Shown here piece after piece: positions 1-64,000 of a DNA stretch of 64,000 nucleotides (within the stretch, counting starts at the first letter, position 1; the number at the start of each line of letters is the position of its first letter). Below the pieces are notes generated by a model. It had not been told where the DNA came from, made no database searches, and saw only the letters and a program-made list of their open reading frames with translations. The stretch spans positions 2,372-66,371 of the forward strand of contig JACQAZ010000046.1 in assembly GCA_016194705.1 (NCBI GenBank), in the 5' to 3' direction. Position numbers and translations under genes: made by a program. Source of the DNA: Elusimicrobiota bacterium. Its GTDB lineage: Bacteria > Elusimicrobiota > Elusimicrobia > UBA1565 > UBA9628.

Positions 1-56
1 CCGCCGAGAAGGCCAAGAAGCTCGTCGACATCCTCATCGAAAGGAAGCTGATCTAA
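1..56 (+). CDS. etfB: Electron transfer flavoprotein beta subunit, 3' end only (truncated by window edge)
   Basis: Frame from nt 3 reads AEKAKKLVDILIERKLI*, a typical EtfB C-terminus. Its TAA overlaps the etfA ATG (TAATG). Confidence 0.75.
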   Translation, partial: AEKAKKLVDILIERKLI

Positions 57-1057
57 TGAGCCAAGCCAACTCGGGCATCCTCGTCGTCGGGCTGGTCCAG
101 CGAGGCAAGCTCGCGTCCTCCGCTTACGAACTCCTGACCGCGGGCCGGGCCCTCGCCGATACCCTCAAAGAGCCTCTCGTCGCCGTCGTGCTCGGCGCCA
201 AGCCGGCGGACTACGCGAAGGACCTCATCGAGCGCGGTGCCGACAAGGCCTTCGTCATCGAGCACCCCTCGCTGGAGAATTTCAACGACGAGCTGCACAC
301 CAAGGCGGTCGCCGAGCTCGTCGAGAAGGAGAAGTTCGGCAAGGTCCTCATCGCGGCCTCGGTGGCCGGCAAATCGCTGGCGGGGCGGCTTGCGGTGCGG
401 CTGCGCGCGGGTCTGGCCGCCGACGCCTCCGAGGTCTACCAGAACGGGACCGGCCTCAAGGCCCGGCGCATGCAGTTCTCCGGAAACATCATCTCCGAGG
501 TCCAATTCGCATCTGCCGTGCAGATAGCGACGGTGCAGCCCATGACCTACCCCCGCTCCGAGAGACAGCCGGGCCGCTCGGGAGAGACGGTCGCCGTGGC
601 CTTCGACCCGGGCCCGGCGCGCATCGAATTCGTGAGCTTCCAGGCCGAGGAGACCTCAGAGGTCGATCTCGGCGCCGCCGAGAGGATCGTCTCCGGAGGC
701 CGCGGCCTGGGCAACGCCGACGGGTTCAAGATCGTCCGCGACCTGGCCCACGCGATCGGCGCCGCCATCGGGGCCAGCCGGGCCGTCGTCGACTCCGGCT
801 GGATACCATACCGGCATCAGGTGGGCTTGACGGGACGCACCGTGCGCCCCAAGCTCTATGTGGCCTGCGGCATCTCCGGCCAGATCCAGCACCTGGCCGG
901 CATGTCCTCGTCTGGCACGATCGTGGCCATCAACACCGACCCCGAGTGCCCGATGATGCAGCTGGCCTCGGTGGCGGTCGTCGGCGACGTCAACGAGCTC
1001 CTGCCCCTGATCACCGCCGAGATCAAGGCGCGCCGCGGCACGGCCGCCGCCGCTTGA
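56..1057 (+). CDS. etfA: Electron transfer flavoprotein alpha subunit
   Basis: FAD-binding motifs DLGAAERIVSGGRG, IGASRAVVD, QVGLTGRTVRPKLYVACGISGQIQHLAGM and AINTDPECP. Confidence 0.97.
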   Translation: MSQANSGILVVGLVQRGKLASSAYELLTAGRALADTLKEPLVAVVLGAKPADYAKDLIERGADKAFVIEHPSLENFNDELHTKAVAELVEKEKFGKVLIAASVAGKSLAGRLAVRLRAGLAADASEVYQNGTGLKARRMQFSGNIISEVQFASAVQIATVQPMTYPRSERQPGRSGETVAVAFDPGPARIEFVSFQAEETSEVDLGAAERIVSGGRGLGNADGFKIVRDLAHAIGAAIGASRAVVDSGWIPYRHQVGLTGRTVRPKLYVACGISGQIQHLAGMSSSGTIVAINTDPECPMMQLASVAVVGDVNELLPLITAEIKARRGTAAAA

Positions 1058-1314
1058 AGTCCTGGTTCGAGGCCGCCGCGGTCCTCGTCGCGGGAGCGGT
1101 GCTGGGCAGCTTCCTCGGCAAGTTCATCGCGACGGTCTCACCTCAGGGAAAGGTCCACGACCTTCTTGCCAACGACATCACGGCCGGTCTTCAGCCGGCG
1201 CACCTCGACCTGCGCGTCGTGGACCTGACCTTCGGCTGCCTTTTCCATTTCAACCTGCTGAGCATCGTCGGCGTCCTGATAGCGGCCTTCCTTTATAAGC
1301 GCCTCCTGCGCTGA
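1054..1314 (+). CDS. Small membrane protein, DUF4321-like
   Basis: TTG start overlaps the etfA stop (TTGA). 86 aa with two hydrophobic segments flanking HLDLRVVDLTFG..FNLLSIVGVLIA, which resembles DUF4321. Confidence 0.7.
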   Translation: MKSWFEAAAVLVAGAVLGSFLGKFIATVSPQGKVHDLLANDITAGLQPAHLDLRVVDLTFGCLFHFNLLSIVGVLIAAFLYKRLLR

Positions 1315-1339
1315 TCGCCGCGTAGCCGGGCACCCAGGG

Positions 1340-1381
1340 ATTGTCAGTTTTTCTGGCCATATGTCCGGAAAACCTGACAAT
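1340..1381. terminator. Imperfect hairpin between convergent genes, probable bidirectional terminator
   Basis: ATTGTCAG-TTTTTC-TGG...CCG-GAAAA-C-CTGACAAT inverted repeat in an AT-richer gap between stops at 1314 (+) and 1394 (-). Confidence 0.45.
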
Positions 1382-1393
1382 CTTTGAGGGCGC

Positions 1394-1891
1394 TTACTTG
1401 ACCTGCGGCGGAGGAGCGTTGATGGCGTCTTCGACGTCCGATTTGTAGAAGAACATCGGCGAGACCTTGTGCCAGATGCGGCCGTATTGGTCGATGACGA
1501 AGATCGCGGGGATGCCGTGCACGCGGAAAGCCCGTTCGGCTTTGCCTTCGGAATCGATGCCGATCCACGCCTTCATCGGATGGGTCCTGAGGAAGTCCTC
1601 GATCTGCTCGCTCGGCTCGCTGGTGACCGAGATGAAGCGCACGGGCCGGCCGTCGAAGGCTTCCACCATCTTGTTCATCGCGGGTATGCCCTGGACGCAG
1701 GGACCGCACCAGGTGGCCCAGAACTCCAGGACGACCGCCTGTCCCTTGAGGTCCTTGAGCGATCCCAGCGACGATTGAGGAGCCTGCAGCAAGATCGGGA
1801 TGGCCACCTCGGGAGCCTCTCCTTTCGGACCGCGGCCGCAAGCGGCCAAGGCGAGGAGGGCGATCAAAACGAGCCGGCTAGAACGACCCAT
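1394..1891 (-). CDS. TlpA/ResA-family thioredoxin-like lipoprotein
   Basis: VVLEFWATWCGPC (CxxC) motif; lipobox LALAAC. Confidence 0.9.
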   Translation of the reverse strand: MGRSSRLVLIALLALAACGRGPKGEAPEVAIPILLQAPQSSLGSLKDLKGQAVVLEFWATWCGPCVQGIPAMNKMVEAFDGRPVRFISVTSEPSEQIEDFLRTHPMKAWIGIDSEGKAERAFRVHGIPAIFVIDQYGRIWHKVSPMFFYKSDVEDAINAPPPQVK

Positions 1892-2924
1892 CGCGGAACG
1901 GGTAGGCGCGCTGGCCCGGGTCTTTGACGCCCTGGCTCTGCAGGAAGGCCTTGATGATCTTCTCCTCGGCCTGGCGCCACTTGATCTCGGGGGCGCCCGA
2001 GCCCACCTCGACGGAGCCGCCCGCGATCATCCCGTGGCCGCCGCCCCGGTTTCCGCCGCCGAGCAGGCGTTTGAGCAGGCGCCCCGCCTCGCCGCCCGCG
2101 TCAGAGGTGCGCAGCGAGACGTGCAGGCGGGCTTGGTAGCGGCCCGTGACGATGGACCAGCTGCTCTTCTCGTGCGTCAGCAGGAAATCGGCGATCTGGG
2201 CCACGCGGTCGGGAGTGCGCAGGGCGCCGAGGTTCACGCCGATGACGTTCTTGACCGTGAAGGCGTGGCGTATGCCGCGGGCCAGATCGCCGAAGAAATT
2301 CGAGGACCTGCGGGGATAGGAAATCTTCCAAAGCACCCTCATGTTGGCCTTCGGCCAGAAGGCCTGGTAGACGGCCATGTCGCGCGGGCCGGCCTCGCGG
2401 CCCAGGTTCTGGGTCTCCGAGCCGATGCCGTAGACAATCGCGGTCGCAAGCTTCCGCGGGACCTTTAGCCCCGAGCGCAGCAGCGCCTCGCCGAGGATCG
2501 TCGACGTCGCCCCGGCGGACTCGTCGATCAGCGCGAGGTCCGCCTGGGTGTCCGGGTGGCGGGGATGGTGGTCGATGATGAGGTCGGGCCGGCCGCGCGG
2601 GGAGAAGCGGTTGTTGCGGAAAGGCGGCTGGGTGTCGACGAGCGCGACGTGCGCGGCCTCGCGCAGCTCGCCCTTGCGCAGGGGGTTGGCGGGGATGAGC
2701 AGGCGCTCGGCCATGAGACGGTTCTCCGCACGACCGATGATCCCGCCGTAGACGATCCGCGCGCGGACCTTCGAGAGCCCGTGCGCGAGATGGGCCAGGG
2801 CCCACGCGCTGGCCAGGGCGTCGGGGTCTGGGTGGTCGTGGGTCAGGATCGTCAATGGGGCCAACTTCTTTCCGTGGCGCGCCAGCAGGTTGAGCAGGCG
2901 GTGCGCGTGAAAGGAGGTCTTCAT
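1878..2924 (-). CDS. DHH/DHHA1-family phosphoesterase
   Basis: Motifs THDHPDPDALASA, LVDTQ, IIDHHP and GGGHGMIAGG. ATG at 2924 overlaps the dacA stop (ATGA), so the start is trimmed from the ORF-track value 2954. Confidence 0.9.
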   Translation of the reverse strand: MKTSFHAHRLLNLLARHGKKLAPLTILTHDHPDPDALASAWALAHLAHGLSKVRARIVYGGIIGRAENRLMAERLLIPANPLRKGELREAAHVALVDTQPPFRNNRFSPRGRPDLIIDHHPRHPDTQADLALIDESAGATSTILGEALLRSGLKVPRKLATAIVYGIGSETQNLGREAGPRDMAVYQAFWPKANMRVLWKISYPRRSSNFFGDLARGIRHAFTVKNVIGVNLGALRTPDRVAQIADFLLTHEKSSWSIVTGRYQARLHVSLRTSDAGGEAGRLLKRLLGGGNRGGGHGMIAGGSVEVGSGAPEIKWRQAEEKIIKAFLQSQGVKDPGQRAYPFRDGSF

Positions 2925-3799
2925 CGCGAGCCGATCCCGATGAAGAAGAGCCACATGAGGATCGAGACGCCGACCGCGATGGCCTTTTCGCGCGTGTTGT
3001 GCCTCAGGAAGCTCATGAGGCTCCTCTCGGAGGGGCGGGGCGCCTTCTCGAGGAAGAAGCCCTCGACGGTCTCCTGGAGGGTCCGCAGATCGGGCATGTT
3101 CTTGAGCTCGCCGCGCTCGGCCACCGAGATCGAGCCTTTCTCCTCGCTGACGATCAAGGCCATCGCGTCGGTGCGCTCGGTGAGCCCCAAGGCCGCAGTG
3201 TGGCGCGTGCCCAGGTTGGTCGTCTTGGCGAACTCCTTGGACAGCGGCAGGATGCAGCCGAAGCGCGTCACCTTGCCCTGCTCGATGAGGACCGCGCCGT
3301 CGTGGCCCAGGGAATGGGAGTCGAAGATGCTCTCGAGGATCGCCTCCGAGAGTTCGCCGTTGAGGTCCCAGCCGCCCTCGATGTGGCGGTCCAGGGGATC
3401 GGCCCCGTGCAGCACGATCAAGGCTCCGATTTTCTCGCGCGCGAAGTTGGCGACGGTTCCTACGAGAATCTCGACCTCCTTGGGCGAGGACTCCTCATTG
3501 GCTCCGCCCTGAAGGCTCCAGACCGCGATGCGCTCGAAGATGTGGCGCAGCTCCTCTTGGAAGATCACGACGATCGCGATGATCAGCACCGCGAAGAAGC
3601 CCTGAAAGATCCAGACGGTCATGTACATGCCCATGATGCGCGCCACCGTGTAGACCAGGGCCAGCACGAGGATGCCCATCGCGACGAAGGCCGTCTTGGT
3701 CTTCTTGAACCAAACGAGCAAAGCGTAGAGCAAGGTCGAGACCAGCGCGATATCGAGCGCGTCCTTGACGTGGACCGCTCCCAGCATTCCCAAGTTCAT
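2921..3799 (-). CDS. dacA: Diadenylate cyclase, CdaA/DacA type, three N-terminal TM segments
   Basis: DALDIALV TM start, IVIFQEELR, KIGALIV, IFDSHSLGHDGAVLI, GTRHTAALGLTERTDA and VSEEKGSIS. SD AAGGAGG precedes ATG 3799. Confidence 0.92.
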   Translation of the reverse strand: MNLGMLGAVHVKDALDIALVSTLLYALLVWFKKTKTAFVAMGILVLALVYTVARIMGMYMTVWIFQGFFAVLIIAIVVIFQEELRHIFERIAVWSLQGGANEESSPKEVEILVGTVANFAREKIGALIVLHGADPLDRHIEGGWDLNGELSEAILESIFDSHSLGHDGAVLIEQGKVTRFGCILPLSKEFAKTTNLGTRHTAALGLTERTDAMALIVSEEKGSISVAERGELKNMPDLRTLQETVEGFFLEKAPRPSERSLMSFLRHNTREKAIAVGVSILMWLFFIGIGSR

Positions 3800-4326
3800 C
3801 GGTGGGCCTCCTTCTTCTTGTCTCCGAGGAGCTCGGGCATGCTCCAGATCATGTCCTTTCGCGAGTAGGCCGAGAGCTCGACATCGTTCGCGTCCATGTG
3901 GATCGCGTCGACGGGGCAGGCCTCGACGCAGTAGCCGCAGAAGACGCAGAGCCCCAGGTCGATGTCGAAGCTCTTGGCGCGCTTCTCGATCTGGACGTCG
4001 GGGCTGTCCTCGGCGACGATGTGGATGCACTTGGCCGGGCAGATCGTCTCGCAGCACATGCAGGCCGTGCAGCGCGGCGTCCCGTCGTCGCGCTTCAAAA
4101 GACGGTGCCGGGTGCGCGCGCGGTTCCCAAGCATCGCCGGCACATCGGGAAACTGGATCGTGACCGCGCCGGGCTCCTTCGAGAGCCCGAGCTCGAAGAG
4201 GACGTGCCGGCTCATGTTGACGAAGAAATGCCTCAGGGTGATCAGCAGTCCCTTCAAGATCTCGAGGAAATAGATCTGGGTCGCCATGGTGCGCGCGGGG
4301 CGGCGCACGGTCGTCACCGAAATCAC
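3796..4326 (-). CDS. nuoI: NADH-quinone oxidoreductase subunit I
   Basis: Two 4Fe-4S motifs, CTACMCCETICP and CVFCGYCVEACP. GTG start overlaps the nuoH stop (GTGA); alternative ATG at 4288. Confidence 0.93.
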   Translation of the reverse strand: MISVTTVRRPARTMATQIYFLEILKGLLITLRHFFVNMSRHVLFELGLSKEPGAVTIQFPDVPAMLGNRARTRHRLLKRDDGTPRCTACMCCETICPAKCIHIVAEDSPDVQIEKRAKSFDIDLGLCVFCGYCVEACPVDAIHMDANDVELSAYSRKDMIWSMPELLGDKKKEAHR

Positions 4327-5348
4327 AGGCGGCTCCGAAGGTAGACCGCCCAGATCGTGACGATGAAGTTGGCCAGGGCCAGCGGCAGCACGTTCTTCCA
4401 ACCGAGGTGGAGGAGCTGATCGAAGCGGAAGCGCGGCAAGGTCCAGCGGACCTGCATGAGCAGGAAGAGTGTGACGAAGAGCTTGACCGTGAAGGACGCC
4501 AGCATCAAGACCGCTCCGAGCGCGCCATGCGGCTCGTAGAACGGGATCGTCCAGCCGCCCAAGAACAGCGTCGTCACCAGGCCAGCGACGACGACGGACT
4601 CGACGAAGTCGGTCATCATGAACATGCCCATCTTCATGCCCGAGTACTCGACGAAGTAGCCGACGATCTCGGACTCCCCCTCGGGAAGGTCGAACGGGGC
4701 GCGCTTGGTCTCGGCCACGCCGGCGGTCACGAAGAGCAGGAAGCCCAGAGGCTGCACGAGGATGCCCCAGGCGTGACGGCCCTGCCACAGCACGGCCTGC
4801 TGAAGGTCGAGGGTCCCGTAGATGAACAGGAGGCCCGCGAGGCTCGCGGCCAGGCAGACCTCGTAGGAGATCATCTGCGCGCCGCCGCGCAAGGCGCCCA
4901 GCAGGCCGTAGTTCGAGCCCGAGGCGTAGCCCGCCATCATGACGCCGTGCACGCCGAGGCCGAGCATCGCCAGGACAAAGAGCAGGCCGACGGGGCTCTC
5001 GACGGGCTGCAGGCTCCAGGAGCGGCCGGCGACCTCGACGACGCCGCCGAAGGGGAGCGCCGCCAGGCAGAGCAGGGCGAATCCCAGCGAGATCACCGGA
5101 GCCGCGCCATGGAGTCCCTTGCGCGCGCCCTTCGGAACGAAGTCCTCCTTGGTGAGGAGCTTGATCGTGTCGGCGAGCATGTGGATGAGGCCCCAAAGCT
5201 TGAAGCCGAAGATCGCGGCGCGGTTCGCTCCGATGCGGTCCTGCATGACGGCGCTCTGCTTGCGCTCAGCCCAGGCCAGAAGGCCGGCGACGTTGAGCCC
5301 GAAGCCCAGCGCGGCCGCGACCTTGAGGAGCGGCCATGCCGCCGTCAT
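4323..5348 (-). CDS. nuoH: NADH-quinone oxidoreductase subunit H
   Basis: ERKQSAVMQDRIGANR, ADTIKLLTKED, AETKRAPFDLPEGESEIVGYFVEYSG and RWTLPRFRFDQL. Confidence 0.97.
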   Translation of the reverse strand: MTAAWPLLKVAAALGFGLNVAGLLAWAERKQSAVMQDRIGANRAAIFGFKLWGLIHMLADTIKLLTKEDFVPKGARKGLHGAAPVISLGFALLCLAALPFGGVVEVAGRSWSLQPVESPVGLLFVLAMLGLGVHGVMMAGYASGSNYGLLGALRGGAQMISYEVCLAASLAGLLFIYGTLDLQQAVLWQGRHAWGILVQPLGFLLFVTAGVAETKRAPFDLPEGESEIVGYFVEYSGMKMGMFMMTDFVESVVVAGLVTTLFLGGWTIPFYEPHGALGAVLMLASFTVKLFVTLFLLMQVRWTLPRFRFDQLLHLGWKNVLPLALANFIVTIWAVYLRSRL

Positions 5349-6874
5349 GCTACGGCCTCCTCTCGCCGATCGCCGGCCAAGTGTTCGGCCAGACCATGGA
5401 AGATCGCCCAGTCGGGCTTGGCCGATCCCAGCGGCTCGAGGGCCTTCTTGTAGGCCTGGACCGTCCCCCCGAAATTCGTGAAGTGCCCCTCCTCCTCGAC
5501 GTAGGCGGTCGCGGGCAGGCGATAATGCGCGAGGTCGCCCGTCGCGGTCTTATTGGGGCCCTGGAAGATCACGAGACCGAGCTTGGACAGCAAATCGGCC
5601 GTACGCTGGCCCCACACTTTGGTTAAGTCGCGCTCGACAACGTACAGGCCCCAGACCTTTCCGGCCTCGATGTCCTTGGCCAGGGAGTCCCACGAAGCCG
5701 AGGGGATCTCCGTGCCGAAGCCCTGGGCCTGGCCGCCCTTGAGGTTGGGGACCTTCTCGCGCTTGCGCAGGAGCTCATCCTCCTCCCCGAGCTGGTCGGG
5801 CTCGGGGCCGAAGACGAAGTGCTTGACGCCCAAGGTGTCGACGAAGAGGACCTTGAACGCGGCCCAGTCCTCGTTCGAGAGCATGCCAGAGGCGATCACG
5901 ACGAGCCCTCCCGCCCCCTTGCCCGCCGAGCGCGAGGCCAGGGCGGAGGCGATCTCCTCGAAGGCCTCGGTCCACGAGAGCTCGCGGCGCTGGTCCTTGA
6001 GACGCATCACGCGGCCCAATCGATCATGATCCAGGCTGTCATACCCGAATCTTCCATCGTCGCAGATCCACCAGCCGTTGACCTCGGGGTTGTGGCGCGG
6101 CTTGATGCGGGCGACGCGCCTGCCGTCGTTGTGCCAGGGCCTCTCCGTGTTCGTGTGCACGGAGGTCGAGCACCCGCGGCTGCAGCCGGGGCAGACCGAG
6201 TCGGTCTCGTCGAGGTACCAAACCCTTACCTTGTAGCGGAAATCCTTCTCCGTGAGAGCCCCGACGGGGCAGATGTCGACGACGTTGCCGGAATAAGGGT
6301 TGTCGAGCGTCTTGCCTGGGACCAGGTCGATGTATTGCCCGTGTCCGCGGCCGAAGATGCCGAGCTCGTGGGTCTTTGTGACCTCGTCGACGAAGCGGGT
6401 GCACCGCGTGCAGAGGATGCAGCGCTCCTGGTCGAGCATCACGTGGGGGCCGGCCTCGATGCGCTTGCCCTTGTGCAGCTTGTCCTCGCGGACCTGGCTC
6501 TCGTAGCGGCCGATCTCCATGTAGTAGTCCTGCAGGCCGCACTCGCCGCTCTGATCGCAGACCGGGCAGTCGAGCGGATGGTTGACGAGGTGCAGCTCGA
6601 GCGAGGACTGCTGAGCGCGCATGGCGGCCGGCGAGTCGGAAGCCACGACCATGCCTTCCTTGACGAAGGTCCGGCAGGAGACCAGCGGCTTGGGCGCGCC
6701 TTGGACCTCGACGACGCAGAGCCGGCAGTTGCCCGGATTGCCCAGCGCGGGATGGTAGCAGTAGTGCGGGATCTCGACGCCGGCGTCCTTGGCGGCGTCG
6801 ATCAGGAGCCGGCCCTCCGGTGCCTCGACCTCGCGGCCGTTGAGCTTGAACTTGACCGTCTTGGACTCGCTCAT
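5345..6874 (-). CDS. nuoG: NADH-quinone oxidoreductase subunit G (short, 509 aa)
   Basis: IPHYCYHP..GNCRLC..SC (N1b), HPLDCPVCDQSGEC.LQD, RCILCTRCTRF and CPVGAL; CPGCSRGC (N7-type motif). Confidence 0.93.
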   Translation of the reverse strand: MSESKTVKFKLNGREVEAPEGRLLIDAAKDAGVEIPHYCYHPALGNPGNCRLCVVEVQGAPKPLVSCRTFVKEGMVVASDSPAAMRAQQSSLELHLVNHPLDCPVCDQSGECGLQDYYMEIGRYESQVREDKLHKGKRIEAGPHVMLDQERCILCTRCTRFVDEVTKTHELGIFGRGHGQYIDLVPGKTLDNPYSGNVVDICPVGALTEKDFRYKVRVWYLDETDSVCPGCSRGCSTSVHTNTERPWHNDGRRVARIKPRHNPEVNGWWICDDGRFGYDSLDHDRLGRVMRLKDQRRELSWTEAFEEIASALASRSAGKGAGGLVVIASGMLSNEDWAAFKVLFVDTLGVKHFVFGPEPDQLGEEDELLRKREKVPNLKGGQAQGFGTEIPSASWDSLAKDIEAGKVWGLYVVERDLTKVWGQRTADLLSKLGLVIFQGPNKTATGDLAHYRLPATAYVEEEGHFTNFGGTVQAYKKALEPLGSAKPDWAIFHGLAEHLAGDRREEAVA

Positions 6875-8115
6875 GCGGGCACCTTCGACTTAAAGTCGTC
6901 CGGGAACTTCTTCATGAAGCCGCGCGTGACCATGCCCACCGTGTCTCCGAGCGCGCAGATGACCTTGCCCGTGATGTTCTCGCCGATGCGCTGGAGGTTC
7001 GGGAGATCTCCGCTGGTCCCCTTGCCCTCGAGCATCCGACCGAGGATGCGGGTGGTCCACTCGCTGCCCTCGCGGCAGGGCGTGCATTGGCCGCAGGACT
7101 CGTGGGCGAGGAAGCGCTCGATGTTGTGCGCGACCTCGGACATGTCGCGGGTCTCATCGAGAACGATGACCCCGCCGGCCCCCAAAAACGAGCCGACCGA
7201 GCGAAGGGAGTCGAAATCCATCGGCGTGTCGAGCTCGGAGGCGGAGAGAGGCGGCGTCGAGGCGCCGCCCGGGATGACGGCCTTGACCTTTCGCCCCCCT
7301 CGGACGCCGCCCGCGGCGTCGATGATTGCACGCAGCGGGGCGCCCATCGCGAACTCGTAGACGCCGGGCTTCTCGACGTCCCCCGAGACTGAGTAGACCG
7401 CCGTGCCTCCGCTGCCGGGAAGCTTCTTCTCGGGGTTCGGGAGCACGCCGAGCTTGGCGAACCAGTCGCCTCCGTTGACGATGATGTGCGGCAGCATCGC
7501 GAGCGTCTCGACGTTGTTGACGACCGTCGGCTGGCCCATGAGGCCCACGACCGTTGGAAAGGGAGGCGGCTGGCGCGGCCAAGCCTTTTTGCCCTCCATC
7601 GTCTCGAGCAGCGCGGTGTCTAGGCCGCAGATGTAGGCCCCGGCGCCGCGCATGAGGCGGACCCTGACCTTGCCGGTCAGCCCCGCCTCATCCGCCTCGG
7701 CGATCGCTTTCTCGAGGATCTTGAACGGGATGCCGTACTCGCCGCGGATGAAGATGAAGGCCCACTCGGCCGAGACGGCGTGGGCCGCGATGAGCAGGCC
7801 CTCGATGATCTGGTGCGGCGCGCGCTCGCCGAGCACGCGGTCCTTGAAGCAGCCGGGCTCGCTCTCATCGTAGTTGGCAACCACATACCGCTCGGGCGCC
7901 TTGTCGGCGGGCGGCATCGTGCTCCACTTGCCGCCGACCGGGAAGCCCGCGCCGCCCAGGCCGCGGAGGTTGGATTTGGCGACCTCGGCCGCGATCTCGG
8001 CGGGCTTCATCTTCAGCGCCTTCTCGAGCCCTTTGTAGCCGCCGAGCTTGCGGTAGGTCGCCAGCTCGTGGAGCTTGGGCTCGTTAAAATGCTGCGTAAG
8101 AATCTTCGTACTCAT
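6871..8115 (-). CDS. nuoF: NADH-quinone oxidoreductase subunit F
   Basis: LRGLGGAGFP, DESEPG..KDR, GAGAYICG, NNVETL, ESCGQCTPCREG and ICALGD (N3 cluster). Confidence 0.95.
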   Translation of the reverse strand: MSTKILTQHFNEPKLHELATYRKLGGYKGLEKALKMKPAEIAAEVAKSNLRGLGGAGFPVGGKWSTMPPADKAPERYVVANYDESEPGCFKDRVLGERAPHQIIEGLLIAAHAVSAEWAFIFIRGEYGIPFKILEKAIAEADEAGLTGKVRVRLMRGAGAYICGLDTALLETMEGKKAWPRQPPPFPTVVGLMGQPTVVNNVETLAMLPHIIVNGGDWFAKLGVLPNPEKKLPGSGGTAVYSVSGDVEKPGVYEFAMGAPLRAIIDAAGGVRGGRKVKAVIPGGASTPPLSASELDTPMDFDSLRSVGSFLGAGGVIVLDETRDMSEVAHNIERFLAHESCGQCTPCREGSEWTTRILGRMLEGKGTSGDLPNLQRIGENITGKVICALGDTVGMVTRGFMKKFPDDFKSKVPA

Positions 8116-8231
8116 CTTACCTGTGGTGCCGGGGTTGTAGAACTGTCGCCGGGGACAGTTGATGCCAGGCCGTCCATGAAGATCGAACTCTTGCCGGCAA
8201 GAGTCTTAATGTCTGGCACTTTGACCATCGA

Positions 8232-8720
8232 CTACTTGCCTCCCCTCGCAACTTTGGCGACCACATCTTCCGTGGCCTTTCCCTGTAGGTCCTCGTTGAC
8301 GAGGAGCGCCGGCGCGAAATCGCAGGCGCCCAGGCACTCCATCTCTTCCCACGAGAACTCGCCGTCCTTGGTCGTCACGCCCTCGGGAACGCCGAGCTTG
8401 TCCTCGAGGCATTTGGCCATCTTGTCCGAACCCGCCAAAGCGCAAGAGAGGCCGTGGCAGAGGCCGACGCGCTTGCGGCCCGTGGGTGCCTGCGTGAACA
8501 TCGGGAAAAAGGTGACCAATTCGTGCACGCGCGTGCGCGTGGTCTTGAAAAGCGAGGCGACGTAGTCCTCATGCTCGGGCCTCACGCAGAGATTCCATAG
8601 CTGGACCTGGCGCAGGGCCTCGAGCAGGCCCATGATCGGATAGGGATAGTGCGCGGTCCAAGACTTCAGGACTTTCTCCTCCTCGGCAGTGAAGGGCTTG
8701 GCCGCCGCTACGGGAGTCAT
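8232..8720 (-). CDS. nuoE: NADH-quinone oxidoreductase subunit E
   Basis: VTFFPMF, VGLCHGLSCALAG and EMECLGACDFAP (2Fe-2S N1a). ATG 8720 overlaps the nuoD stop. Confidence 0.93.
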   Translation of the reverse strand: MTPVAAAKPFTAEEEKVLKSWTAHYPYPIMGLLEALRQVQLWNLCVRPEHEDYVASLFKTTRTRVHELVTFFPMFTQAPTGRKRVGLCHGLSCALAGSDKMAKCLEDKLGVPEGVTTKDGEFSWEEMECLGACDFAPALLVNEDLQGKATEDVVAKVARGGK

Positions 8721-10036
8721 CGATCCAATTCTCCCGCGATCATGTTGACCGACCCGAAGGTCGGGATCACGTCGGCCACCCAGCCGCCGTTCAAGAGCTT
8801 GGGCAAGGCGGCCATGATGTAGAGGCACGGCGGGCGGCAGCGCACGCGCCAAGGGCGGTCGGCGCCCGACGAGACGATGTGAAAGCCGAGTTCGCCGTTG
8901 CCGCCCTCGACGGCGGAGTACGCCTCGCCGGCCGGGACCTTGATGCCCCAGGACCACATGACGAGCTCGAAGTGGTTCATGAGGCCCTCGATGGAGCCGT
9001 AGGCGTCCTCCTTGGCGGGCATCACGAAGATCGGGTCTTGCACGAGGACATCGGGCCTATCGCCGCGCTGGCCGCCCTGCAAGGTCTGGTCGACCTTCGC
9101 CTTGTACTTGGCCAAGAGGCCGGTCTCTCCGTGCTTGCCCTGGTCCTGGTACTCGAAGGCGTCCTTCATTTCCTTGGGCTCGAGAGAGTGCTTGCCCTCG
9201 GGCATCAGTTTGAAGCATTGCTCGACGATCCGGAGGGACTGCTCGATCTCCGCCATGCGGCACAGATACCGGTCGAAGTTGTCTCCCTTGGTCCCGACCG
9301 GAACCTCGAAGTCGAGCTTGTCATACCCGAGATACGGGTGCGCGCGGCGCACGTCGTAGGGCACGCCGGTCGAGCGCAGGAACGGGCCCGTGATGCCGTA
9401 GGACAGCGCCTCCTCTTTCGTGATCGCCCCCGTGCCGTCGACGCGGTCCATGAAGATGCGGTTCTTGGTCAGCAGCTTGTCGGTGTCGGAGACCGCCTCG
9501 CGGACCTTCTTGAAGGCCTCCGCGCACTTGTCGGGGAAATCCGCGGGCATGTCGGCCTTGACGCCGCCGACGCGCGTGTAGGAGGTCGTGATCCGCGCTC
9601 CCGTGAGCTGGTCGACGAGCTGGTAAAGGTACTCGCGGGCCTTGATCATGTAGAGAAAGGCCGTGAAGGCGCCGAGCTCCATCGCCGAGGCGCCTACGCA
9701 GGTCAGGTGGTCGGTCACGCGCGAGATCTCCGAGGCGATCACGCGCAGGTACTGCCCTCGCTCCGGGAGCGCGATCCCCGCGAGCTTCTCGACGGCCATG
9801 CAGTAGCCCGCGTTGTTGATCAGAGGTGAGACGTAGTTGAGGCGGTCGGTCCAGGGCACCACGTTGTTCCAGGTTTCCGCTTCGGCGTGCTTCTCGAAGG
9901 CGCGGTGCAGGTAGCCGATCTCGACGTCGGTCTTGACGATCTTCTCGCCCTCGAGTTCTAAGACGAGGCGCACAACGCCGTGCATGGCAGGGTGCGCCGG
10001 TCCCATGTTGAGCATGTAGGTCTTCTGTTCTCTCAT
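8717..10036 (-). CDS. nuoD: NADH-quinone oxidoreductase subunit D
   Basis: LNMGPAHPAMHGVVRL, GYLHRAFEK, DRLNYVS, GELGFHIVS and FGSVNMIAGELDR. Confidence 0.97.
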   Translation of the reverse strand: MREQKTYMLNMGPAHPAMHGVVRLVLELEGEKIVKTDVEIGYLHRAFEKHAEAETWNNVVPWTDRLNYVSPLINNAGYCMAVEKLAGIALPERGQYLRVIASEISRVTDHLTCVGASAMELGAFTAFLYMIKAREYLYQLVDQLTGARITTSYTRVGGVKADMPADFPDKCAEAFKKVREAVSDTDKLLTKNRIFMDRVDGTGAITKEEALSYGITGPFLRSTGVPYDVRRAHPYLGYDKLDFEVPVGTKGDNFDRYLCRMAEIEQSLRIVEQCFKLMPEGKHSLEPKEMKDAFEYQDQGKHGETGLLAKYKAKVDQTLQGGQRGDRPDVLVQDPIFVMPAKEDAYGSIEGLMNHFELVMWSWGIKVPAGEAYSAVEGGNGELGFHIVSSGADRPWRVRCRPPCLYIMAALPKLLNGGWVADVIPTFGSVNMIAGELDR

Positions 10037-10037
10037 C

Positions 10038-10526
10038 CTAGTCGTACTTGATCGTCGGCCTCACGACGTTGAATGAAGGGCTCTCGGGGAGTTCTCCCGA
10101 ATCCGGTCCGATCAGCGGCTGGCGCTTGGCGATCGGATAGTCCTTCCTCAAGGGGTGTCCCTGGAACTCCTCGTACATCAGCAGGCGCTTGATGCGCGGC
10201 CGGTCGGCGAAGCCCACGCCGAACATGTCCCAAACCTCGCGCTCGAGCCAGTCGGCGACGGGCCAAAGAGAAGCGGCCGATCTCAACACGGGCTCCTCGC
10301 CGACGCCGCAGTGCAGCTCGACGCGCCCGCCGTCCTTGCCGGTCTCGGCGTCGAGCTTCATGACCTGGTAGATCACGTCAAAGCGCTCGCCAATCGGAGG
10401 CTTCGGATGTCCGAGATAGTCGACGGCCGTCATGTCGACGAGCACATTGTAGCCCTGCTCTTTCAAGGCCTTGAGTTCCTCGACATTGTTGGCCGCGGCG
10501 CAGCGCCGCAGTTCCGGGGCGATCAC
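10038..10526 (-). CDS. nuoC: NADH-quinone oxidoreductase subunit C
   Basis: DMTAVDY, ADWLEREVWDMFGV.F and LLMYEEFQGHPLRKDYP. GTG start overlaps the nuoB stop. Confidence 0.93.
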   Translation of the reverse strand: MIAPELRRCAAANNVEELKALKEQGYNVLVDMTAVDYLGHPKPPIGERFDVIYQVMKLDAETGKDGGRVELHCGVGEEPVLRSAASLWPVADWLEREVWDMFGVGFADRPRIKRLLMYEEFQGHPLRKDYPIAKRQPLIGPDSGELPESPSFNVVRPTIKYD

Positions 10527-10999
10527 CTGCGTTTCCCCGCTTGCCTCTGGATCTTTTCCTGAAGCAACACCAGCCCCTGGATGACCGTCTCGGGCCTTGG
10601 AGGGCAGCCCGGGATGTAAAGGTCCACAGGCAAAATGGTGTCGATGCCCTGCACCGTCGAATAGTCGTTGTAGAAGCCGCCCGTGCAGGTGCAAACGCCG
10701 AAGGCCACGACCCATTTGGGCGAGGCCATCTGGTCGTAGATGCGGCGCAGGACGGGTGCTATCTTGTGCGAGATCGTGCCGACGACCATCAGCACGTCGG
10801 ACTGGCGCGGCGAGAAGCGAGGGAACACCGCGCCGAATCGGTCGAGGTCGTAGTGCGAGGCCGCGGTCGACATATATTCCATTCCGCAGCACGCGGTGAC
10901 GAAGGGGTAGTTGAAGAGCGAGTACTTGCGGCCCCAAGCGAGCGCCGCTTCAAGCTGGGTCGCGATCGTGCCCGCCGGGACGTAGTCGTCTACCGGCAT
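10523..10999 (-). CDS. nuoB: NADH-quinone oxidoreductase subunit B
   Basis: TACCGMEYM, RFSPRQSDVLMVVGT, GVCTCTGG and DLYIPGCPPRPE. Confidence 0.96.
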   Translation of the reverse strand: MPVDDYVPAGTIATQLEAALAWGRKYSLFNYPFVTACCGMEYMSTAASHYDLDRFGAVFPRFSPRQSDVLMVVGTISHKIAPVLRRIYDQMASPKWVVAFGVCTCTGGFYNDYSTVQGIDTILPVDLYIPGCPPRPETVIQGLVLLQEKIQRQAGKRR

Positions 11000-11343
11000 T
11001 CCAGCGCCCCCTTGCGCCAAAAATACGCGAGCATGAACGCGACCAGCGCGACGAAGGCCGACATCGTCAGCATCTGCGGGAGATCGACGGACCGCCGGTT
11101 GAGGGCCCACGGCAGCAGGAAGGCGAGGTCCACGTCGAAGACCACGAACAGGACCGCGAAGCGGTAATAGGGCACCGCCATCCGGTCGACCGCGGGCTCG
11201 ATCGGGACCTCGCCGGTCTCGTAGGGCATTTCGGCGTCGCCCTCGTGGCGCGGCTTGGGCCCGAACAGCCAGCCCGCGCATGAAAGGGCCAAAACGACGG
11301 CCGCTGTCAACATGACGTCGAGCCCGATCGCCATGGAGCTCAC
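10990..11343 (-). CDS. nuoA: NADH-quinone oxidoreductase subunit A
   Basis: PYETG, YYRFAVLFVVFDVDLAFLLPWA and YFWRKGAL. GTG 11343 overlaps the nuoN stop; alternative ATG 11334. Confidence 0.93.
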   Translation of the reverse strand: MSSMAIGLDVMLTAAVVLALSCAGWLFGPKPRHEGDAEMPYETGEVPIEPAVDRMAVPYYRFAVLFVVFDVDLAFLLPWALNRRSVDLPQMLTMSAFVALVAFMLAYFWRKGALECR

Positions 11344-12713
11344 GGCGCAAGCCACCCCGCCAGGCCGCCGACGAGCCACGGCGCCAGCCCCAGGACCGCG
11401 GCCGGGACCGCGCAGGCCCAGACGACGCCCGAGAACGCGGCGGAAACCTCGATCGGCGTCTTGGACGGAGCGCGGGACTCCTCGAAATACATGTCGCGGA
11501 TCAGTCCGAGATAGTAGCCCAGCGACAGCAGAGCGGCTAAGCCCGCGCCCGCGACCGGGGCCCAAAGCCCGGCCTTGACCGCCTCCCAGAAGATCAGCAG
11601 CTTGGCGAGGAACCCCGCCGTCGGCGGGATCCCGGCCAGGGCCAGGAGAAGGGCGGCAAACAGGGCGGCCTTGAGCGGCGCGCGCAGGGCGTAGCCTTTG
11701 AGTTCGGCGCGAGAGCCGATCCCCGAGGCCCTCAAGAACGCGAAGGCGCCGTTGCTCATGAAAGCGTAGGAGGCGAGGTAAAAGAACAGGGGAGCCGTGC
11801 CCGCGGGCAGCGCGCCCTGGGCCGCCCAGGCCCCGGCGCCAAGCACGAGGTTGCCCGCGTGCGCGATCGAGGAGTAAGCCAGCAGCCTCTGCAGGCGCTC
11901 CTGGCGTAGGGCCGAAATGGCGCCCACGACGGCCGTCAGCGCTCCCAGGGCCGGCAAACAAGCCGCGAACTCCGAGCTTGGGGTCAGCGCGAGCAGGCGC
12001 AGCAGCAGCAGCAGTCCCGCCGATTTCATCGAGGTCGACATGAGCCCGGCGAGCTCCGGCGAGGCCGCCTCGTAAGCATCCGGCAGCCAGAAGTGCAGTG
12101 GAACGGCCCCGAGCTTGAAGAGCGCCGCCACCCCCATCAATGCGACTCCCGCTTCGGCCATCGTTCCCGCCGCCCCGACCAGCGCCAGGCTCTTGGTGGC
12201 CGCGTAGTACAGGGCCATGCCCAGAAGAAACAGCGCGCCGGCCAAGCCGCCCGCGAAGAAATACTTCACCGCGGCTTCCTCGGCCTGGCCGCTTCTGCCT
12301 CCACCGCGAGACACTAGAAGATACGCCGGAAGCGACATGAACTCGAGCCCGATGAAAAGCATCAGCAAGTTTCCCGAGACCGCGAGCAAGGCCATGCCGA
12401 GCACGGAACCTAAGGCCAGCGCGGCGGGGACCTCGTCTTCCGCCAACGACAGGGCGTAGGGGACCGCTCCCAGATAGAACAGAAACTGCCAGGAGACGCC
12501 GAGCCCGTCGATGCGGATCAGAGGGCCGTACGCGCCGGGGACGGTCAGCCCGGCCAGGAGCGTCGAGGAGGCCAGCACGAAGAGCACGACGGCCCTGAGG
12601 AACCCGCGCGGCAGCCGCTGGGACATGCCCGCGGCCAAGGCGGCCAGGAGCCCCGCCCCCAGGCACAATTGAGGACCCAGACCGACGAAGGGGAATTGCA
12701 GCAAGGGGTTCAT
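11340..12713 (-). CDS. nuoN: NADH-quinone oxidoreductase subunit N
   Basis: FIGLEFMSLPAYLL, EAAVKYFF, FKLGAVPLHFWLPDAYE, RLLAYSSIAHAG and AGIPPTAGFLAK. ATG overlaps the nuoM stop. Confidence 0.94.
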   Translation of the reverse strand: MNPLLQFPFVGLGPQLCLGAGLLAALAAGMSQRLPRGFLRAVVLFVLASSTLLAGLTVPGAYGPLIRIDGLGVSWQFLFYLGAVPYALSLAEDEVPAALALGSVLGMALLAVSGNLLMLFIGLEFMSLPAYLLVSRGGGRSGQAEEAAVKYFFAGGLAGALFLLGMALYYAATKSLALVGAAGTMAEAGVALMGVAALFKLGAVPLHFWLPDAYEAASPELAGLMSTSMKSAGLLLLLRLLALTPSSEFAACLPALGALTAVVGAISALRQERLQRLLAYSSIAHAGNLVLGAGAWAAQGALPAGTAPLFFYLASYAFMSNGAFAFLRASGIGSRAELKGYALRAPLKAALFAALLLALAGIPPTAGFLAKLLIFWEAVKAGLWAPVAGAGLAALLSLGYYLGLIRDMYFEESRAPSKTPIEVSAAFSGVVWACAVPAAVLGLAPWLVGGLAGWLAP

Positions 12714-14146
12714 GGCAGCACCGCCGCCGCGGCGGCGCCCGAGACCAGGCGCAGCCAAGGGCCGGGGCAGAGGCCGATGAGGAGCATCAGCAGCGAGAGA
12801 CTCCACAAGAGGCCGCGCTCGCGGGAATCGAGGTCGGTGACGCGCGCGCTCGCCGCTTCGGGTCCGGCCGCGCCCCAGAACACTGCCTGGTAGGCGGGGA
12901 GCAGGTACGCGGCGGCCATGGTCACCCCGGCCACGCCGGCCACGGCGAGCGACGGCAGCACCCGCGTCATGCCGGCCAAGGACATGAACTCTCCGACGAA
13001 GCCATTGAGGCCCGGCAGGCCGATCGAGGCGAAGACCGAGAAGCCGAAGAAGAACGCGAGCCAAGGGGCGCGGCCGGCGAGCTCGCCAAAATCCGCGATG
13101 CCCCGCCGGTGCGAGCGCTCGTAGAGGAAGCCCACCATCAGGAACAGCGCTCCCGTCGTGAGGCCGTGGTTGATGAGCTGGAGGCTGCCGCCGGCGAGTC
13201 CCTCGGGCGTGCGCGAGAAGACCCCGAGCAGGCAGAAGCCGAGGTGGGCGACGCTCGAGTACGCCACCAGACGCTTGAGGTCGGTCTGCGCCATCGCGCA
13301 AAGCGCCCCGTAGATCACGTTGATCGCGGCGCACGCGCCCAGCCACGGCAGCAGCGAGCGGGAGAGCTCCGGGAAGGCCGGCAGGGCCACGCGCACGATG
13401 CCGTAGACGCCCATTTTGAGCAGCACGCCTGCGAGCATGACCGAGCCGGCGGCGGGAGCCTCGGTGTGCGCGTCGGGCAGCCAGGTGTGCAGTGGAACGA
13501 CCGGGACCTTGACGGCGAAGCCGATCATCACGGCCGCGAAGGTCGCCAAGGCCGCGGGGCCCGACGCTCCGCCCCTGAGCGCGTCCATGTCCCAGGTCCA
13601 CACGCCGGTCGTCTGATGATGGCGCGTCACCAAGGCGAGCAGGCCCAACAGCAGGAAGACGCTCCCAAAGAAGGTGAACAGGAAGAATTTTATGGCCGCG
13701 TGGCGCCGACCCTCCGAGCCCCAAAGGCCGATGATGAAGAACATCGGGATCAGCACGGCCTCCCAAAAGATGTAGAAAAAGAAGACGTCGCGAGCCAGGA
13801 AGACTCCCATCAGAGCTCCCTCGAGAAACAAGAACGCGGCCCAGTAGCCGGGAGAAAACTCCTGTTTCCAGGAGCCCAAGATCGAAATCACCGTCAAGAA
13901 AGCCGTCAGTCCGCAAAGCGCCAATGACAGGCCGTCCACGCCCAAGCGGTAGCGGATTCCCCACGCCCAAACGGGGCCGGCCTCGGACAGGGACGAGAGA
14001 GCATCGAGCCGGAGGAGCGGCAGCGCGCAGGCCAAAAGGACCAGGACGGAGAAGCCGAGCGCGGCGCCGCGGGGATCCTTGCGCCAGCCCAAGGCCGCGA
14101 AGCCTCCGAGCACCGGCAGCGCCCAGAGGGCGGTGAGCAGCCTCAT
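12710..14146 (-). CDS. nuoM: NADH-quinone oxidoreductase subunit M
   Basis: LGVDGLS, FYIFWEAVLIPMF, FAVKVPVVPLHTWLPDAHTEAP, KRLVAYSSVAH and GLPGLNGFVGE. ATG overlaps the nuoL stop. Confidence 0.96.
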   Translation of the reverse strand: MRLLTALWALPVLGGFAALGWRKDPRGAALGFSVLVLLACALPLLRLDALSSLSEAGPVWAWGIRYRLGVDGLSLALCGLTAFLTVISILGSWKQEFSPGYWAAFLFLEGALMGVFLARDVFFFYIFWEAVLIPMFFIIGLWGSEGRRHAAIKFFLFTFFGSVFLLLGLLALVTRHHQTTGVWTWDMDALRGGASGPAALATFAAVMIGFAVKVPVVPLHTWLPDAHTEAPAAGSVMLAGVLLKMGVYGIVRVALPAFPELSRSLLPWLGACAAINVIYGALCAMAQTDLKRLVAYSSVAHLGFCLLGVFSRTPEGLAGGSLQLINHGLTTGALFLMVGFLYERSHRRGIADFGELAGRAPWLAFFFGFSVFASIGLPGLNGFVGEFMSLAGMTRVLPSLAVAGVAGVTMAAAYLLPAYQAVFWGAAGPEAASARVTDLDSRERGLLWSLSLLMLLIGLCPGPWLRLVSGAAAAAVLP

Positions 14147-16011
14147 CTCACCACCGTCCACAGAAGAACCGACGTGCCCGCCAGCATCCACCAAAGATAG
14201 TCGTTGAGGCTCCCCGTGGCGAGCGCGCAGGCCAGGTCGGCCGCGCCGCTGGCAAAGTCGGCCGTCGACTCGACGATGCCGTCCCAAATCCCCTTGTCCC
14301 AGAGTCCGCCGACGGCGTCGGCGCCGATGCGCACGCCATGGGCGAGCAGCGCCACGACCGTCTTCCAGCCGAGGTCCGACTCGAAGGCCGCCTCGAGCTC
14401 GGGCATGCGCGAGCGCCACTGCCAGTCCCAGGACGGCAGGCCCATCGTGAGCCAGTAGGCGGCCCCGGCTCCCGCCAGGGCGGCGGCGGTGCCCCAGATG
14501 GCCATGGGCCAGTCGAAGGCGGGCAGCGCCTCGACGCCCGCGCGCAAAGGCCAGCCGACATTGATCAGGCGCGAGAAGCCGTCTTGGAGCCAGCCGACGC
14601 CCAAAGCGCCGAGCGTGAGGAAGAGAACGGGAACCGCCATGATCGGCGGCGCGTCGTGCGCGTGCTCGCCTCGGCGCTTCTGCTCGGCGCGCCGGCCGAA
14701 GAAGGTCAGAAACAACATGCGGAAGATGTAGAAGGCGCTGCCCGCGGCGATGGCCAGCCCCGCCGCGAAGGCGGCCGGACCGTGGCGGCGCGCTTCGTGC
14801 AGGATCGCGTCCTTGCTGAAGAAGCCCGCGAAGGGCCCGATCCCCGAGAGCGAGAGCGCCGCGGCCGCGAAGCAGAAGAAGGTCAGCGGCATCGCACGCC
14901 TCATGTCGCCGACGTCGTCGACGGAGGCCGTGCTCTGATGCAGGGCGTGGGCGATGTTGCCGGCGCAAAGGAAGAGGACCGCCTTGAAGAAGCCGTGCGT
15001 GATCAGGTGGAAGATCGCCGGGCCCACCGCGCCCAGGCCTAGGGCGAAGGCCATGAGCCCGAGGTGGCTGACCGTCGAGTAGGCGAGGATGCGCTTGAGA
15101 TCGGTCTTGGTGCCCGCGACGATCGCCGCCCCGATCGCGGTGAACGCTCCGACGCAGGCGATCAGCTCGGGCAGGCCCGGCACGGAGACGACGATGGGCC
15201 AAGAACGCGCCAGCAGGAAGATCCCGGCCGTGACCATGGTGGCGGCGTGCATCAAGGCGGACACCGGGGTCGGCCCTTCCATGGCGTCGGGCAGCCAGAA
15301 ATACAGAGGGAACTGGGCCGACTTGGCCGAGGCCGCCCAGAACAAGAGGACGCCCGTCAGTCCGAGCAGCTTCGGTTCGGCCGTCGAGATCAGCGGAAAG
15401 ACGTAGGAGAAGCGCGCACCGCCCGGGCCGAAGAGCAGGAGCAGCAGGAGCACGGCGAGCATGAGCCCGAAATCGCCGACGCGGTTGGTCATGAAGGCCT
15501 GCAGTGCCGCCCTTCGAGCCGTCTCCTTGTGGTACCAGAACCCGATGAGCAGATAGGAAGCGACGCCGACGAGCTCCCAGAACAAGTAGAGCTGGACGTA
15601 GTTGTTCGAGACCAGAAGCCCGATCATCGCGAGATAAAAAAGGTGGAAGTAGAGGAAGAAGCGCGAGAAGTCCGGGTCCTCGGCCATGTACCCGCAGGCG
15701 TAGAGGTGGATCAGGCCGCCGACGAAAGACACCATGGCGAGCACGCTGGCGGAGAGCCCGTCGATGCGGACGCCAAACGAGATCTTCCAGGAGCCCGCGG
15801 TAAGCCAAGTGAACGCGTCCTGGTCGAGCTCCCAGCCCGTGTAGGCTCGGGAGGCGAGCCAGACGCTCGCCGCCGTCACGAGCGCGCAGGAGATCAGGAT
15901 CGGAACGTGAGTCAACGAGGGCTTGAGCGGACGCACGATGAGAAAGCCGACGAGTAAGGCCGCCACGGGAGCGGCGAAGAGGACGACGACGGCCAGCGGG
16001 AGAGCCGCCAT
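14143..16011 (-). CDS. nuoL: NADH-quinone oxidoreductase subunit L
   Basis: YMAEDP..SRFF, WELVGVASYLLIGFW, KSAQFPLYFWLPDAMEGPTPVSALMHAATMV and HGFFKA.LFL. ATG 16011 overlaps the nuoK stop (TGATG). Confidence 0.96.
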   Translation of the reverse strand: MAALPLAVVVLFAAPVAALLVGFLIVRPLKPSLTHVPILISCALVTAASVWLASRAYTGWELDQDAFTWLTAGSWKISFGVRIDGLSASVLAMVSFVGGLIHLYACGYMAEDPDFSRFFLYFHLFYLAMIGLLVSNNYVQLYLFWELVGVASYLLIGFWYHKETARRAALQAFMTNRVGDFGLMLAVLLLLLLFGPGGARFSYVFPLISTAEPKLLGLTGVLLFWAASAKSAQFPLYFWLPDAMEGPTPVSALMHAATMVTAGIFLLARSWPIVVSVPGLPELIACVGAFTAIGAAIVAGTKTDLKRILAYSTVSHLGLMAFALGLGAVGPAIFHLITHGFFKAVLFLCAGNIAHALHQSTASVDDVGDMRRAMPLTFFCFAAAALSLSGIGPFAGFFSKDAILHEARRHGPAAFAAGLAIAAGSAFYIFRMLFLTFFGRRAEQKRRGEHAHDAPPIMAVPVLFLTLGALGVGWLQDGFSRLINVGWPLRAGVEALPAFDWPMAIWGTAAALAGAGAAYWLTMGLPSWDWQWRSRMPELEAAFESDLGWKTVVALLAHGVRIGADAVGGLWDKGIWDGIVESTADFASGAADLACALATGSLNDYLWWMLAGTSVLLWTVVR

Positions 16012-16307
16012 CAGCCGCGCAGCTCCTGCAGCCGCCCCGCGTCGACGGGGCGGCCCGACTGGTAGACCCTCAGGATCAAAGAGAGGCCGACCACGGCCTC
16101 GGCCGCGGCCACGGCCAGGATCAGCAGGACCGCGGCCAGGACCTCGGCGTCGCAGAACAGGCCCGCGTGATAGACCAAGGCGAGGTTGGCCGCGCTGATC
16201 ATGAGCTCGAGGCCCAGGAGCATCGCGATGAGCTGGCGGCGCAGCACGACCAGCAGCAGCCCCGCCGCGAACAAGAACAGGACGACGCCCCAAAGAGACG
16301 CGGTCAT
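16011..16307 (-). CDS. nuoK: NADH-quinone oxidoreductase subunit K
   Basis: 98 aa; LIAMLLGLELMISAANL and VAAAEAVVGLSL. ATG overlaps the nuoJ stop. Confidence 0.92.
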   Translation of the reverse strand: MTASLWGVVLFLFAAGLLLVVLRRQLIAMLLGLELMISAANLALVYHAGLFCDAEVLAAVLLILAVAAAEAVVGLSLILRVYQSGRPVDAGRLQELRG

Positions 16308-16786
16308 CGCGCCCTCCGCTCGACGATGGCCAAGCCCGCCAGGAACATCAAGACGGTGACGACCTCGGTCGCGACGGCGTACGGGCCGAAAAGCACCGGC
16401 CCGAGCTGTGACTGCACGGCCAGCGCGCCGCCCACCGAGCCCTCGGGCAGGGCCCCGCGCCATAGGATGACGGCGGTCTCGACGAGAGGGACCACGATCA
16501 CGGCCGCGGCGAAGGGCTTGGGCAAGGACAGCGGGGTCTCGCCCCCGGTCTCGAGAGCGGGGGCCGCCATGATCATGATCACGATGAGCACCATGACCGC
16601 TCCGGCGTAGATCATGACCTGGAGAAAGGCCAGCATCGGGGCGCCCGCGAAGAAAAAGAAGACGGCGGCCTGGAAGAGGACGACGAGCTGGCAGACCGCG
16701 CTCACGTACAGCGAGCGGCTGAACAGCATCAGGGCGGCAAAGACGCAGGCCGTGACGCCGGCGACAAGCATCGCGAAATGTGCCAT
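16304..16786 (-). CDS. nuoJ: NADH-quinone oxidoreductase subunit J
   Basis: AFLQVMIYAGAVMVLIV.MIM motif; hydrophobic 160 aa. Confidence 0.92.
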   Translation of the reverse strand: MAHFAMLVAGVTACVFAALMLFSRSLYVSAVCQLVVLFQAAVFFFFAGAPMLAFLQVMIYAGAVMVLIVIMIMAAPALETGGETPLSLPKPFAAAVIVVPLVETAVILWRGALPEGSVGGALAVQSQLGPVLFGPYAVATEVVTVLMFLAGLAIVERRAR

Positions 16787-16797
16787 TTGTCGCGGTA

Positions 16798-16826
16798 ATT
16801 CTAGGATTTTTAGGGAGCCCGGTAAA
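16798..16826 (-). promoter_or_regulatory. Putative sigma70 promoter of the nuo operon (TTTACC-17-TAGAAT)
   Basis: Minus-strand TTTACC (16826-16821), 17-nt spacer, TAGAAT (16803-16798), ending 11 nt before the nuoJ ATG in an AT-rich gap. Confidence 0.55.
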
Positions 16827-16834
16827 GCGCGCCG

Positions 16835-18118
16835 CTACTCGTAATGCAGGGCTTCGACCGGGTCGAGTTTGGAGGCCTGGCTGGCGGGATAAAGCGCGAA
16901 GACAAAACCCGTGCCGACCGCGATGAGCACGGTGAAAAGGAAGTGCGAGGGCGCCATGCTGTACATGTCCCGCTCGGCGTGGCGCGAAAGATACATCACG
17001 CCCCCGGCCCCCAAGCCAAGGCCGGCGATCCCCCCCATCAAGCCCAAGGCCATGGCCTCGACGAGGAACTGCATCATGATGTCGCCCCGAGTGGCGCCGA
17101 CGGCGCGGCGTATGCCGATCTCCTTGATGCGCGAGTAAATCGTCGCCAAGGTCACGTTCATGATGCCGATGCCGCCCGCCAGGATCGCGACGATCCCGAT
17201 GGCGAGGATCGCGACGACATATTGATGAATCTGGTTTAGGATGCCCTGGATATCCTCCCGGTTATCCTTGATGTCGTAGTCGACCTCGCCGCGATGGCGC
17301 GCCTTGATGAACTCGTCGATGCGCCGCTTGTAGAGCGGGATCGTTTTCTCGTCTCCCGTGTCGATCTCGACGCGATTGACATGACGGACCACCGACTGCC
17401 TCGACTGAAAGGACAGAGTGCGCTGGTATGTCGTGATGGGGACGAGTATCGTTCCGCTGCCGCCGTAGCTGTTTGTTTCCCAGCGCGGGTCCTTGTCCCG
17501 CGGCGGCTCCTTGATGATCCCGACGACGGTGAAGAGGTGGTCGCCGAGCTTCACGGTCTGGCCGAGCAGATCGCGCCGCTTGAGCATGTCGCCGAAATCG
17601 GAGTCGTGGAAGTACTTGGCCCACCACGGCTTCTCTACCCAGCCCCCGGGCTGTACGATGACGCAGACGCGCGCGCCTTGTCGAACGTCCTCCGAATTGA
17701 TGAAGCGCCCGCGCTGGCGGTAGACCCAATCGCGCTTGACCCACTCCTCCGTGATGCCCGTGGCGAGGAGGTCCTCGTTGTGATAATCTTGAAACCTGAA
17801 ATGCTGCCCATACCCGCGCACGAGCGGGTTGACCATGTAGAGTTCGGGCATGGTCCGACGGATCTCTTCGGCGTCGTCCGAGGTCAGCCCGGGGGAGAGC
17901 CCTTTGGAGACGTAGTTCTCCTTCTTCTCGATATAGATGCGGCCCGGTCCCATCAGGAGCAGGTTCTCATCGATCATCTTGTGCATGCCGCGGATCTGGG
18001 CGAACGTGTAGAGGATCGCGGCCGTGCCGATCGTGATGGCAAAGAAGCTCAAGAACGACCGCATCTTGTTCGACGATATCTCGAGCCACGCCGTGCGCAG
18101 GGCCTCCCAGAGGTTCAC
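16835..18118 (-). CDS. ABC transporter permease, MacB/FtsX family
   Basis: NKMRSFLSFFAITIG, periplasmic MacB-like core, GGIGIMNVTLATIYSRIKEIGIRRAVGA and YPASQASKLDPVEALHYE. GTG start overlaps the ATPase stop. Confidence 0.92.
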   Translation of the reverse strand: MNLWEALRTAWLEISSNKMRSFLSFFAITIGTAAILYTFAQIRGMHKMIDENLLLMGPGRIYIEKKENYVSKGLSPGLTSDDAEEIRRTMPELYMVNPLVRGYGQHFRFQDYHNEDLLATGITEEWVKRDWVYRQRGRFINSEDVRQGARVCVIVQPGGWVEKPWWAKYFHDSDFGDMLKRRDLLGQTVKLGDHLFTVVGIIKEPPRDKDPRWETNSYGGSGTILVPITTYQRTLSFQSRQSVVRHVNRVEIDTGDEKTIPLYKRRIDEFIKARHRGEVDYDIKDNREDIQGILNQIHQYVVAILAIGIVAILAGGIGIMNVTLATIYSRIKEIGIRRAVGATRGDIMMQFLVEAMALGLMGGIAGLGLGAGGVMYLSRHAERDMYSMAPSHFLFTVLIAVGTGFVFALYPASQASKLDPVEALHYE

Positions 18119-18786
18119 CCGTGCCCCCCGTCGAGCTTTCCGTCCTTGAGACGGATCACGCGGTCGGCGTTCTTGGCGATCCCTATGTCGTGCGTCACCA
18201 GTACGACGGTCATGCCCTCCTTGTTGAGCTCGCGGAAAAGAGAGATGATCTCGACGCTGGACTTCGAGTCGAGGTTTCCCGTCGGCTCGTCGGCCAGAAG
18301 AAGGCCAGGGTTGTTCGCCAGGGCACGAGCGATGCCCACGCGCTGGCGCTCGCCGCCGGAGAGCTCGAGCGGCGTGTTGAGGACCTTCGTCGAGAGGCCG
18401 ACGCGGTCGAGCAGCTCGACGGCGCGCAACTCCCGCTCGACGCGTCCGACGCCGGCGTAGCCCATCGGCAGGCATACGTTTTCGAGGGCGGAGTGCCGCA
18501 CCAGCAGATTGAAGGCCTGGAAGACGAAGCCGATGCTCTTGCGCCGCAGGCGCGTGCTGTCCGCGTCCGAGAGATGCTCGGCGGGATGTCCGAGAATCGC
18601 GAGCTTGCCGGAGGTCGGCTTGGCGAGCAGGCCGAGCAGGTGCATGAGCGTGGACTTGCCGCAGCCCGAGGGTCCCGTGATCGCGACGAACTCGCCGTCC
18701 TTGATCGAGAAGGAGACTCCGCGAAGGGCTTGAAAAGCGGCGGTTCCCTCGCCGTAGACCTTGGTCAGCTCAGCGCATTCGATCAT
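18115..18786 (-). CDS. ABC transporter ATP-binding protein, MacB/LolD-like
   Basis: Walker A GPSGCGKST, signature LSGGERQRV, Walker B LLLADEPTGNLD and VTHD. Confidence 0.96.
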   Translation of the reverse strand: MIECAELTKVYGEGTAAFQALRGVSFSIKDGEFVAITGPSGCGKSTLMHLLGLLAKPTSGKLAILGHPAEHLSDADSTRLRRKSIGFVFQAFNLLVRHSALENVCLPMGYAGVGRVERELRAVELLDRVGLSTKVLNTPLELSGGERQRVGIARALANNPGLLLADEPTGNLDSKSSVEIISLFRELNKEGMTVVLVTHDIGIAKNADRVIRLKDGKLDGGHG

Positions 18787-18787
18787 T

Positions 18788-19726
18788 TCAGGAAGACTTC
18801 GGCTTCTCCTCGGGTTTCTCTGTGCGGAGCTTGTCCTTCTCGCCGATGGTGTACGGGGCGAGCAGCTCGGCTTCGAGCTCGCCGCGCAGCCCGAGATGGA
18901 CCTCGAGCTTGCGCGGCTTGTCGCCGCCGTCGTCGAGATACACGAAAGTCTTGCCGGCGTCCTCGAACACGGTCGAGAGCGGGATCTTCATGACCTTCTC
19001 CTTCTTCTGGAGCGTCGCGTCGACCCGAGCGGTCATCCCGGGGCGCAGCCGGGCGTCGCCCTGGCCGATCTCCACCTCGATGGTGAACACCTTCAAGCCG
19101 TTCTGGTTTTTCTCGGCCTGAGGCGCGATGAGGCTGACCTTGCCCGAGAAGGTCTTGTCGGTCAGAGCGTCGACGGTGACCGAGACGGGCAGTCCCGGGG
19201 AGAGCTTGAGCACGTCCATCTCGCTGATGTGCATCTTGATGATCATGCGCGAAAGGTCCGCCACCGTCATCAGGTAAGTCGGGGTCTGCGAATCGATGAG
19301 GCCCGTGACGTAGTCCCCGATCCTGACGAATTTTCCGATCTGATTGTCGCCCGTCTCGGGCACGTAGCGCATGACCGTCCCCGAGAGCGGCGCGGTCAAC
19401 GTCGAAGGGACGTAGTGCTCCGACTCCGTGCGCCCGGGCTGGATCACGGCCAGGGCCTGGCCTTTCGCCACCGAAGCCCCTTCGGCGACCCTGAGCTCGA
19501 TGACCCGGCCGCTGACTTTGGAGGCGACGTCGACGAAGGTCTTGGCCGCCACGTCGCCGCTGTCCTTGAAATGCACTTCCAGGTCCCCCTTCGAGGGCGA
19601 CTCCACGGGAGGAGGCTCGGTGTGCTTCTTCTTGTAGTACTTGTAGCCCGAAACCGACAGGGCCACGAACAGGACGCACGCGCCTGCGATCACGGCCTTG
19701 GTGTGCTTGTGCCAGATGTGCTTCAT
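18788..19726 (-). CDS. Efflux periplasmic adaptor (MacA/HlyD-like)
   Basis: N-terminal TM, VASKVSGRVIELRVAEG lipoyl-like half, LTAPLSGTV and LRPGMTA. ATG 19726 overlaps the TolC stop; alternative ATG 19735. Confidence 0.9.
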   Translation of the reverse strand: MKHIWHKHTKAVIAGACVLFVALSVSGYKYYKKKHTEPPPVESPSKGDLEVHFKDSGDVAAKTFVDVASKVSGRVIELRVAEGASVAKGQALAVIQPGRTESEHYVPSTLTAPLSGTVMRYVPETGDNQIGKFVRIGDYVTGLIDSQTPTYLMTVADLSRMIIKMHISEMDVLKLSPGLPVSVTVDALTDKTFSGKVSLIAPQAEKNQNGLKVFTIEVEIGQGDARLRPGMTARVDATLQKKEKVMKIPLSTVFEDAGKTFVYLDDGGDKPRKLEVHLGLRGELEAELLAPYTIGEKDKLRTEKPEEKPKSS

Positions 19727-21024
19727 CGCTCCCATAACGGCTCTCCCGTGGCTTGGCGGAACTGCAGCCAGCGCAGCTGAGTGTCGTGCAGCAAGGTCAG
19801 GCGCTCGGTCTGCGCCTGCAGGTAGTCCGCGCGGGCCTGGGCGAGGCGGATGACGTCGGCGCTGCCCTGCCGGTACTGCTCGAGGACGATGTCGAGGTTG
19901 CTCTTGGCGATGCGCTCGCGCTGGAGCCCCACCTCATATGACATGAGGGTCTGATCGAGGTCGATGCGCGTGAAGTAGACGTTCTCCCGCACGGTGCGCA
20001 GCAGCGCCGCACGCTCGAAAGCGGCTTGACGCGCCGCCGCCCGGGCAGCGATGTACGCCTCGGCCTGGGTCGCCACCGTGTAGCCGACCGGCAGGGACAG
20101 GTTGAGCCCGAAGGCGTAGAAAGGCCGGGACGGAGCCGAGGGCAGGCCGGTGTTGCCGAAAGTGGCGCTGCGGGACTCGTTCCAGCTGAAAGCCGCGCTG
20201 AGCTTCGGAAGGAAATTCTGCGCGCTGCCCTGGACCGAGAGCTCGCTGCTCCTCAGATCCGCCGCGCTCCGGCGCAGCTCGGGGCGCAAAACGGCGGCCT
20301 TGCCCAACGCCTCGTCGACGTTCATGAAGCGCGTGGGTCCTTGGGTCAGCTCCGGCAGCTCGGCCGAGGAATCGACGCCGCGGCCGATCAGCAGGTTGAA
20401 ATGGTAGAGGGCCTTGCGGCGCTCGCTCTCGGCGCCGAACGCGCGCAGTTCGCTCGAACGCCAGTCGGTCTCGCTTTTCAGGAGGTCGCTTTGGCTCTTC
20501 ATCCCGTGGCGGTACAGGTCCAAGGTCAGGTCGTACTGCGACTTCTGAGCCTCGAGATCGACGTCGGCGACCTCCTTGAGCTTCTGCTTGAGGAACAACT
20601 CGAGATAGGTGGTCAAGGCCTCGAGCGAGCGGGTCTGGCGCGTCTGGTCGAGTACCGCCAAAGCGGCGTCGCGGGCCAGCCTTTTCTGAACGATGGCGCG
20701 CGTGTCGTAGAAGCTGTTGAAGACGTTCCAGGTCGCCCCAAAAGAATAGGTCGTGTCGACGGCGTTGAGGCGCCAGGGGTTCCAGGTATTGCCGTTGGAC
20801 GGGTTGTTGCCCCACGGGGTGGCGCTGGCCGAGGCGTTGAAGGCCGGCAGCCAGGCTTCGGCGATGGCTTGGCGCAACGAAGCCTCCGCGGCCTTGTAGG
20901 ACTGCTTGGAGGAGCCGACCTCCGGGGCCGCATCGAGGACGCGGTTGAGGTAAGTGTCCGCGGTAAAGTCCTCGGCCGAAGCGGCGGCCGGCAGGCAGAG
21001 AAGAACGGCGAGAAGGATTCTCAT
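19723..21024 (-). CDS. TolC-family outer membrane protein
   Basis: Signal peptide, helical OEP repeats, NFLPKLSAAFS and YRQGSADVIRLAQAR. It is the first gene of the adaptor/ABC operon. Confidence 0.88.
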   Translation of the reverse strand: MRILLAVLLCLPAAASAEDFTADTYLNRVLDAAPEVGSSKQSYKAAEASLRQAIAEAWLPAFNASASATPWGNNPSNGNTWNPWRLNAVDTTYSFGATWNVFNSFYDTRAIVQKRLARDAALAVLDQTRQTRSLEALTTYLELFLKQKLKEVADVDLEAQKSQYDLTLDLYRHGMKSQSDLLKSETDWRSSELRAFGAESERRKALYHFNLLIGRGVDSSAELPELTQGPTRFMNVDEALGKAAVLRPELRRSAADLRSSELSVQGSAQNFLPKLSAAFSWNESRSATFGNTGLPSAPSRPFYAFGLNLSLPVGYTVATQAEAYIAARAAARQAAFERAALLRTVRENVYFTRIDLDQTLMSYEVGLQRERIAKSNLDIVLEQYRQGSADVIRLAQARADYLQAQTERLTLLHDTQLRWLQFRQATGEPLWER

Positions 21025-21152
21025 CGTGGCGCCCGGGAGCCTGAGCGCTGCGCCCAGACTCCCGGGCTCAAGACTCTCCAGATGGAGAGGATTTTACCAA
21101 ATTCCCTTCGGCCCTACTTGTGTTCCGGCCGCGGATGAAGCTTTTCGTACGA

Positions 21153-22265
21153 CTAAGGCCCGCGCTCGCTCTCGTGCTGTTGCTTCTCGAGGTGCTCCGC
21201 CTGACGGCGCAGCTCCTCCGGCATGGTGTCGCGCACGGTGTCCTGAAGAAGCTCAGGCTCGGAGACCTTCAGGCCCCAGAGCACGAAAATGCTGATCATG
21301 CCGGGCACCGCGTAGTAGGCGACCCGGTAGAGCAGCACGGCTACGAAGGCCTTCTCCCAGTCGATGCCTAGGCTCTGGAAGATCGCCGCCATCGAGCCTT
21401 CAACCACGCCCAGACCGCCGGGCAAGAACGGGATCAAGGTCGCGGCCATCCCCGCCGTGAACCCGGCGCTTAGCGAGCCGATCGAGAGGCCCACGCCGAC
21501 CGCCCGGAAGGCGAAGAGCAGGGTCGCCATGCACAGCAGCCAGTCGAGCGCGGTGTAGCCGACCGTCCGGGCCAGACCATGGGTGCCCTGGCGCACGCGC
21601 TCGAGCCCCTCGGCGAGCTGCTCCTCGAACTCATCGAACTCCTCACGGGGGATCTCGGACTTCGAGAAGGCGAAGACCCCGCGGTTGGCCCAATGGAAGG
21701 CCTGGCGCGCCATGCGCGAGCGCAGCTCATGATTGAAGAAGAAGACCAGTCCCGGCACCGTCAAGACCAGCAGGAAGACCAACCCAACGACGCTCTCCAT
21801 GATCGCGATCTTGGTCGCTTGCGGGTGGAGGAACAGGTACACCAGGCCCTGCCCGATGATGACGGCGAGCACGATGTACAGGATCGCGGAGCTCAGGACC
21901 GAGGCGGTCAAGGTGATGCCGTAGGGAACGTGCCTCTTGCGCAGCAGATGCGCCTTGAGGGCGAAGCCGCTGACCCCCGCGCTGGAGACGAAATAGTTGG
22001 CCGTCGCGGAAACCAAGGCGATGCCCAGCATCTCAGGGAAGGACAGGGCGTAGCCCAGGATCGCAAGAACCTCCTCGAGTGCCAGCGCGATCATCACGTA
22101 GCTCGACAGCGAGCAGGCCAGGGCCACCCAAATCCAGCCCCACTCGATGTCTTGGCCGACGCGCAGGATGGCATGGAGATTCTTGAAGATCAAGCCCGTC
22201 AAGATCGCTCCTGAGACCAGTATGCCCGCCCCGACGACCAGCTTCTTGTGCGCGTCCCTTCTCAC
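21153..22265 (-). CDS. Lysylphosphatidylglycerol synthase TM-domain (flippase-like) membrane protein
   Basis: ANYFVSSAGVSG, ATLIPFLPGGLGVVEGSM and AVLLYRVAYY. GTG start overlaps the upstream stop. Confidence 0.85.
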   Translation of the reverse strand: MRRDAHKKLVVGAGILVSGAILTGLIFKNLHAILRVGQDIEWGWIWVALACSLSSYVMIALALEEVLAILGYALSFPEMLGIALVSATANYFVSSAGVSGFALKAHLLRKRHVPYGITLTASVLSSAILYIVLAVIIGQGLVYLFLHPQATKIAIMESVVGLVFLLVLTVPGLVFFFNHELRSRMARQAFHWANRGVFAFSKSEIPREEFDEFEEQLAEGLERVRQGTHGLARTVGYTALDWLLCMATLLFAFRAVGVGLSIGSLSAGFTAGMAATLIPFLPGGLGVVEGSMAAIFQSLGIDWEKAFVAVLLYRVAYYAVPGMISIFVLWGLKVSEPELLQDTVRDTMPEELRRQAEHLEKQQHESERGP

Positions 22266-23233
22266 GGTGTGGGGGGCGGCGCGGGAGTCCCGGGCGCGGT
22301 GGCCGTGGAGGGCTGCAGCAATTGATAGACGGCGGTGAGGCTCTCCTGCGAAGCGCCGCCATGCAGCAGGGCCAGCGCCCTCTGGGCCTTCTCCGGATCC
22401 AAGGGGTGATCCATGAAGGTCTGGTACTGCGCCTCGAGCAGGGGCAGCGCGTCGCGTATCTTGAGAGCGGTTAGGGCCGCCATCCAGCAGGCCAGCGCAA
22501 GTCCCGCCGCCGCCAAGCCCAAGGGAAGGTTGAGCTGCCAGGCGGGAGGAGGCGGCCGGGGCGCAAGACGCCGCAGACTGTCGTAGAGAGAGACGGCGTA
22601 GACCATGGCGAATGGGGCGGCCGCTCCGGAGAGCAGCCAGCCGATCCAAGGGATCAGCCCCGGGAGCGCGGCGGCCAGGCCGGCGAGAAACAGCCTCAAG
22701 GCGACCGGAGCCCAGCGCCCCGAGACGAGCTCCATGCTGCGCGTCAGCGCCGCCATCCCGGCCGAATCCTCCGCGACGGCGGCGACGGGAGCGAAGACCA
22801 AAGCCACGCCGAGAAAGACGCCCGGCAGGACGAAGAAGAAGACTCCTCCGGTCAGCGCGAGGAAGAAGAGGATGCAGACCCAGGAGAAGCCCGCGACCTT
22901 GGGCCACGAGGCGCGGTAGCATTCTCTCCAATTCGGCTTGCGTTGAGGGTCGAGGACCGCCTCGATCATCGCGATCTGCACCCAGCTCGTGCCCCACAGG
23001 CCCGCGGAGAGGGAGACCAAGGACGTCAAGGTCCAGAGAGCAAGGGCCGGGACGGTCCCGCGCAGGAGGAGCGCCAGGGGGTAAGGGATGAACACGCTCA
23101 GCATGCAGCCGGCGGCCCCGATCCCGCCGACCGACATCAGAAGCCAGAACCGCTCCGCGAAGAGGCGCCAGGCGGCCGAGAAGCCCGCAGCGACTTCGGG
23201 GACCTCCGCGGCCGCGTCAATTTCGCCGTTCAT
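22262..23233 (-). CDS. Hypothetical multi-pass membrane protein
   Basis: 323 aa with about six TM segments (FVLPGVFLGVALVFAP..ALTRSMELVSGRW). Coupled to both neighbours. Confidence 0.7.
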   Translation of the reverse strand: MNGEIDAAAEVPEVAAGFSAAWRLFAERFWLLMSVGGIGAAGCMLSVFIPYPLALLLRGTVPALALWTLTSLVSLSAGLWGTSWVQIAMIEAVLDPQRKPNWRECYRASWPKVAGFSWVCILFFLALTGGVFFFVLPGVFLGVALVFAPVAAVAEDSAGMAALTRSMELVSGRWAPVALRLFLAGLAAALPGLIPWIGWLLSGAAAPFAMVYAVSLYDSLRRLAPRPPPPAWQLNLPLGLAAAGLALACWMAALTALKIRDALPLLEAQYQTFMDHPLDPEKAQRALALLHGGASQESLTAVYQLLQPSTATAPGTPAPPPTP

Positions 23234-25806
23234 CGTTCGCTTCCTATTATAACTTTCTTGGCCGAGGGAGACCGCCCCGACAGCCGGATGGTCAGGCGCC
23301 GAGCCTCCTCGGCCGCCTTCTTGTTCTTCTTGAAGTCCTCGATCCAGTAGAGGGCCAGCGCGGCTTTCGGATCGCGCGGGTACCGGCGCATCCAATCGGA
23401 GACCAGCCGCCTCAAGACCCTCTCTTCGAAGACGCTGTGAGGGAAGGCGATCCTGTCCATGAACTCGCGGCGCTCCATTGGCCTGCCCCGCGCCTTGAGG
23501 TAGCCGGCCAGCATCAGCGAGCCGGCGCTCGCGGCGTCCGCGCGGTCGTCGTGATCGTTGACGACGCGCACTCGGTCGGCCCGGAAGAAGGACTTCGGGG
23601 CCCCGTACTCGAGCAGCGGGCGGCGGTCCTCGTTGAGGGGTCCGGTCCCGGCCATCTCGCGAACGCTTGCCTCGGAAGCCGACTGCATCCCGAGGAAGGT
23701 GCTCAAGGCCGAGAGGCCCGTGCGGCGCAGATCGTTCCAGACCGCCGGGGCGATGAAGGCCTTCTCCATCAGCGCGAAGTCGGGGGCGACGGGCTCGGCG
23801 GAGCCGACGAGCAGCACGTCGGCGTCGACGACGTTCCACAGGGTCACGTGGGGGAAGACGGAGAGGTAGGTGCGCAGGGCGATCCTGAACAGGTCGTCGT
23901 CCATCTCATAGACGTGGAACCACTGCACCATGAGGCCCCCGGGCGCGAGCCTGGCGCGGGCGCTGCGGTAGAACTCGGCCGTGAATAGGTTTCCGACTCC
24001 GGCCATCCAGGGATTTGAGGGCTCGCTGACGATCACGTCGTATGGCGAGCCCGGTCGGCGCAGGAAGGTCTTGGCGTCCTCGATGCGCAACCCCGTCCTG
24101 CGGTCGTCGAGGGCGCCGTTGTTCTCGGCGCGGAAGTGGCGCGAGGCGGGCACGACCGCCGGGATCAACTCGACGGCGTCGAGCCGCTCGATGGGATGGC
24201 GCAGAAGAGAGCCCGCGGTGATCCCGCTGCCCCAGCCGACGACCAGGACGCGGCGGGCCCTCGGATTGAGCAGCATCGGAAGCTCGCCGACGTAGATCTG
24301 CGTGCGCATGTCTTCCCCGTTGGAGGCGTCGCTCTTGCCGTTGACCTTGAGCACGGTCTCCACGTCCGGGAAGTTGAGAACCGAGACCGTCGCCTCGCGG
24401 TCGTCGCGGTAGAACGGCATGGTGACTCCGTCGAAATGCGCCCGGAACTCGTCGAACCGTCGCGGCGGCCTGATGATGCGGCTGCGAAACAGGCCTTGCG
24501 ACATGAGCCGCAGGTCCCACAGGGGCATCCATGCTCGGTAAGCGAAGACGGCCGCGGCCATCACAGAGGCCGCGGCCCACTTGCGGCGGGCGGACCACGG
24601 GAGCACGAGCCAGAGCACCGCCGCCCCGACGGCCAAATGGACCGTCGTCCCCGACCTGATGAGGCCCTGCAGCCCGAGCCACGGCATCCACCAATAGCCG
24701 AAGAAGGCGCCCAGCACGTTGCCCGCCGTATTGGCGGCGAAGACCGCTCCGACGCCGCCGCCGAAGCCCCCGCGGCTGGGACCGATCAGGCGGACGGCCA
24801 AGGGCAGGCTCGCGCCGAGGCATATCGTGGGCACGAGCATGAGCGCGAAGCAGAAGGCGAACTTTCCCGCTTCGAAGGCATAGAACGCCGCGCCGCCGTG
24901 CGAGAACAGCGAGCGCAGATGCATGAAGCAGAAGGTCAGGCGCCCGTACGCGGGCAAAGTCGCCAGAACCGAGATCCCGGCTCCGAGCTCCGCCAATCCC
25001 AGCAGCAGGGCCGGTTGACAGCGGCGCGCGCGCGCCGTCGAGACGAGCCAGCTTCCGAGCGAGACGCCCGCGATGAAACCGGCGAGCATCTCGCAGAACG
25101 AGTACGCCGAGGAGCCCATGACCAGAGCCAGCAGGCGGGTCCAGGCGATCTCGTAAGTCAGCGCCACGAAGCCGGACAGGAACACGGCCGCGTAGACCAC
25201 GGCCGGCGTCAGGGTCTCGTCGCGACCCTCGCGCGGGACCGGCGCCGCAGGCGCCTGAACTGAGCGCGCCAGGACAAGCGCACCGAAGCCGACCGCCGCG
25301 TTGACGAGCGCCCCCGCGAAGAACGCCCCGTCGAGGCCCAGGCCCGGGATCAGGCAGAAGGCGCAGAGCAGGCTGCCAGCGACCGCGCCGGCGGAATTGG
25401 CGTAGTAGAGACGCCCGACGGTCGACTGCGTCTCGCCGCCCGCGGCGCGGCAGAGCGCGGGCAGCGTGCCTCCCATCAAGAAGGCGGGGGCCGCGGCGCA
25501 GGCGGCCGCGAGCCAGCGCAGCGGGCCGAAATCCAAGGCCCTCAGCAACAGGGGTGCTGCGGCCGCCAAGCCGGCGACGCCGAACTCGAGGCGGGCGTAG
25601 TATCTCCAAGGCTCGGCAGACCGGTCCGCGCGCCCGCCGAAGAAGGCGTTGCCGGCCGCGAGGCCGCCGAGGAAAGCCGCCAAGACGACAGTCTGCGCGA
25701 GGGCGGTACCGCCGATCAGGACGGCCAACTGCTTGGCCCAGATCACCTCGTAGACCAGGCCCGCGGCTCCCGAGAGAAACGACAGGCCCAGGATCGCCGG
25801 CGGCAT
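23230..25806 (-). CDS. Fused membrane / spermidine synthase-like SAM-dependent methyltransferase
   Basis: N-terminal TM repeats (SGAAGLVYEVIW, LYYANSAGAVAGS, FAANTAGNVLG), then LKVNGKSDAS, VLVVGWGSGIT, AVELIP, EDAKTFL and YDVIVSEPSNPW. Confidence 0.88.
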   Translation of the reverse strand: MPPAILGLSFLSGAAGLVYEVIWAKQLAVLIGGTALAQTVVLAAFLGGLAAGNAFFGGRADRSAEPWRYYARLEFGVAGLAAAAPLLLRALDFGPLRWLAAACAAAPAFLMGGTLPALCRAAGGETQSTVGRLYYANSAGAVAGSLLCAFCLIPGLGLDGAFFAGALVNAAVGFGALVLARSVQAPAAPVPREGRDETLTPAVVYAAVFLSGFVALTYEIAWTRLLALVMGSSAYSFCEMLAGFIAGVSLGSWLVSTARARRCQPALLLGLAELGAGISVLATLPAYGRLTFCFMHLRSLFSHGGAAFYAFEAGKFAFCFALMLVPTICLGASLPLAVRLIGPSRGGFGGGVGAVFAANTAGNVLGAFFGYWWMPWLGLQGLIRSGTTVHLAVGAAVLWLVLPWSARRKWAAASVMAAAVFAYRAWMPLWDLRLMSQGLFRSRIIRPPRRFDEFRAHFDGVTMPFYRDDREATVSVLNFPDVETVLKVNGKSDASNGEDMRTQIYVGELPMLLNPRARRVLVVGWGSGITAGSLLRHPIERLDAVELIPAVVPASRHFRAENNGALDDRRTGLRIEDAKTFLRRPGSPYDVIVSEPSNPWMAGVGNLFTAEFYRSARARLAPGGLMVQWFHVYEMDDDLFRIALRTYLSVFPHVTLWNVVDADVLLVGSAEPVAPDFALMEKAFIAPAVWNDLRRTGLSALSTFLGMQSASEASVREMAGTGPLNEDRRPLLEYGAPKSFFRADRVRVVNDHDDRADAASAGSLMLAGYLKARGRPMERREFMDRIAFPHSVFEERVLRRLVSDWMRRYPRDPKAALALYWIEDFKKNKKAAEEARRLTIRLSGRSPSAKKVIIGSER

Positions 25807-25874
25807 CCCAAAACAGTAGCAAGGTATTGACGAAGCGCGCAATTCCTGTTACAACCTAGAGGCTCGCCCCCCTG

Positions 25875-27104
25875 ATGAAGAAAGTCATCATCGTTGACGA
25901 CGACGCCGACATGCTCGACCTCATGTCGGAGATCCTTAAGCCCAACTACGATGTCCGAACGGCCTGCGACGGTGCGGCGGGGCTCGAGGTCATCCGAAAG
26001 GAGCGCCCCGACCTCGTGGTCCTGGACCTCCTGATGCCGCGCATGCACGGCTTCGAGGTCTGCAAGAAGATGCGCGAGGATGATTCGCTCAAAGGAACGA
26101 AAGTCCTCATCAGCTCCTCGAAATCCTACGTCCACGACATCAAGACCGCGCAGAGCGCGGGCGCGGACGCCTACATCGTCAAGCCTTTCGACCTGGCGGC
26201 CTTCGTCAAGCAGGTCGACGAGATGCTCGGCGGCGCCAAGCCAAAGCTCGCGCTGACCTTTTGGGGCACGCGCGGCTCCATCCCCGCGCCCGGCCCCGCG
26301 ACCCAGCGCTATGGCGGCAACACGCCCTGCACGACGATGCGGCTCGGCTCGGACCTCATCATAATCGACGCGGGCACGGGACTGCGGGAACTCGGCAACG
26401 CGCTCATGAAGGAGTTCCAGCAGAACCCCCTCAAGGCGCACCTCTTCATCGGCCACACGCACTGGGACCACATCCAGGGCTTCCCCTTCTTCACGCCGGC
26501 CTACCTGCCCCAAAACAAGCTCCAGATCTACGGCGTGCACGGCACGACCCAGAGCTTCGAGGAGGTGCTCAAAGGGCAGATGAACCCGACCTATTTTCCC
26601 GTCGCCATGCGCGAGATGGCCGCGCGCATGGACTGCGTCGAGCTCTCCGGCCCCCTGCGCCTGGGCGAGATCAAGGTGACCTATCATTACCTCAACCACC
26701 CCGGCATCACGGTGGGCTTCCGCTTCGAGACGCGCGACTGGACGGTGTGCTACGTCAGCGACCACGAACCCTACGGCAAGCTCAACAACATGGGCGGCTA
26801 CAGCGCCAAGGAGGACGAGGCCATCGCGCGCTTCGTCCACGGCGCCGACCTCCTGATCAGCGAGGCCCAATACACCGACGAGGAATACAAGTACAAGAAG
26901 ACCTGGGGCCACAGCACCTTCTCGGACGTGATCGGCCTGGCGGTCAAGGCCGAGGTCAAGAAGCTCGCGCTGTTCCACCACGACCCGCTGCATACCGACG
27001 AGATGATGGACCGCTACGTCGCGGAATGCAAAGACTGGGTCTCTCGAAACGGCCACTCCATCGATGTCTTCGGCGCGCAGGAAGGGATGACGCTCAACCT
27101 CTAG
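25875..27104 (+). CDS. Response-regulator receiver fused to MBL-fold metallo-hydrolase
   Basis: Receiver: IIVDDD, LVVLDLLMP and YIVKPF. MBL: FWGTRGSIP, YGGNTPC, IDAGTG, HTHWDHIQG, SDHE, WGHS and FHHDP. Confidence 0.92.
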   Translation: MKKVIIVDDDADMLDLMSEILKPNYDVRTACDGAAGLEVIRKERPDLVVLDLLMPRMHGFEVCKKMREDDSLKGTKVLISSSKSYVHDIKTAQSAGADAYIVKPFDLAAFVKQVDEMLGGAKPKLALTFWGTRGSIPAPGPATQRYGGNTPCTTMRLGSDLIIIDAGTGLRELGNALMKEFQQNPLKAHLFIGHTHWDHIQGFPFFTPAYLPQNKLQIYGVHGTTQSFEEVLKGQMNPTYFPVAMREMAARMDCVELSGPLRLGEIKVTYHYLNHPGITVGFRFETRDWTVCYVSDHEPYGKLNNMGGYSAKEDEAIARFVHGADLLISEAQYTDEEYKYKKTWGHSTFSDVIGLAVKAEVKKLALFHHDPLHTDEMMDRYVAECKDWVSRNGHSIDVFGAQEGMTLNL

Positions 27105-27126
27105 CCCCGGGGGCTACACTCAGACC

Positions 27127-27822
27127 ATGAACCCTACGGTCGCGCTGGCGTCACTGGCGCTCCTCATCACATCGTCCGGGCTGTCTCTCTCCGAGGCAGC
27201 CCCGGCGGAGCCGAAGGCGCTCCCGGCGAAACATTCGCTCATGGTAAGTCTTCTGGAACGAGAAGGCGCCAAGCTGGACTTCGAGGAGATGGACGAGGGG
27301 TTGCGCCGGGATCTCTTCAGAGTCACGGGAATCAACCGCCGCAAAACCCAGGAACTCCAACACAGGCTCGCGGGATTTCAGGCGCGAGGCGAACGCGTCT
27401 ATGAAGCGGTCGACAGCCACCCGCTCGGGCTGCTCGCGAGCAAGGAGCGATGCCGAAGGACTCCCTATCCGAGCGCCGCCGTCGAGCTGGCGGAACAGAA
27501 CGGCTTTTCCAGTCCCAGCCGATGCGGTCTGAGCATGTACGATGTCGCGGCCGACAGCATGGAACTGGTGTTCGGCCTCGACACCGACGACGAGAAGGCC
27601 AAGGCCTCGTTCGAAGACCGGCACCGAGCTCAGGTCTGGCGCCTGGCCGTCGCGTGCGAGAAAGCTCTGGACTCCGGCGCCGCGCAGGTCACCGAGCTCG
27701 CCGATGACGGCCTTGTCGTCACCTGCCGGAAGAAGAATCTGGCCCTCGAGCTGGCCTGGTACACGGCGTCGTCTTACCAACTTTACGCGCCGGAGCTCGG
27801 CCGCTCCGATCGGACCCCATGA
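27127..27822 (+). CDS. Hypothetical exported protein
   Basis: Signal-peptide-like N-terminus; TACACT -10 box 6 nt upstream; stop overlaps the next ATG. Confidence 0.65.
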   Translation: MNPTVALASLALLITSSGLSLSEAAPAEPKALPAKHSLMVSLLEREGAKLDFEEMDEGLRRDLFRVTGINRRKTQELQHRLAGFQARGERVYEAVDSHPLGLLASKERCRRTPYPSAAVELAEQNGFSSPSRCGLSMYDVAADSMELVFGLDTDDEKAKASFEDRHRAQVWRLAVACEKALDSGAAQVTELADDGLVVTCRKKNLALELAWYTASSYQLYAPELGRSDRTP

Positions 27823-28793
27823 GGGGCCGGGTCAACGCGGCGGCCCTGACCTTGCTCGGCATTGCCGCCGCGGCGATTATCCCGGGAGCAGCCGCAGCCA
27901 GGGCGCCCTCTCAGCCTTCGCCCGCCGATCGGGCCTTCTCGAAAGCCTGCGTCGAGTTCCTCGCGAGGAAAGGCTTGAGCAATCCCTCGGCCGCCGAGAC
28001 GGCGGTTTACCTCAATTCCGAGCCGGTGGACATGAGGATCGCCACGCCGCGCGAGCTCAATCGCTACTTCGGCAAGATCCTGGACTTCAATCACGTCAGA
28101 GGTTATGTGCCCACCAGCGGCGGCATGCTCTTCATCGTGGAGAATCGCGGCGTCGGCATCATCCTGCGGAGTCCTGCCGGAAAGCTCGTTTCTGGCAAGG
28201 AGCTCGAGACCGTGCTCGAGGTTCTGGCGTCGATCGTCATCCACGAGACGAGCCACGTCAGGTTTCGGCGGCACGTGGGGTTCCCCGTGATGGGCATTAT
28301 ACAGGACGAACTCTTGGCGCACTTGCGCGAAGCGCGATATCTCGACAAAGAGCTGGCGCTGACCCCCGAGATGGCCGAGCTAGTCGCGAAGATTCAGCCG
28401 CTGATCCAGGCGCTCAAGAACGGAGCGTCGATGGATTCCCCGGAAGTCGCCCGCATGCAATCCGAGGCCGCCGCGCTCAAGGATCGGGTAGGCGAGCCGG
28501 GCGGCACAATGGCGCTGATGGTCTCGGCCTACCGCAAGAGCCCCGCAGATCTCGCCGCGATCCTCGATCTGACTTACGCTCGCGGCTCTTACTGGAACAT
28601 CTACGCCCCTGCGGACGGGATGGTGGCAGGCTTCAAACGCGGAGTAAACATTGCCGCCGACGCCGAGCATCGAGGCGAACTAGCCAACCAAGTCGGCTTC
28701 TGGTCCACCCCTGGCTTAGTGGCCAGGGCCAGGGCCTATTTCGATCGCTGGCTCCCGGAGTACAAGAGCACGCAGTGGCCCACGAAGGAATGA
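27819..28793 (+). CDS. Hypothetical exported protein with HExxH motif (possible zinc metallopeptidase)
   Basis: Signal peptide; SIVIHETSHVR followed by QDE about 15 aa later. Confidence 0.6.
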   Translation: MRGRVNAAALTLLGIAAAAIIPGAAAARAPSQPSPADRAFSKACVEFLARKGLSNPSAAETAVYLNSEPVDMRIATPRELNRYFGKILDFNHVRGYVPTSGGMLFIVENRGVGIILRSPAGKLVSGKELETVLEVLASIVIHETSHVRFRRHVGFPVMGIIQDELLAHLREARYLDKELALTPEMAELVAKIQPLIQALKNGASMDSPEVARMQSEAAALKDRVGEPGGTMALMVSAYRKSPADLAAILDLTYARGSYWNIYAPADGMVAGFKRGVNIAADAEHRGELANQVGFWSTPGLVARARAYFDRWLPEYKSTQWPTKE

Positions 28794-28803
28794 CGTTGGG
28801 CCT

Positions 28804-30030
28804 CTAGAGCCTCACGCGCGCCAGTCCGCTTCTCGTCCCGACCCACAGGGTCCTCGTCCCGTCGAAGGCGACCGCGCTGACGTCGTCCCCCGGCAGGCCG
28901 TCTCTTCGCGCTACGCGCGTCCAAGACCCGTCGCGCAGGAGATGCAGCCCGTCTTCGCGCGCTCCCAACGCGATCGCCTCGCCGTCGACGGCCAGCGCGC
29001 CGACGTTGACCCAGACCTTCCGGCGCAGCGTCTTGGACTTGCCGCCTGAAAGCGAGAACAGGCCGGCGTCGTAGGTCCCGACGAGAAGCGTCCCGTTCCG
29101 AACAGCCAGGGCCGTGATCCAATCCGCCGGAAGAGGCCCGCCGAGCGCGTCGTAGCGCAGGACCTTGTCATCCCTCAAGCGGTAGAGCCCCTCGAGACCG
29201 GCAAGCCACACCGTGCGGCCTTCGACCCAGAGCTTCTGCGGGTGCTTCTCGGGCACGGCCAAGCTCGAGAGCCTCCCGCGAGTCCAGACCAGCACGCGGC
29301 CGGATTGGGCGATGTAAGTGGAGCCCCGGGAAAAAAAGAGAGCGGAGGACGGCTCCCGCAGACGCGGCTCGTCCGGCGCGACGGCGCGGCCGTCCGAGAT
29401 CCAGAAGACGCCCTTCTCCGTCGCGCCCCAAAGCCTTTCCCCATCCCAGGACACGTCGTCGACCCATTCCGAGGGAAGTCCCTCCGCGAGGCCCCAGTGC
29501 CGCCACACTCCCGACGAAAGGCTCGAGAGCCCGCCGTCGAAATGACCGATCCAAAGGGCGCCGCCGCCGACCGCCAGGGCGTTGACGTTCTCTTCGGGCA
29601 GGGATCTCAAGCCGACAAGCGAGACTCCGCGATGTGAAACGAGAAAGAGGCCGTGCTCGCCGCCGCAGAGCAGGCCGACGGGAGACGCGGCCAGCGCGGT
29701 GACGACGTCGGGGGTTCCGGCGACGCGCTCGCCGGAGGGCAGACGGCGCAGGCCGCCTCCGAATGTGCCGGCATAGCCGTCGACGCGCGCGGTGACCGGG
29801 AAACCCTCGACGGGAGGAAGCGCCGCGGCAGGCGGGGCCGCGCTCGGTTCATCCGAGACGGCCTCGGCTCGCAGCCCCGGCGAGAACGACAGGCGGTAGG
29901 CGCCGCCCGTCGTCGAGACAAGAGCCGAGTCTCGATGGACCTCTATCGCGACGATGCGGGAGTAGCTTGGGAACCGCTCGATCTCGAGCCCGAATGCGCC
30001 GGCGCAGAGCAGCCAGAGCCACGCGTTCAC
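28804..30030 (-). CDS. Exported beta-propeller protein (two-component-regulator-propeller-like repeats)
   Basis: Repeats such as ALWIGHFDGGLS..GLPSEWVDDV, LLVGTYDAGL, GLPGDDVSAV and LWVGTRSGL; signal peptide. Confidence 0.8.
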   Translation of the reverse strand: MNAWLWLLCAGAFGLEIERFPSYSRIVAIEVHRDSALVSTTGGAYRLSFSPGLRAEAVSDEPSAAPPAAALPPVEGFPVTARVDGYAGTFGGGLRRLPSGERVAGTPDVVTALAASPVGLLCGGEHGLFLVSHRGVSLVGLRSLPEENVNALAVGGGALWIGHFDGGLSSLSSGVWRHWGLAEGLPSEWVDDVSWDGERLWGATEKGVFWISDGRAVAPDEPRLREPSSALFFSRGSTYIAQSGRVLVWTRGRLSSLAVPEKHPQKLWVEGRTVWLAGLEGLYRLRDDKVLRYDALGGPLPADWITALAVRNGTLLVGTYDAGLFSLSGGKSKTLRRKVWVNVGALAVDGEAIALGAREDGLHLLRDGSWTRVARRDGLPGDDVSAVAFDGTRTLWVGTRSGLARVRL

Positions 30031-32645
30031 GGCAGGGCGACCCGCTCGAGGCTGATGTTGCCCGCGAAGTCGACGGCTTCGACGATCGCGGTCCCGCGGC
30101 CGGCGACCTTCGCCTTCCAGATGAACTCCCCGGGCCTGTCCTCGAGCTTGAAGGCGACCAGCTGCCCGCCGGGCGCGCGCACCCGCAAGCGCTTGATGTC
30201 GTGCACGATCGTCATGGCTCCGCGAGGGCCGGACCTCTGTTCGAGCACGAAGGCCTTGGGCCGCACCGTGAGCTCGACCTCGGAGCCGACGCGCTTGGCC
30301 GCGATCTCGAGGACGGGGGCCTTCGAGTCCACGGTGTAGGAGGCCTCCATCGCAGTGCGGGACCCGTCAGAACCGACGCACAGGATCCGGATCAGATATT
30401 TTCCGTCCGGGACCGAGCGCGGCACGAGGAAGCGGCAGGCCCAGCGCTCGCGTCCGGGGTCGTAGGCGCAAAGCTGGCGGCGCCCGAAGGGAAAGTCGGC
30501 GATGACGGCTGCGGTGCCCTGCGGGGCGGCGATCATCAGCACCGGGTCTCCGGGCTTCATGCGCGGGATCGAGACCACCGCGTTTTCCTTGCCGAAGGTG
30601 CCCTCGAAGCTCACTCCCTCGGGCATCTCGGTCGGGATCAGCACGGTCTGCAGCGGGACGTTCATCCCCTCGCGAAGAGTCCGCTCCACGGCGACAAAAG
30701 ACGTGTACCGGGTCATGAGCTTGTACTTCAGGCCCAGCGTCTTGACTTGCTCGACGATGTCCGACTTGTCTCCCGAGAATTGACGGGCCATGAGCCCCTC
30801 GATCCGGCGGCGCGCCCAGAGGGGCGCGAGCACGGAGTTGGCCTTGCGCTCCTTGGGCAGCGGCACGGCGAGCCTGGCCTCGTACTTGCGGCCCGCGATG
30901 GTCCCGGTCAGGCGGATCGTGCCGCTCGAGGGCCCCGAGTAGCGGGCGAACACGTAGAGCGGCTGGGCGTCGAAGAGGTCGGGCAAGGTCTCCGGATAGA
31001 GGTCGGTCACGGGCAGCCCGCCCCAGTCGAGCTTGAGGTCGAGCAGCAGGGGATTGCGCACGCGCCGGTAGAACAATTCGACGGCCTTGTCCCCGTTCTG
31101 GTCGTTGCGCACGAACTGGGCGAAGCCCCGGCCGACCTTGGCCATGCTCTCGAGGAGATAACGGTTGACCGACGAGCCCACGCCAAAGGAGAAGATCCGC
31201 GCGTCTCCTAGGCGCTGCTCGATCGCGGCCAGGACCTCGGTCTCGTTGCCGATGTAGCCGTCGGTCAGGAAGAAGACCATGCGCCTTCGCCCGGGCTCGC
31301 GCGGCGGGTCCAGCGCCGCGCGCATGCCTTTGAGAAGCTCGGTGCCGCCGCGTGTGTTCAAGGCGTTGACCCAGGAGAGCGCGGAGCGGATGTTGTCGGG
31401 CGTGCCGGGCAGGGCGTTGGGCGAGAACACCTCGGGATTGTCGTCGAAGCGGATCACGCGGAAGGTGTCGCGCGGGTTCATGTCCTTGAGCGCGCGCCGC
31501 ACGAGCTGCTTCTCCTTGGCCAGCGGCTCGCCCGACTGCGAGCCGGAGGTGTCGACGACGAAGACCATCTCCTTGGGCTGGATCTCGGAGGCCTTGAAGC
31601 TGGCCTGCGGCTGGATGAGCATCATCAGATAGCCGTCGTCCTTGACCCGGTGGGAGACGACCGCGATCTCGGGCTTGCGCGCCCGCAGGCCCCACTCCAC
31701 GGTCAGGTCCTTGTTCGGTATGACGTCGTTGGGCGAGAGGCGCACGCGGGTGCGCCCCGGCGCGGGACGGTCGACCTTGATCTCATGGGAAATGCTGTGA
31801 AGCCCCTCGATGGGCAGCCCCGGCGCCAGCTCGAGCGAGACGGCGATGTCGTGGCCCGAGCGCTCTCCGGGCAAGAGAGGGTGCGGCGTTATGCGCGAGG
31901 CGTCCGGCACGCGATCGGTGTCGGGCGACCAGCCCTGCCCCTTGTCTTTTCCCCCCGTCGGCGAGCCTGGGATGTATCTCGGGCCGACGACCATCGGGAA
32001 GACGAAGCGGTAGCGGCCGGCGTCGTAGGCCAGCTCGTGGACGTACTTGACTTGGACGAAGACCTTCTCGCCGGGCGGGATGTTGGCGACCGACTGCGTG
32101 AAGATGTTGGGGCGTTCCTGCTCGAGCAGGGCCGCGACATGGCCCGAGGCCTTGGCGCTCTCGTAGATCTTCTTGGCCTGCTCGCGCTCGTGGACCTCGC
32201 TCGTGACGACGCGGCTCGAGATGCGCATGAACATGTCGGTGACGGCGGCGTTCTCGGGCAGGGGGAAGGTGTAGATCGCCTCGATGCGCTCTTTATGCGG
32301 GTTCGAGTAGAGCTGGCTGACCTCGACGCGCGCGAACCCGCCCGAGACCTCGGCCTTGACCTCCGTGTGCTCGAGGACGAACGGCCCGAGCTTGACTCCC
32401 TCGCGCACGGCCATGAAGCCGCCGGAGGGCAATTCCGAGGACGAGAGGGAGACCCGGGATACGGGAGGCGGCGCAGGCTCGGGGGCGTCGGCTTCGAGAG
32501 GAGCGGCAGCCGGGACCGCCGAGACGCCGGTCGCGGCGGCGACCGCGGCGGCCTTTTTTTGGTCCGGCTCAGGCAGGCATGCCACCATGAGAGCCGCCAG
32601 TGAGATCGCGAGCGCGACGACGAGTCCGAGTGTGCGGGGGGCCAT
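30027..32645 (-). CDS. VIT + vWA domain protein with C-terminal extension, possible lipoprotein
   Basis: VIT: IEAIYTFPLPENAAV and LLEQERPNIFTQSVANI. vWA MIDAS: VFVVDTSGSQSG, FFLTDGY and FGVGSSVNRYLL. ATG 32645 follows a G-rich SD. Confidence 0.9.
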   Translation of the reverse strand: MAPRTLGLVVALAISLAALMVACLPEPDQKKAAAVAAATGVSAVPAAAPLEADAPEPAPPPVSRVSLSSSELPSGGFMAVREGVKLGPFVLEHTEVKAEVSGGFARVEVSQLYSNPHKERIEAIYTFPLPENAAVTDMFMRISSRVVTSEVHEREQAKKIYESAKASGHVAALLEQERPNIFTQSVANIPPGEKVFVQVKYVHELAYDAGRYRFVFPMVVGPRYIPGSPTGGKDKGQGWSPDTDRVPDASRITPHPLLPGERSGHDIAVSLELAPGLPIEGLHSISHEIKVDRPAPGRTRVRLSPNDVIPNKDLTVEWGLRARKPEIAVVSHRVKDDGYLMMLIQPQASFKASEIQPKEMVFVVDTSGSQSGEPLAKEKQLVRRALKDMNPRDTFRVIRFDDNPEVFSPNALPGTPDNIRSALSWVNALNTRGGTELLKGMRAALDPPREPGRRRMVFFLTDGYIGNETEVLAAIEQRLGDARIFSFGVGSSVNRYLLESMAKVGRGFAQFVRNDQNGDKAVELFYRRVRNPLLLDLKLDWGGLPVTDLYPETLPDLFDAQPLYVFARYSGPSSGTIRLTGTIAGRKYEARLAVPLPKERKANSVLAPLWARRRIEGLMARQFSGDKSDIVEQVKTLGLKYKLMTRYTSFVAVERTLREGMNVPLQTVLIPTEMPEGVSFEGTFGKENAVVSIPRMKPGDPVLMIAAPQGTAAVIADFPFGRRQLCAYDPGRERWACRFLVPRSVPDGKYLIRILCVGSDGSRTAMEASYTVDSKAPVLEIAAKRVGSEVELTVRPKAFVLEQRSGPRGAMTIVHDIKRLRVRAPGGQLVAFKLEDRPGEFIWKAKVAGRGTAIVEAVDFAGNISLERVALP

Positions 32646-32675
32646 GCCCCCTATACCCCGCAGGACCGCCAAAGA

Positions 32676-34439
32676 TTACAGCGGCAAGGTGAAGTAGAAC
32701 TCGCTGCCCTGGCCGGGCGCGCCGCGCAGCCCGACGGCGCCGCCGTGGGCCTCGACGACGTTCTTCGCGAAGGCCAGGCCCAGGCCGAAGCCGGGGATCT
32801 GGCCCGTGAAATGCTCGTCGATCTGGTAGAACTTGCGGAAGAGCCTGCCCTGCTCCTCGCCCGGGATGCCCGGGCCGTTGTCGCGCACCGAGACCCTCAG
32901 CGAGTCCCCCTCCTTGACCGCCGCGATCTCGACGAGCTTGCGCGGCGCGCGGTTGAACTTCACCGCGTTCTCGATGAGGTTGGCCAGGACCTCCTTGATC
33001 AGAAGCGGGTCGATCCTCGCCTTGGGAAGCCCGGAACAAACGGCCGGGTCCCATTTCAGGTCGACCGAGTCGTCGAGGATCGCGGACATCGTCCTGATGG
33101 CCTGATCGATGACTTCGGCCAGCGAGTTGTCCGCCCGCTCCAGCACGATGTTCTCGGGGCTCTGCGCCGCCGAGAAGGTGATCAGCTTCTCGACCAGGCG
33201 CCGCAGTTTCTCGTTCTCCTTCTCGACGGTGGCCAAAGCCTTGCTCTGGTTCGGCGTCAAGTTGGCGCTCTCTCCCCGCATGACCTCGAGGAAGCCGAGC
33301 GCGACGGCCAGCGGGGTCCTGAGCTTGTGCGTGACCAAGGACAGGAAGCTGCGCGCAAGGGTCTCGCCCCTCTTCTCCAAGGTCGCGTCGTGGAATATGA
33401 ACAGGAAGCCGGCGGGATTGTCCTCGTCGCCGAGCCGGTCGGCCACGCCGGAAAGGATCAGGAGCTTGGGCTCCCGGCGCTCGAACTGGAACGGGGTGAT
33501 GCGCGCGCGTCCCTCGAGGATGTCGCGGATCTCGGGAGTCGATTTGTGCTCGGGCTCCAAGGCCCTCTGCAGCGCGTCGTCGCTGCGCTCCTGGCGGCCC
33601 AGCAGAGCCCGCGCGGAGGGGTTGATCAGCGCGATGCGGCCCGCCGCGTCGCAGAGCACGATCCCCTCCTTGGTCGCGTCGAAGATGCCGGCGAGCTTCT
33701 CGCGCTCCTCCCCGAGCCTGCGGAACAGCGTCGCGTTAGCCGAGGCCATCTCGTTGAACGCCCGGGAGAGCGTGCCGATCTCGTCGGCCGAGTCCCAATC
33801 GACCCGGACGCCGAAATTGCCCTTCCCGGCCTCGCGCGCGGCCGCGGCGAGCATGGGGAGCGGCCGAGTGATCCAGCCCGCGATCGTCACCGTCAAGAGG
33901 ACCGCCAGCGCGGTCGCCGCGGCCGTGACGGCGATGATGTCGCGCCTCGGCCCGCCCAGCGCGGCGTCCAGGGAGGACTCGTTGAAGCCGATCCGGGCCG
34001 TCCCGACGCGGCGCGAGCCGACCGAGATCGGGGCGCTGAGGTCGTAGCCGAGGCGGCCGTCGGGGCCGCGGAAGCGCTGGAGCTCGATCTCGCTCGAGGC
34101 CAGAGCCTTGCGCGAGAACGGGTCCGTCAGGACCACTCCGATGAGCTTCGGGTCGGAATGCGAGAGCGTCTTTCCGCCCTTGTCGAGGACGGCCGCGTAG
34201 GTGACCGCCCTTTCCTTGAGCATCTCCTCGACGTTGAAGTGCAGCGAGAACGCGTCGCGCTTGGGGAAGATCGCCTCGCGCGACTGACGGGCGAAGAACT
34301 GGGCGCGCACCTTCATCTCGCCGATGAGGCCCTCCTCGATGCCGGAGAATATCCTTCGCGCCATGAGCCCGATGACCGCCAGGACGCACAACGAGGTCAG
34401 GACCGAGAGCTTGAAGGAGATCGACCGCAGCGGGTTCAT
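32676..34439 (-). CDS. Sensor histidine kinase (TM-HAMP-PAS-HisKA-HATPase)
   Basis: HAMP DEIGTLSRAFNEM; PAS INPSARALLG; H-box VTHKLRTPL; NLIENAVKF, DNGPGI and GFGLGLA. Confidence 0.93.
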   Translation of the reverse strand: MNPLRSISFKLSVLTSLCVLAVIGLMARRIFSGIEEGLIGEMKVRAQFFARQSREAIFPKRDAFSLHFNVEEMLKERAVTYAAVLDKGGKTLSHSDPKLIGVVLTDPFSRKALASSEIELQRFRGPDGRLGYDLSAPISVGSRRVGTARIGFNESSLDAALGGPRRDIIAVTAAATALAVLLTVTIAGWITRPLPMLAAAAREAGKGNFGVRVDWDSADEIGTLSRAFNEMASANATLFRRLGEEREKLAGIFDATKEGIVLCDAAGRIALINPSARALLGRQERSDDALQRALEPEHKSTPEIRDILEGRARITPFQFERREPKLLILSGVADRLGDEDNPAGFLFIFHDATLEKRGETLARSFLSLVTHKLRTPLAVALGFLEVMRGESANLTPNQSKALATVEKENEKLRRLVEKLITFSAAQSPENIVLERADNSLAEVIDQAIRTMSAILDDSVDLKWDPAVCSGLPKARIDPLLIKEVLANLIENAVKFNRAPRKLVEIAAVKEGDSLRVSVRDNGPGIPGEEQGRLFRKFYQIDEHFTGQIPGFGLGLAFAKNVVEAHGGAVGLRGAPGQGSEFYFTLPL

Positions 34440-34440
34440 C

Positions 34441-34731
34441 TCAAGGCCCGCCGGCCTTTTGGGCGGCCATGATGCGCCGCCTCAGCGAGACGGCGTCGGG
34501 GTTCGAGGGTTCCAGGGCGAGGATCCGCTTGACGAGCCCCAGGGATTGCGCATAATCGCCGCGCGTGTAGGCGCTGACGGCCAGGAAGTAGTCGCGGTCG
34601 ATCTCGGTCCGCTGCTCGGCTGAGACCGTCCTCGGCGGCGGGGGCAGCGGCTTCTTGGGCGGCGGCGCGGACGCGCAGCCCCAAAGGAGCGTCAAGGCCA
34701 AGGCCGCCGCCGCGAAGCCGTCCGATCGCAT
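34441..34731 (-). CDS. Small lipoprotein with TPR-like segment
   Basis: Lipobox LLWGC, Pro-rich linker, YTRGDYAQSLGLVKRILALEPSN. TATAAT lies 6 nt upstream of the ATG. Confidence 0.75.
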   Translation of the reverse strand: MRSDGFAAAALALTLLWGCASAPPPKKPLPPPPRTVSAEQRTEIDRDYFLAVSAYTRGDYAQSLGLVKRILALEPSNPDAVSLRRRIMAAQKAGGP

Positions 34732-34778
34732 GGCCCTATTATAGCTCTCTGCGCCCGCCCGTGACTCGTATCGACTGC

Positions 34779-34792
34779 GTGACCAAAGTCAC
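34779..34792. promoter_or_regulatory. Palindromic site GTGA-N6-TCAC (CRP/FNR-like) between divergent promoters
   Basis: GTGACCAAAGTCAC lies between TATAAT (minus strand, 34738-34743) and TG-n-TATAAC (plus strand, 34802-34810). Confidence 0.4.
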
Positions 34793-34851
34793 TCGAACTT
34801 TTGGTATAACCAGCCGTAATAGTCGCAAGACAGTCAATGGGAGGCATTGAA

Positions 34852-35598
34852 ATGACGAATCGACTCGCCGCAGCCGTCCTGGGATTGGCGCTCTTGATCA
34901 CCGCCGGCGACGCTCACGCAGGGAAGAAGGCCGGCGGCGGCGGGAGGCCAGCCAAGCAGGCCAAGGCGCCCAAGCCGCCGAGGCCGCAAAAACAGGCCAA
35001 GCCGCGGGGCAAGCCCGAGAACAGAAATAACTTCCAAAGGGAGCATCCCCGCCGGACCCAGGTCCTCAAGCGCGAGGATCGCCAGAACAACCACGTGAAC
35101 AAGGATCTCACGGGCAAGAAGCTGACCTATCAGCAGGGCTCGAAGATCAAGGCCGAGGAGCAAGGCATCAGGCGCCAAGAGCAGGCCGAGGCCAAGGCCA
35201 ACGGAGGCCGCATCACCAAGGCCGAGCAAAAACAGCTGAACAGGGAGGAAACCAAGGTCGGGCGCGAAATCAATCGCGACGAGCGCAAAGACGCGGCGAA
35301 GATCAAGCCCGAGGACCGCAAGGCCTTCGAGGAAAATCACCCTCGGCGCACCGAGGTCCTCAAGCGCGAGGACAAACAGGTCAAGCAGGTGGACCACGCG
35401 CTGACAGACAAAAAGCTGACCTACCAGCAGGGCTCAAAGATCAGGACCGAGGAGCGAGGCATCCGGCGCCAGGAGCAGGCCGAGGCGAAAGCCAACGGCG
35501 GCTACATCACAAAGGACCAGCAGAAGCAGCTCAACAAGGAAGAAAACAAGGTCGAAGGCGAGATCAAGCGCGACGAACGCAAGGACGCCGGTCAATAG
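34852..35598 (+). CDS. Exported, highly charged protein with two ~98-aa tandem repeats
   Basis: SD GGGAGG; signal peptide; two copies of HPRRT.VLKRED.Q...KKLTYQQGSKI..EE.GIRRQEQAEAKANGG.ITK..QKQLN.EE at a 294-nt period. Confidence 0.8.
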   Translation: MTNRLAAAVLGLALLITAGDAHAGKKAGGGGRPAKQAKAPKPPRPQKQAKPRGKPENRNNFQREHPRRTQVLKREDRQNNHVNKDLTGKKLTYQQGSKIKAEEQGIRRQEQAEAKANGGRITKAEQKQLNREETKVGREINRDERKDAAKIKPEDRKAFEENHPRRTEVLKREDKQVKQVDHALTDKKLTYQQGSKIRTEERGIRRQEQAEAKANGGYITKDQQKQLNKEENKVEGEIKRDERKDAGQ

Positions 35599-35606
35599 GC
35601 GCCGGG

Positions 35607-36740
35607 TCACGGCGACGCGCGGGCATGATGATGGTGCCCGCCGAAGCGGACCTCGGGCTCCATCTCGGATTCCTCGGCCAAAGAGTAGCGCGTCTTCAGA
35701 TCGTCCCAGACCGGCATGGCGAGGACCTTGAGCAGCGAGACGTTGATCCTCTTGCGCAGGCCGCTGCGGGCGGGCAGTTGGAAAGCGTACATCGAGCGCC
35801 GCCGCATCTTGACAGGCTCGATGAGGAAGCGCTCGTCCGGGTGATGGTCGCGGTACCACCGCAGCATCTCGTCCGCGGCGAAGAAGGCGTCCGTCCTGCC
35901 TTCGAGCACGTCCCGGACTCCATCGCCGACTCCCTGAGCGGGAGTAAAGTCGGCGCCCACGCTCCTCAGGAGCTCCGCGCCAGCGCTCAGCCCTCCCGCT
36001 CCGATCTTGATTTTTTTCAATTCGGAAAGCTCCATGAACCTTCCCGTGGATTGGCGGGCCACCATGGTCGAGGCCAATGAGGCGGTGAAGGTGCTCAGCG
36101 CCAGCGCGCAGCACAGCAGCCAGCACAGAGCGAACACGCGGCCAGCCGGCGATTTGAGCGCCACCCCCTCGCAAGTGCCGGAGGTGAAGGTCGAGCCCAC
36201 CCAATAGATCCCCGCCAGAATCCCGCGGCCGCCTTTGCCGCCGAAATGCTCGTGATTGTGCCTGCGCTCCAACCGCCACACGAAGCAGCCCAGGATGACC
36301 ATCGCGACGCCGATGGGAGCCAGCAAGGACAGCGTGCCCCAGGAAAAGAAGATCTTGATCGCGGCCCACCAGGGGTGGTCGCGCGCCTCGGGACGCAGCG
36401 CCAGCGCCATCCCGCCGGTATAGAAGGGGTGGGACAAATCGAACGCCTCCTCACGCTCCGGGGTCAGCGCCAGGGGCGTGGCGCAGAGATCGACCTTCCC
36501 GCGGCGCAGCCCCTCCTTCATCTGCTCGATGCCGAGTTCCCGGAACTCGTAGTCGACCTTCAGGTCCCGGGCGATCTCGTCCCAAAGCTCGACCCCGAGG
36601 CCGCTCCATCTGCCCATGGAATCCTTCATCGCGAAGGGAGGAAAGCCCCGGACGCCGACGACGAGCCTGCGCGCGGCGCCGCAGGGCGCGGGAACGGCGA
36701 GCCAGGCCGCCAACAGGACGGCCGTCCGCGCCGCGCTCAC
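35607..36740 (-). CDS. GluR0-like protein: split periplasmic ligand-binding domain flanking TM-pore-TM
   Basis: PPFAMK..GRWSGLGVELW, LTPEREEAFDLSHPFY, M1, pore helix, M2 (GRVFALCW..STFTASLAS), then the S2 lobe. GTG overlaps the upstream stop. Confidence 0.82.
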   Translation of the reverse strand: MSAARTAVLLAAWLAVPAPCGAARRLVVGVRGFPPFAMKDSMGRWSGLGVELWDEIARDLKVDYEFRELGIEQMKEGLRRGKVDLCATPLALTPEREEAFDLSHPFYTGGMALALRPEARDHPWWAAIKIFFSWGTLSLLAPIGVAMVILGCFVWRLERRHNHEHFGGKGGRGILAGIYWVGSTFTSGTCEGVALKSPAGRVFALCWLLCCALALSTFTASLASTMVARQSTGRFMELSELKKIKIGAGGLSAGAELLRSVGADFTPAQGVGDGVRDVLEGRTDAFFAADEMLRWYRDHHPDERFLIEPVKMRRRSMYAFQLPARSGLRKRINVSLLKVLAMPVWDDLKTRYSLAEESEMEPEVRFGGHHHHARASP

Positions 36741-37654
36741 GAGGAGGCCTCGGTCAGCAGGTATTTCCACACCGCCTGGCATTTGCATTCGGGTTTGAGA
36801 ACGGAGCCGTGGTAGCGCTTGGAGGCCACTTCCATGTCGGTGTAGAGGACCCGGGCGTGTCCGAAATCCGGCTTGGCCTTGTCGACGTCGGCCACGCCCA
36901 GGCCGTCGAGTCCCATCTGCCGCAGGATCTCTTTCTGCTGCTCGTGATTGCACCCGTTCCCGTTGTCCTTGACGTGGTTGAACGCGAAGAACCTGTTCAA
37001 AGGCGTCTGGGTCTCGGCGTCGAAGCCCTTGGCGGGGCGCTTGAAATGGAAGCTGTAATCCTTCGGGGAGTTGAACATGATCACCCGGGCCACCTCGTGG
37101 TACTTCCCGATGATGTAGGCGTGGCCGCCGCCTTGCGATGAGCCGGAGACCGCCACTTTTTTCCAAATGACGCCGCCGTTCTCGTCGATAAATTGATCCC
37201 AGCCCCGGCCGGACTCGCTCGAGGCCAGATGCTTGAGAAGCTTCTCCAGCCGATTGGCGATGGAGTCGGCCGGCGAGATCGTCTTGCGGGCCTTGATCCT
37301 GCCTCCCTGGATGATCGCCAGCCGGAACTTGAGATAGGCGTCCGGATCGGAGCTCTGCGAGACGGTCTTCTGGGAAGCCCACTTGTCGGGATACATCAAG
37401 GAGACGGCGTGATACCCGAGCGACGCGGCGGTCTCGCAGATCAGCATGTTTTTCGCTTTGCCCGGCTTGCCGCCGGTCCCGGGCAGGAAGACGAAGAGCT
37501 CCCCGCGAGGCTTCCCGACCGGGGGCCAGCTCAAGTGGGGATCGTTGAAATCGGAGATTCGCTCGTCGGTCTCGCTCGGCAAGGTGGCCGTCGGGGCGTC
37601 CTCGCGCGATGCGGCGGGCAGCGCGCAAACGATGACCGCCGCGGCGAGGAGCAT
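36737..37654 (-). CDS. Exported alpha/beta-hydrolase-like protein (BPSS1187-like family)
   Basis: LFVFLPGTGG, AASLGYHAVSLMYP, VAVSGSSQGGGHA (GxSxG) and FAFNHVKD; signal peptide from ATG 37654. Confidence 0.72.
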   Translation of the reverse strand: MLLAAAVIVCALPAASREDAPTATLPSETDERISDFNDPHLSWPPVGKPRGELFVFLPGTGGKPGKAKNMLICETAASLGYHAVSLMYPDKWASQKTVSQSSDPDAYLKFRLAIIQGGRIKARKTISPADSIANRLEKLLKHLASSESGRGWDQFIDENGGVIWKKVAVSGSSQGGGHAYIIGKYHEVARVIMFNSPKDYSFHFKRPAKGFDAETQTPLNRFFAFNHVKDNGNGCNHEQQKEILRQMGLDGLGVADVDKAKPDFGHARVLYTDMEVASKRYHGSVLKPECKCQAVWKYLLTEASS

Positions 37655-37772
37655 TCTCCCGGCTTCGCTTCTCACAGTCAACAGTCTTACCCCGGAAGCC
37701 CCGCTTGTCAAGCCCCTGAGTCCGGGGCCGGGGAAACAGTATAAAAGCCGCTTGTGGAAGGGCGCGTGAGCT

Positions 37773-39068
37773 TCAACGCCGCGGCGCGTGAAGGTACCCT
37801 GGCAGGTAAGACGCGGCCGGGCTGCGCGCGAGCGCGGCGGCTTCCGCGACGGCCTCGTCGAAATGGGCGTCGAGGTCCGGCGTCTTCAGGTTCTTGTGAA
37901 AGAACGCGACCCAGGCGTTCTCGCTATGAGGCCTCCGGAGCGCCCGGATCACCTTGAGCTCGACGAGGCGGTCGACGACGCTGCGCACCGGGTCGTTGAC
38001 CAAGCCCCGAACGTCGCGGGGAAGCCTTGAGGCCGGCACGGGGCCCGCGCCGTGCTCGTCGAGGAGATAAGCGAGGCCCCTGCGCTTCATCCTTTCCTCG
38101 AACTCGGCCTCGCTGAGCTTTGACCAGTCGGCCTTGACGACGTACCGCGTCAAGACCAGGCCCGCCTCCCAGGCCGCCCGCACACGGTGGTGGCGGTCGA
38201 GCATATACTTCGATCCCCCCGGGCCGATGATGACGGGCACCGGATGGGCGACGAGATGCCGCCTGATATCGCCTTCCTCGACGATTTCCTTGAGCTCGTC
38301 GACTTTCGTGCGCACCGTCCTTTCACCCATGATGAGCTGCGTGGGCCTGAACTCGAGCAGGGCCGCCTCGCCGCCGCGCGCGGCCTCGGAGGGAGAGCGC
38401 ATGTTCGCGTGCCTGGCGCCGGGGAGGTTCCAGGCCGCGCGGCTCTCGGACAAAGCGGTTGCCTCCGTCACGGCCGCGTCGAAGTTCGCGTTGATGTCGG
38501 CCGTCTTCATGCGCCGGCGCAGGAACGGGACCCAGTAATGGTTCTCGGCGTGAGGCTTCGGGCTCTTGGTGATGACTCTCAATCCCTTGAGGGCCGTCGT
38601 GACGCTGCGGACGGGATCGTCAGGCATCGCCATGACGTTCCTCGGAAGGGTGTCGGGAGAAAGCGGGCCCTCACCCATCCCATCGTAGAGATAGGTCCAG
38701 TTCATTTCCTGCATCTTGTCCCAGAACTGGGCCCAGCCCATTGCCGACCAGTCGGCCACCGGCTTGACGGGCAGCGAGGGAATCCCGGTCTCCGCGGCCG
38801 CGCGCGCGAGATGGTGACGGTCGATCATGTAGAGAGCCGTCCCGACGACGGTATCGTCGGGGCTGGCGGGGCCGACGACGATCGGGACCGGATGCTCGAC
38901 GAGATATTGACCGAGCTCGAGTCCCTCCATTCCCTTCAGCTCCAGCGCGCGGGATTGGACCGCCACCTCGCCCACGGCGAACTGCGTCGGCCTCAACTCG
39001 AGGATGCGCACCTCAGCCGCTCGCGACGGGCCGACGGCGAGCATGAAGGCAATCAGCGAGGAGATCAT
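37773..39068 (-). CDS. Exported protein with two tandem ParB-like nuclease (ParBc_2-type) domains
   Basis: Two copies of RPTQ..G...HPVP.++GP...YM.DRHH..RAA..G....DWS.....M......L.D..G.GP....LPR.V....DDPVRS+. Signal peptide; alternative GTG start 39089. Confidence 0.8.
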   Translation of the reverse strand: MISSLIAFMLAVGPSRAAEVRILELRPTQFAVGEVAVQSRALELKGMEGLELGQYLVEHPVPIVVGPASPDDTVVGTALYMIDRHHLARAAAETGIPSLPVKPVADWSAMGWAQFWDKMQEMNWTYLYDGMGEGPLSPDTLPRNVMAMPDDPVRSVTTALKGLRVITKSPKPHAENHYWVPFLRRRMKTADINANFDAAVTEATALSESRAAWNLPGARHANMRSPSEAARGGEAALLEFRPTQLIMGERTVRTKVDELKEIVEEGDIRRHLVAHPVPVIIGPGGSKYMLDRHHRVRAAWEAGLVLTRYVVKADWSKLSEAEFEERMKRRGLAYLLDEHGAGPVPASRLPRDVRGLVNDPVRSVVDRLVELKVIRALRRPHSENAWVAFFHKNLKTPDLDAHFDEAVAEAAALARSPAASYLPGYLHAPRR

Positions 39069-39072
39069 AGAG

Positions 39073-39705
39073 CTAAGGTTTGTCGACACTGTAGAGCTGG
39101 TCCAGCAGCTTGCGTCTTTCGGCTTTCGCGCGCGCGATGTCGGAGACGGCCGACGACGGGAGGCTGTGCAGGATCATATCGCGGTCGTGGATGCCGCCCA
39201 GCAAGTCCTGTAGATTGCGGATCTGCCCGGGGGACTCGCCGGTGAAGGCCTCGATAAGGTCTCCCAGCCGCTTGATGGTCAGGCGCGCGGAGTGCAGTCC
39301 CTCGGAGTCGTTCTCGTCGCGCACGGTCCCCAAACGCTTCGATGCCTCGGAGGCTTGATCCAGGATGGCGCGCCTTATTTTTTCCGAGAGCTTCTTTCGC
39401 TCGGCGGCGGGAGCCGAGGCGACGGCCTCGAGCGCGGGCTTCAGGCGCGCCGCAATGCCCGTAAATTGCGTGTGCCAGCGCTTGAGCTCCATCGAGCGCT
39501 CAGGAGACTCGCCGCCTTCGCCCTTCGCCCCCCCGCCGAGCCATTTGTCCTTGACCTGCGCGTCGCGCCAGCGGCCGGCGGTCGAGAACATGCCATTGAG
39601 CGCGGAGCGTTCCGCCGGCGCGAGATCGAGCATCTCCAGCACGGTCAGCAGCTTGCGCAGGCTCGTGCGAAAAACGTGAAGGCCCGAGCTCTTGAGGTCC
39701 GCCAT
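39073..39705 (-). CDS. CHAD-domain (polyphosphate-binding) protein
   Basis: LHVFRTSLRKL, RDAQV, LHSARLTIKRL and LQDLLGGIHDRD match the two CHAD His/Arg motifs. Confidence 0.8.
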   Translation of the reverse strand: MADLKSSGLHVFRTSLRKLLTVLEMLDLAPAERSALNGMFSTAGRWRDAQVKDKWLGGGAKGEGGESPERSMELKRWHTQFTGIAARLKPALEAVASAPAAERKKLSEKIRRAILDQASEASKRLGTVRDENDSEGLHSARLTIKRLGDLIEAFTGESPGQIRNLQDLLGGIHDRDMILHSLPSSAVSDIARAKAERRKLLDQLYSVDKP

Positions 39706-39720
39706 GACGGCGGCCGCTTC

Positions 39721-40356
39721 CTAGGCGTCATTGAGGACGTGGACGGCGATGGAAGCCGCTCGCGCGACGTCCGGATCCTTGGCCGTCGCGCTCTCGGCCG
39801 AGCGCTCGACGCGCCGGGCCGCGCCCCCGAGGCCGAAAGCCGCCGGCATCAAAGGCGACTCCTCACGAACCTGCCGGGCCTGCCTCAAGCGCTCCTTGAC
39901 GCGCTCTCTGGTCGCCCGCACGTCGCCGGCGTCCGGGACGACGACCGAGACGGCGAGCAGATTCTTGAGCTCGCGCTTGCGCTGCTCGAGCTGACTGACC
40001 GCCGAGGCGGCCTTCTCAACGCCGCCCGCCACAAGTTCGCCGATGTCGAGGTCGGGTTTTGCGATCTCTTCGTCGATCCTGGTCCGCAGATGCTCCCGAA
40101 TCCAGTCCGCTTGGCCGGCGGCGTCCGTTTCCGGACGCTTCGCGAAGTCGGGCAGCGCGTCGAGACGGGCATCCAGCAGGCTCTGCAGGGACGGCTCGAG
40201 AGATTTGGGCAAGGCCAGCTCCGCAAGGACGGCCGGAGAGAGCGGATAATGCGCCTCGACCGCGATAGAAATCGGGCGCACGGTCTTCCCGGCGCCAGGA
40301 ATGTCCGCGGCTGCCGCCGCTCCGGTGACGACGAAAGCGAGGATCAGGGCTCTCAT
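39721..40356 (-). CDS. Hypothetical exported helical protein
   Basis: Signal peptide MRALILAFVVTGAAAA; ATG overlaps the stop of the upstream giant gene (ATGA). Confidence 0.7.
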   Translation of the reverse strand: MRALILAFVVTGAAAAADIPGAGKTVRPISIAVEAHYPLSPAVLAELALPKSLEPSLQSLLDARLDALPDFAKRPETDAAGQADWIREHLRTRIDEEIAKPDLDIGELVAGGVEKAASAVSQLEQRKRELKNLLAVSVVVPDAGDVRATRERVKERLRQARQVREESPLMPAAFGLGGAARRVERSAESATAKDPDVARAASIAVHVLNDA

Positions 40357-43300
40357 GGCTTCGACTTTCCTTTTTCCGCCGAGGTCGTGATGGGCCGCGC
40401 CTGCAGTATGGCGACGCGGTCACCTTGGATCGCGAACTCGATGTCGAGCGGAAAGCCGAAGTGAGCCTCGAGCGCCTTGGCGATGCGCGCGAGCCTTTGA
40501 GTCTGCTCGAGCGTCAGCGCGCGGCGCCGCCGCCGCGACCGCTGGATGCCCCGAATCTCGGTGCCGGCGCCGTCGGCGCGCGGCATGACCGCGATGCGCT
40601 TCTCTCCTATGAAAGGAAGCCTTGTCTCCTCTCCGTCCGACTTTCGCGCGATGTAGCGGTCGGTCTGCACGATGCCCGACACCACGCCCTCGCCAAGACC
40701 ATAGGCCGCGTTGATGACGATCTCGTCAGCGCCGCTCACCGGATTGCGCGTGAAGATCACCCCGGCCGCGTCGGCCTGCGCCATCTCTTGGATGAAGGTC
40801 GAGGGCAGAAGCTCGGTCGATTTGACGCCGTGGGCGTGGCGGTAGCTGATGCCGCGCGGCAGCCAGAAAGAGGCCCAATTCTCGACGACCATGGCCAGCG
40901 CATCCTCCGCCTTGACGTGGAGGTAGCTCTCGGCGGCTCCCGCGAAGGCGGCGTCGGCTTGGTCTTCCTGCACCGCGGACGAGCGCACGGCCAGGCGTTT
41001 TTGACCGTCGACGAGCCAATGATCCCGCATGCCCCGCCAAATCTCGGCGCCAAGGCCGCTCTCCCGGTTGAGCTTGCCCGATCTGATGAGTGCGCTGATT
41101 TTCTCCGAAAGCTCAGCCACTTTATTCTGGCGCTCCTCATCTCTTAACGCCTCGGATTGGACGCGGTCGAGTTCCTCGGCCAAGGCCCGGAGCTGGTCCT
41201 TAAGGCCGTTTTCTTCGAGGAACCTCAGCCAGCCCTGCGTCGTGACGGAGAGGGCCGAGGGGACGTAGGCGTCCAGCGAACGCACGACCGACAAGATCTC
41301 GCCGAGCTTTGCGAACTTGCCGCCCACGATCCCGGTGTCGCCCTCGGCGGCGGCGCCCAAAGGCAGAATATCCGGGACGATGGCGCGATGCGCCAGGCTG
41401 CGGACCGCGCGCTCGAAGTCGGACAGAACCTCGGTGCGCGGGGCGTCCTGCACCGCGGCGCGGGCGCGCTCGACGACGCCCTCCTGCATTCCCAAGATCC
41501 TCGCCAGCGCCTGCAGCCGCCGCAGTTCGGGCTCGCCGAGCTCGACGCGGCCGTCCTGCATGCGCTTGAGCTGGTCCACAAGCAGACGGCGGCCGTGGTC
41601 GCGCGCCTCCAGGCGCCGCGGAGCGTCCGTTTGGCGCAGCAGACTTGCCACCACCTTCGCGTCGGCATCGCGCCGGGGCCCGGGATTAAAAAGCGTCTCT
41701 TCGAGAGCGGCGGCAACGCCAGCCGAGGTCGTCGGCGGCGCCGCGCGCTTACCCTTCAAAGTCTCGTCGACATAGTCCAAAGCCGCGGCGGCGTCGGCTT
41801 CAACGTCGTCGAAGTGCGATAATTCTCCGGTCGCCCCATTGACGCGGATGAGCCCGCCTTCCTTCATGGTAAAGCGCCGCAGAGTCAGCTCGGGGGTCAG
41901 GCTGAGCCCCTTGCGCTCGACGGGCCTGGCGTTGGCCGCGTAGACGTCGAACTCGATATAGACGCGCCGCTCGCCGTCCTTGCGCCACCGCGCCGTCGGC
42001 AGTATGACGGAGGGAATACCCATCTCGCGAGTCGTGATGCCGGCATGGCTCAACAGGCCTCCCCCGGTCGTCACGACGGCCGCCGCTTGACCGATCGCGT
42101 TGATGTCGTCGGGCTCGGTGAACGGAACGATCAAGATGGCTCCGGGCTTGCCGGCTCTCTCAAAAGTGACTCGCGCCGTGACAAAGCCCCCCTCGCCGGC
42201 GGAGACCGCGAGCCCCGCCGCGCGCTGGCCCAAGTACGGCGAGGCGGCGGGCCGGGCCCGCAGCATCTGGTCGAGCAGCGCGGCCTGGGCGGCGCCGACG
42301 TCCTCGACCGTCGGGGCAGCAATTCCCTGACGCTCCAGGAATTGCGCGAGTGCCGCCGCCGTCAAGTCGCCGGAGAGCTCGGAATCAAAGGCCTGCGCGC
42401 GGGCGTAGCCGATGAAGCCCGTCTCGGGATCGCGCAGGACATAAAGGACCAGGGCTTTGCGCCCGAGGCGCAGGACCGCACGCTCCGCCCGCAGCGCGCC
42501 GACGGCGCCGATGGGCTCGTACGCGAGCTCGGGGTCGAGATGGCTCGCCATGGACGCCACGCGCCGCGCCTCGGCGGGATCGGCTAGCACGAAGTCGGCC
42601 AAGCTCTCCACGGGCCTATACTTCTGCGGCTCGGGAACTCCCTCCTCGCCCAGCGAGAGCTGGCCTATGATCACCGCCTTCTGCACGGCGTCCGTGAAAT
42701 GGCGCTTGATGACGGCCCGGCCAAAGCCAGCGGCCTCCGGGATCCGCGGCAGGCCGAGGCGCGAAAGTTCCGCATCCAACGCCTGAGTCAGGAGCCTGCG
42801 CTGCGCCGCCTGCTTCTTCTCGACGTAGGCGTCGTAGTGCTTGCCGAAACTCGCGTTGTCGTTCCGGTTCCATTCCTTGCTCGGCCAGCCGCCCTCGGCC
42901 ATGAAGAGATCGGCGTACCGGCGCATCGTTTCAAGACCTTCCGCGCCCTTGAATTTCTCGAGATACAGGTTTAGCTCCGAATCCTCGTGCAAAGTCTGGA
43001 TGACTTTAGGGAAAAGCTCGGCCAGCTGGGACTCGGAGCTGAGGCCGTGGTCCTTGTCCAGCACCGCGGTCAAGAACTGGTCGGCCTCCAGATCGTGCGA
43101 GACGCCCATGTCGCCGAGCTGCATCTCCAAGAGCGACATACGCTCGCGCTTGCCGCGGCCCGTCTCCCAATCTTCGTAGCGGATGCGCAGCATGCCCCCG
43201 TCGTCGGGTGCCGCGAACTTGACGTAGATTTCGGCGCTATGCTTGCCCAGCGTGGCGTGGCACCAAGCTTCATCCCCATTGACGATGATGCGATCCTGAT

Positions 43301-45845
43301 GTGCCGATTGTATATCGCCCAGTCGCGAAAGCAGCGACGCCAGCGGCGGGCTTTGCAGGCGGCCCTGCCGGATGAGCGAACCTTCCTGAAGGTTGGTGAA
43401 GGCGATCTGGTGGCCGCCGAAGGAAAGCCGGCCCGTGCCCTGGCCTTGGTCCTTCTTGGCCAGCAGAGTGAGGCTCATCTTGTGCATGTAGTTGACGAGG
43501 CTGTGGAGATGGCGCATGTCGGAGAGCCCCACGTTCTTCTCGAAGGAGCCGACCTGAGCCGCCAAGTCTTGGGGCAGAGGCTGTCCCTCGGGAAGCTGGA
43601 TCCAGGCCGTCTCCAAGGATGCCGCGATGGTCCTGTATTTCTCGGACACCGCCTCGCCGTCGGCGGCGTTGCCGCCGAGCGCCGCCAGCTCTTGGTAGCT
43701 CGCCACCATCTTGCCCATCTCGGCCACGATGACCTTGGCCCCGGACTTGGTCATGCCGCGCGCGTGGTTCATGAGCGGCAGCACCCGGAAGTTGGATTCG
43801 ATCAGCGCGTCGAAGACCCTAAACCGGCTTCGCAGGCTGTCCTTGCCTTGGTTGGGCTGAGTGTCGGGCCACAGATAAGCGGCTCCAAGCTGGGGCTTCT
43901 CGGCGTCGACAGCATTGCGCACACCCGGGACGCGGTAGGGTAATTGATAGAGGCCGCTCGAGACGGCATTTCTTGAACTTTCCTCATCGGCGGCGACCAA
44001 GAAGGGAACGCCGGCCAAATCCGCCGCCGCCGGGATCTCGGGTTTGCGGCCCGATCTCGCGGCGTGCTCGAGCGTCACGACGAATTCGTCGACGCTGTCC
44101 TTGTCCGCGAAAAACGACCTCTCGAAGCCCGCGGAGGTCATGGCGGCAAGATTTGGAACGTAGCGCTTCAAAGTCGCGATGTACTCGGGATAAAGCGAAG
44201 CGAGCAGCTTGTCGGCGGTGGGGAACCGCTGCGTGAGGATGTTGTCGAGCGACAGCTGCGACCGGTTCGCGCCGAGTGCCGCCAGCGTCTGCTCCAGGAA
44301 GTGCCGAACCCACGGGTCTGCGGCCTTGACGAGTAAGGCGTCGCGCCGCGCTTTCCATTTGGCGTCGTCGGTCCGGAACTCCTGCAGCGCCGCGTTGGCG
44401 GCGGCGACGGCGGCGACGACGGCCTTGCCGGACCGGGCCTTGCGGATGCCGCGCTCCATGGCGTCGAGCGCCTCGTTGTAGCGCTCAAGCGCGGGCATAG
44501 CTTCACCTGCGAGCGACCTGAGTTCGGGCACGAAAGCCTTAAGCGAACCCCCCTCGTCCTTCTCGAGGCGATCCAAGAGATGAGGGATGTCTGCCGAGGT
44601 GATATTGAACCTTGCGTCCGACAACGCGGAGAGCTCCGTCGGCTCCTCGGCCGCATGCTCCCGGCGTTGCGCGATGAACTCGCGGGTCAGTTCGGGATTA
44701 ATGAAGAGCGAGTTCTCATAGCCGGCGATGCCCACGTGGGACAGATTGGGGATCAGGCGCCGCAGTTCCTTGATCTCCTCGGGATACCGGGCGTCCAGCA
44801 GCGCCTCGGCGTTCGGGATGCGCCCTTGCAGCAAGGTCCCCACGTCGAGCGCGGCGACGTTCTTTTTGAGATCGGCGCCGTCCATGACCGCCTTCAAGAA
44901 GACCCGATCGCCGCCCTTCGCCTTGGCGTACAAAGCATCCCTCTTGGGCTTCCACGCGTTGCGCGCCGCAACGAACTCGTTCAGGGAGACCTTGGCCTCT
45001 TTCCAGAAGGATTGGAACTTTCCCTCCGCATGGTCGCGGATGGCGGCGTCGATCCGGCCTACGGCCTTCTCGACCTTCGCGGCCGGAAGCATGACGTCCA
45101 TGGCCAGGGAGTCCGCCTCCTCATGGTAGGCCTTCAACGGAGTGTTCCGGCCGGGCGTCGCGACGTAGAGCGAATCCCTTCCCGTGCGCTTCAAGCGATA
45201 GAGCGTCAGCTGTCCCGACTCGAAGAAGGAGCTAACGTCGCCTTTCATCGGCACCGGGTAGCCGGCGCGCGTCATGTAATAGATCTTTGCTCCAGATGCG
45301 ATCGCCTTCTTGAACGCGGCCGTGTGTTTTCCCAACGGCGTCAATCGGGTCTCGGCCGCGGAAGCGCCGGCCGCGGCGCCGTCGCCGAGCTCCGGTGAGG
45401 GTTTGGTCTTGCTCGCGCTGTCGAAGAACGCGCCGGCGTCGAAGAGGCCATTGGCCAGCGCCTCCTGGAGCTGGTCGGCGAATCGGACGACGCGGTCTGT
45501 TCCCGATGCCGCGCCGTCTGTCGCCTCAACGGCGTCCGCCCCGGGCTCCGTTCCCAGCGCGGCGGCAGGCCCGTCGATGATGATCGACTTGGTGTGCAGC
45601 ACCCCCGCCTCGGTCTTGACCTCCGGAGCCGGCGCCGGCGAACCCTCGAGCCCTGCGACCGGCTTCAGCGGATCGAGGCCCTTCACGTCGAGCTCGACGG
45701 CTGGGATCGGGCTTGCGTGCATCGCAGTCCCCGGCAGCGCGACGGCGGGGATATCCTTGCCCGCGCCCCGAAGGATCTCGCCGCCAAAGGAGGCGGTCGC
45801 CAGCAGCAAGAGCGCGGTGCCGACGGAGGGAAGCCGCATTCTCAT
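40353..45845 (-). CDS. Large exported dikinase-like protein, 1830 aa: 2 repeats, central domain, PEP-utiliser His domain, C-terminal PPDK/PPS-type ATP-grasp
   Basis: Signal peptide MRMRLPSVGTALLLLATASFG. His domain VVTTGGGLLSHAGITTREMG. ATP-grasp VGGKFAKLGEI, LAVRSSAVQED.ADAAFAGAAESYLHV, AYGLGEGVVSG and LDIEFA..ILQARPIT. ATG 45845 overlaps the upstream stop. Confidence 0.88.
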   Translation of the reverse strand: MRMRLPSVGTALLLLATASFGGEILRGAGKDIPAVALPGTAMHASPIPAVELDVKGLDPLKPVAGLEGSPAPAPEVKTEAGVLHTKSIIIDGPAAALGTEPGADAVEATDGAASGTDRVVRFADQLQEALANGLFDAGAFFDSASKTKPSPELGDGAAAGASAAETRLTPLGKHTAAFKKAIASGAKIYYMTRAGYPVPMKGDVSSFFESGQLTLYRLKRTGRDSLYVATPGRNTPLKAYHEEADSLAMDVMLPAAKVEKAVGRIDAAIRDHAEGKFQSFWKEAKVSLNEFVAARNAWKPKRDALYAKAKGGDRVFLKAVMDGADLKKNVAALDVGTLLQGRIPNAEALLDARYPEEIKELRRLIPNLSHVGIAGYENSLFINPELTREFIAQRREHAAEEPTELSALSDARFNITSADIPHLLDRLEKDEGGSLKAFVPELRSLAGEAMPALERYNEALDAMERGIRKARSGKAVVAAVAAANAALQEFRTDDAKWKARRDALLVKAADPWVRHFLEQTLAALGANRSQLSLDNILTQRFPTADKLLASLYPEYIATLKRYVPNLAAMTSAGFERSFFADKDSVDEFVVTLEHAARSGRKPEIPAAADLAGVPFLVAADEESSRNAVSSGLYQLPYRVPGVRNAVDAEKPQLGAAYLWPDTQPNQGKDSLRSRFRVFDALIESNFRVLPLMNHARGMTKSGAKVIVAEMGKMVASYQELAALGGNAADGEAVSEKYRTIAASLETAWIQLPEGQPLPQDLAAQVGSFEKNVGLSDMRHLHSLVNYMHKMSLTLLAKKDQGQGTGRLSFGGHQIAFTNLQEGSLIRQGRLQSPPLASLLSRLGDIQSAHQDRIIVNGDEAWCHATLGKHSAEIYVKFAAPDDGGMLRIRYEDWETGRGKRERMSLLEMQLGDMGVSHDLEADQFLTAVLDKDHGLSSESQLAELFPKVIQTLHEDSELNLYLEKFKGAEGLETMRRYADLFMAEGGWPSKEWNRNDNASFGKHYDAYVEKKQAAQRRLLTQALDAELSRLGLPRIPEAAGFGRAVIKRHFTDAVQKAVIIGQLSLGEEGVPEPQKYRPVESLADFVLADPAEARRVASMASHLDPELAYEPIGAVGALRAERAVLRLGRKALVLYVLRDPETGFIGYARAQAFDSELSGDLTAAALAQFLERQGIAAPTVEDVGAAQAALLDQMLRARPAASPYLGQRAAGLAVSAGEGGFVTARVTFERAGKPGAILIVPFTEPDDINAIGQAAAVVTTGGGLLSHAGITTREMGIPSVILPTARWRKDGERRVYIEFDVYAANARPVERKGLSLTPELTLRRFTMKEGGLIRVNGATGELSHFDDVEADAAAALDYVDETLKGKRAAPPTTSAGVAAALEETLFNPGPRRDADAKVVASLLRQTDAPRRLEARDHGRRLLVDQLKRMQDGRVELGEPELRRLQALARILGMQEGVVERARAAVQDAPRTEVLSDFERAVRSLAHRAIVPDILPLGAAAEGDTGIVGGKFAKLGEILSVVRSLDAYVPSALSVTTQGWLRFLEENGLKDQLRALAEELDRVQSEALRDEERQNKVAELSEKISALIRSGKLNRESGLGAEIWRGMRDHWLVDGQKRLAVRSSAVQEDQADAAFAGAAESYLHVKAEDALAMVVENWASFWLPRGISYRHAHGVKSTELLPSTFIQEMAQADAAGVIFTRNPVSGADEIVINAAYGLGEGVVSGIVQTDRYIARKSDGEETRLPFIGEKRIAVMPRADGAGTEIRGIQRSRRRRRALTLEQTQRLARIAKALEAHFGFPLDIEFAIQGDRVAILQARPITTSAEKGKSKP
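44070..45130 (-). repeat. Two copies of the same ~195-aa repeat in the 1830-aa paralog
   Basis: WKPKRDALY...RYPEEIKELRRLIPNL and WKARRDALL...LYPEYIATLKRYVPNL. Confidence 0.82.
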
Positions 45846-48800
45846 TTCTTGAGATTCCCCACGAGCGCGTCGAAGGTCGCTTCCATCTGGTCGGCCATGT
45901 CGAGGAAGGCATCGATCGTGCGGACATGGTCCAGGATGGGGCCCTCGCCGCCGCCGTACTCCTTCATCGTGAAGATCTTGCCCTTGGCGGAAGGATAACG
46001 GCGCTCTAGATATTCCTTCTGGTCCGGCGTCATCACTAGGATTACGCTGGCCCGTTTGACGTCCCGGATGGTGATGCCGCGGCCGGAGTGCGGCTCGACC
46101 GGGATGCCCTTGTGGCGCAGGACCTCGGCGGACAGATCGGCCATCGAACCCATGCCGCCATAGCGGGCGCGAGACCAAACGTCGACGTCCGTGATGCCCT
46201 CGCGCCGCAAACGGTCCTTGAAGAGGCGCTCGGCCAGCGGGCTGCGGCTATGATTGGCGTCGCACACGAAGAGCACGGCCTTCTTGGGGGTCGCCTCGGC
46301 CTGCGGGGCCGGAGGCGTGAAGTCCTTATTGATCGCGGCGCGCACGGCCTCCTTGATCTCGGTTCCCGCCTTGATGTAGCCGAAGCGCGGCGCGGTCTTC
46401 GAGGGGTTCTCGATCTCCGTCCCCCCGAGCCCGGCGAATTCATTCAGGAGAAAGACCTTGCCCTTGGCCTCCGGGAATTTCTTGAGAATGTTCTCGACGT
46501 GCTCCTTTTCCATGACGAGGATTACGTCGCTGTCGGCGACGTCCTGCGCGGTCATCGGCGTGGACTTGTGCGGGCGGCCGTCGATGCCGGCCTTCGCCAG
46601 GTTGTCTATCGCCTCGCTCTTCATCGGCGGGCTATAGGACGAGTAGCTCCCGCCGCCGGAGCCGAAGCCGAAGTAACTGCCGCTGCCGCCGCCGCCAAAG
46701 CCCACGCTGCGCGAGAAGACATGCACGTCCTTGACGCCGAGCTTCCCGAGCTCGTCCTTGGCGTAGTATTCCGCCATGGGGCTGCGGCTCGTGTTGAAGG
46801 AGCATGCGAACATGATGGACTTGATCTTCCTCTCCGCGGAAGCCGCCGCCTTCGCGACGACCTTCACCGCCGTCGTGATCTCTTTCGCCGTCTGCTCATA
46901 GGCGAGGAGGCGTCCGGCCGTGCTGCCGTAAGAGGGGTTCTCAATGTCTCCGGTCCCCAAACCGGCGAACTCCTTGAGGAGGAAGGTCTTGCCATCCGCC
47001 TCGGGGAACTGGCGAAGGATGTCGTCGAGGTTCTGCTCGTCCATGGCGAGCAGGACGTCGCTGCGCATCACGTCCTGCAGCGTCAGGCCCTTTGAGCGGT
47101 GAGCGCCCGCGTCGATGCCGTTGGCCTTAAGGTACGCCTTGGAGCCCTCCGACATCGCTTCCGACGAATAGTGCGACGATCCGCCAAAGCCGCCGTACGA
47201 GTCGTCGTCGTACGAGTAGTAAGAGCCGCTCTTGGCGCCGCGAGAGAAGACCTCGACATCGGTCTTGCCGTCCTTAGCGAGCATGTCCTTGGCGAGGTGC
47301 TCGGCCATCGCGCTGCGGCAGGCGCCGCCTGAGCAGACGAAGGTTACGCGCTTCTTGCGCGGCCCCGTTTTCGGCTCGGGCTCCGCCTCGGCCGAGGCCT
47401 TGTCGATGACGGCCCTGACGGCCTCCTTGATTTCCTTGCCGGCCGTGGAATAGGCGCGGAAGATCTTCTTGGAAGGATTCTCGATCTCTCCGTAGCCGGT
47501 CTTGGCGAACTGCTTCAGCAGGAAAGCCTTGTCCCGAGCCTGCGGGAAGCGCGACTTTATGTCGCCGATGTTGTCGTCGTCCATCACGAGGATGACGTCG
47601 GCGTCCTTGGCTTCCTGCTTCGTCAACGGCGTGGACTTGTGCCCGCTCCCGTCGATCTCCAGGGTCTCCAGGAGCTTCTGGGCCGTCCAGTTCATGGGCT
47701 TGCCGACGCGGGCCTTCGCGTAGAGGCTGCGCGAGACGACCTTGACGTTCTTGATGCCCAGGCGCTTGAGCTCCTCCTTGGCGAAGTACTCCGCCATGGG
47801 GCTTCGGCTCGTGTTGAAGGAGCACGCGAAGACGATGGACTTGAGCTTGCGCTCGCCGCTCTGGACCTGGCGCGCGACCGCGTCGACCGCGGCCACGATT
47901 TCCGCTGCCGTCTCTTCGTAGGCCCGCCCGATGGCCGGCCACGGGTTCTCGACGTCGCCAGTGCCGGTCTGGGCGAACTCCTTCAACAGGTGCGTCTTGC
48001 CGCCGGCCTCGGGGAACTTCCTCAGGATGTCGTCGACGTTGCTCTGGTCCATGGCGAGGACGTAGTCGGCGTTGCGCACGTCTTCGATCTTGAGCTTGTA
48101 GGAGCGATGGGGGCGGCCGTCGATGCCGGCCAGCTCCAGCTGATACATGGAGTCCGGGGACATATAGCCGCCGTCGCGGGCGTGGACGCCGCGGGAGAAG
48201 ACCTCGACGGCCGCGTTGCCCTCCTTGGCGAGCATGTCCTTGGCGAAGAACTCCGCCATCGGGCTGCGGCAGGCGTTGCCGGTGCAGACGAAGACGATCT
48301 TCTTCTTGGCCGGAGCGGCGGGCTGCGCCGCCGGAGCCTCCACCGGGGGGACCTTCACGACGAGAGGCTTGTCCTGTGAGGCCGGAGCCGCCTTGACCTC
48401 GCCGCGCGTCGTGACGGGCCGAGCCTGGAGGATCGCGATGCGGTCGCCCTTGACGGCGAACTCGATGTCGAGCGCATAGCCGAAGTGCTCCTCGAGCGCC
48501 TTGGCGATGAGCGCGAGGCGCTGCGTCTGTTCCGGGGTCAGCGCGCGCCGCTTGCGGCGCTCCGCGGCCACGCCCTGCAGTTCGGTGCCCGACGCCCCGG
48601 ACTTGGGCATGACGGCGACGCGCTTGTCGCCGATGAAGGGGAGCTTGGTCTCCTGCCCGTCCGACTTGCGCGCCACGTAGCGGTCGGTCTGGACGATCCC
48701 CGACACGATCCCCTCGCCGAGGCCGTAGGCGGCGTTGATGACGAACTCGTCGGCGCCGGTGACGGGGTTCTGGGTGAAGAGGACGCCCGCGACGTCGGCC

Positions 48801-51800
48801 TCCGCCATCTCCTGGATGATCGTCGACGCCGCGAGGCTCGTCGAGGGGATCTTCTGCTGGTGGCGGTAGACGATGCCGCGCGGCAGCCAGAAGGAGGTCC
48901 AGTTCTCGATGACCTTGTGCAGCGCCTCCTCGGGCCTGACGTGGAGGTAGGACTCGGCGGCTCCCGCGAAGGCGGCGTCGGCCGTGTCCTCTTGGACGGC
49001 GGAGGAGCGGATGGCGAGCTGCTTGCCGTCCGCCGCGAGGCCGCGGGCCTGCATCCCCTCCCAGATCTCCTGGCCGACGCCGGATTTGGCATCGAGCTTG
49101 CCGGAGAGAAGCAAAGTGCGGATCTGTTTGGAGATCTCGGCGACTTTCTCCTGCCGGGCCGCCTCGGATTGAGCGCTCGAGAGGACCGCGTCCAATTGTT
49201 CGGCCAAAACGCGCAGCGGCCTTTCGAGGCCGTTCTCCCTCAGGAAGCGCCGGTAGGCCTCGGTGGTGACGGCCAGCGCCTCGGGCACGTAGCCGCCCGC
49301 CTTGCGCACGACGGCCAGGATCTCGCCCAGCTTGGAAAGCTTGCCGCCCACCAATATGCGGTAATCGTCATCGACGACTCCCAGAGGAAGAACGGAAGGC
49401 GCCATGCCCTTGATGCCGCCTTGCTTCTCCTCGGTCAGCCTCTTCTCGAGATTCTGGAACAGCCCCAAAGTAGATTTCGCATAGACCTTGTCGGCGACGG
49501 CGCGGTTCTGCAGCAGGCGCACCAGCCGGCGCACGGCGGGCAGGTCCTCCGTCGTGGGTTTCGTCGAGTTCAGGCGCACGACCTCCGGGCGCGCGGCGAT
49601 GAGCGCCGCCTCCTCGCGATTGGCGAGCGCCGCGCGCAGCCGCTCCTCAGCGGCCTTAAGGGGAGCCAAGGCGTCCGTCTTCTGGTCGAAGAGCGCCGCC
49701 ATATCCTCGAGTTGCTTGATTTCCGCGTGAAAAGCGGCGATCGACGCGGCGCCGGCCTCGGTCTCGGCGGGGACATTGGACTTGACTGTCGTGAGACGAT
49801 CCTCGAAGAGGCGCCTTCCGTGGTCGCGAGCCTGCTGCCGGATGTCCTCACGCCTGTGGGTCAGCAGCCTCAACAGGATGGCGCCCGCCGACGCGCGCTT
49901 GGATGGATTGAACAGGGCCTCCTCCACGGCGAAGGCCACGGCTCCGGCCTTGCGGGATTCCGACTCCTTCGGGAAGACGTACATCTCGCCGGTCGCGCCG
50001 TTGACGCGGACGAGGTCTCTTTCGTGAAGCGTGAGGCGCACCGCGCGCAGGCGGGGTCTGACGACCGCCCCGTCCACGTGGACGGCCTCGCCCTCGGGCT
50101 CGTACGTCGTCAGCTCGAGCTCGTCCTTGCCCTCGCCTGTCTTCTTCCACTCGGCGCGCGGCAGGATGACGGAGGCCAGGCCCAGCTCGCGCGTCGTGAT
50201 GGCGGCATGGCTCAACAGCCCGCCGCCCGTCGTCACCACGGCCGCCGCGTTCTTGATCGCGCCGATGTCGTCGGGCGTGGTGTAGGGCACGATGAGGGCG
50301 GCGCCCGGCTTGCCTTTGCGGTCGAAGGTCACCGAGGCCGTGACGAGCCCGCCCCGGCCGGCGGAGGCCGCCAGGCCGTCCACGCGAGTGCCGGAGAGCG
50401 GCGAGCGCGAAGGATTTCCCAGCTGCCACACCTTCAGCAGAGCCTTCTGGGCGCCGGTCAACGCCTCAGGTGCGGGAGCCTTGACGCCCCGTTCGTTCAG
50501 GAAGGAGATCAAGCCCTCGGCGTCGAGCGGCGTGAGCCCCGCGGCGGGGTCGTGGCGGAAAGCGGCGGTGTAGCCCAGCGTGCCGGTCTCCGGCTCGCGC
50601 AAGCCGTAGAGGACCAAGGCCTGATCGCCGAACTGCCAGATGGCGCGCTCAGTGCGCATCGCGCCGACGGCGCCGATCGGCTCGTACTCGAGCTCCGACT
50701 CAAAGTGGCCGATGACGGAGGCGACGGCCTCGGCGGCGTCGCGGCTTCCGTGGACGTAGGCCGCCAGGGCCTCGACGGGACGGTAGTCCTGCCGTTGCGG
50801 GATGCCTGCGTCGTCCCATTTGAGCTCGCCGCGGATCAAGGCCCGATTGACGGCGGCGGTGAAGTGCTTCTCGACCGCGGCCTGGCCCATCACGGCGTCT
50901 TCGGGGATCGTCGGGAGGCCCAGTCGAGTCAGCTCCTTGTCCAAAGTCTTGCGCATGGTCTCGCGCGTCTTGTTCCGCCCCATGTATTCCTTATAGATGT
51001 CGTGGTAATTCCCGCCCTTGTTCCAACCCTCGGCCCAGCGCCCCTCAGCCATATAGATGTCGGCCAGCTGCGGGACGACCTTCGCGCAGCCGTCCTCGCC
51101 GAGGTTGTTGAATGCGCAGTTCATGTCCAGCGTGTCGTGCAGCCCCTGCAAAGTGAAGGAGAAGAGCCTCTCGAGCTGCTTCTCGGAGGAGAGGCCGTGG
51201 TCCTTGTCGATGATCGAGACCAGGTGCAGGGGATCTTTCCCATGGGTGGCGATGGGCTTGCCCGTTTTCGGATCCCGAGGTCTCGTGTCCTCGACCTCAG
51301 TGTGGATCCCCAGGCGCATGTGCTCCTCTCTGACCAAGGCCAGGCGCGCCGGGTTGCCGACGGGAGTGTTGGTCCCTTCTTGATAGCGTATGCGCAGCAT
51401 GCCGCCGTCGTCGGGGTCGGCGAACTTGACGTAGATCTCGGCGCTGTGCAGGCCCAGGTGCGCGTGCACCCAAGCCTCGTCGCCGCGGATGATCACCGTG
51501 TCGGTCTGGTGGCCGCCGGGGCGCTTGTCCCGGTTGAGCAGTGCGCGCAGCGGCTTGCTCAGGAGATGGTTGTTCTTGGACAAGGGTTCGTCGCCCAGGT
51601 CCATGAACGGGATCTCGTTGTTGAAATTGATCGCGCCTCTCTCGTTGCCCGCCGCCTCCTGGGCGCTGAGCGCCTCGAAGCTGCTCTGGTGGATGAAATT
51701 GACCATCGTATGCAGGTTCTTGACCGCGGCAAGCTCCGCGCCCGGCTCGATGCTGCTGATCCGCTGCGCGACCGCTTCGGGCAGAGTCCCGGTCTCGGGC

Positions 51801-54800
51801 ACGTCCTTCCAGAGCTGCTCGAGCTCAGCGACGATCGCTGCATATCTCTGGCGCACCGCCTCGCCGTCGGCGGCCTTTTGGGCGCTCTTGGTCAGCGTCT
51901 CGTAGTGGCTCACCATCGTCCCCACCTCGGCGACGATGGCGCGCCCGGCGGCCTTGGGCATCGGCTCGGAGGAGAACCTGCTGATGATGGGCAGCACGCG
52001 GAAGTTGGTTTCGATCAGCTCCGAGAAGATGCCGAAGCGCTCCTTGAGCTTCTCTTTCGCCGCTCCGGGCGTCGCGTCGGGCCGGAAGGTCGCGTAGCCG
52101 GGGTTGTTCGGGTCAGCGAAATCCTCGAGATCCTTGGCGCCCGTGACGCGGTAGGGCAGGCGGAAGTCGCCGCTCTTGAACTTGGGCTTGAGCTTGTCGC
52201 CTCCCATGGGAACGACGAAGCGCACGTCCGAGAGCCCTTTGGATTGAGGCTGCGGGACCGATTCTCCCAAGAGGGAGCGGTTCGCGATGAAGTCGCCGAC
52301 CTTGTCCCGGTCCACGAAGATGGACCTCTCGAAGCCGTCGATCTTCATCGCCGACAACCCGGGCATGAAGCGGCGCAGCTCCTCGATGCGCTGGGGATGC
52401 AGCCAAGCCAGTAGCTCGTCGGCGTTGTGGAAACGGGCCGCCATCATCGTGTTCAAGGAGACCGGATTAGGATCGAGCGGCGTGAGCATCTGGGTCAGGA
52501 AGGAACTCAGGACGGGGTCGCCGACCTGGCCGAGGAGCGCGTCCCGCTTTTGCCGCCACCCGGAGGAGTCGGCCTGCCGCGCCGCGGTCATGCGGCTCAG
52601 CTCCTCGATGATCACGGCGGCCTTCCGGCTGCCTCCCTTGCCGGCGACGGCGCGCTGGAGCCTCTCGACGGCCCGGTCCCATTGCGCCAGGGCGGGCATG
52701 GCCTCGGTGACTACGCCCTGCAGCTGCGCCTCGTAAGGCTTCAAGACGCCGTCCTCGTGCTTCTCGAGCCGGCTCAACATCGCCGGAATCGATTTCGGCG
52801 AGACCTCGAATTTCGCGTAGGACAGGGCCCCGATCGCCGCGAGCGCCTTCTTATCCAGCGACTTCCTGTTCTTGATGAACTCGTCGGTAAGCTCCGGGTG
52901 GAGGAAGATGGATCCTTGAAAGTCGGAGACCCCGATGGATTTGAGATCGGGAATGTAGAGGCGCAGCTCCGCGATGCGTTTCGGGTAGAGCCAGGACAGC
53001 AGCTCGTCGGCGGTCCGGAACTTTGTGGCGATCAGCGAATTGAGATCGCCGCGCTGGGGATCGATCGCCGAAGCGACGTAGGCGACAAAGTTGCGGATCT
53101 GGGCGTCGGTGACCTTGCCGAGCAAGGCATCCCGACGCGCCTGCCAGCCGGAGGCCCCGTTCTGCCGCTCCGCGATCATGCGGCGCAGCTCGTCCAAGGA
53201 CTTCGCCGCGGCCTTGCCCGACTTGTCTTCGCCGAAGGCCGTCTGCAGGAGATCGAGGGTCTTTTCCCATTGCGCGATGACGGGCAGCGACTCCTTGGCC
53301 AGCTCGCTCAGCTCGGGCTCGATCGATTTCAACGGACCCTTATCCTTCGCAAGACGCTCCAACAGCCCAGGCATGTCCTTCGGCGTGAAGGCAAAGGCGG
53401 CGCGCGAAAGTCCGCGGAGGTTCTGACGAGCCGCCTCCCCGCGGCTGCGTTGATTCTCCAAGAACTCCAGAGTCAGCCCGCGGTCGACGAACATGGAGGT
53501 CTCGAAGTCCGTGACGGGGAGGCTCTTGAGATTGGGGATGTCGGTCCGCAGCTCCTCGATGTGGTCGGGATAAAGGGCGGAAAGCAGGTCGTCGGCGGTG
53601 GGGAAGCGTTCCGTCAGCAAGGCGCCCACGGTGATGCTCTTCTTGTGGAGCTTCTTGAAGTCGGCGCCGTCGATGAGCGCGGCGAGGAAGAGCTTGTCTG
53701 CATCCTTCGCGTTAGCATAGAAAGCGTCTCTCTTGGGCTTCCACGCTTCCCGCTCGGTCGCGTACGCCCCCAACACGGCGGTGGTTTCCCTGAGCGCCAC
53801 GCGGAGGTCCTTTTCGGAGTCGGCTCCCCGGATCACGGCGTCGAGCTTGTCCACGGCCTGCTTCGCCTTATCGGTCTGGGCGAGGGCCTCGAGGACGAGA
53901 GCGCGAGCCTCGGGGACCAGGGGCTGCAGCGACGGCTTCTGAAACGCTGCGAGCCGCTCCAGGGCCGCCGGGATCGCCTCCAGCGAGAAGGCGATCTGGG
54001 CCTGGGAGAGCGCCCCGATGGCCGGGACATCGCGGTTTCGCGTGGATTTTCGGTACCTGAGATACTCCAACGTCAGGTCCGGGTCGTTGAAGATCGACTT
54101 TTCCAGGTCGCCGATGCCGAGGCTCTTCAAGTTGGGGATGTAGCGGCGCAAGTCCCTGATGTACTCGGGATACAGCGCGGCCATCAGCGCGTCGGCGTCG
54201 GCGAATCGTTCCTGGACCAGCGCCTGGAAGGACAAGTCGGTATGGCTCTTCCCGAAATCGGCGCCCTCGACGACGGCCTTGAGGAAGGCGACGTCCGCCT
54301 CCTTCGCCTTCCCGTAGAGATCGTTCTTCTTGGCGGTCCACGTCTCCTGCGCAGTCCTGTATTCGGCCAGCTCGCGTTGAAGCTCCTTCAGGTTCTCGGA
54401 GAACTCCTTGGTCGCGCCGCGCGCGCGGGCCGGACGCCCGAGCCGGTCCAAGACCCTCTGCAGGCGCGCGCCTCGAGCCAAGGCGTCCGAGGCCAGCGCC
54501 CCCAGGTCCGCCTCGTAATTCTTCAACGAGCTCCGCCCGCTCGGCGCCACGACGTAGATCGCTCCCGTCCCCTTCGACTTAGTCTTGTACAGCGTCAAGC
54601 GCGCCGGCTGGAGGTAGCCGGCCACATCACCGTTGACCGGCACGAGCGTGCCGTTGGGCGCCTGATAGTAGATGCGATTTTTGATCTTGTCCTTGGCCTT
54701 CAGTATGCCGCGGCCGTAGCCGGGCGCGTACCTGCGCAGCTCGGTGAACTCGACAGGCGTTGGGTCCAGCCCATCCGCGACGTCCACCGTACCCGAGGGC

Positions 54801-55285
54801 CTGCGAACATGGTCGAAAATGACGCTGCCTTCGAAACGCCCCCGCGCCGGCGCCTTCTCGGCCTTGCCGGCCGCCGGGGCCTCGCCCTCCGCCGCGGCGG
54901 GGGCCGCCCCGTCTGCGGGGACCGTCGGCTCCGGCAACGCCATGACCGAGGGGGACGTCGGCGCCGCAAAGGCGGGGTCGTTGGCTGCTTCCTTTATAAC
55001 GCCGACTGCCGTGTCGGCGGCCGCCGTGGGGATCGCATCTCCCACCGAGATGCTGGTGAGGGCGGGCACTTCCTTTGTCAAGGACTCAATCGACTTGTTC
55101 GCGCCCGTACGGACTTCGGGGAGGCGGAGGGTCGCGATCTCCTTGGGAGCCGCGAAATCAGCGGCGACGGCGCGGGTTGCCTCCGGGCCCATCATTGAAA
55201 CGAGAAGCGACGCGATCAGAAGAGCCGAGAGAAAAGATTTGGCGGATGCGCAAACATCGCGCAACGAAGCCCCTGTCGACTTCAT
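45842..55285 (-). CDS. Giant exported protein, 3147 aa: 4 repeats, central domain, His swivel domain, ATP-grasp, five LMW-PTP domains
   Basis: Signal peptide; VVTTGGGLLSHAAITTRELG; VGGKLSKLGEI; LAIRSSAVQED; LDIEFAVKGDRIAILQARPVT. P-loops CTGNACRS, CSFNTSRS, CSGGACRS, CSFNTSRS and CDANHSRS. SD GGAGG and TATACT upstream. Confidence 0.9.
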   Translation of the reverse strand: MKSTGASLRDVCASAKSFLSALLIASLLVSMMGPEATRAVAADFAAPKEIATLRLPEVRTGANKSIESLTKEVPALTSISVGDAIPTAAADTAVGVIKEAANDPAFAAPTSPSVMALPEPTVPADGAAPAAAEGEAPAAGKAEKAPARGRFEGSVIFDHVRRPSGTVDVADGLDPTPVEFTELRRYAPGYGRGILKAKDKIKNRIYYQAPNGTLVPVNGDVAGYLQPARLTLYKTKSKGTGAIYVVAPSGRSSLKNYEADLGALASDALARGARLQRVLDRLGRPARARGATKEFSENLKELQRELAEYRTAQETWTAKKNDLYGKAKEADVAFLKAVVEGADFGKSHTDLSFQALVQERFADADALMAALYPEYIRDLRRYIPNLKSLGIGDLEKSIFNDPDLTLEYLRYRKSTRNRDVPAIGALSQAQIAFSLEAIPAALERLAAFQKPSLQPLVPEARALVLEALAQTDKAKQAVDKLDAVIRGADSEKDLRVALRETTAVLGAYATEREAWKPKRDAFYANAKDADKLFLAALIDGADFKKLHKKSITVGALLTERFPTADDLLSALYPDHIEELRTDIPNLKSLPVTDFETSMFVDRGLTLEFLENQRSRGEAARQNLRGLSRAAFAFTPKDMPGLLERLAKDKGPLKSIEPELSELAKESLPVIAQWEKTLDLLQTAFGEDKSGKAAAKSLDELRRMIAERQNGASGWQARRDALLGKVTDAQIRNFVAYVASAIDPQRGDLNSLIATKFRTADELLSWLYPKRIAELRLYIPDLKSIGVSDFQGSIFLHPELTDEFIKNRKSLDKKALAAIGALSYAKFEVSPKSIPAMLSRLEKHEDGVLKPYEAQLQGVVTEAMPALAQWDRAVERLQRAVAGKGGSRKAAVIIEELSRMTAARQADSSGWRQKRDALLGQVGDPVLSSFLTQMLTPLDPNPVSLNTMMAARFHNADELLAWLHPQRIEELRRFMPGLSAMKIDGFERSIFVDRDKVGDFIANRSLLGESVPQPQSKGLSDVRFVVPMGGDKLKPKFKSGDFRLPYRVTGAKDLEDFADPNNPGYATFRPDATPGAAKEKLKERFGIFSELIETNFRVLPIISRFSSEPMPKAAGRAIVAEVGTMVSHYETLTKSAQKAADGEAVRQRYAAIVAELEQLWKDVPETGTLPEAVAQRISSIEPGAELAAVKNLHTMVNFIHQSSFEALSAQEAAGNERGAINFNNEIPFMDLGDEPLSKNNHLLSKPLRALLNRDKRPGGHQTDTVIIRGDEAWVHAHLGLHSAEIYVKFADPDDGGMLRIRYQEGTNTPVGNPARLALVREEHMRLGIHTEVEDTRPRDPKTGKPIATHGKDPLHLVSIIDKDHGLSSEKQLERLFSFTLQGLHDTLDMNCAFNNLGEDGCAKVVPQLADIYMAEGRWAEGWNKGGNYHDIYKEYMGRNKTRETMRKTLDKELTRLGLPTIPEDAVMGQAAVEKHFTAAVNRALIRGELKWDDAGIPQRQDYRPVEALAAYVHGSRDAAEAVASVIGHFESELEYEPIGAVGAMRTERAIWQFGDQALVLYGLREPETGTLGYTAAFRHDPAAGLTPLDAEGLISFLNERGVKAPAPEALTGAQKALLKVWQLGNPSRSPLSGTRVDGLAASAGRGGLVTASVTFDRKGKPGAALIVPYTTPDDIGAIKNAAAVVTTGGGLLSHAAITTRELGLASVILPRAEWKKTGEGKDELELTTYEPEGEAVHVDGAVVRPRLRAVRLTLHERDLVRVNGATGEMYVFPKESESRKAGAVAFAVEEALFNPSKRASAGAILLRLLTHRREDIRQQARDHGRRLFEDRLTTVKSNVPAETEAGAASIAAFHAEIKQLEDMAALFDQKTDALAPLKAAEERLRAALANREEAALIAARPEVVRLNSTKPTTEDLPAVRRLVRLLQNRAVADKVYAKSTLGLFQNLEKRLTEEKQGGIKGMAPSVLPLGVVDDDYRILVGGKLSKLGEILAVVRKAGGYVPEALAVTTEAYRRFLRENGLERPLRVLAEQLDAVLSSAQSEAARQEKVAEISKQIRTLLLSGKLDAKSGVGQEIWEGMQARGLAADGKQLAIRSSAVQEDTADAAFAGAAESYLHVRPEEALHKVIENWTSFWLPRGIVYRHQQKIPSTSLAASTIIQEMAEADVAGVLFTQNPVTGADEFVINAAYGLGEGIVSGIVQTDRYVARKSDGQETKLPFIGDKRVAVMPKSGASGTELQGVAAERRKRRALTPEQTQRLALIAKALEEHFGYALDIEFAVKGDRIAILQARPVTTRGEVKAAPASQDKPLVVKVPPVEAPAAQPAAPAKKKIVFVCTGNACRSPMAEFFAKDMLAKEGNAAVEVFSRGVHARDGGYMSPDSMYQLELAGIDGRPHRSYKLKIEDVRNADYVLAMDQSNVDDILRKFPEAGGKTHLLKEFAQTGTGDVENPWPAIGRAYEETAAEIVAAVDAVARQVQSGERKLKSIVFACSFNTSRSPMAEYFAKEELKRLGIKNVKVVSRSLYAKARVGKPMNWTAQKLLETLEIDGSGHKSTPLTKQEAKDADVILVMDDDNIGDIKSRFPQARDKAFLLKQFAKTGYGEIENPSKKIFRAYSTAGKEIKEAVRAVIDKASAEAEPEPKTGPRKKRVTFVCSGGACRSAMAEHLAKDMLAKDGKTDVEVFSRGAKSGSYYSYDDDSYGGFGGSSHYSSEAMSEGSKAYLKANGIDAGAHRSKGLTLQDVMRSDVLLAMDEQNLDDILRQFPEADGKTFLLKEFAGLGTGDIENPSYGSTAGRLLAYEQTAKEITTAVKVVAKAAASAERKIKSIMFACSFNTSRSPMAEYYAKDELGKLGVKDVHVFSRSVGFGGGGSGSYFGFGSGGGSYSSYSPPMKSEAIDNLAKAGIDGRPHKSTPMTAQDVADSDVILVMEKEHVENILKKFPEAKGKVFLLNEFAGLGGTEIENPSKTAPRFGYIKAGTEIKEAVRAAINKDFTPPAPQAEATPKKAVLFVCDANHSRSPLAERLFKDRLRREGITDVDVWSRARYGGMGSMADLSAEVLRHKGIPVEPHSGRGITIRDVKRASVILVMTPDQKEYLERRYPSAKGKIFTMKEYGGGEGPILDHVRTIDAFLDMADQMEATFDALVGNLKK
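45845..48310 (-). repeat. Five tandem LMW-PTP domains (A-B-A-B-C) within the 3147-aa protein
   Basis: Domains 1 and 3 share AE..AKDMLAK.G...VEVFSRG; domains 2 and 4 share SI.FACSFNTSRSPMAEY.AK.EL..LG, with near-identical DNA at about 46775-46810 and 47795-47830. Confidence 0.88.
52280..54520 (-). repeat. Four ~195-aa helical repeats of unknown family
   Basis: Recurrent W..KRDA...F..AD.LL..LYP..I.ELR..IP.L......F..S+F motif at roughly 590-600 nt spacing. Confidence 0.85.
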
Positions 55286-55310
55286 GCGTTGCCCTCCATT
55301 GCTCTCTTGG

Positions 55311-55339
55311 AGTATAGGCTGCCGGAGCGTGGGAGGTAA
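55311..55339 (-). promoter_or_regulatory. Putative promoter of the giant-gene operon (TTACCT-17-TATACT)
   Basis: Minus-strand TATACT at 55316-55311, SD GGAGG at 55297-55293, ATG 55285. Confidence 0.5.
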
Positions 55340-55434
55340 GAGGCCTAAGGGTCAGTCATCGTAGGCCCATGGACCTAGGACTGTTAGCTCCCAAAAGATG
55401 CATCCGGCGTAGGACTGGGGGACCGGACGGGCGC

Positions 55435-55463
55435 TTCAGTGGGGCCATCGATTTAGGTATACT
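55435..55463 (+). promoter_or_regulatory. Putative tRNA promoter (TTCAGT-17-TATACT)
   Basis: Strong -10 TATACT at 55458-55463, 21 nt before the mature tRNA; the -35 is weak. Confidence 0.5.
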
Positions 55464-55484
55464 CTCTCAGACGTTTTCAATTTT

Positions 55485-55574
55485 GGAAGGGTGCGTGAGC
55501 GGTTGAAACGGCACGACTGGAAATCGTGTAGAGGTGAAAGCCTCTCGAGGGTTCAAATCCCTCCCCTTCCGCCA
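55485..55574 (+). tRNA. tRNA-Ser (GGA), 90 nt, long variable arm, encoded CCA
   Basis: Acceptor GGAAGGG/CCCTTCC; anticodon arm CACGA-CTGGAAA-TCGTG; variable arm AGAGG-TGAAAG-CCTCT; T arm GAGGG-TTCAAAT-CCCTC; 3' GCCA. Confidence 0.97.
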
Positions 55575-55583
55575 GCTTTGCCA

Positions 55584-55612
55584 TTGAAAAATCCCGGGTT
55601 GACTGCTAAACT
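55584..55612 (+). promoter_or_regulatory. Putative sigma70 promoter TTGAAA-17-TAAACT for the SPFH operon
   Basis: Good -35 and -10 at exact 17-nt spacing; SD TAAGGAGG at 55641-55648 before ATG 55653. Confidence 0.6.
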
Positions 55613-55652
55613 CTCGCCTGGACTCGATCAGCGGCGTTACTAAGGAGGCGGC

Positions 55653-56819
55653 ATGGCGATCCTCGATGTCATCAAGCACGAAGGGCCCAACGACGTCCTG
55701 GTGTGGAAGTGGCCCGGCGAGAACATCACCGCGATGAGCCAGCTCATCGTCAACCAGACCCAGGAGGCCCTCTTCTACAAGAACGGCCAGGCTCTCGACC
55801 TGCTCGGCCCCGGACGGCACACCTTGATGACCGCAAACATCCCGCTCATGAAGACCTTCATCGGCGCCGCGTTCGGCGGCGAGTCGCCCTTTTCCGCCGA
55901 GATCTATTTCATCGACAAGGCCGTCCTGCTCGACGTCAAATGGGGGACTCCAAGGCCCGTCCCGATCCTCGATCCTATCCTGAACGTATTTCTTCCCGTG
56001 AGGGCTAATGGCCAGTTCGGCTTCAAGGTCACCGACAGCCGGAAGTTGGTCGTCCAATTGGTCGGCACGGTACCCACGCTCGCCAAGGAAGACATCGTCA
56101 ACTACTTCCGCGGCGTCATCCTGACCAAGACCAAGGATTACATCGCCTCCAAGCTCATCGACGACCGCCTCTCGATCTTGACGGTGACGGCTCATCTGGC
56201 CGAGATCTCCAAGTCCGTCCAGGAGAAGCTGCAGGACGACTTCGCCGCCTTCGGCCTCGAGATCGTCAACTTCTTCGTCAACGCGATCGACGTACCCGAC
56301 GACGACCCGGAAGTCCAGCACGTCAAGGCGGCCATGGCCAACAAAGCCGAGTACCGGATCATGGGCGAGGACGCCTACCGAATGAAGCGCACCTTCGACG
56401 TGCTCGAGGAGGCCGCTAAGAACACCAGCGGCGGCGGCGGCAATCTCATGGGCCAGGGCATGGGTTTCGGCATGGGCATGGGGGCGGGAGCGGGATTTGC
56501 CAACATCGCGGGCGGGCTCATCGGAGCCGTGACCCCGTCCAAGGCGGCCTTGCCCGCTCCATCTGCGATGATGACCTGCCCGACCTGCAAGACGCAGGTG
56601 TTTTCCGCCTACAAGTTCTGCACGACTTGCGGCGGAGGCCTCGTGACCGCCAACGCCGTCTGCCCGGGCTGCCAGAACGAGGTGCCCGTCGGCGGCAAGT
56701 TCTGCGGCCATTGCGGCCTCAAGCTCGCGGCCTCCCTCTGCCCCAAATGCAGCCACGAGGTCCCCTCCGCCGCGGCCGCCTGCCCGGGCTGCGGGACCAA
56801 GCTCGAGGGGCCCAAGTAG
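55653..56819 (+). CDS. SPFH/band-7-like domain protein with C-terminal zinc ribbons
   Basis: LVWKWP, SQLIVNQTQEALFYKNG, GPGRHTL.T.NIP, FSAEIYFI and VRANGQFG; Gly/Met-rich helix; CPTC..CTTCG, CPGC..CGHCG and CPKC..CPGCG. Confidence 0.9.
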   Translation: MAILDVIKHEGPNDVLVWKWPGENITAMSQLIVNQTQEALFYKNGQALDLLGPGRHTLMTANIPLMKTFIGAAFGGESPFSAEIYFIDKAVLLDVKWGTPRPVPILDPILNVFLPVRANGQFGFKVTDSRKLVVQLVGTVPTLAKEDIVNYFRGVILTKTKDYIASKLIDDRLSILTVTAHLAEISKSVQEKLQDDFAAFGLEIVNFFVNAIDVPDDDPEVQHVKAAMANKAEYRIMGEDAYRMKRTFDVLEEAAKNTSGGGGNLMGQGMGFGMGMGAGAGFANIAGGLIGAVTPSKAALPAPSAMMTCPTCKTQVFSAYKFCTTCGGGLVTANAVCPGCQNEVPVGGKFCGHCGLKLAASLCPKCSHEVPSAAAACPGCGTKLEGPK

Positions 56820-56823
56820 GTCC

Positions 56824-57612
56824 GTGGACGCCCAGTACACCTGCCCCGGATGCGGCGGCACCTCGGACCTCAAAGCCGATAGGTGCCCCTACTGCGGCAG
56901 CCGCTTCATCCCCGACCTGGGTCCAGGCGCGGGCTCGCAGGCCGGAGCTGCCGCGGCGCGCAAGCAGGCCGCCGTGCTCGAGGCGAAGCTCGCGAAATCC
57001 CCGAACAACGGACAGGCCTTGCTCGAGTTGGGACAGGCCTACCATCAATGCGGCGAGTACCAGAAAGCCCAGGTCGCTCTGGATAAAGCGGCCTCGCTCC
57101 TGCCGCAGGAGCCTCAGGTGTTCCTCCTGTCGGCCTGGAACATCGGCATCATGAAGGGCTGGGAAAAGGCGGGGGTCGCCGACAACGCCAAGAGGGCTCT
57201 GACCATCGACTCGAACCTCTCGCAGGCCGAGGCCCTGCTCCACCTCAACCGCGGCATGACCGAATACCTCTTCGACCGGACGATCTTGCACGCCGAGATG
57301 GCCTTGAAGGAGTTCCAAGCGGCCGTCGAGGCCGATCCCAAGAACACCTACGGCTATTTCATGACGGGCTGCGTCTGCGAGGAGCTCGACGAATATCAGC
57401 TGGCCGCGCAGAATTTCCAGAAGGCCTGCGAGCTCGCGGAAAAGGACGACGCGCCCGGCCGCGAGGACGCCCGGGTCCTCGCCAGGACGGGCGCCGTCTT
57501 GTCCCGGCTCGGCGAGACGGAAAGCGCCAAGAAGTACCTCTCGAGAGCCGTCGAGCTCGATCCCGACAACGAGGCGGCGCGCTCGATCCTCGCGACCATC
57601 GACGAAAACTGA
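56824..57612 (+). CDS. Zinc-ribbon + TPR protein
   Basis: CPGCGG..CPYCG at the N-terminus; several TPR helices (LLELGQAYHQCGEYQKA, YLSRAVELDPDN). Confidence 0.82.
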   Translation: MDAQYTCPGCGGTSDLKADRCPYCGSRFIPDLGPGAGSQAGAAAARKQAAVLEAKLAKSPNNGQALLELGQAYHQCGEYQKAQVALDKAASLLPQEPQVFLLSAWNIGIMKGWEKAGVADNAKRALTIDSNLSQAEALLHLNRGMTEYLFDRTILHAEMALKEFQAAVEADPKNTYGYFMTGCVCEELDEYQLAAQNFQKACELAEKDDAPGREDARVLARTGAVLSRLGETESAKKYLSRAVELDPDNEAARSILATIDEN

Positions 57613-59037
57613 TTGAGTCCCTCAAGGCCTGCCGCCAAGCGCCCCGACTCCGTGCTGGCGATCGCAAGCGTCATGATCCTGGCCTGCGCCCCCGCCCAGT
57701 ACCTCGGCCGCCAGCAGGATGACCTGCTCTACCTGATCGGGGCTCACTCGCTGCTCGAGGGCCGCTTCCGGCTGCTCACCGTGCCCGGCCAGCCGCCCCT
57801 CTACATGATCGGCCCGGGCTTCCCCGCGCTGCTGGCACCCCTGGCGCTCGCAGCCGGCGAGAACTGGTGGGTCTACCAAGCCTTCTGCGCCCTGCTGCTG
57901 GCCGCGGCGCCCTGGCTGCTCTGGCGCTGGCTCAGGTCGCGGCTCGACGGGATCTCCGCGATGCTCGTCTGCGGGCTGTTCGCGCTGAGCCCGCTGGTCC
58001 TGTCCCAGGCCGGAACCGTCATGAGCGAAGGTCCGTTTCTGATTGCCGCGCTCGGCCTGCTTCTCGCGGTCGAGCGACCCGCTCCCAAGACAGCCTCGGC
58101 CTGGCTGCTCCTCGCGACGCAGACGCGCACGGCCGCGCTGGCCCTGCTCCCCGCGGCAATCGCTCGCCCGCTTTCCAAGAGGCGCTGGAAGGAGGCCGCC
58201 CTGGTCGGCGCGCCGGCCCTGTCCGGAGCGCTCGCCTTCAGCCTCTGGTCCCGCGCGGTGTCGGGCTCGGCCCAGCAGAAGCTCGAGGAGCTCGCGGCCT
58301 CCTATGCCGGCGGGCTGGGCCGCCTGCCCTCGGTCGCCTGGGAGAACTCGAGTTATTATCTGTCCTCCTGGGGTGCGAGCTTCATGCCCGTCTCCTGGTC
58401 CGCCGCGGCTCCGGCCGTCGGCGCGGGCCTGCTCTCGATCGCGATCCTCGGGGCCTGGAAGATTCTGCGGCGGGACCGTTGGGAGCCAGCCCTGTGGCTC
58501 CTCGCCGGCACGGCGCTTCTCCACCTGGCCTGGCCCTGGCACTACGAGCGCTACCTCATCATGCCCCTGCCTTTCCTGCTGTGGTGCCTGGCCGAGGGGC
58601 TCGGCCGCGCGGCCAAGCCGGCGCTGGCCGCCCTCTTGCTCTGCCAGGGGGTCTTCCAATCCCCGCAATGGCTGGGCCACAGGCAGGCCTGGACAAAGCC
58701 TGAGCTGGCGGGGACCTACGCCTGGATCAAGACGCGGACCAAGCCCTCCGACGTGCTGGCCAGCGTCATGTACGTGCGCGACGGCTTCCTATCAGCGAGG
58801 CCCGCTTTGCCGCTGCCGCCGAGCCCCGACGCCCGTTCCCTTCACGAGACCTTGAGCTCACGCAAGGTCCGCTACATTCTTTGGCAGGACGGCCTGGACC
58901 TGGGTCTCTCGCTCGACTCGTCCTCCGCCGTGCGAATCCAGCTCGAGCGCGACGCCGATGGGCTCAAGGACGCGTCGTACTTCAAGCCGGTGCACGAGGA
59001 ACCCGGAGAGCAAGCGCGCCTCTACGAGCTCCGCTGA
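57613..59037 (+). CDS. GT-C superfamily (ArnT/GT39-like) membrane glycosyltransferase
   Basis: QDDLLYLIGAHSL acidic loop after TM1, PGFPALLAP, VMSEGPF and ERYLIMPLPF; multiple TMs. Confidence 0.7.
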   Translation: MSPSRPAAKRPDSVLAIASVMILACAPAQYLGRQQDDLLYLIGAHSLLEGRFRLLTVPGQPPLYMIGPGFPALLAPLALAAGENWWVYQAFCALLLAAAPWLLWRWLRSRLDGISAMLVCGLFALSPLVLSQAGTVMSEGPFLIAALGLLLAVERPAPKTASAWLLLATQTRTAALALLPAAIARPLSKRRWKEAALVGAPALSGALAFSLWSRAVSGSAQQKLEELAASYAGGLGRLPSVAWENSSYYLSSWGASFMPVSWSAAAPAVGAGLLSIAILGAWKILRRDRWEPALWLLAGTALLHLAWPWHYERYLIMPLPFLLWCLAEGLGRAAKPALAALLLCQGVFQSPQWLGHRQAWTKPELAGTYAWIKTRTKPSDVLASVMYVRDGFLSARPALPLPPSPDARSLHETLSSRKVRYILWQDGLDLGLSLDSSSAVRIQLERDADGLKDASYFKPVHEEPGEQARLYELR

Positions 59038-59049
59038 AGCTCGCCACGA

Positions 59050-59565
59050 TCATTCAACCCCCGCCGCTCCGCCCTGAGGACCCGCGAAATCATCGATCTC
59101 GCACTGAACGCCGAAGGCGTAGCCGGACTTGAGCGGCTCGTTGAGGGTTTGGCCGTCGTGACAAAGCTCCTTGCCGTCCGCGGTGACCGTGATGGCGATG
59201 CTGTCGCCTGTCTTGGGCTCCTCCGCCGTGGCATCGAAGGTCGCTCCGGAATTGAGGGGCGCGTCGATCGTGAACTCATGGATGCCGGCGTCGGCCTTCT
59301 CCCAGGTCTCCAGCGAGCGCTTTTCCTGGCCGCCGGCGGCATCGCGGCCCGAGAACCAGGCCGACACGCGCATCTTGCCGGTGCCGGTCACGCGGTAGAC
59401 GACTTTGTGGCCCCCGCCGTCCCAGACCTTGGCCGGAATCTTGTTGACCGCCGCGCCGGCCCCGCCGCCGGCCCCGCCGGTCCACCAGGATTTCAACGAC
59501 GTCCAGCCCAGAAAAACTGCGAGCCCCAGGACGGTCACGATGAGCCTGCCGATGATCCTATCCAT
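59050..59565 (-). CDS. Hypothetical membrane-anchored protein
   Basis: N-terminal TM, Gly-rich linker, beta-rich domain with two Cys; SD GGAGG upstream. Confidence 0.7.
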   Translation of the reverse strand: MDRIIGRLIVTVLGLAVFLGWTSLKSWWTGGAGGGAGAAVNKIPAKVWDGGGHKVVYRVTGTGKMRVSAWFSGRDAAGGQEKRSLETWEKADAGIHEFTIDAPLNSGATFDATAEEPKTGDSIAITVTADGKELCHDGQTLNEPLKSGYAFGVQCEIDDFAGPQGGAAGVE

Positions 59566-59648
59566 TCGGGCCCTCCGTTCTTACCATATCCCAGAGTTTG
59601 CCCCCCAAAGCGCGGCGCGTCAAGCCCGGATCAAGCTATAATCGGTGG

Positions 59649-61340
59649 GTGAACGACCGCTTGCTCGACCGCAAGGCCGCGCTTCTGATCGTTCTCGCCT
59701 CCCTCGCGGCCTACGGCCCAACGCTGCGCATAAAGGAATTCTTCCACGACGACCAGGCCTGGATCGTCAGAAACCCTCTCCTGCATAAGGGCATCAGCGC
59801 CGTGCCCAAGATCCTCTCGAGCGGCTACGTCGAGCCGGTCTTGGGGAGCGCCTCTCCGGTCCAGGAGTACCGTCCCCTACTGGTGCTCTCATTCCTCGTC
59901 CAGACCGCGACGACGGGGTTCGCGCCGGCGCCGATGCACGCCGCCAATCTCCTGCTGCACATCCTGGTCTGCCTGCTGTTTTGGACCGCCTTGCGCAGGC
60001 GGACGACGCTCGAGGCGGCCGCGGCCGCCGCACTTGTCTTCGCTTTGCTGCCGGTCCATACCGAAGCCGTGACGATTGTCAGCTGGCGCTCGGAGGTGAT
60101 GACCGCCGCCTTCGTCCTCGGCGCTTGGCTGTGTCTTGAAGATGGGAGACTCGCCCCGGGGGTCGCGCTCTACGGCGCCGGCCTGCTGACCAAGGAGCCG
60201 GTCATCCTGTTCCCGGCCTTCTACGCGCTGGCCGACTGGACCTTCCACGGCCGCAAGCCCTGGGACCGCAAGGCGCGTCTCGCGCATGCGTCTTTGCTCG
60301 CCGCAACCGGCGCCTACCTCGCTCTGCGCGCGGCCGTGCTGCCGCGCATGATGCACGGGGGCTTCCCTTACTTCCATTCCCGGCTCTCCGCCGCGCTGAC
60401 GCTCCCTCGCTTCGCCTTTGCGCACTACGTCTGGCCCAGCGTGACCGGGACCGGGATGTGCTCGGACTACAACCGTCCGTTGATACCGTACGCCTCGGCG
60501 GCAGAGCCGCTCTCGTGGCTCTGCCTCGCCGCTTGGGGCGCCATCCTCGCCGCGACCCTTTACGCCTGCCTCAAACGACGCAGTCCGTGGTCCTTCTGGC
60601 TGCTGGGCCCGTGCCTGTTCCTGCTGCCTACCTCCCACTTGGTCTTTCCTCTCGACACGATCGGCGCCGACCGCTTCCTTTATGTGCCGACGCTGGGCCT
60701 GGCGGCGGGGTTCGGCGGCTTGTTCGAGATCGCTCGCAAACGGCATCGCACCGGCGCTCTGCTGGCGGGTTCCGCTCTGCTGGTCTGGTACCTGGCCGCC
60801 ACGGTGCGGCGCAACCTGTCCTGGAGCAGCGCCGCCGGCTTCTATGAGGAGGCCGTGGCCTGCAATCCCGTCTCGGCGAAGGCGCGCAACGGTCTCGCCG
60901 AGGCCCTTTTGGTCCGCGGCGAGCTCGCGGCCGGGCATGCCCAGCTGCTCAAGGCCTTGGAGCTCGATGGGCACATGGGAGCAGCCTATTACAACCTCGG
61001 GCGCCTGGCCTGGCAAAACGGCGACGCCAGGGCCTCTGAGCGCTTCCTGCGCCGCGCCCTCGCGGAGGATGCGGGCGACGCGGACGCCTGGGTGCTGCTC
61101 GCCGTGACTTTGCAGGCGCAGGGACGCAAGATGGAAGCCGTGACCTGCCTCGAGAAGGCCCTCGAGATCAATCCCGATCTGGCCCTGGCCCATTTCAACC
61201 TCGGCACGCTCGATCTGGGGCTGCGCAAGCAGGCCGAGGGGCTGTCCCACCTGGCGCGCTTCGTAGAGCTCGCGCCGGACGACCCTGACGCCGCGAAGGT
61301 CGCCGAGATGCTCGGGAGTCTGCATGCGCCTGCGCGCTGA
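59649..61340 (+). CDS. TMTC-like GT-C glycosyltransferase with C-terminal TPRs
   Basis: FFHDDQAWIVRNP, YRPLL, HAANLLLH, LFALLPVHTEAV..VSWRSE, LLTKE, ADRFLYVP, RNLSWSS, then about four TPRs. GTG 59649 lies 6 nt after TATAAT; the ORF track uses TTG 59598. Confidence 0.85.
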   Translation: MNDRLLDRKAALLIVLASLAAYGPTLRIKEFFHDDQAWIVRNPLLHKGISAVPKILSSGYVEPVLGSASPVQEYRPLLVLSFLVQTATTGFAPAPMHAANLLLHILVCLLFWTALRRRTTLEAAAAAALVFALLPVHTEAVTIVSWRSEVMTAAFVLGAWLCLEDGRLAPGVALYGAGLLTKEPVILFPAFYALADWTFHGRKPWDRKARLAHASLLAATGAYLALRAAVLPRMMHGGFPYFHSRLSAALTLPRFAFAHYVWPSVTGTGMCSDYNRPLIPYASAAEPLSWLCLAAWGAILAATLYACLKRRSPWSFWLLGPCLFLLPTSHLVFPLDTIGADRFLYVPTLGLAAGFGGLFEIARKRHRTGALLAGSALLVWYLAATVRRNLSWSSAAGFYEEAVACNPVSAKARNGLAEALLVRGELAAGHAQLLKALELDGHMGAAYYNLGRLAWQNGDARASERFLRRALAEDAGDADAWVLLAVTLQAQGRKMEAVTCLEKALEINPDLALAHFNLGTLDLGLRKQAEGLSHLARFVELAPDDPDAAKVAEMLGSLHAPAR

Positions 61341-62793
61341 GAGGCTGTCGTGGATCGTCGGCTCGGCGACGGCTTTGTTCTATCTCTGCTTTCATTCGGC
61401 GTACTATAACTTCGACGGCGTCGCCTGCGCGATCGCCGTCGAGCTCGGCGATTGGGCCCACCTCGTGCACGGCAACCACCTGGCCTACGGCATCGTGGGC
61501 TTGGTCTTCCATCGCCTCTGGCGGCTCCTCGGCTACGCGGGACCGGCCATGCTGCCTCTTCAGACGTTGGACTCGCTTCTCGGCGGCCTCGGCGTCGCGC
61601 TCTTCCATTCGATGCTCAGAAAGCTGAAGTTCTCCGCCTCCATCGCCTTGGGCGCGGCGGCCGCTTTGGCCCTCTCGCAGTGCTACTGGTTCTGGAGCCT
61701 CGAAGCCCAGGTCTACCTTCTCGGCATGGTGTTCGTGTTCCTCGCCGCGACCGAGGCGCTCTGCGAGCGGCCGCGTTGGGGCCTCCTGGGGCTCTGGCAC
61801 GCCGGCGCGATCCTGGGCCACGTCGGCCATGCGATGCTCCTTCCCGTCGTGGCCTATCGACTCTGGAAAACCCGCGCCGGCGTCAAAGGAGCGTCGGCCT
61901 ACGCCGTATCGTCTGCGGGTGCGTTGTGCGCGGCCTACGCGGCCGCTGCGGTCTTCTGCGTGAGGCCCGCCTCGTTCGACGAGCTCAGAAAATGGCTGCT
62001 CGGCAGCGCGGCGCTGACCGTCGAGCGCTCGTTTACCTGGCAGGGCGGATATTCGCTGCACGGACTCAGCGATTGGCTTGAGACCTCGCTGCGCCTCATG
62101 GTCGACCGGGCCGGCCCCGCAGGCCTGGGTTTCCTGCTGGCCGCGGCTCCGTTGGCCGCCGCCGCTTTCGCGGTCTGGAAATGCCGCCGCGGCCCCCGCG
62201 CCGGGCTCGTCGCGGCCTGTCTGATCTGGATCGCGTCCTACGCGCTGTTGTTCTCGTCTTGGGAGCCCTTCCTCGACGTCTACCGCATCTCGGACCTCGT
62301 CCCCCTCTGGCTGCTCGCGGCCGTCACGCTCGAATCGATGCCGGCGCGGGAGGGTCGAATTGCGCTCACCGCATGGGCCGCGGGCGCCGGGCTCTTCAAC
62401 GCGACGCAGAGCATACTCCCGCGCGCGGACGCAGCCTCCAATGCTCCGTATCAAGACGCGCTGTTCGTCGCGAAGACGGCGCCTGAGAATGCGTGGATCG
62501 TCGTCACCGCTCGCGGCCAAGTCTACGTCCCTTACTTCGCTCACCGCAAACCGCTCAACATGCGCTATTTCGCCAGCGACTGGGGCATCAACTCGAATGC
62601 TTTGAATCAGCGTCTCGATGAGTTCGCCGTGCAGAATCAGCCGGTCTTCATCACCGACCAGGTTTTGGCGGAAGGACCTTGGCGCGGGGCCTTCGAGAAC
62701 TACGGCCTCGTGCAGGAAAATGAGGAAGTCGGCAGGAAGCTCTACCGGGTCAGACGAAAGGGAAGCCCAAAGGCAGCACGTAGAAGAAATTGA
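61324..62793 (+). CDS. GT-C-like (DUF2723/ArnT-type) multi-pass membrane protein
   Basis: YYNFDG loop after TM1, HGNHLAY and YWFWSLEAQVY; many TMs; C-terminal soluble domain. Confidence 0.68.
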   Translation: MRLRAERLSWIVGSATALFYLCFHSAYYNFDGVACAIAVELGDWAHLVHGNHLAYGIVGLVFHRLWRLLGYAGPAMLPLQTLDSLLGGLGVALFHSMLRKLKFSASIALGAAAALALSQCYWFWSLEAQVYLLGMVFVFLAATEALCERPRWGLLGLWHAGAILGHVGHAMLLPVVAYRLWKTRAGVKGASAYAVSSAGALCAAYAAAAVFCVRPASFDELRKWLLGSAALTVERSFTWQGGYSLHGLSDWLETSLRLMVDRAGPAGLGFLLAAAPLAAAAFAVWKCRRGPRAGLVAACLIWIASYALLFSSWEPFLDVYRISDLVPLWLLAAVTLESMPAREGRIALTAWAAGAGLFNATQSILPRADAASNAPYQDALFVAKTAPENAWIVVTARGQVYVPYFAHRKPLNMRYFASDWGINSNALNQRLDEFAVQNQPVFITDQVLAEGPWRGAFENYGLVQENEEVGRKLYRVRRKGSPKAARRRN

Positions 62794-63529
62794 AGACCGC
62801 GCCCGCGGCCAGGAACGGCCCGAAGGGGATCGGGTCCGAGCGCTTGAGCTTGCCGCCGGCCATCTGCGCGATCCCGTAGGCCGAGCCCAGCAGAGAGCCG
62901 ACCATGAGGCAGTCGAAGGCCCCCAAGCCCCCGCTCCAGGCCCCGATCGCCGCCAAGAGCTTGATGTCGCCCCCGCCCATCGCCTCTTTGCCGAAGATCT
63001 TTTCTCCCGCGGCGGCCACCGCCCAGCAGAGCGCGAAGCCCACGGCGGCGCCGCGCAGGCAGACAAGATACGGCGAGTACCACGCAGGCGCCGACCCGGC
63101 AATGATCGGATTGAAGGAGCAAATCAGCGGCGCCGCGGCCAGCAGGCCCAATGACAACTCGTCGGGGATCAGGAAGGTATCCCAATCGATCAGCGCAACG
63201 GCGACCAAGACTCCCGAGGCGAGGATCGCGCAGCCCGCCCATAGAGGTTGGGCCCCCCAGCGCAGCCAGAGCGCCAACGACAGGCAGGCGAAGACGAGCT
63301 CGACGGCGGGATAGCGCGGCGAGATCGGCTTTCGGCAGCGGCGGCAGCGGCCTCGCAGCAGGAGCCAGCTCAAGATGGGGATGTTGTCGTGCCAGGCGAT
63401 CTGCGCCCGGCAGTGCGGGCAGCGCGAGGGCGGCGAAACGATCGACCGGCCCTTTGGAAGGCGAAGGATCACGACATTGAGAAAGCTGCCCAGGCAGGAG
63501 CCCAGCCAGAAGGCCAGCGCCTTGTCCAT
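62750..63529 (-). CDS. pilD: Prepilin peptidase / N-methyltransferase
   Basis: GSFLNVVILRLP, SRCPHC, WHDNIPILSWLLLRGRCRRC, ISPRYP.VE, IDWDTFLIPD, MGGGDIKL and IPFGPFLA. Confidence 0.96.
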   Translation of the reverse strand: MDKALAFWLGSCLGSFLNVVILRLPKGRSIVSPPSRCPHCRAQIAWHDNIPILSWLLLRGRCRRCRKPISPRYPAVELVFACLSLALWLRWGAQPLWAGCAILASGVLVAVALIDWDTFLIPDELSLGLLAAAPLICSFNPIIAGSAPAWYSPYLVCLRGAAVGFALCWAVAAAGEKIFGKEAMGGGDIKLLAAIGAWSGGLGAFDCLMVGSLLGSAYGIAQMAGGKLKRSDPIPFGPFLAAGAVFNFFYVLPLGFPFV

Positions 63530-63536
63530 CAAAGCG

Positions 63537-63962
63537 TCAGTAAGTAGTCCAGGTCGTTCCGCGGCTGTCGCTGTGGGTGCAGTTGACCCAGATGACGCCG
63601 GCATTGCCGTCGCTGACTATGTTGTCGTACATCCAGCCGCCCGTGTCGTCCGGCGCGAAGAGTCCGGTCAGGACCGAAGAGACGTCGCTGTGGTAGTTGG
63701 GAGACTTCGACACCGGCAAGGTCTGCAGGTATTTTCCCGACACAGTCAGGGACGCCAGGTCGGCGGGGTATTGCCCTTCCATGTCCCCATAATAGACGCT
63801 CAAGGCGGAACGCACGCCGCCGAGGTTCCCCTTGCTCGCGCCTTCGCTCGACCTTCGGATGAGCTGCGCGAACCGCGGGATCGAGATCGCCGCGAGGATG
63901 CCGATGATCGCGACCACGATCATGAGCTCGATGAGCGTGAAGCCGCGACGGGAACGAGGCAA
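63537..63962 (-). CDS. Type IV pilin / pseudopilin-like protein
   Basis: Class III signal RRG|FTLIELMIVVAIIGILAAISIP, then KGNLGGVRSALSVYYGDMEGQYP; TTG start. Confidence 0.9.
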   Translation of the reverse strand: MPRSRRGFTLIELMIVVAIIGILAAISIPRFAQLIRRSSEGASKGNLGGVRSALSVYYGDMEGQYPADLASLTVSGKYLQTLPVSKSPNYHSDVSSVLTGLFAPDDTGGWMYDNIVSDGNAGVIWVNCTHSDSRGTTWTTY

Positions 63963-63990
63963 AAGGGCCCCCTCGGTCCGAGGGGGCCCC
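63959..63990 (-). terminator. GC-rich hairpin plus U-tract just upstream of the pilin gene
   Basis: Minus strand GGGCCCCCTCGG-A-CCGAGGGGGCCC-TTTT, following a TGA at 64000-63998. Confidence 0.65.
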
Positions 63991-64000
63991 TTCGCTCTCA

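Follow-up and report, generated by a model that had tools for sequence, protein, structure and literature searches.

A rebuilt adenosine and pyrophosphate subsite in NuoF of an Elusimicrobiota complex I that probably still oxidises NADH

The NuoF subunit encoded in the window (the whole stretch of 64,000 nucleotides that was analysed) carries substitutions at residues that bind or gate NADH, and these substitutions are fixed in one clade of groundwater Elusimicrobiota that comprises an order and an additional family. The explanation we prefer, at a probability of about 0.55 and judged from sequence comparison, is that the protein is a working NADH dehydrogenase module with a rebuilt adenosine/pyrophosphate subsite. 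The FMN loop, the cysteines of cluster N3, the nicotinamide contacts and most of the adenosine contacts are invariant, which points to a dehydrogenase acting on a dinucleotide, most likely NADH. The proposed mechanism treats NuoF as the flavoprotein subunit of a proton-pumping 14-subunit complex I that would oxidise nicotinamide adenine dinucleotide, most likely NADH, at FMN. Leu, Leu and Pro would take the place of the charged network Arg66-Glu184-Lys202, including the Glu184-Lys202 pair that opens upon NADH binding. The ribose-binding Glu185 would be shortened to Asp, and Thr would replace Phe79, one of three adenine-stacking aromatics. Several residues appear to have been fixed along with these changes (W198, Q201, C100, M212, M226 and Lys384 beside the pyrophosphate loop), and some of them probably compensate. 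The expected outcome would be altered kinetics, with weaker or faster-exchanging NAD(H) binding and possibly looser discrimination against NADPH, rather than a different class of electron donor.

The gene lies in a complete nuo operon (Table 1). Its product matches the three domains Complex1_51K (PF01512), SLBB and NADH_4Fe-4S (PF10589) with E-values of 6e-41, 3e-10 and 2e-27, all of which pass the curated cut-offs. The hallmarks of a 51-kDa subunit are present, namely four N3 cysteines, the GGAGF loop for FMN and VVNNVET, and both GGAGF and VVNNVET are invariant in the clade. Fe-S motifs are also found in NuoE, NuoG and NuoI.

Table 1. Position of nuoF, its altered and retained motifs and neighbouring genes within the window
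Feature	Position	Strand	Description
nuo operon	3796..16786	(-)	complete, 14 genes, order nuoJKLMN-ABCDEFGHI
nuoF	6871..8115	(-)	414 aa; domains Complex1_51K + SLBB + NADH_4Fe-4S
NuoF glycine-rich loop RGLGGAGFPVGGKWSTM	7915..7965	(-)	R66L and F79T changed; G67, F71, K76 retained
NuoF NYDESEPGC	7849..7875	(-)	N92, D94, E95, E97 retained; NYDESEPG = 7852-7875
NuoF YICGLDTAL	7609..7635	(-)	Y180 and G183 retained; E184L, E185D changed
NuoF PRQPPPFP	7555..7578	(-)	L201Q, K202P changed; R200, F205 retained; clade-invariant W179 upstream
NuoF CGQCTPC	7075..7095	(-)	three of the four cluster N3 cysteines: C341, C344, C347
NuoF KVICALGDTV	6937..6966	(-)	fourth N3 cysteine C387; clade-specific K384, V385, V393
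nuoE	8232..8720	(-)	162 aa; N1a cysteine motifs present
nuoG	5345..6874	(-)	509 aa, compact form
nuoD	8717..10036	(-)	439 aa
etfA	56..1057	(+)	opposite strand to nuo; outside the feature

Aligned with the solved NuoFs of M. smegmatis (8e9g, 8x9v) and A. aeolicus (7q5y), the protein departs from the family at RGR (RGL here), FPT (FPV), KWSF (KWST), NAD (NYD), GEETAL (GLDTAL) and PRL[KR]PPFP (PRQPPPFP). The canonical RGRGGAGFPTG.KWSF thus reads RGLGGAGFPVGGKWST. In A. aeolicus numbering the changes are R66L, T72/73V, F79T, A93Y, E184L, E185D, L201Q and K202P. The residue map behind this numbering reproduces the published numbers F71, K76, F79, E95, E97, D103, Y180, E185, K202, Y205 and G394; the T. 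thermophilus numbering runs one behind within the first motif and coincides from 92 on. The informative changes are R66L, E184L, E185D and K202P, together with F79T. Where a canonical NADH site has R66, E184, E185 and K/R202, this NuoF has L, L, D and P. Position 93 varies within the clade (A, C, Y, F, L), as does T72/73V, and both A93Y and T72/73V therefore appear to mean little.

The preliminary description had quoted four motif strings between positions 7555 and 7970 and read them as substitutions in the NADH/FMN site. All four are present as quoted and lie inside that interval, and the substitutions are genuine, as shown by the alignment to solved NuoFs and by 149 family representatives without the combination. 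Its selection of residues holds for E184L, E185D, K202P and F79T; it also counted the clade-variable A93Y and T72/73V, and R66L was passed over. Its interpretation is partly supported, in that the pocket has indeed changed and selection has fixed the change throughout a clade.

Published structures assign a role to most of these residues. In A. aeolicus NuoF, F71, F79, Y205, P206 and V207 contact the adenine, K76 contacts the adenine ribose, E185 and G394 (via water) and K202 contact the pyrophosphate, and G67, E95, E97, D103 and Y180 contact the nicotinamide end (PMC9299107). In T. thermophilus, the adenine stacks on Phe70, Phe78 and Phe205 and the ribose binds to Glu185 (PMC4694087), while Lys202 pairs with Glu184 and shifts onto NADH upon binding (PMC7171172). 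The roles given in the preliminary description for the adenine-stacking Phe, for Glu185 at the ribose and for Lys202 agree with these three papers. The A. aeolicus list has 13 published contacts, of which this NuoF lacks just F79 and K202 and has a conservative Asp in place of E185. The residues invariant in 50 clade members comprise G52-G57, F58 (F71), K63 (K76), N81, D83, E84, E86, D92, Y161, G164, D166 (185), R181, F186 (F205), the NNVET region and the four N3 cysteines. The retained contacts indicate an intact nicotinamide/FMN half of the site, while the adenosine/pyrophosphate half is without the charged network of R66, E184 and K202. The loop that carries K384, V385 and V393 adjoins the NADH pyrophosphate in A. 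aeolicus, at G394 (PMC9299107), and K384, three residues ahead of the last N3 cysteine, could stand in for Lys202. An AlphaFold2 model of NuoF built from 50 clade sequences reached a mean pLDDT of 85 and a pTM of 0.87, with pLDDT below 50 for residues 158-190, the loop from GLDTAL to PRQPPPFP. This low confidence may be technical in origin, given an alignment of little depth in which the loop does not vary.

The pocket is exceptional within the NuoF family. A search of 1.84 billion cluster representatives returned one close representative at 64% identity, with the next ones at 52% or less, and the comparison set consisted of 149 more distant representatives of 50%-identity clusters. Of these 149, 133 have R at position 66, 144 have E at 184, 139 have E at 185 and 143 have K or R at 202; among the 30 complex-I-type representatives the corresponding counts are 30, 29, 30 and 29. 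Position 79 is less constrained, with F in 23 of the 30. R66 is replaced by Met or Leu in 11 of the 149, which are otherwise canonical. None of the 149 combines the changes at R66, E184, E185 and K202. The combination is likewise absent from the 79 taxon-named NuoFs among the matches listed in a genome-collection scan with a generic pattern, where EE occupies 184/185 in every case and K202 and F205 are kept wherever the last motif is readable. This panel spans Acidobacteriota, Bdellovibrio, Verrucomicrobiota, Proteobacteria, Planctomycetes, Leptospira, Gemmatimonadota, a halobacterial MAG and others. The sole Elusimicrobia locus among the matches listed has CD at 184/185 and P at 202. Judged on these alignments, the departure of the pocket lies well beyond chance.

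Beyond the main pocket changes, about 35 further NuoF positions bring to about 40 the number that the clade has fixed and that are seldom found outside it. By a post-hoc count, many fall in segments that line the site: N49, C89 (100), T172, K177, W179 (198), Q182, M193 (212), M207 (226), K384, V385 and V393. Cys89 (position 100; window 7849-7851) is invariant in the clade, and Thr is found there in 27 of 30 complex-I-type NuoFs. Cys163 (window 7627-7629) corresponds to the usually conserved Cys182; it is Ser in most clade members and Cys here. Unusual pockets also occur elsewhere in the family. Four HydB-like proteins of 631-823 aa (P0194, P0197, P0256 and P0261) carry GESTAL, with Ser at 185 and His or Arg at 205, and P0256 has PRAKYIH in place of PR.[KR]PPFP; this group may represent a natural NADP(H)-type pocket. 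On an unrelated branch, P0196 (523 aa) has GADTAL (A184/D185), Thr202 and His205, and here the Glu184/Lys202 pair may have been lost independently a second time.

The substitutions define a single Elusimicrobiota lineage. The 120 closest database proteins share 65-80% identity with this NuoF and are nearly all labelled Elusimicrobia. RGLGG and G[L/A]DTAL are found in all 120, so that Asp at 185 is invariant among them, PRQPPPFP in 119, and T79 in nearly all. In a maximum-likelihood tree the variant NuoFs are monophyletic (SH-aLRT 100), with a stem of 0.33 substitutions per site and short internal branches. About 53 of 401 Elusimicrobiota genomes sampled across the phylum encode the variant. 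It occurs in almost every member of the window's family, in the majority of members of two others from its order, and in one additional family. A NuoF with YICGEETAL and PR[LI]KPPFP, about 50% identical, is found in two other families within the class. Between members of the window's family NuoF is as conserved as NuoD (80% in both cases) and more conserved than NuoE, NuoG and NuoH, which indicates that nuoF is under strong constraint. Other variant-carrying genomes of the same family and order encode HydB-type paralogues with FVCGEETAL and P[RK].RPP[FY]P. These paralogues keep the canonical EE/R pocket, and hence the change is specific to complex I and does not reflect drift of the lineage.

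The operon itself shows no companion innovation. nuoF lies within the nuo operon in all variant loci examined, the order nuoJKLMN-ABCDEFGHI is kept wherever the locus is long enough, and none of these loci has an added gene in the operon. A small-genome genus of the same family (G190, locus L048) lacks nuoG, nuoH and nuoI within 8.5 kb after nuoF, and its operon is split. We considered whether the compact NuoG and the permuted operon belong to the pocket innovation and rejected this idea, for the compact NuoG is common to Elusimicrobiota families with canonical NuoF, and in one of them (f8) the nuoJKLMN-ABCDEFGHI permutation and the long NuoD occur as well. The canonical pocket in families with these traits places the pocket change later than, and independent of, the permutation of the operon and the trimming of NuoG. 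NuoD here is about 50 aa longer than in the Elusimicrobiota family with A-to-N gene order, a third family in which nuo follows this usual arrangement. Two loci from the family with permuted order and canonical NuoF (L037 and L043) bear two NuoM-like genes in tandem.

The gap between nuoE and nuoF measures 116 nt here (window 8116-8231). In two relatives it holds 8 kb (L047, 9672-17796) and 3.2 kb (L051, 9716-12916) of DNA with lower GC (0.55-0.56 vs 0.62), including a 953-aa ORF. In L051, a 2-kb insert with a GC of 0.47 (15271-17282) lies between nuoC and nuoB. Foreign DNA appears to enter at the gaps between nuo genes. The genes inserted between nuoE and nuoF in relatives were set aside as candidate donors, as they lie in low-GC foreign DNA and no electron-carrier gene stood out among them.

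At the genome level (4.16 Mb, 95% complete), NuoF is the sole PF01512 protein, which leaves no RnfC and no second NuoF. PntB was not found in the genome. A search of the genome for NDH2_C gave no match, a result from an insensitive search in which the E. coli control was also without a match. With no second PF01512 protein and no match for PntB or NDH2_C, the 14-subunit complex is the visible route from NADH to quinone. The genome also encodes a second complex I of 11 subunits without nuoEFG (contig C34, about 54700-64760), whose nuoA, B, C, D, H, I, K, L, M and N were found by similarity. Complexes of this 11-subunit kind without NuoEFG have been proposed to use ferredoxin, and the 14-subunit complexes of groundwater Elusimicrobia have been described as canonical (10.1101/765248). 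No mention of the NuoF pocket change was found in that study or in the other literature searched.

Mutants of FdsB, the NuoF homologue of R. capsulatus formate dehydrogenase, give the closest view of what such changes can do (PMC10671435). Variants of K157 (equivalent to K76) are inactive. E259D (position 185) has no NADP+ activity, and its Km for NAD+ rises from 0.12 to 2.75 mM, about 23-fold; E259R, K, G and Q gain NADP+ activity. K276A (position 202) gains weak NADP+ activity, with a Km for NAD+ of 6.8 mM, about 57-fold up. The carboxylate at 185, invariant in the clade, acts as a discriminator between NAD and NADP, and E259D stays NAD+-specific (PMC10671435). By analogy, the invariant Asp185 argues for NAD over NADP, and without Lys202 binding would be expected to be weaker and somewhat looser. 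These single-mutant kinetics do not transfer, because here the two changes occur together with E184L and R66L in a pocket where many positions have co-evolved. Some of the evidence counts against the preferred reading: the four changed positions are near-invariant in every NADH-linked relative, the Km of FdsB rises in E259D and K276A with a gain of NADP+ activity in the latter (PMC10671435), and HydB-type paralogues from the same family and order keep the canonical pocket.

A proton-pumping complex I with natural dual NAD(P)H use, or with a preference for NADPH, would follow if the loss of the Glu184-Lys202 gate and the short Asp185 admitted the 2'-phosphate. Morina et al., in 2011, reportedly found that Glu183 variants of E. 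coli NuoF gain NADPH use, and they are said to have described NADPH-using complex I as known only from engineered E. coli enzymes. The K276A result points in this direction, so that among the changes here only the loss of K202 suggests relaxed specificity, and PMC10671435 cites a higher NADPH affinity for E. coli NuoF with the equivalent glutamate changed to Gln or His. New basic residues, R376 and K384, have also become fixed in the clade close to the pyrophosphate loop, and the lack of a detected PntB transhydrogenase fits as well. Yet Asp185 keeps its repelling charge where charge removal would be expected, and FdsB with the same Asp shows no NADP+ activity (PMC10671435). Moreover, two basic residues (R66 and K202) are lost, no gained basic residue was identified at the 2'-phosphate position, and the pocket is unlike the possibly phosphate-friendly one of HydB-like relatives with Ser185 and His/Arg205. 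The NADPH preference proposed in the preliminary description is thus not favoured, and we regard this alternative as unlikely. The changes could instead be a functionally neutral repacking in which hydrophobic residues replaced a buried salt-bridge network, NADH kinetics stayed normal and the physiological meaning is nil. The 11 otherwise canonical relatives with Met or Leu at 66, the paired loss of E184 and its partner K202, typical of a compensated change, and the A184/D185/T202 pocket of P0196 all agree with this. Against it, the positions are fixed in nearly all NADH-linked relatives sampled across many phyla, the FdsB single mutants show large kinetic effects (PMC10671435), and the roughly 40 clade-fixed positions appear clustered around the site in the post-hoc count. 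Neutrality is, in our estimate, also improbable.

A pocket that refuses free dinucleotide, with FMN fed by a protein carrier such as ferredoxin, flavodoxin or ETF, is more doubtful still. The loss of the charged gate and of two direct NADH contacts speaks for it, as does the conservation of etfA as a neighbour within the family. However, the adenine, ribose and nicotinamide contacts, among them F71, K76, D185 and F205, are invariant, which would be unexpected for an unused cleft. The genome already has the 11-subunit complex of the kind proposed to use ferredoxin (10.1101/765248), the nuo operon holds no extra gene, and NuoE, NuoF and NuoG are all present, whereas ferredoxin- or flavodoxin-fed relatives (cyanobacterial NDH-1, Campylobacter Nuo and 11-subunit Nuo) lack NuoE and NuoF or have unrelated proteins in their place. 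The preliminary description had placed etfAB next to the operon. A nearby etfA is indeed found, but it is convergent with the operon and lies 2.7 kb from nuoI behind three unrelated genes (cdaA, a DHH gene and tlpA); this neighbourhood is kept only within the window's family and is absent at the variant loci of the families f2, f3 and f11. ETF was rejected as a partner on these grounds, and the suggestion of another carrier finds no support. Oxidation of NADH through a rebuilt subsite remains the preferred account.

Arg66, Glu184, Glu185 and Lys202 have been treated as fixed in the NADH site of complex I and in all its soluble relatives. An order that lacks them could serve as a natural experiment on substrate gating, NAD+ release, discrimination between NADH and NADPH and the control of flavin reactivity. 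It also bears on whether metabolic surveys that score this nuo operon as a canonical NADH dehydrogenase are right, for example in groundwater Elusimicrobia (10.1101/765248), and on whether attempts to engineer the cofactor use of NuoF-type modules from hydrogenases and formate dehydrogenases could draw on the sequence solution of this clade. Should the enzyme use NADH with ordinary kinetics, interest would be confined to the structural biology of the site.

Comparison with known systems places this NuoF close to, and apart from, several references. Canonical NuoF/Nqo1 proteins (A. aeolicus 6hl2/7q5y, T. thermophilus 3iam, M. smegmatis 8e9g) share about 50% full-length identity with it, along with the three domains, the FMN loop, the N3 cysteines, E95, E97, D103, Y180, K76, F71, F205 and the 14-gene nuo operon; they differ at R66L, F79T, E184L, E185D, L201Q and K202P and at the further clade-fixed positions. 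The FdsB variants E259D and K276A alter the same positions 185 and 202 in a NuoF-family pocket, but each is one engineered mutation in a soluble enzyme, whereas the clade combines both with E184L and R66L (PMC10671435). The E. coli NuoF Glu183 variants change the same ribose-binding glutamate within a proton-pumping complex I. In the NADPH-using ones the charge is removed (Gln, His; as cited in PMC10671435), whereas the clade keeps Asp. The sister-family complexes I (L035-L038, L043) belong to the same class and share the compact NuoG, in f8 also the permuted order and the long NuoD, and they differ in retaining YICGEETAL and PR[LI]KPPFP.

Follow-up and report, generated by a model that had tools for sequence, protein, structure and literature searches.

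Giant, apparently exported dikinases with fused LMW-PTP-fold domains in an Elusimicrobiota locus

What might giant dikinases do outside the cytoplasm? A 64,000-nucleotide stretch of Elusimicrobiota DNA (contig JACQAZ010000046.1; here, the window) encodes two of these enzymes, A and B, both apparently exported. This would be odd: dikinases depend on ATP, and little of it is available beyond the cytoplasm. The answer that we tentatively favor is that the locus encodes an elaborate form of a Sec-exported "swivel-histidine" dikinase, from a family specific to Elusimicrobiota, and might function as an extracytoplasmic machine that writes phosphate and also reads or erases it.

Gene organization

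The original prediction was of an operon of five genes. All five co-oriented open reading frames (ORFs), A to E, were found on the minus strand at the coordinates that it gave.

45842..55285, minus: gene A, 3147 aa; signal peptide, Ala/Pro-rich N-terminal region, four helical repeats, mid domain, His swivel domain, linker, ATP-grasp, and five LMW-PTP-like domains
55163..55285, minus: signal-like N terminus of A (by a heuristic), MKSTGASLRDVCASAKSFLSALLIASLLVSMMGPEATRAVA followed by AD
52196..54514, minus: helical repeats of A, four all-helical units of ~190 aa
50318..52264, minus: mid domain of A, residues 1008-1656; family-specific
50108..50317, minus: phosphohistidine swivel domain of A (PEP-utilizers), with a GGLLSHA motif and His1693
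48371..49369, minus: ATP-grasp nucleotide-binding domain of A (PPDK_N)
45845..48310, minus: five tandem LMW-PTP-fold domains of A (Pfam LMWPc, 2.8e-103)
40353..45845, minus: gene B, 1830 aa counted from the ATG at 45845; signal peptide, N-terminal region, two helical repeats (241-430 and 441-600), mid domain (600-1230), His swivel domain (His1267), linker, and ATP-grasp (1501-1830), without a phosphatase domain
39721..40356, minus: ORF C, 211 aa; signal peptide and orphan region
39721-39723, minus: in-frame TAG between C and D, a TCC Ser codon in the related locus L002
39073..39705, minus: ORF D, 210 aa; CHAD domain
37773..39089, minus: gene E, 438 aa; short hydrophobic N terminus and two ParBc_2 domains

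Both predicted ATGA stop/start overlaps are real. The B start overlaps the A stop (45842-45845), and the C start overlaps the B stop (40353-40356). The start of A, at 55285, is bounded by a strong Shine-Dalgarno-like sequence (GGAGGG, 5' of the ATG), an upstream stop, and a tRNA gene. Pfam agreed with every domain call that had been made (dikinase modules, LMW-PTP, CHAD, and ParB-like). The giant dikinase/phosphatase observation is thus confirmed in its domains, its ATGA junctions, and the signal-like N termini described below.

However, C and D are not two genes. They are in the same frame, parted by the TAG and five codons, and identity to the L002 homologue (71%) runs straight across the stop. 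Therefore, judging from the sequence, C and D derive from one ancestral gene for a CHAD protein with a signal peptide, interrupted here by an in-frame TAG, and the locus has four ancestral genes. The last ~40 residues of C, an ORF with no Pfam match, are the start of the ancestral CHAD protein. As a result of the split, D is left with no signal peptide of its own. The intervening TAGGAAG also yields a Shine-Dalgarno-like AGGA, 12 nt before the D ATG. D exceeds the Pfam CHAD cutoff (38.9 versus 25.6 bits; profile positions 23-223 of 228) and resembles the CHAD proteins of polyP granules and the CYTH-CHAD proteins in being a basic helical domain. [quoted passage not shown] Unlike known CHAD proteins, C and D have an ancestral signal peptide, are fused or adjacent to ParBc_2 rather than CYTH, and in this genome are split by a stop codon.

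Both domains of E match ParBc_2 (PF08857; ParB/Srx fold; 230.8 bits for the pair), with invariant D-R-H-H residues in DRHH motifs at residues 90 and 298, and E matches Atu1540 (PDB 2HWJ) at 3e-25. To our knowledge, the ParBc_2 family has no established function. E differs from Atu1540 in that its domain is duplicated, it is probably exported, and it is linked to dikinase and CHAD genes. Its second domain is basic, as is D (both pI 9.6). An alternative ATG at 39068 would give 431 aa.

The dikinase cassette and its family

What is conserved is not the set of five genes but a core, a single cassette in which a new ~630-aa "mid" domain is followed by a phosphohistidine swivel domain and an ATP-grasp domain, often with one fused LMWPc domain. 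The catalytic modules of A and B are intact, as judged by Pfam and NCBIfam matches and conserved motifs. In A, PEP-utilizers (1659-1713) and PPDK_N (1978-2304; 1e-69) are matched, and the ATP-grasp motifs GGKLSKLGE, RSSAVQED, GLGEGIVSG, DIEFA, and LQARP are all present. The corresponding matches in B are at 1233-1281 and 1506-1827 (6e-69). The mid domain, which presumably partners the swivel His in acceptor binding or catalysis, has the invariant motifs LGxHSAEIY and PDDGGMxRxRY and is acidic (net charge -10 to -12). Its AF2 model in A (pLDDT 66) matched no solved fold at E<0.1. The repeats of A (residues 258-445, 459-648, 655-845, and 858-1030) were modeled as entirely helical (pLDDT 87), with no match among PDB folds.

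In an exhaustive profile search, the cassette was found in 262 cluster representatives, up to 7,462 aa long and with one to three cassettes each. The mid-His-ATP-grasp order was invariant in the best 150 of the 262, and the giant relatives have almost no other Pfam domains. Every member with a name or a genome placement is from Elusimicrobiota, and the family seems to be uncharacterised and confined to that phylum. Most relatives, the distant ones among them, are stand-alone cassette genes among housekeeping genes. The A-B pair with its ATGA overlap occurs in three genomes (those of the window, L002, and L005). A ParBc_2 gene is the immediate 3' neighbor of a dikinase gene in four loci (the window, L001, L016, and L002), and CHAD is in two (the window and L002), fused to ParBc_2 in L002. 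Neither was found within 8 kb downstream of A and B in the close relative L005, and both are missing from most family loci, so they are not essential to the core function. Gene linkage and the L002 fusion support a functional tie between these proteins and the dikinases. At 15 ParBc_2 loci of other organisms, there were no dikinase or CHAD neighbors. The locus had been called unlike any described, and the literature searched and PADLOC yielded no counterpart.

The dikinase modules have their best PDB matches among PEP synthases and rifampin phosphotransferase, RPH (8A8E, 5HV1, and 5FBS); the RPH mechanism has been described (PMC4844700). With these enzymes and PPDK, A and B share an intact ATP-grasp (PPDK_N, ~1e-69) and the swivel His motifs. 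However, their order is permuted, with the His before the ATP-grasp and a 200-300-aa linker between, and they lack the PEP-utilizers_C TIM barrel and the RIF-binding domain. NCBIfam scores (~250 bits) fall well short of all equivalog cutoffs (598-1700). The family is also set apart by its length (1,800-7,400 aa) and signal peptide.

The plant glucan,water dikinase GWD has a substrate-binding N-terminal part, then a phosphohistidine domain, and then a C-terminal nucleotide domain. A and B resemble GWD and PWD in this order, the last domain being of the PPDK_N type. They differ in having no CBM45, CBM20, or other carbohydrate-binding Pfam domain, in their unrelated and novel mid domain and repeats, and in being apparently exported rather than plastidial. 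The two paralogues could act in sequence, as PWD needs glucan primed by GWD. The locus also recalls the pairing of GWD/PWD with the glucan phosphatases SEX4/LSF2 (for GWD/SEX4, PMC12892837), in which a writer of phosphate on a polymer is matched with a Cys-based (CX5R) phosphatase. The phosphatase-like part of A is of the LMW-PTP/YwlE type, not DSP, and is fused in cis.

Signal sequences and cysteine depletion

Signal peptides were judged by eye and with a crude hydrophobicity rule, which was positive for ~50% of likely complete family N termini versus 26% of control ORFs. By this heuristic, the four signal-like N termini originally proposed are borne out for A, B (MRMRLPSVGTALLLLATASFG followed by GE), and C (MRALILAFVVTGAAAAA followed by D), and weakly for E, the n-region of which has no positive charge; D has none. 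An A-like homologue in L003 begins with MGAHRRLGLSVIALVALVFPVFA followed by SE. Nearly all full-length close homologues, and the ParBc_2 protein of L001, have canonical signal peptides. Short h-regions (~12 residues), with Arg/Lys before and AxA-type sites after, are kept in >10 homologues at ~30% identity, and long Gly/Ala/Pro-rich spacers follow the signal. Furthermore, the mature non-phosphatase part of A and B has 3 Cys in 4,073 residues, whereas ~44 are expected (binomial 1e-15 against 1.08% Cys in other window ORFs). C, D, and E have none. From the conserved signal sequences and the extreme Cys depletion, which fit the extracytoplasmic location originally proposed, we infer that A and B are apparently exported. 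An OEP/TolC-type outer-membrane protein, likewise encoded in the window, shows that the cell is diderm. Signals are lacking in D and, it appears, in the family's more remote ~1,650-aa branch. The ATP-grasp domain needs a nucleoside triphosphate, and no supply in the periplasm or exterior is known.

That supply problem would disappear if A and B were secreted effectors or toxins that leave the cell and work inside another with ample ATP (a host protist, prey, or competitor). They might modify a target protein, or the dikinase and phosphatase might together burn ATP to AMP and 2 Pi. Secretion fits the signal peptides and Cys depletion, and the family is giant, multi-cassette, and repeat-rich, as are many delivered toxins. 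Several pathogens secrete LMW-PTPs as virulence factors. The Omnitrophota "Archaeovorins" are also giant, largely unannotated, and predicted to be extracellular, are implicated in predation, and frequently have PPDK_N (bioRxiv 10.1101/2023.11.21.568195). However, they belong to a different phylum, have tens of thousands of residues, and contain many other enzymatic domains. Neither A and B nor the rest of the window has a domain for secretion systems, immunity, Rhs/CDI, or delivery; a C-terminal sorting signal is absent, and we found no evidence of predation by these organisms. The family is phylum-wide and includes single stand-alone genes in conserved housekeeping synteny, so it looks like core physiology and not an accessory weapon. 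We consider an effector role unlikely.

Phosphatase-fold domains and possible phosphate flow

The original prediction took the C-terminal domains of A for a phosphatase array. Five CX5R[ST] P-loops are indeed there (CTGNACRS, CSFNTSRS, CSGGACRS, CSFNTSRS, and CDANHSRS, in order), with catalytic Cys at 2334, 2488, 2651, 2828, and 3008. However, they are mostly non-canonical, and four of the five domains lack the general-acid Asp; the D-loop is ENP in domains 1-4 (Asp to Asn) and LDH in domain 5. The substitution is kept in the array domains of the window, L002, L005, P0051, and P0012. Nor is the family P-loop of the phosphotyrosine type. Family P-loops are mostly of the arginine-phosphatase (YwlE) type, CTGNTCRS-like, and the best PDB match of the LMWPc domains is YwlE (4PIC; 1e-21). 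Position 5 is Thr in 17 of 24 family domains and Ile in one; in A, domains 1 and 3 have Ala there and domain 5 has His. This Thr determines specificity in YwlE/DARP (PMC7772506). Single-copy relatives have a P-loop identical to that of YwlE (CTGNTCRSPMA) and the canonical GD[IV]ADP motif. Unlike YwlE/DARP, the domains of A form one protein with a dikinase, an arginine kinase of the McsB type plays no part, and domains 1-4 have Asn for the catalytic Asp. About 15% of family members have LMW-PTP domains, and these have been joined to the cassette in three different places, an arrangement that points to a function in cis.

In the machine that we favor, the C-terminal ATP-grasp would pyrophosphorylate the swivel His (His1693 in A and His1267 in B) with a nucleoside triphosphate. 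One phosphate would be shed, and the His~P domain would then swing to the mid domain on its N-terminal side, where plant glucan,water dikinase has its substrate-binding part. The phosphate would go to an acceptor, most likely an envelope or exterior macromolecule, bound by the mid domain and helical repeats, and the fused YwlE-type domains would act on the phospho-product. In single-copy relatives, this domain looks like a competent eraser. In A, the Asp-to-Asn change makes domains 1-4 better candidates for multivalent readers or traps, or for very slow erasers, which would keep A on substrate that is already phosphorylated; domain 5, which keeps its Asp, may hydrolyze. Priming would fall to B, which has no phosphatase and whose translation is coupled to that of A. 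As clade-specific partners, the exported double ParBc_2 protein, with its nucleotide/phosphate-binding fold, and the polyP-binding CHAD protein may supply or scaffold a phosphoryl donor or polyanionic substrate. In this model, we infer export itself, the direction of phosphate flow, the nature of the substrate, the reader and eraser roles, and any part for polyP. A writer and an eraser in one protein make a futile cycle unless both are regulated.

The CX5R domains might instead be phosphocarriers in a relay modeled on the PTS (EI/HPr/IIA to the Cys of IIB), passing phosphate from the swivel His to Cys and on to a final acceptor. PEP-utilizers is the swivel domain of PTS Enzyme I, and the LMWPc domains have secondary matches to PTS_IIB (4.5e-7 in A and 4.4e-10 in L002), which shares their fold and phospho-Cys. 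In LMW-PTPs, the general-acid Asp normally has a second task, the activation of the water that hydrolyzes Cys~P, and its conserved loss could stabilize a Cys~P intermediate. In many relatives, LMWPc lies between the His and the ATP-grasp or inside the mid domain, within reach of the swivel domain. However, the single-copy relatives look like ordinary hydrolases, LMWPc scores (1e-103) are far above those for PTS_IIB, B has no LMWPc domain at all, and we know of no precedent for five phosphocarriers in series. We think such a relay quite improbable.

A slightly poorer prospect is an extracytoplasmic economy of polyP, eDNA, or nucleotides, in which phosphate is scavenged or a reversed dikinase makes NTP from AMP and a high-energy phosphoryl donor such as CHAD-held polyP. 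The reversibility of the PPDK reactions, the polyP binding of CHAD (PMC6537752), the ParBc_2-CHAD fusion adjoining the L002 dikinase, the basic pI of D and of the second ParBc_2 domain, and the signal-like N termini of single ParBc_2 proteins from other metagenomes all fit such an economy, but most family loci are without CHAD and ParBc_2, there are no pst/pho genes, PPK, or PPX nearby, known scavenging enzymes are far simpler, and the acidic mid domain would bind polyanions poorly. Least probable of all is that the hydrophobic N termini are miscalled starts or membrane tethers of cytoplasmic enzymes that phosphorylate a metabolite or protein with ordinary ATP: ATP dependence, the lack of a signal in D and in some remote relatives, and the absence of positive charge from the n-region of E would be natural there, but the signal pattern in >10 homologues, the fixed start of A, and the long spacers oppose it, and the Cys depletion would be hard to explain.

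Gene content of the locus and a split CHAD gene

Positions 37773 to 55285 hold five minus-strand ORFs, and their GC3 (0.81 to 0.89) is as high as expected of real genes given the 66% GC of the window. Searches of Pfam and NCBIfam confirmed every domain named in the original prediction.

Genes of the locus and their Pfam matches
45842-55285, minus strand: A, giant dikinase with five LMW-PTP-like domains, 3147 aa; PEP-utilizers 1659-1713, PPDK_N 1978-2304 (1e-69), LMWPc (2.8e-103)
40353-45845, minus strand: B, dikinase without phosphatase, 1830 aa from the ATG at 45845; PEP-utilizers 1233-1281, PPDK_N 1506-1827 (6e-69)
39721-40356, minus strand: C, signal-like N-terminus and orphan region; no match in the Pfam/NCBIfam scan
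39073-39705, minus strand: D, CHAD, 38.9 bits against a cutoff of 25.6, profile positions 23-223 of 228
37773-39089, minus strand: E, two ParBc_2 (PF08857) domains, 230.8 bits

E also resembles PDB 2HWJ (structural-genomics protein Atu1540) at 3e-25. Both ATGA stop/start overlaps (45842-45845 and 40353-40356) were confirmed. Evidence of co-transcription is indirect: junctions between the ORFs are overlapping or 4 to 17 nt long, and terminator-like sites on the minus strand were not above chance. The observed gene set, domains, and junctions are correct and clearly nonrandom. However, what had been described as five genes is five ORFs, two of which (C and D) are one split gene.

The reading frame is the same in C and D, and between them are one TAG (39721-39723) and five codons. 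In L002, a related locus from another genome, a single protein has the order ParBc_2, equivalent of the last ~40 residues of C, and CHAD. It is 71% identical to the tail of C plus D, the alignment is unbroken across the stop, and a TCC Ser codon takes the place of TAG. Furthermore, the CHAD profile match starts 5' of the Met of D, with the first CHAD helix in C, before the TAG. Therefore, the ancestral gene encoded a signal peptide, a spacer, and CHAD. Judged from its sequence, this genome can only make the CHAD part (D) from its own ATG, without a signal peptide. The TAG is embedded in TAGGAAG (window 39700-39730, minus strand), with a Shine-Dalgarno-like AGGA 12 nt before the ATG of D; L002 has TCCCGTG at this position. 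The split may be an adaptive re-initiation site that gives a signal-less CHAD protein, and the TAG itself may be fixed as an adaptation, may have arisen recently as a nonsense mutation, or may be a variant of the assembly. CHAD is a polyphosphate (polyP) binder (PMC6537752).

At positions 7770-7830 of L002, a signal-like ORF start (MIPLLVLLAAQAFGG) overlaps the stop of the B-like gene via ATGA. A shift of one base, at a G6 run, separates its frame from that of the ParBc_2-CHAD ORF. The shift is probably an assembly indel masking a signal peptide on the ParBc_2-CHAD fusion.

The dikinase cassette and its fused phosphatase-like domains

A and B are paralogous (43% identity across about 1,650 residues), and their dikinase motifs are intact (GGLLSHA, GGKxxKLGE, RSSAVQED, GLGEGxVSG, DIEFA, and LQARP). 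The catalytic swivel His, in GGLLSHA, is His1693 of A and His1267 of B, and both PEP-utilizers matches were above the gathering score. Both proteins begin with a signal-like N-terminus and an Ala/Pro-rich segment; ~190-aa helical repeats follow (four in A and two in B), and then a ~630-aa domain, referred to here as mid, all upstream of the swivel. Invariant His, Asp, and Arg are abundant in mid (LGxHSAEIY, PDDGGMxRxRY, and DKD). When an AF2 model of mid (pLDDT 66) was compared to the PDB with Foldseek, there was nothing below an E value of 0.1. The all-helical AF2 model of a repeat unit (pLDDT 87) also had no significant Foldseek match in the PDB, only generic helical-bundle matches at E>1.

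Some B-like dikinases from other genomes (L001 3890-4681, L005 13685-14476, L016, and P0011 1778-2040) have a conserved ~260-aa C-terminal extension that is missing from B of the window. We considered whether this might be CHAD. Two of its helix motifs (LEGVFEMFD and FHHVRLQMKNY) are CHAD-like, but Pfam found nothing and the hhalign probability was <1%.

A word-indexed search of 5.8 billion proteins with the repeats and mid of B found only four relatives, and a word-indexed homologue search with the mid alignment had no matches. An exhaustive profile search was then used. Searching 1.84 billion cluster representatives with HMMER and the mid profile gave 262 clusters at E<=1e-3, 83 of them at <=1e-30. 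Among 185,579 species-representative genomes, a pattern scan picked out 11 loci, every one in an Elusimicrobia/Elusimicrobiota MAG. Ten representatives were also looked up, and all with an organism name were Elusimicrobiota or Endomicrobiia. We annotated cassettes in the best 150 of the 262 clusters with locally built HMMs. Nearly all of these have mid, the swivel His, a 200- to 400-aa linker, and ATP-grasp; they contain one to three cassettes each and are up to 7,462 aa long. Because the same cassette is in nearly all annotated members, it is the conserved unit and mid is the family signature. Everywhere, the intact ATP-grasp and swivel His have been accompanied in evolution by this same partner domain. 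The locus defines an uncharacterized protein family that marks the phylum, comprises at least 262 clusters, and reaches 7.4 kaa in its largest members.

Extra domains of giant relatives were rejected as a clue to function. Pfam analysis of eleven giant members (45 kaa) found only PPDK_N, PEP-utilizers, one LMWPc, and one WD40, and scanning four other relatives added only weak HEAT matches in P0043. The giant relatives (P0033, P0054, P0057, and others) have a common N-terminal module (VIxIQDxH...QxNI...EG and (IT)GGFHTxGL...SYxVITP), which has no Pfam annotation and is absent from the window's proteins.

The architecture had been proposed to be undescribed, and we found no description of it in the literature searched. 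The closest mention there is of giant Omnitrophota proteins, which often contain PPDK_N (bioRxiv 10.1101/2023.11.21.568195). NCBIfam equivalog scores of A and B were far below the cutoffs, and an anti-phage defense system was rejected when PADLOC models did not match any of the five proteins.

A and B have the ATP-grasp (PPDK_N) and swivel His of PEP synthase and PPDK. However, those enzymes have the order ATP-grasp, His, and TIM barrel, whereas A and B have the order mid, His, and ATP-grasp. The C-terminal PEP/pyruvate-binding TIM barrel was not found, there being no PEP-utilizers_C match in A or B. In GWD and PWD the His domain is N-terminal to the nucleotide-binding domain, as in A and B; in these plant enzymes, an acceptor module at the N-terminus precedes the His domain, and ATP-grasp comes after it. 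In contrast to their N-terminal starch-binding modules (CBM45 or CBM20), A and B had no carbohydrate-binding Pfam match. The presence of two paralogous dikinases and Cys-based phosphatase domains in the locus recalls GWD, PWD, and SEX4/LSF2. The chemistry here is textbook (swivel-His dikinase and CX5R phosphatase). What is unusual is the packaging: a new acceptor domain, apparent export, cis-fused arginine-phosphatase-type domains, acid-less CX5R arrays, and ParBc_2/CHAD partners.

A has five CX5R(S/T) P-loops, each at the N-terminus of its LMW-PTP (PF01451) domain. The best solved relative of these domains is the arginine phosphatase YwlE (4PIC, 1e-21). LMWPc is present in 23 of the best 150 representatives, after ATP-grasp, between the swivel and ATP-grasp, or within mid, and Pfam confirmed all three positions (P0014, P0023, P0043, and P0058). 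Fusion at three positions argues that LMWPc works in cis with the cassette. In a clade with a single such domain (L006-L012), the P-loop (CTGNTCRSPMA) is identical to that of YwlE and the acid loop (GD[IV]ADP) is canonical. Position 5 of the P-loop is Thr in 17 of 24 loops family-wide and Ile in one; in domains 1 to 5 of A it is Ala, Thr, Ala, Thr, and His. Thr for the usual Ile at this position sets specificity for phosphoarginine over phosphotyrosine in YwlE and DARP (PMC7772506). A P-loop of YwlE type hints at a phosphoramidate (phosphoarginine-like) mark on the substrate, not phosphotyrosine.

Domains 1 to 4 of A have E-N-P, with Asn in place of the general acid/base Asp, and domain 5 has L-D-H, in which Asp is kept and Pro is lost. 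The same substitution is conserved in arrays elsewhere (L002, L005, P0051, and P0012); in L002, one array domain is also without the P-loop Arg. The conserved Asn, with the Arg loss in L002, makes it unlikely that array domains are ordinary fast phosphatases. Asp-to-Asn is the change made artificially in PTPs for substrate traps. It would stabilize the Cys~P intermediate, and these natural "substrate-trap" domains could serve as bait for identifying the substrate.

Conservation of the neighborhood

The original prediction of an exported phosphate-handling set of an undescribed kind holds in outline, but its proposal of a five-gene operon as the conserved unit does not. The part conserved is a dikinase cassette, specific to the phylum, to which a YwlE-like domain is fused. 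The five-gene set looks like a system only in part. A translationally coupled A-B pair occurs in the window, L002, and L005. A ParBc_2 gene is directly after the B-like dikinase in L001, L016, and L002, and it is also downstream of the dikinase in the window. CHAD is by the dikinase in the window and L002 only, and the fusion of ParBc_2 to the CHAD protein in L002 provides a Rosetta-stone link between E and D. In L005 (mid 81% identical), however, the 8 kb downstream contain neither ParBc_2 nor CHAD, only an alpha/beta hydrolase. The ParBc_2/CHAD neighbors and the A-B pair are also absent from a distant clade (L006-L015), which has one ~1,750-aa gene among housekeeping genes (CoaD-like, Lgt, M3, M14, and MetH). 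This patchiness suggests that ParBc_2 and CHAD are genuine but clade-restricted accessories of a self-sufficient enzyme. The locus is a concrete genomic partner for uncharacterized ParBc_2 and exported CHAD.

The conserved neighbors of the distant clade (those named, PrcB_C, and CMAS) were rejected as housekeeping synteny. A general ParBc_2-dikinase link was also rejected, with no dikinase or CHAD near 15 other ParBc_2 loci from other organisms. In L001, MbnB/TglH/ChrH-family and MbnC-like genes (RiPP-type peptide modifying) are right after ParBc_2 (6523-7796); they are absent from the window. At 36737-37711 (minus strand), 61 nt downstream of E, is a gene whose product starts like a signal peptide or lipoprotein and contains a GSSQGG nucleophile-elbow motif, which suggests an alpha/beta-hydrolase. 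It had no Pfam match and is not conserved beside relatives. We rejected it as a sixth member, with no detectable homology to the hydrolase downstream of the B-like gene of L005.

Other features of the window
8717-16800, minus strand: nuo operon (NADH:quinone oxidoreductase), NuoD-like 8717-10036, then NuoC/B/A-, N-, M-, and L-like membrane subunits
16835-21024, minus strand: MacB-type ABC tripartite efflux (FtsX/MacB_PCD permease, ABC ATPase, HlyD adaptor, OEP outer-membrane factor)
21153-25842, minus strand: after the efflux set, LPG_synthase_TM protein and 870-aa spermine/spermidine-synthase-domain membrane protein
30027-32672, minus strand: VIT-VWA protein (vault inter-alpha-trypsin and von Willebrand A), 881 aa
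32676-34439: sCache-HAMP-PAS histidine kinase, adjoining the VIT-VWA gene
55485-55574, plus strand: tRNA-Ser(GGA), in the 367-nt gap from the start of A to a divergent SPFH/zinc-ribbon gene (55653-56819)

The nuo operon explains the strong AT skew at 12 to 16 kb and marks the window as chromosomal. A mobile island by tRNA-Ser was rejected, GC being uniform and the flanks being the nuo operon and efflux genes.

Apparent export and a possible mechanism

The signal-like N-termini have n-h-c order, Arg/Lys, ~12 hydrophobic residues, and an AxA-like site, as in Sec signal peptides, and long Gly/Ala/Pro-rich spacers are downstream. This organization is kept in homologues only ~30% identical in mid. 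Examples are MAPKPLRGALAFLLFALLARPALA followed by VE in eight loci, L003, L005, and the L001 ParBc_2 protein (MKKVRKGTACLVLSALIPTSAVFA followed by QS). The start of A is pinned by a GGAGGG ribosome-binding site, an upstream stop, and the tRNA gene. A crude signal rule was positive in about half of likely complete family N-termini, compared to 26% of control ORFs. Composition is the second, independent line. The mature nonphosphatase parts of A and B have 3 Cys in 4,073 residues, compared to ~44 expected from the other window ORFs (1.08% Cys; binomial 1e-15), and C, D, and E have none. Cys depletion is typical of bacterial extracytoplasmic proteins. Therefore, A and B are apparently exported, on evidence that is indirect, and the MacB-HlyD-OEP pump encoded in the window indicates a diderm envelope.

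There is a real chance that the locus hides new biology, in the form of extracytoplasmic phosphorylation driven by nucleotides or polyP. The swivel-His phosphotransfer mechanism is known from RPH (PMC4844700) and GWD (PMC12892837), as well as PPS and PPDK. By analogy with these four enzymes, ATP-grasp would load the swivel His, which would carry phosphate to an acceptor at a third domain (mid), aided by the helical repeats. B might prime the substrate. The four acid-less CX5R domains of A might hold it on the phosphorylated product, where it might extend or maintain the modification; domain 5, or the single domain of simpler relatives, might erase this modification. E has a ParB/Srx fold with an invariant DRHH; this fold is nucleotide/phosphate binding. 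Together with CHAD, E may organize the donor or a polyanionic substrate.

In its most specific form, this would be an Elusimicrobiota extracytoplasmic nucleotide-driven system. Envelope or extracellular macromolecules would receive P-N (phosphoarginine-type) or other phosphate marks from the dikinase, to be read or erased by fused YwlE-type domains. In one clade, the reaction would be fed or organized by polyP, through CHAD, and by a ParB/Srx protein. Taken as a whole, that is a long shot. If true, phosphoarginine-like marks would have a second route, independent of McsB, and ATP-grasp phosphotransfer machinery would be known for the first time to work outside the cytoplasm. Work by A and B outside the cytoplasm would require an extracytoplasmic high-energy phosphate source (such as NTP or polyP), which would challenge the usual view of a periplasm without one. 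Energy supply is the weakest point of the proposed mechanism.

Apparent export would also accommodate a delivered effector acting in another cell, which we consider unlikely. The swivel His and P-loop Cys residues, most of the latter in acid-less domains, might instead form a His-to-Cys phosphorelay, but this is quite improbable. PolyP or nucleotide scavenging, or a reverse reaction, is very unlikely. Some remote ~1,650-aa members seem to be without signals, but a cytoplasmic location is highly improbable against the two lines of evidence for export of A and B.

Extracytoplasmic phosphorylation remains our preferred reading of the locus. Single-domain ParBc_2 proteins from other metagenomes (P0007, P0008, P0009, and L017-L031; GC 44 to 71%) also have signal-like hydrophobic N-termini. 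This family of "putative ParB-like nucleases" may be extracytoplasmic, at least in part.

Follow-up and report, generated by a model that had tools for sequence, protein, structure and literature searches.

Two adjacent giant genes, A and B, lie on the minus strand of the window, the 64,000-nucleotide stretch of Elusimicrobiota DNA that was analysed (all coordinates below refer to this strand). Gene A (45845..55285; 3147 aa, from an open reading frame call) is preceded by GGAGG about 9 nt 5' of its ATG, and its stop codon is overlapped by the ATG of gene B (ATGA), an adjacent paralog of 1830 aa (40356..45845). Over about 1650 aa, the proteins share 42.6% identity, and an Elusimicrobia MAG locus (L001) encodes orthologues of both, with 83% identity to A (for residues 505-3147 of A, as the N-terminus of the orthologue lies outside the fetched locus) and 76% identity to B. 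With this level of identity between A and B and a separate orthologue of each in this MAG, it follows that the genes are real and that the duplication is old. The sequence of gene B is identical to that of family representative P0037.

From the N- to the C-terminus, protein A comprises a signal-peptide-like segment, a beta domain with four helical repeats, a domain here called cen, a phospho-His domain, a linker, an ATP-grasp domain, and five LMWPc domains. Protein B shows the same succession with two helical repeats and ends with the ATP-grasp domain, Pfam having found no LMWPc in it. The N-terminus of A (aa 1-41; 55163..55285) is of Sec type, with a K/R-rich start, the hydrophobic stretch FLSALLIASLLVSMM, and then AVA|A; its hydrophobicity score is 2.6, and we infer that it is a signal peptide. 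The small beta domain and the four helical repeats, each about 175 aa long (aa ~150-1010; 52256..54838), gave no Pfam match and are confined to the closest relatives. The equivalent part of B was modelled by AlphaFold with a pLDDT of 79, and the model had no match in PDB. Signal-peptide-like N-termini occur in both A and B and in about half of the family (25 of 52), versus 3 of 86 control PPS/RPH-like proteins. Several giant relatives combine a signal peptide with an even number of membrane segments, as read from their hydrophobic segments. With such N-termini and membrane segments, a module that depends on ATP would lie outside the cytoplasm, in a place where no ATP is expected, and this aspect argues against a kinase reading.

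The cen domain of A (aa 1069-1624; 50414..52081) and of B (aa 605-1173; 42327..44033) is a novel domain of about 560 aa. No Pfam family covers it in any of 14 members, sequence searches and Foldseek found no PDB counterpart, and hhalign probabilities were all below 0.5% against the RPH middle domain (0.4%), the PPS/PPDK barrel, and the pre-His region of GWD. AlphaFold predicts a mixed alpha/beta fold (pLDDT 81, pTM 0.77). Thirty columns are invariant among 14 sequences with 25-53% identity to A, and the invariant residues of A include N1094, F1095, H1199, H1280, D1292, G1294, G1295, Y1301, R1314, D1360, K1361, and D1362; in B, HSAE is found at 869, PDDGG at 880, and DKDHG at 930. These motifs, with their invariant His, Asp, Lys, and Arg, look catalytic rather than structural, and cen is a putative acceptor domain or second active site.

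In the model, only about 15 residues separate cen from the phospho-His swivelling domain, which matches PF00391 in both proteins. This domain spans aa 1638-1762 in A (50000..50374; PEP-utilizers match at aa 1659-1713, E 4e-11) and aa 1174-1334 in B (41844..42326; match at aa 1233-1281, E 2e-12). The motif GGGLLSHA occurs once per protein; TTGGGLLSHAAITTRELG of A holds the catalytic His1693 (codon CAT, 50207-50209), and His1267 is its equivalent in B (codon CAT, 42045-42047), both codons being exactly those named in the initial annotation. Its Foldseek and PDB matches are phosphoryl carrier domains, namely those of PPDK, PPS, RPH, pyruvate kinase, and enzyme I. Profile-profile comparison gave a probability of 99% against PPS/PPDK/RPH profiles versus 12% against GWD. 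The GWD-specific His domain PF22973, which GWDs carry (including one labelled from a Gemmataceae genome bin), had no match in A or B even at E<=10. Judged by sequence, the His domain is of the canonical PF00391 type and not of the GWD type.

A linker of about 200 aa in A (aa 1763-1964; 49394..49999), judged by its sequence to be helical, leads to the ATP-grasp domain (PPDK_N). The latter covers aa 1965-2310 in A (48356..49393; Pfam match at aa 1978-2304, nt 48374-49354, E 1e-69) and aa 1493-1830 in B (40356..41369; match at aa 1506-1827, nt 40365-41330, E 6e-69). The initial annotation had placed the His domain N-terminal to the ATP-grasp in both proteins, and the Pfam matches, with E-values far beyond chance, bear out the order as well as the coordinates. 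The ATP-grasp of A keeps K1982, R2136, E2191, D2273, E2275, Q2287, and R2289, and that of B keeps K1510, R1664, E1719, D1801, E1803, Q1815, and R1817. Among these are, with equal spacing, the counterparts of the conserved K22, D321, E323, Q335, and R337 (C. symbiosum PPDK numbering). With every universally conserved residue of the ATP-grasp and the motif of the catalytic His intact in A and B, the earlier proposal of a dikinase reaction through His is reasonable.

The affinity of this ATP-grasp was assessed from identities, trees, and profiles. It shares 32-33% identity with PPS and RPH-like proteins versus 24-26% with GWD. In a neighbour-joining tree, in which GWD has a long branch, the family never grouped with GWD (0/100 bootstraps), and a separate GWD clade was recovered in 100/100 bootstraps. 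Likewise, the family scored 659 against multi-His proteins and 508 against RPH-like proteins in profile-profile comparison versus 204 against GWD, the second lowest score among the five groups compared. By these measures, the ATP-grasp of A and B is of the PPS/RPH type and not of the GWD type.

The closest NCBIfam models are those of PEP synthase, but they match the ATP-grasp only and score 254 bits, far short of the cut-off, which is 598. This is the single point in favour of an ordinary PEP synthase/PPDK whose barrel is too divergent to detect, and such an identity has next to no probability. The PEP-utilizers_C barrel is absent from the Pfam and NCBIfam matches of A and B; the pre-His region reached a probability of only 0.3% against PPS/PPDK barrels by hhalign; its AlphaFold model is mixed alpha/beta and contains no (beta/alpha)8 barrel; and Foldseek against PDB returned no barrel match. 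The absence of the barrel had been proposed earlier, together with the modelling that now agrees with it. Moreover, protein B ends 3 residues after its Pfam PPDK_N match, and both proteins are giant with signal-peptide-like N-termini. PPS and PPDK have a regulatory Thr two residues ahead of the catalytic His (PMC12167813), whereas A and B have Leu at this position (GGLLSH). An ordinary PEP synthase/PPDK is effectively refuted by the missing barrel in sequence, profile, model, and fold searches.

An exhaustive HMMER search delimited the family as about 67 representative clusters with cen, at 50% identity. The order cen, His domain, ATP-grasp is kept in all 54 complete representatives (54/54) and in 25/25 complete proteins of the fetched loci, and the constant module consists of the ~560-aa cen, the His domain, the linker, and the ATP-grasp. 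All members with a source name are from Elusimicrobiota, and tandem paralogs are frequent. A and B belong to this sizeable, unannotated, and so far undescribed bacterial family, which is distinct from GWD.

The initial annotation had called the two proteins GWD-like, and in domain order this stands. In StGWD1, a central domain, the His domain, and then an ATP-binding domain follow one another, and GWD1, GWD2, and PWD share with A and B a large non-barrel domain, a short loop to the His domain, and a C-terminal ATP-grasp (PMC13553574). A kinase is paired with a phosphatase in both, and giant size is expected of polymer-acting enzymes. Specific kinship, however, is not supported, given the ATP-grasp identities, the bootstraps, the low profile score, and PF00391 in place of PF22973. 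The GWD central domain is all-alpha with 20 helices (PMC13553574), whereas cen is mixed alpha/beta; CBM45/CBM20 were not found in A or B by Pfam, and the N-terminal model had no PDB match. Sequences that carry PF22973 bear the labels of Planctomycetes, Gemmataceae, and Nitrospirales genome bins, so the GWD role is apparently filled by this different family. A and B are thus very unlikely to be counterparts in bacteria, by descent or in function, of alpha-glucan water dikinase and to phosphorylate a glucan or other polysaccharide with fused phosphatases in the role of SEX4. Rather, cen-His-ATP-grasp equals both the GWD layout and the gene order of split phenolic dikinases, and so indicates a shared topology without a sign of GWD ancestry. 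Given the long GWD branch and the neighbour-joining method, the GWD and family layouts may have a remote common origin.

The phosphatase fusion pointed out earlier recurs across the family. LMWPc is present in 20/56 complete representatives and in 10/25 loci; in 12 representatives other than A it sits in the stretch from the His domain to the ATP-grasp, where A has its linker, and in 6 it follows the ATP-grasp. This recurrence supports a functional link of the phosphatase and kinase modules. The five tandem LMWPc domains of A (aa 2325-3147; 45845..48313; E 3e-103, six matched stretches in Pfam) have, in order, the P-loops CTGNACRS, CSFNTSRS, CSGGACRS, CSFNTSRS, and CDANHSRS, with Thr only in domains 2 and 4. 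In PDB, they match best the arginine phosphatase YwlE (4pic, E 1e-21). Domains 1-4 have Asn at the position of the general-acid Asp (ENP instead of DP), and since this Asp is missing, simple phosphatase activity of these four domains is doubtful. In most of the family's LMWPc domains, the DP general acid is retained and the YwlE-like P-loop is complete, CTGNTCRS being its commonest form; Thr is found at position 5 in 19/28 intact family P-loops. In YwlE and DARP, it is this Thr that determines specificity for phospho-arginine (PMC7772506). The mostly YwlE-like P-loops, of phospho-arginine type, point to an acceptor other than glucan. LMWPc enzymes are not known to act as glucan phosphatases, which further opposes a GWD role.

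In the LMWPc reaction, Cys~P is formed as an intermediate. The domains could then be phospho-cysteine carriers like the cellobiose-type PTS enzyme IIB, passing phosphate from His~P to Cys~P and onward in an ATP-driven PTS-like relay. A weak PTS_IIB match within the LMWPc region of A (PF02302, E 4.5e-7), the placement of LMWPc in the linker beside the swivel His in the 12 representatives, and the five domains in tandem, four with an Asn that should slow Cys~P hydrolysis, would fit such a relay. It is nevertheless improbable, as most family LMWPc domains look like ordinary hydrolases, B and many relatives lack LMWPc and thereby place it outside the core mechanism, and the conserved cen would be left without a role.

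A regulatory autokinase deserves about as little credence. VadK of Mycobacterium tuberculosis, a PPDK derivative, phosphorylates itself on His and controls partner enzymes (PMC13400623); by analogy, A and B would do no more than autophosphorylate on His and signal by contacts with other proteins, with cen and the N-terminal repeats as sensor or scaffold instead of a catalytic acceptor site. The long helical repeats and tandem paralogs suit a scaffold or complex, and an acceptor cannot be named. Yet the invariant cen motifs look catalytic, cen occupies the place of the acceptor-binding domain beside the swivel His in GWD and HpeH (PMC13553574, PMC12167813), and the recurrence of phosphatase domains implies that a phosphorylated product is made.

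We therefore lean, with somewhat better than even confidence, to A and B being paralogs in an undescribed swivelling-histidine dikinase family of the PPS/RPH-like branch, with cen as the acceptor site. The C-terminal ATP-grasp would bind ATP and load His1693 of A or His1267 of B on the PF00391 domain, as in PPS, PPDK, RPH, and GWD; both the swivelling and the order of the domains in GWD, PPDK, and RPH have been described (PMC13553574, PMC4844700). The His domain would then swing to cen, the loop to cen being short and the linker to the ATP-grasp about 200 aa long. There, HSAE, PDDGG, RY, and DKDHG, with their invariant His, Asp, Lys, and Arg, would form the second active site, at which the beta-phosphate would pass to the acceptor with release of AMP + Pi. 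The role of the YwlE-like LMWPc domains is most likely to undo or regulate this phosphorylation, with a phosphoramidate, a phosphoprotein, or the phospho-His of the enzyme itself as their substrate. As the acceptor, we favour a protein or a component of the cell envelope over a glucan.

Among known systems, RPH and RPH-like dikinases are among the nearest to the ATP-grasp of A and B by identity, tree, and profile score. They share the canonical PF00391 swivel domain, the lack of a TIM barrel, a second substrate domain adjoining the His domain, and the absence of the regulatory Thr. The split enzymes HpeHI, CreHI, and PpsAB (phenylphosphate synthase) likewise have a subunit with the substrate domain and His, followed by an ATP-grasp subunit (PMC12167813). 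However, the RIF-binding or HpeH-type domain is unrelated to cen by hhalign and Foldseek, the order in RPH is ATP-grasp, substrate domain, His, and A and B are 2-4 times larger, with signal-peptide-like N-termini, helical repeats, LMWPc fusions, and tandem paralogs. PEP synthase/PPDK has homologous ATP-grasp and swivel His domains in the order ATP-grasp, His, barrel. GWDs are also large proteins with, presumably, the same beta-phosphate transfer through His, but the linker from His domain to ATP-grasp is about 20 aa in StGWD1 versus about 200 aa here, and the partner phosphatases are the DSP-fold SEX4/LSF2 instead of LMWPc. YwlE, of the LMW-PTP fold, shares the commonest family P-loop including Thr at position 5 (PMC7772506), whereas the family carries its LMWPc domains, up to five in a row, as fusions with a dikinase, and no McsB-type arginine kinase is involved. 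What is new is a probable dikinase family with a cen domain, a GWD-like order, and frequent phosphatase fusion.

The giant paralogs referred to here as A and B are adjacent minus-strand genes, of which A occupies 45845..55285 (3147 aa) and B occupies 40356..45845 (1830 aa). The start ATG of B shares the sequence ATGA with the stop codon of A (45842-45845). Each protein contains one copy of the phospho-His motif GGGLLSHA, and the His codons are confirmed at 50207-50209 in A and 42045-42047 in B, where the initial annotation had placed them. Pfam locates a PEP-utilizers domain (PF00391), which is the phospho-His domain, at aa 1659-1713 of A and aa 1233-1281 of B, followed by the PPDK_N ATP-grasp (PF01326) at aa 1978-2304 of A (E 1e-69) and aa 1506-1827 of B (E 6e-69). 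This order bears out the claim that the His domain precedes a C-terminal ATP-grasp in both proteins, and it is not the ATP-grasp, His, barrel order of PPS and PPDK. B terminates 3 residues past the Pfam ATP-grasp match, and A carries five low-molecular-weight phosphatase (LMWPc) domains C-terminal to PPDK_N. The pyruvate-binding barrel had also been reported missing, and the searches agree: neither Pfam nor NCBIfam finds a PEP-utilizers_C / PF02896 TIM barrel in A or B, the pre-His region aligns to PPS/PPDK barrels with 0.3% probability (hhalign, profile-profile), and no barrel is seen there in the AlphaFold model or by Foldseek. Long ORFs on the plus strand opposite A (48485..52414 and 52427..55198) are taken as antisense shadows, since all domain and homologue matches lie in the minus frame and the DNA has 65-68% GC.

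The stop codon of B overlaps by 4 nt (40353-40356) the start of g1, a minus-strand gene (39721-40356) for a 211-aa protein with a signal peptide and no Pfam match. The two overlaps, of A with B and of B with g1, suggest that the three genes form a translationally coupled operon. Further downstream on the minus strand are genes for a CHAD-domain protein (39073-39705) and a protein with two ParBc_2 domains (PF08857) and a hydrophobic, signal-like N-terminus (37773-39089). CHAD is linked to polyphosphate granules. Neither the CHAD nor the ParBc_2 gene is conserved beside the pair in the related MAG. Farther along, a 673-aa ORF at 35607-37628 (minus) combines SBP_bac_3 solute-binding and Lig_chan domains, and looks like a prokaryotic glutamate-receptor-type channel. 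Upstream of the pair and divergent from it, the plus strand encodes an SPFH/Band-7 protein (55653-56819), in which double zinc ribbons lie at the C-terminus, and a TPR protein (56824-57612). The 468-aa ORF at 55467-56873 (minus) is probably no gene, as it lies opposite the SPFH gene and has no Pfam match.

Among GTDB genomes the sole match is the Elusimicrobia MAG JAHFCE010000008, in which the same gene pair is present. The MAG orthologue of A is 83% identical across A residues 505-3147, the fetched locus cutting off its N-terminus, and that of B is 76% identical. A and B share only 42.6% identity with each other, and the duplication is therefore older than the split between the window and the MAG. 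The orthologues of B in relatives have a conserved C-terminal tail of ~250 aa past the ATP-grasp (L001, the MAG locus, 13313-14125; L002; P0038 aa 1789-2039), which is missing from B of the window. An H-x-x-R-x-x-x-K stretch in this tail is reminiscent of CHAD; a relationship was considered and is unsupported (hhalign 0.3%).

Word-index homologue searches with the His and ATP-grasp region or with cen, the ~560-aa domain N-terminal to the phospho-His domain, gave either no match or just ordinary members of the PPS, RPH and PPDK groups. The wider family of cen-bearing relatives came to light in an exhaustive HMMER search, for which B 631-1830 was the query, and segments of A were then mapped on the matches. 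Its members are giant proteins of 1300-7462 aa, cen being present in 67 representative clusters at 50% identity, and all those with a named source are from Elusimicrobiota. Their existing annotations read only "PEP/pyruvate-binding domain-containing protein" or one other label. The order cen, His domain, ATP-grasp was found in 54 of 54 complete representatives, and likewise in all 25 complete proteins from 37 metagenome loci and the MAG. P0072 and P0074, which show the order ATP-grasp, cen, His, were rejected as permuted members. Both are partial and fill their contigs; in P0074 the gene starts with TTG, the frame stays open as far as the contig start, and at the opposite end a stop is lacking. 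Since some giants hold the cen-His-ATP-grasp module twice and such two-module giants are common, each of the two is most likely a fragment that runs across two modules. The module order is hence a fixed trait of the family.

Among closer relatives the only conserved neighbours are their own paralogs, and distant relatives share synteny only with the housekeeping genes for YchF, RibF, trigger factor, ClpP and ClpX. Tandem paralog arrays are common, with three genes in each of loci L003 and L004, and contig Ga0172379_10000535 (L006, L007) has at least five. Paralogs with and without LMWPc domains are mixed in these arrays, which suggests hetero-oligomers or division of labour. Several giants (P0054, P0057, P0067 and others; 2700-7462 aa) have thousands of unannotated residues each, and no Pfam domain was found in the giant relatives beyond PPDK_N, PEP-utilizers and LMWPc. 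Giant Omnitrophota proteins, too, have PPDK_N as one of their 20 commonest domains (bioRxiv 10.1101/2023.11.21.568195). In a separate group of proteins of 1000-1800 aa (P0110, P0121, P0125 and ~45 more), the ATP-grasp is N-terminal and two or three PEP-utilizers-like His domains come after it, and the ATP-grasp of this multi-His group is the nearest profile to that of the family.

The cen domain has 30 invariant columns across 14 sequences that are 25-53% identical to A. These include NF, H1199, H1280 (HSAE), D1292-G-G (PDDGG), Y1301, R1314 and D1360-K-D (DKDHG), and the corresponding motifs of B are HSAE 869, PDDGG 880 and DKDHG 930. An AlphaFold2 model from the 14-sequence alignment (pLDDT 81, pTM 0.77) places a helical bundle, a beta-sheet region, further helices and a second sheet in succession, with ~16 strands in all and ~15 residues between cen and the His domain. 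Foldseek against the PDB aligned only the His domain of the model, to PPDK, RPH, pyruvate kinase and enzyme I, and found no match to the cen fold in a library that may predate 9HA9. Similarly, cen had no match in the PDB profile search and no Pfam family among 14 members searched at E<=5. It scored 0.4% against RPH-like middle domains and 0.3% against the GWD (plant alpha-glucan water dikinase) pre-His region by hhalign, the GWD side of the latter consisting of only 2 sequences. Given these negative searches, cen is a new domain as far as the searched libraries go. Ahead of it, aa 121-640 of B are modelled by AlphaFold as a small beta domain with helical repeats (pLDDT 79). The N-terminal region was rejected as a carbohydrate-binding module, being devoid of Pfam and PDB fold matches; CBM45 and CBM20 have no Pfam match in the N-terminal 1600 aa of A or 1200 aa of B.

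Apart from PPDK_N and PEP-utilizers, LMWPc is the only domain that could be recognised in the family. Of 56 complete representatives 20 have it, 12 of them between the His domain and the ATP-grasp and 6 C-terminal to the ATP-grasp, and this recurrent fusion supports a functional link of kinase and phosphatase. The nearest PDB relative of these domains is the arginine phosphatase YwlE (4pic, E 1e-21). The fusion of A to CX5R phosphatases, noted in the initial annotation, was recovered as a C-X5-R-S/T P-loop in all five domains. Thr at position 5 of this loop sets specificity for phospho-arginine (PMC7772506), and it is found in 19 of 28 intact family P-loops; in A the position is Thr in domains 2 and 4, Ala in domains 1 and 3, and His in domain 5. 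When aligned with 4pic, the LMWPc region of A (window 45845-48313, aa 2325-3147) has Asn for the general-acid Asp in domains 1-4 (ENP, not DP). Domain 5 has LDH. The Asn is shared with the closest orthologues (P0041; domain 1 of P0040), and DP is kept by most other members. The Asn-type domains of A could act as substrate traps or phospho-carriers, or as phosphatases of impaired activity. A minority alternative takes LMWPc as a Cys~P carrier, similar to PTS IIB. The preferred reading is of phosphatase partners, and on that reading the fusion suggests that the substrate is a phosphoramidate, a phosphoprotein or the phospho-His of the enzyme itself, and is no glucan.

The YwlE-like domains, the tandem arrays and the frequent signal peptides suggest a role in reversible phosphorylation of proteins or the envelope and not that of a metabolic enzyme. 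Putative Sec-like signal peptides stand at the N-termini of A (55163-55285), B (45783-45845) and the MAG B orthologue. By a crude hydrophobicity test, signal-like N-termini are present in 25 of 52 complete family members versus 3 of 86 ordinary PPS/RPH-like controls. From our own reading of hydrophobic segments, several giants have an apparent signal peptide and an even number of membrane segments ahead of the module. ATP is lacking outside the cytoplasm, so that an exported ATP-grasp enzyme is unexpected and hard to reconcile. It seems rather improbable that the family forms an exported (periplasmic or surface) phosphorylation-dephosphorylation machine, in which a swivelling-His dikinase equipped with a new catalytic domain would phosphorylate proteins, possibly at arginine or another N-linked site, or an envelope component; the arginine or N-linked target is considered on account of the YwlE-type partner domains. 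If true, this would found a new protein kinase class that has no relation to McsB, Hanks or BY-kinases, and would be the first ATP-grasp kinase located outside the bacterial cytoplasm, with the source of its phosphoryl donor then in question.

A and B keep every polar or charged catalytic-type column that is conserved in >=85% of PPS, RPH-like, PPDK and GWD ATP-grasps. The residues in question are K1982/K1510, R2136/R1664, Q2158/Q1686 and E2191/E1719 (A/B), together with D2273-x-E2275 and Q2287-x-R2289 of A and their counterparts in B, at PPDK-like spacing. The His motif TTGGGLLSHAAITTRELG is PPS-like, with Leu at the site of the regulatory Thr that lies near the catalytic His in PPS and PPDK (PMC12167813).

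The initial annotation had read A and B as GWD-like dikinases, and of this the predicted class of dikinase chemistry and the missing barrel stand, while kinship with GWD does not. The potato GWD His and ATP-grasp region, used as bait only, matched real plant GWDs at 83% identity, and also proteins labelled as originating from Planctomycetes, Gemmataceae and Nitrospirales MAGs at 47-50%. Nearly all of the matches that extend over the His region have PF01326 and PF22973 (GWD1_pHisD; plant P0188, E 4e-51; Gemmataceae-labelled P0253, E 6e-38). The MAG-labelled P0250, P0253, P0268 and P0276 have both domains, and all are partial and on short contigs. PF22973 is absent from the His regions of A and B even at E<=10, PF00391 being the sole match. 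Likewise, phmmer with the His domain of A found PPS, PPDK and RPH-like proteins (E 1e-3 to 1e-10) and no GWD, and the family His profile gave hhalign probabilities of 99.6% with PPS/PPDK, 99.3% with RPH-like proteins and 11.6% with GWD. The ATP-grasps of A and B are 48% identical to the family, 33% to PPS, 32% to RPH-like proteins, 24-26% to GWD and 22% to PPDK. In a neighbour-joining tree of ATP-grasps, a distance method in which GWD is a long branch and PWD sequences were left out, bootstraps were 100/100 for the GWD clade, 79/100 for the family clade and 0/100 for family plus GWD. The family ATP-grasp profile scored 659 with the multi-His group, 508 with RPH-like proteins, 357 with PPS, 204 with GWD and 173 with PPDK, and the GWD profile was no nearer to the family than to RPH-like proteins.

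A and B are best described as belonging to a new branch of swivelling-His dikinases of the PPS/RPH type, in which a putative acceptor domain is novel and fusions to YwlE-like phosphatases recur. The known acceptors of His-swivel dikinases comprise only pyruvate, rifampin, phenols, prodiginine precursors and starch. The family defines a further sizeable branch, with source names so far from Elusimicrobiota only, whose putative acceptor domain has no Pfam or PDB counterpart and whose remainder is unannotated except for LMWPc. Identifying the acceptor would extend bacterial phosphorylation by a new chemistry or target. A tempting misannotation is also corrected, as GWD is not defined by domain order alone; proteins with true GWD-type domains already bear labels of bacterial genome bins, and they are unlike the family.

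Among known systems, GWD shares with A and B the order of a large domain, His and a C-terminal ATP-grasp. In StGWD1 two CBM45 modules are followed by an all-alpha central domain, then His (H992) and an ATP-binding domain, and the difference of this order from PPDK and RPH has been stressed (PMC13553574). However, the His domain of GWD is of the PF22973 type whereas that of A and B is PF00391, and GWD has CBM45/CBM20 modules whereas none were found in A and B. The GWD central domain consists of 20 helices (PDB 9HA9; PMC13553574), unlike the ~16 strands and helices in the predicted model of cen. The resemblance is one of topology only, although the two layouts may have a very old common origin. 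RPH-like small-molecule dikinases share the PPS/RPH-type ATP-grasp, the PF00391 swivel His and the lack of a barrel, but the RIF-binding/HpeH-type substrate domain (PF27448 in RPH-like relatives) is absent from A, B and the family, and Foldseek alignment to 5fbs and 5hv1 is confined to the His domain. HpeHI, CreHI and PpsAB consist of a subunit with a substrate domain and swivel His, followed by an ATP-grasp subunit (PMC12167813), and thereby present the topology of GWD and the family in split form.
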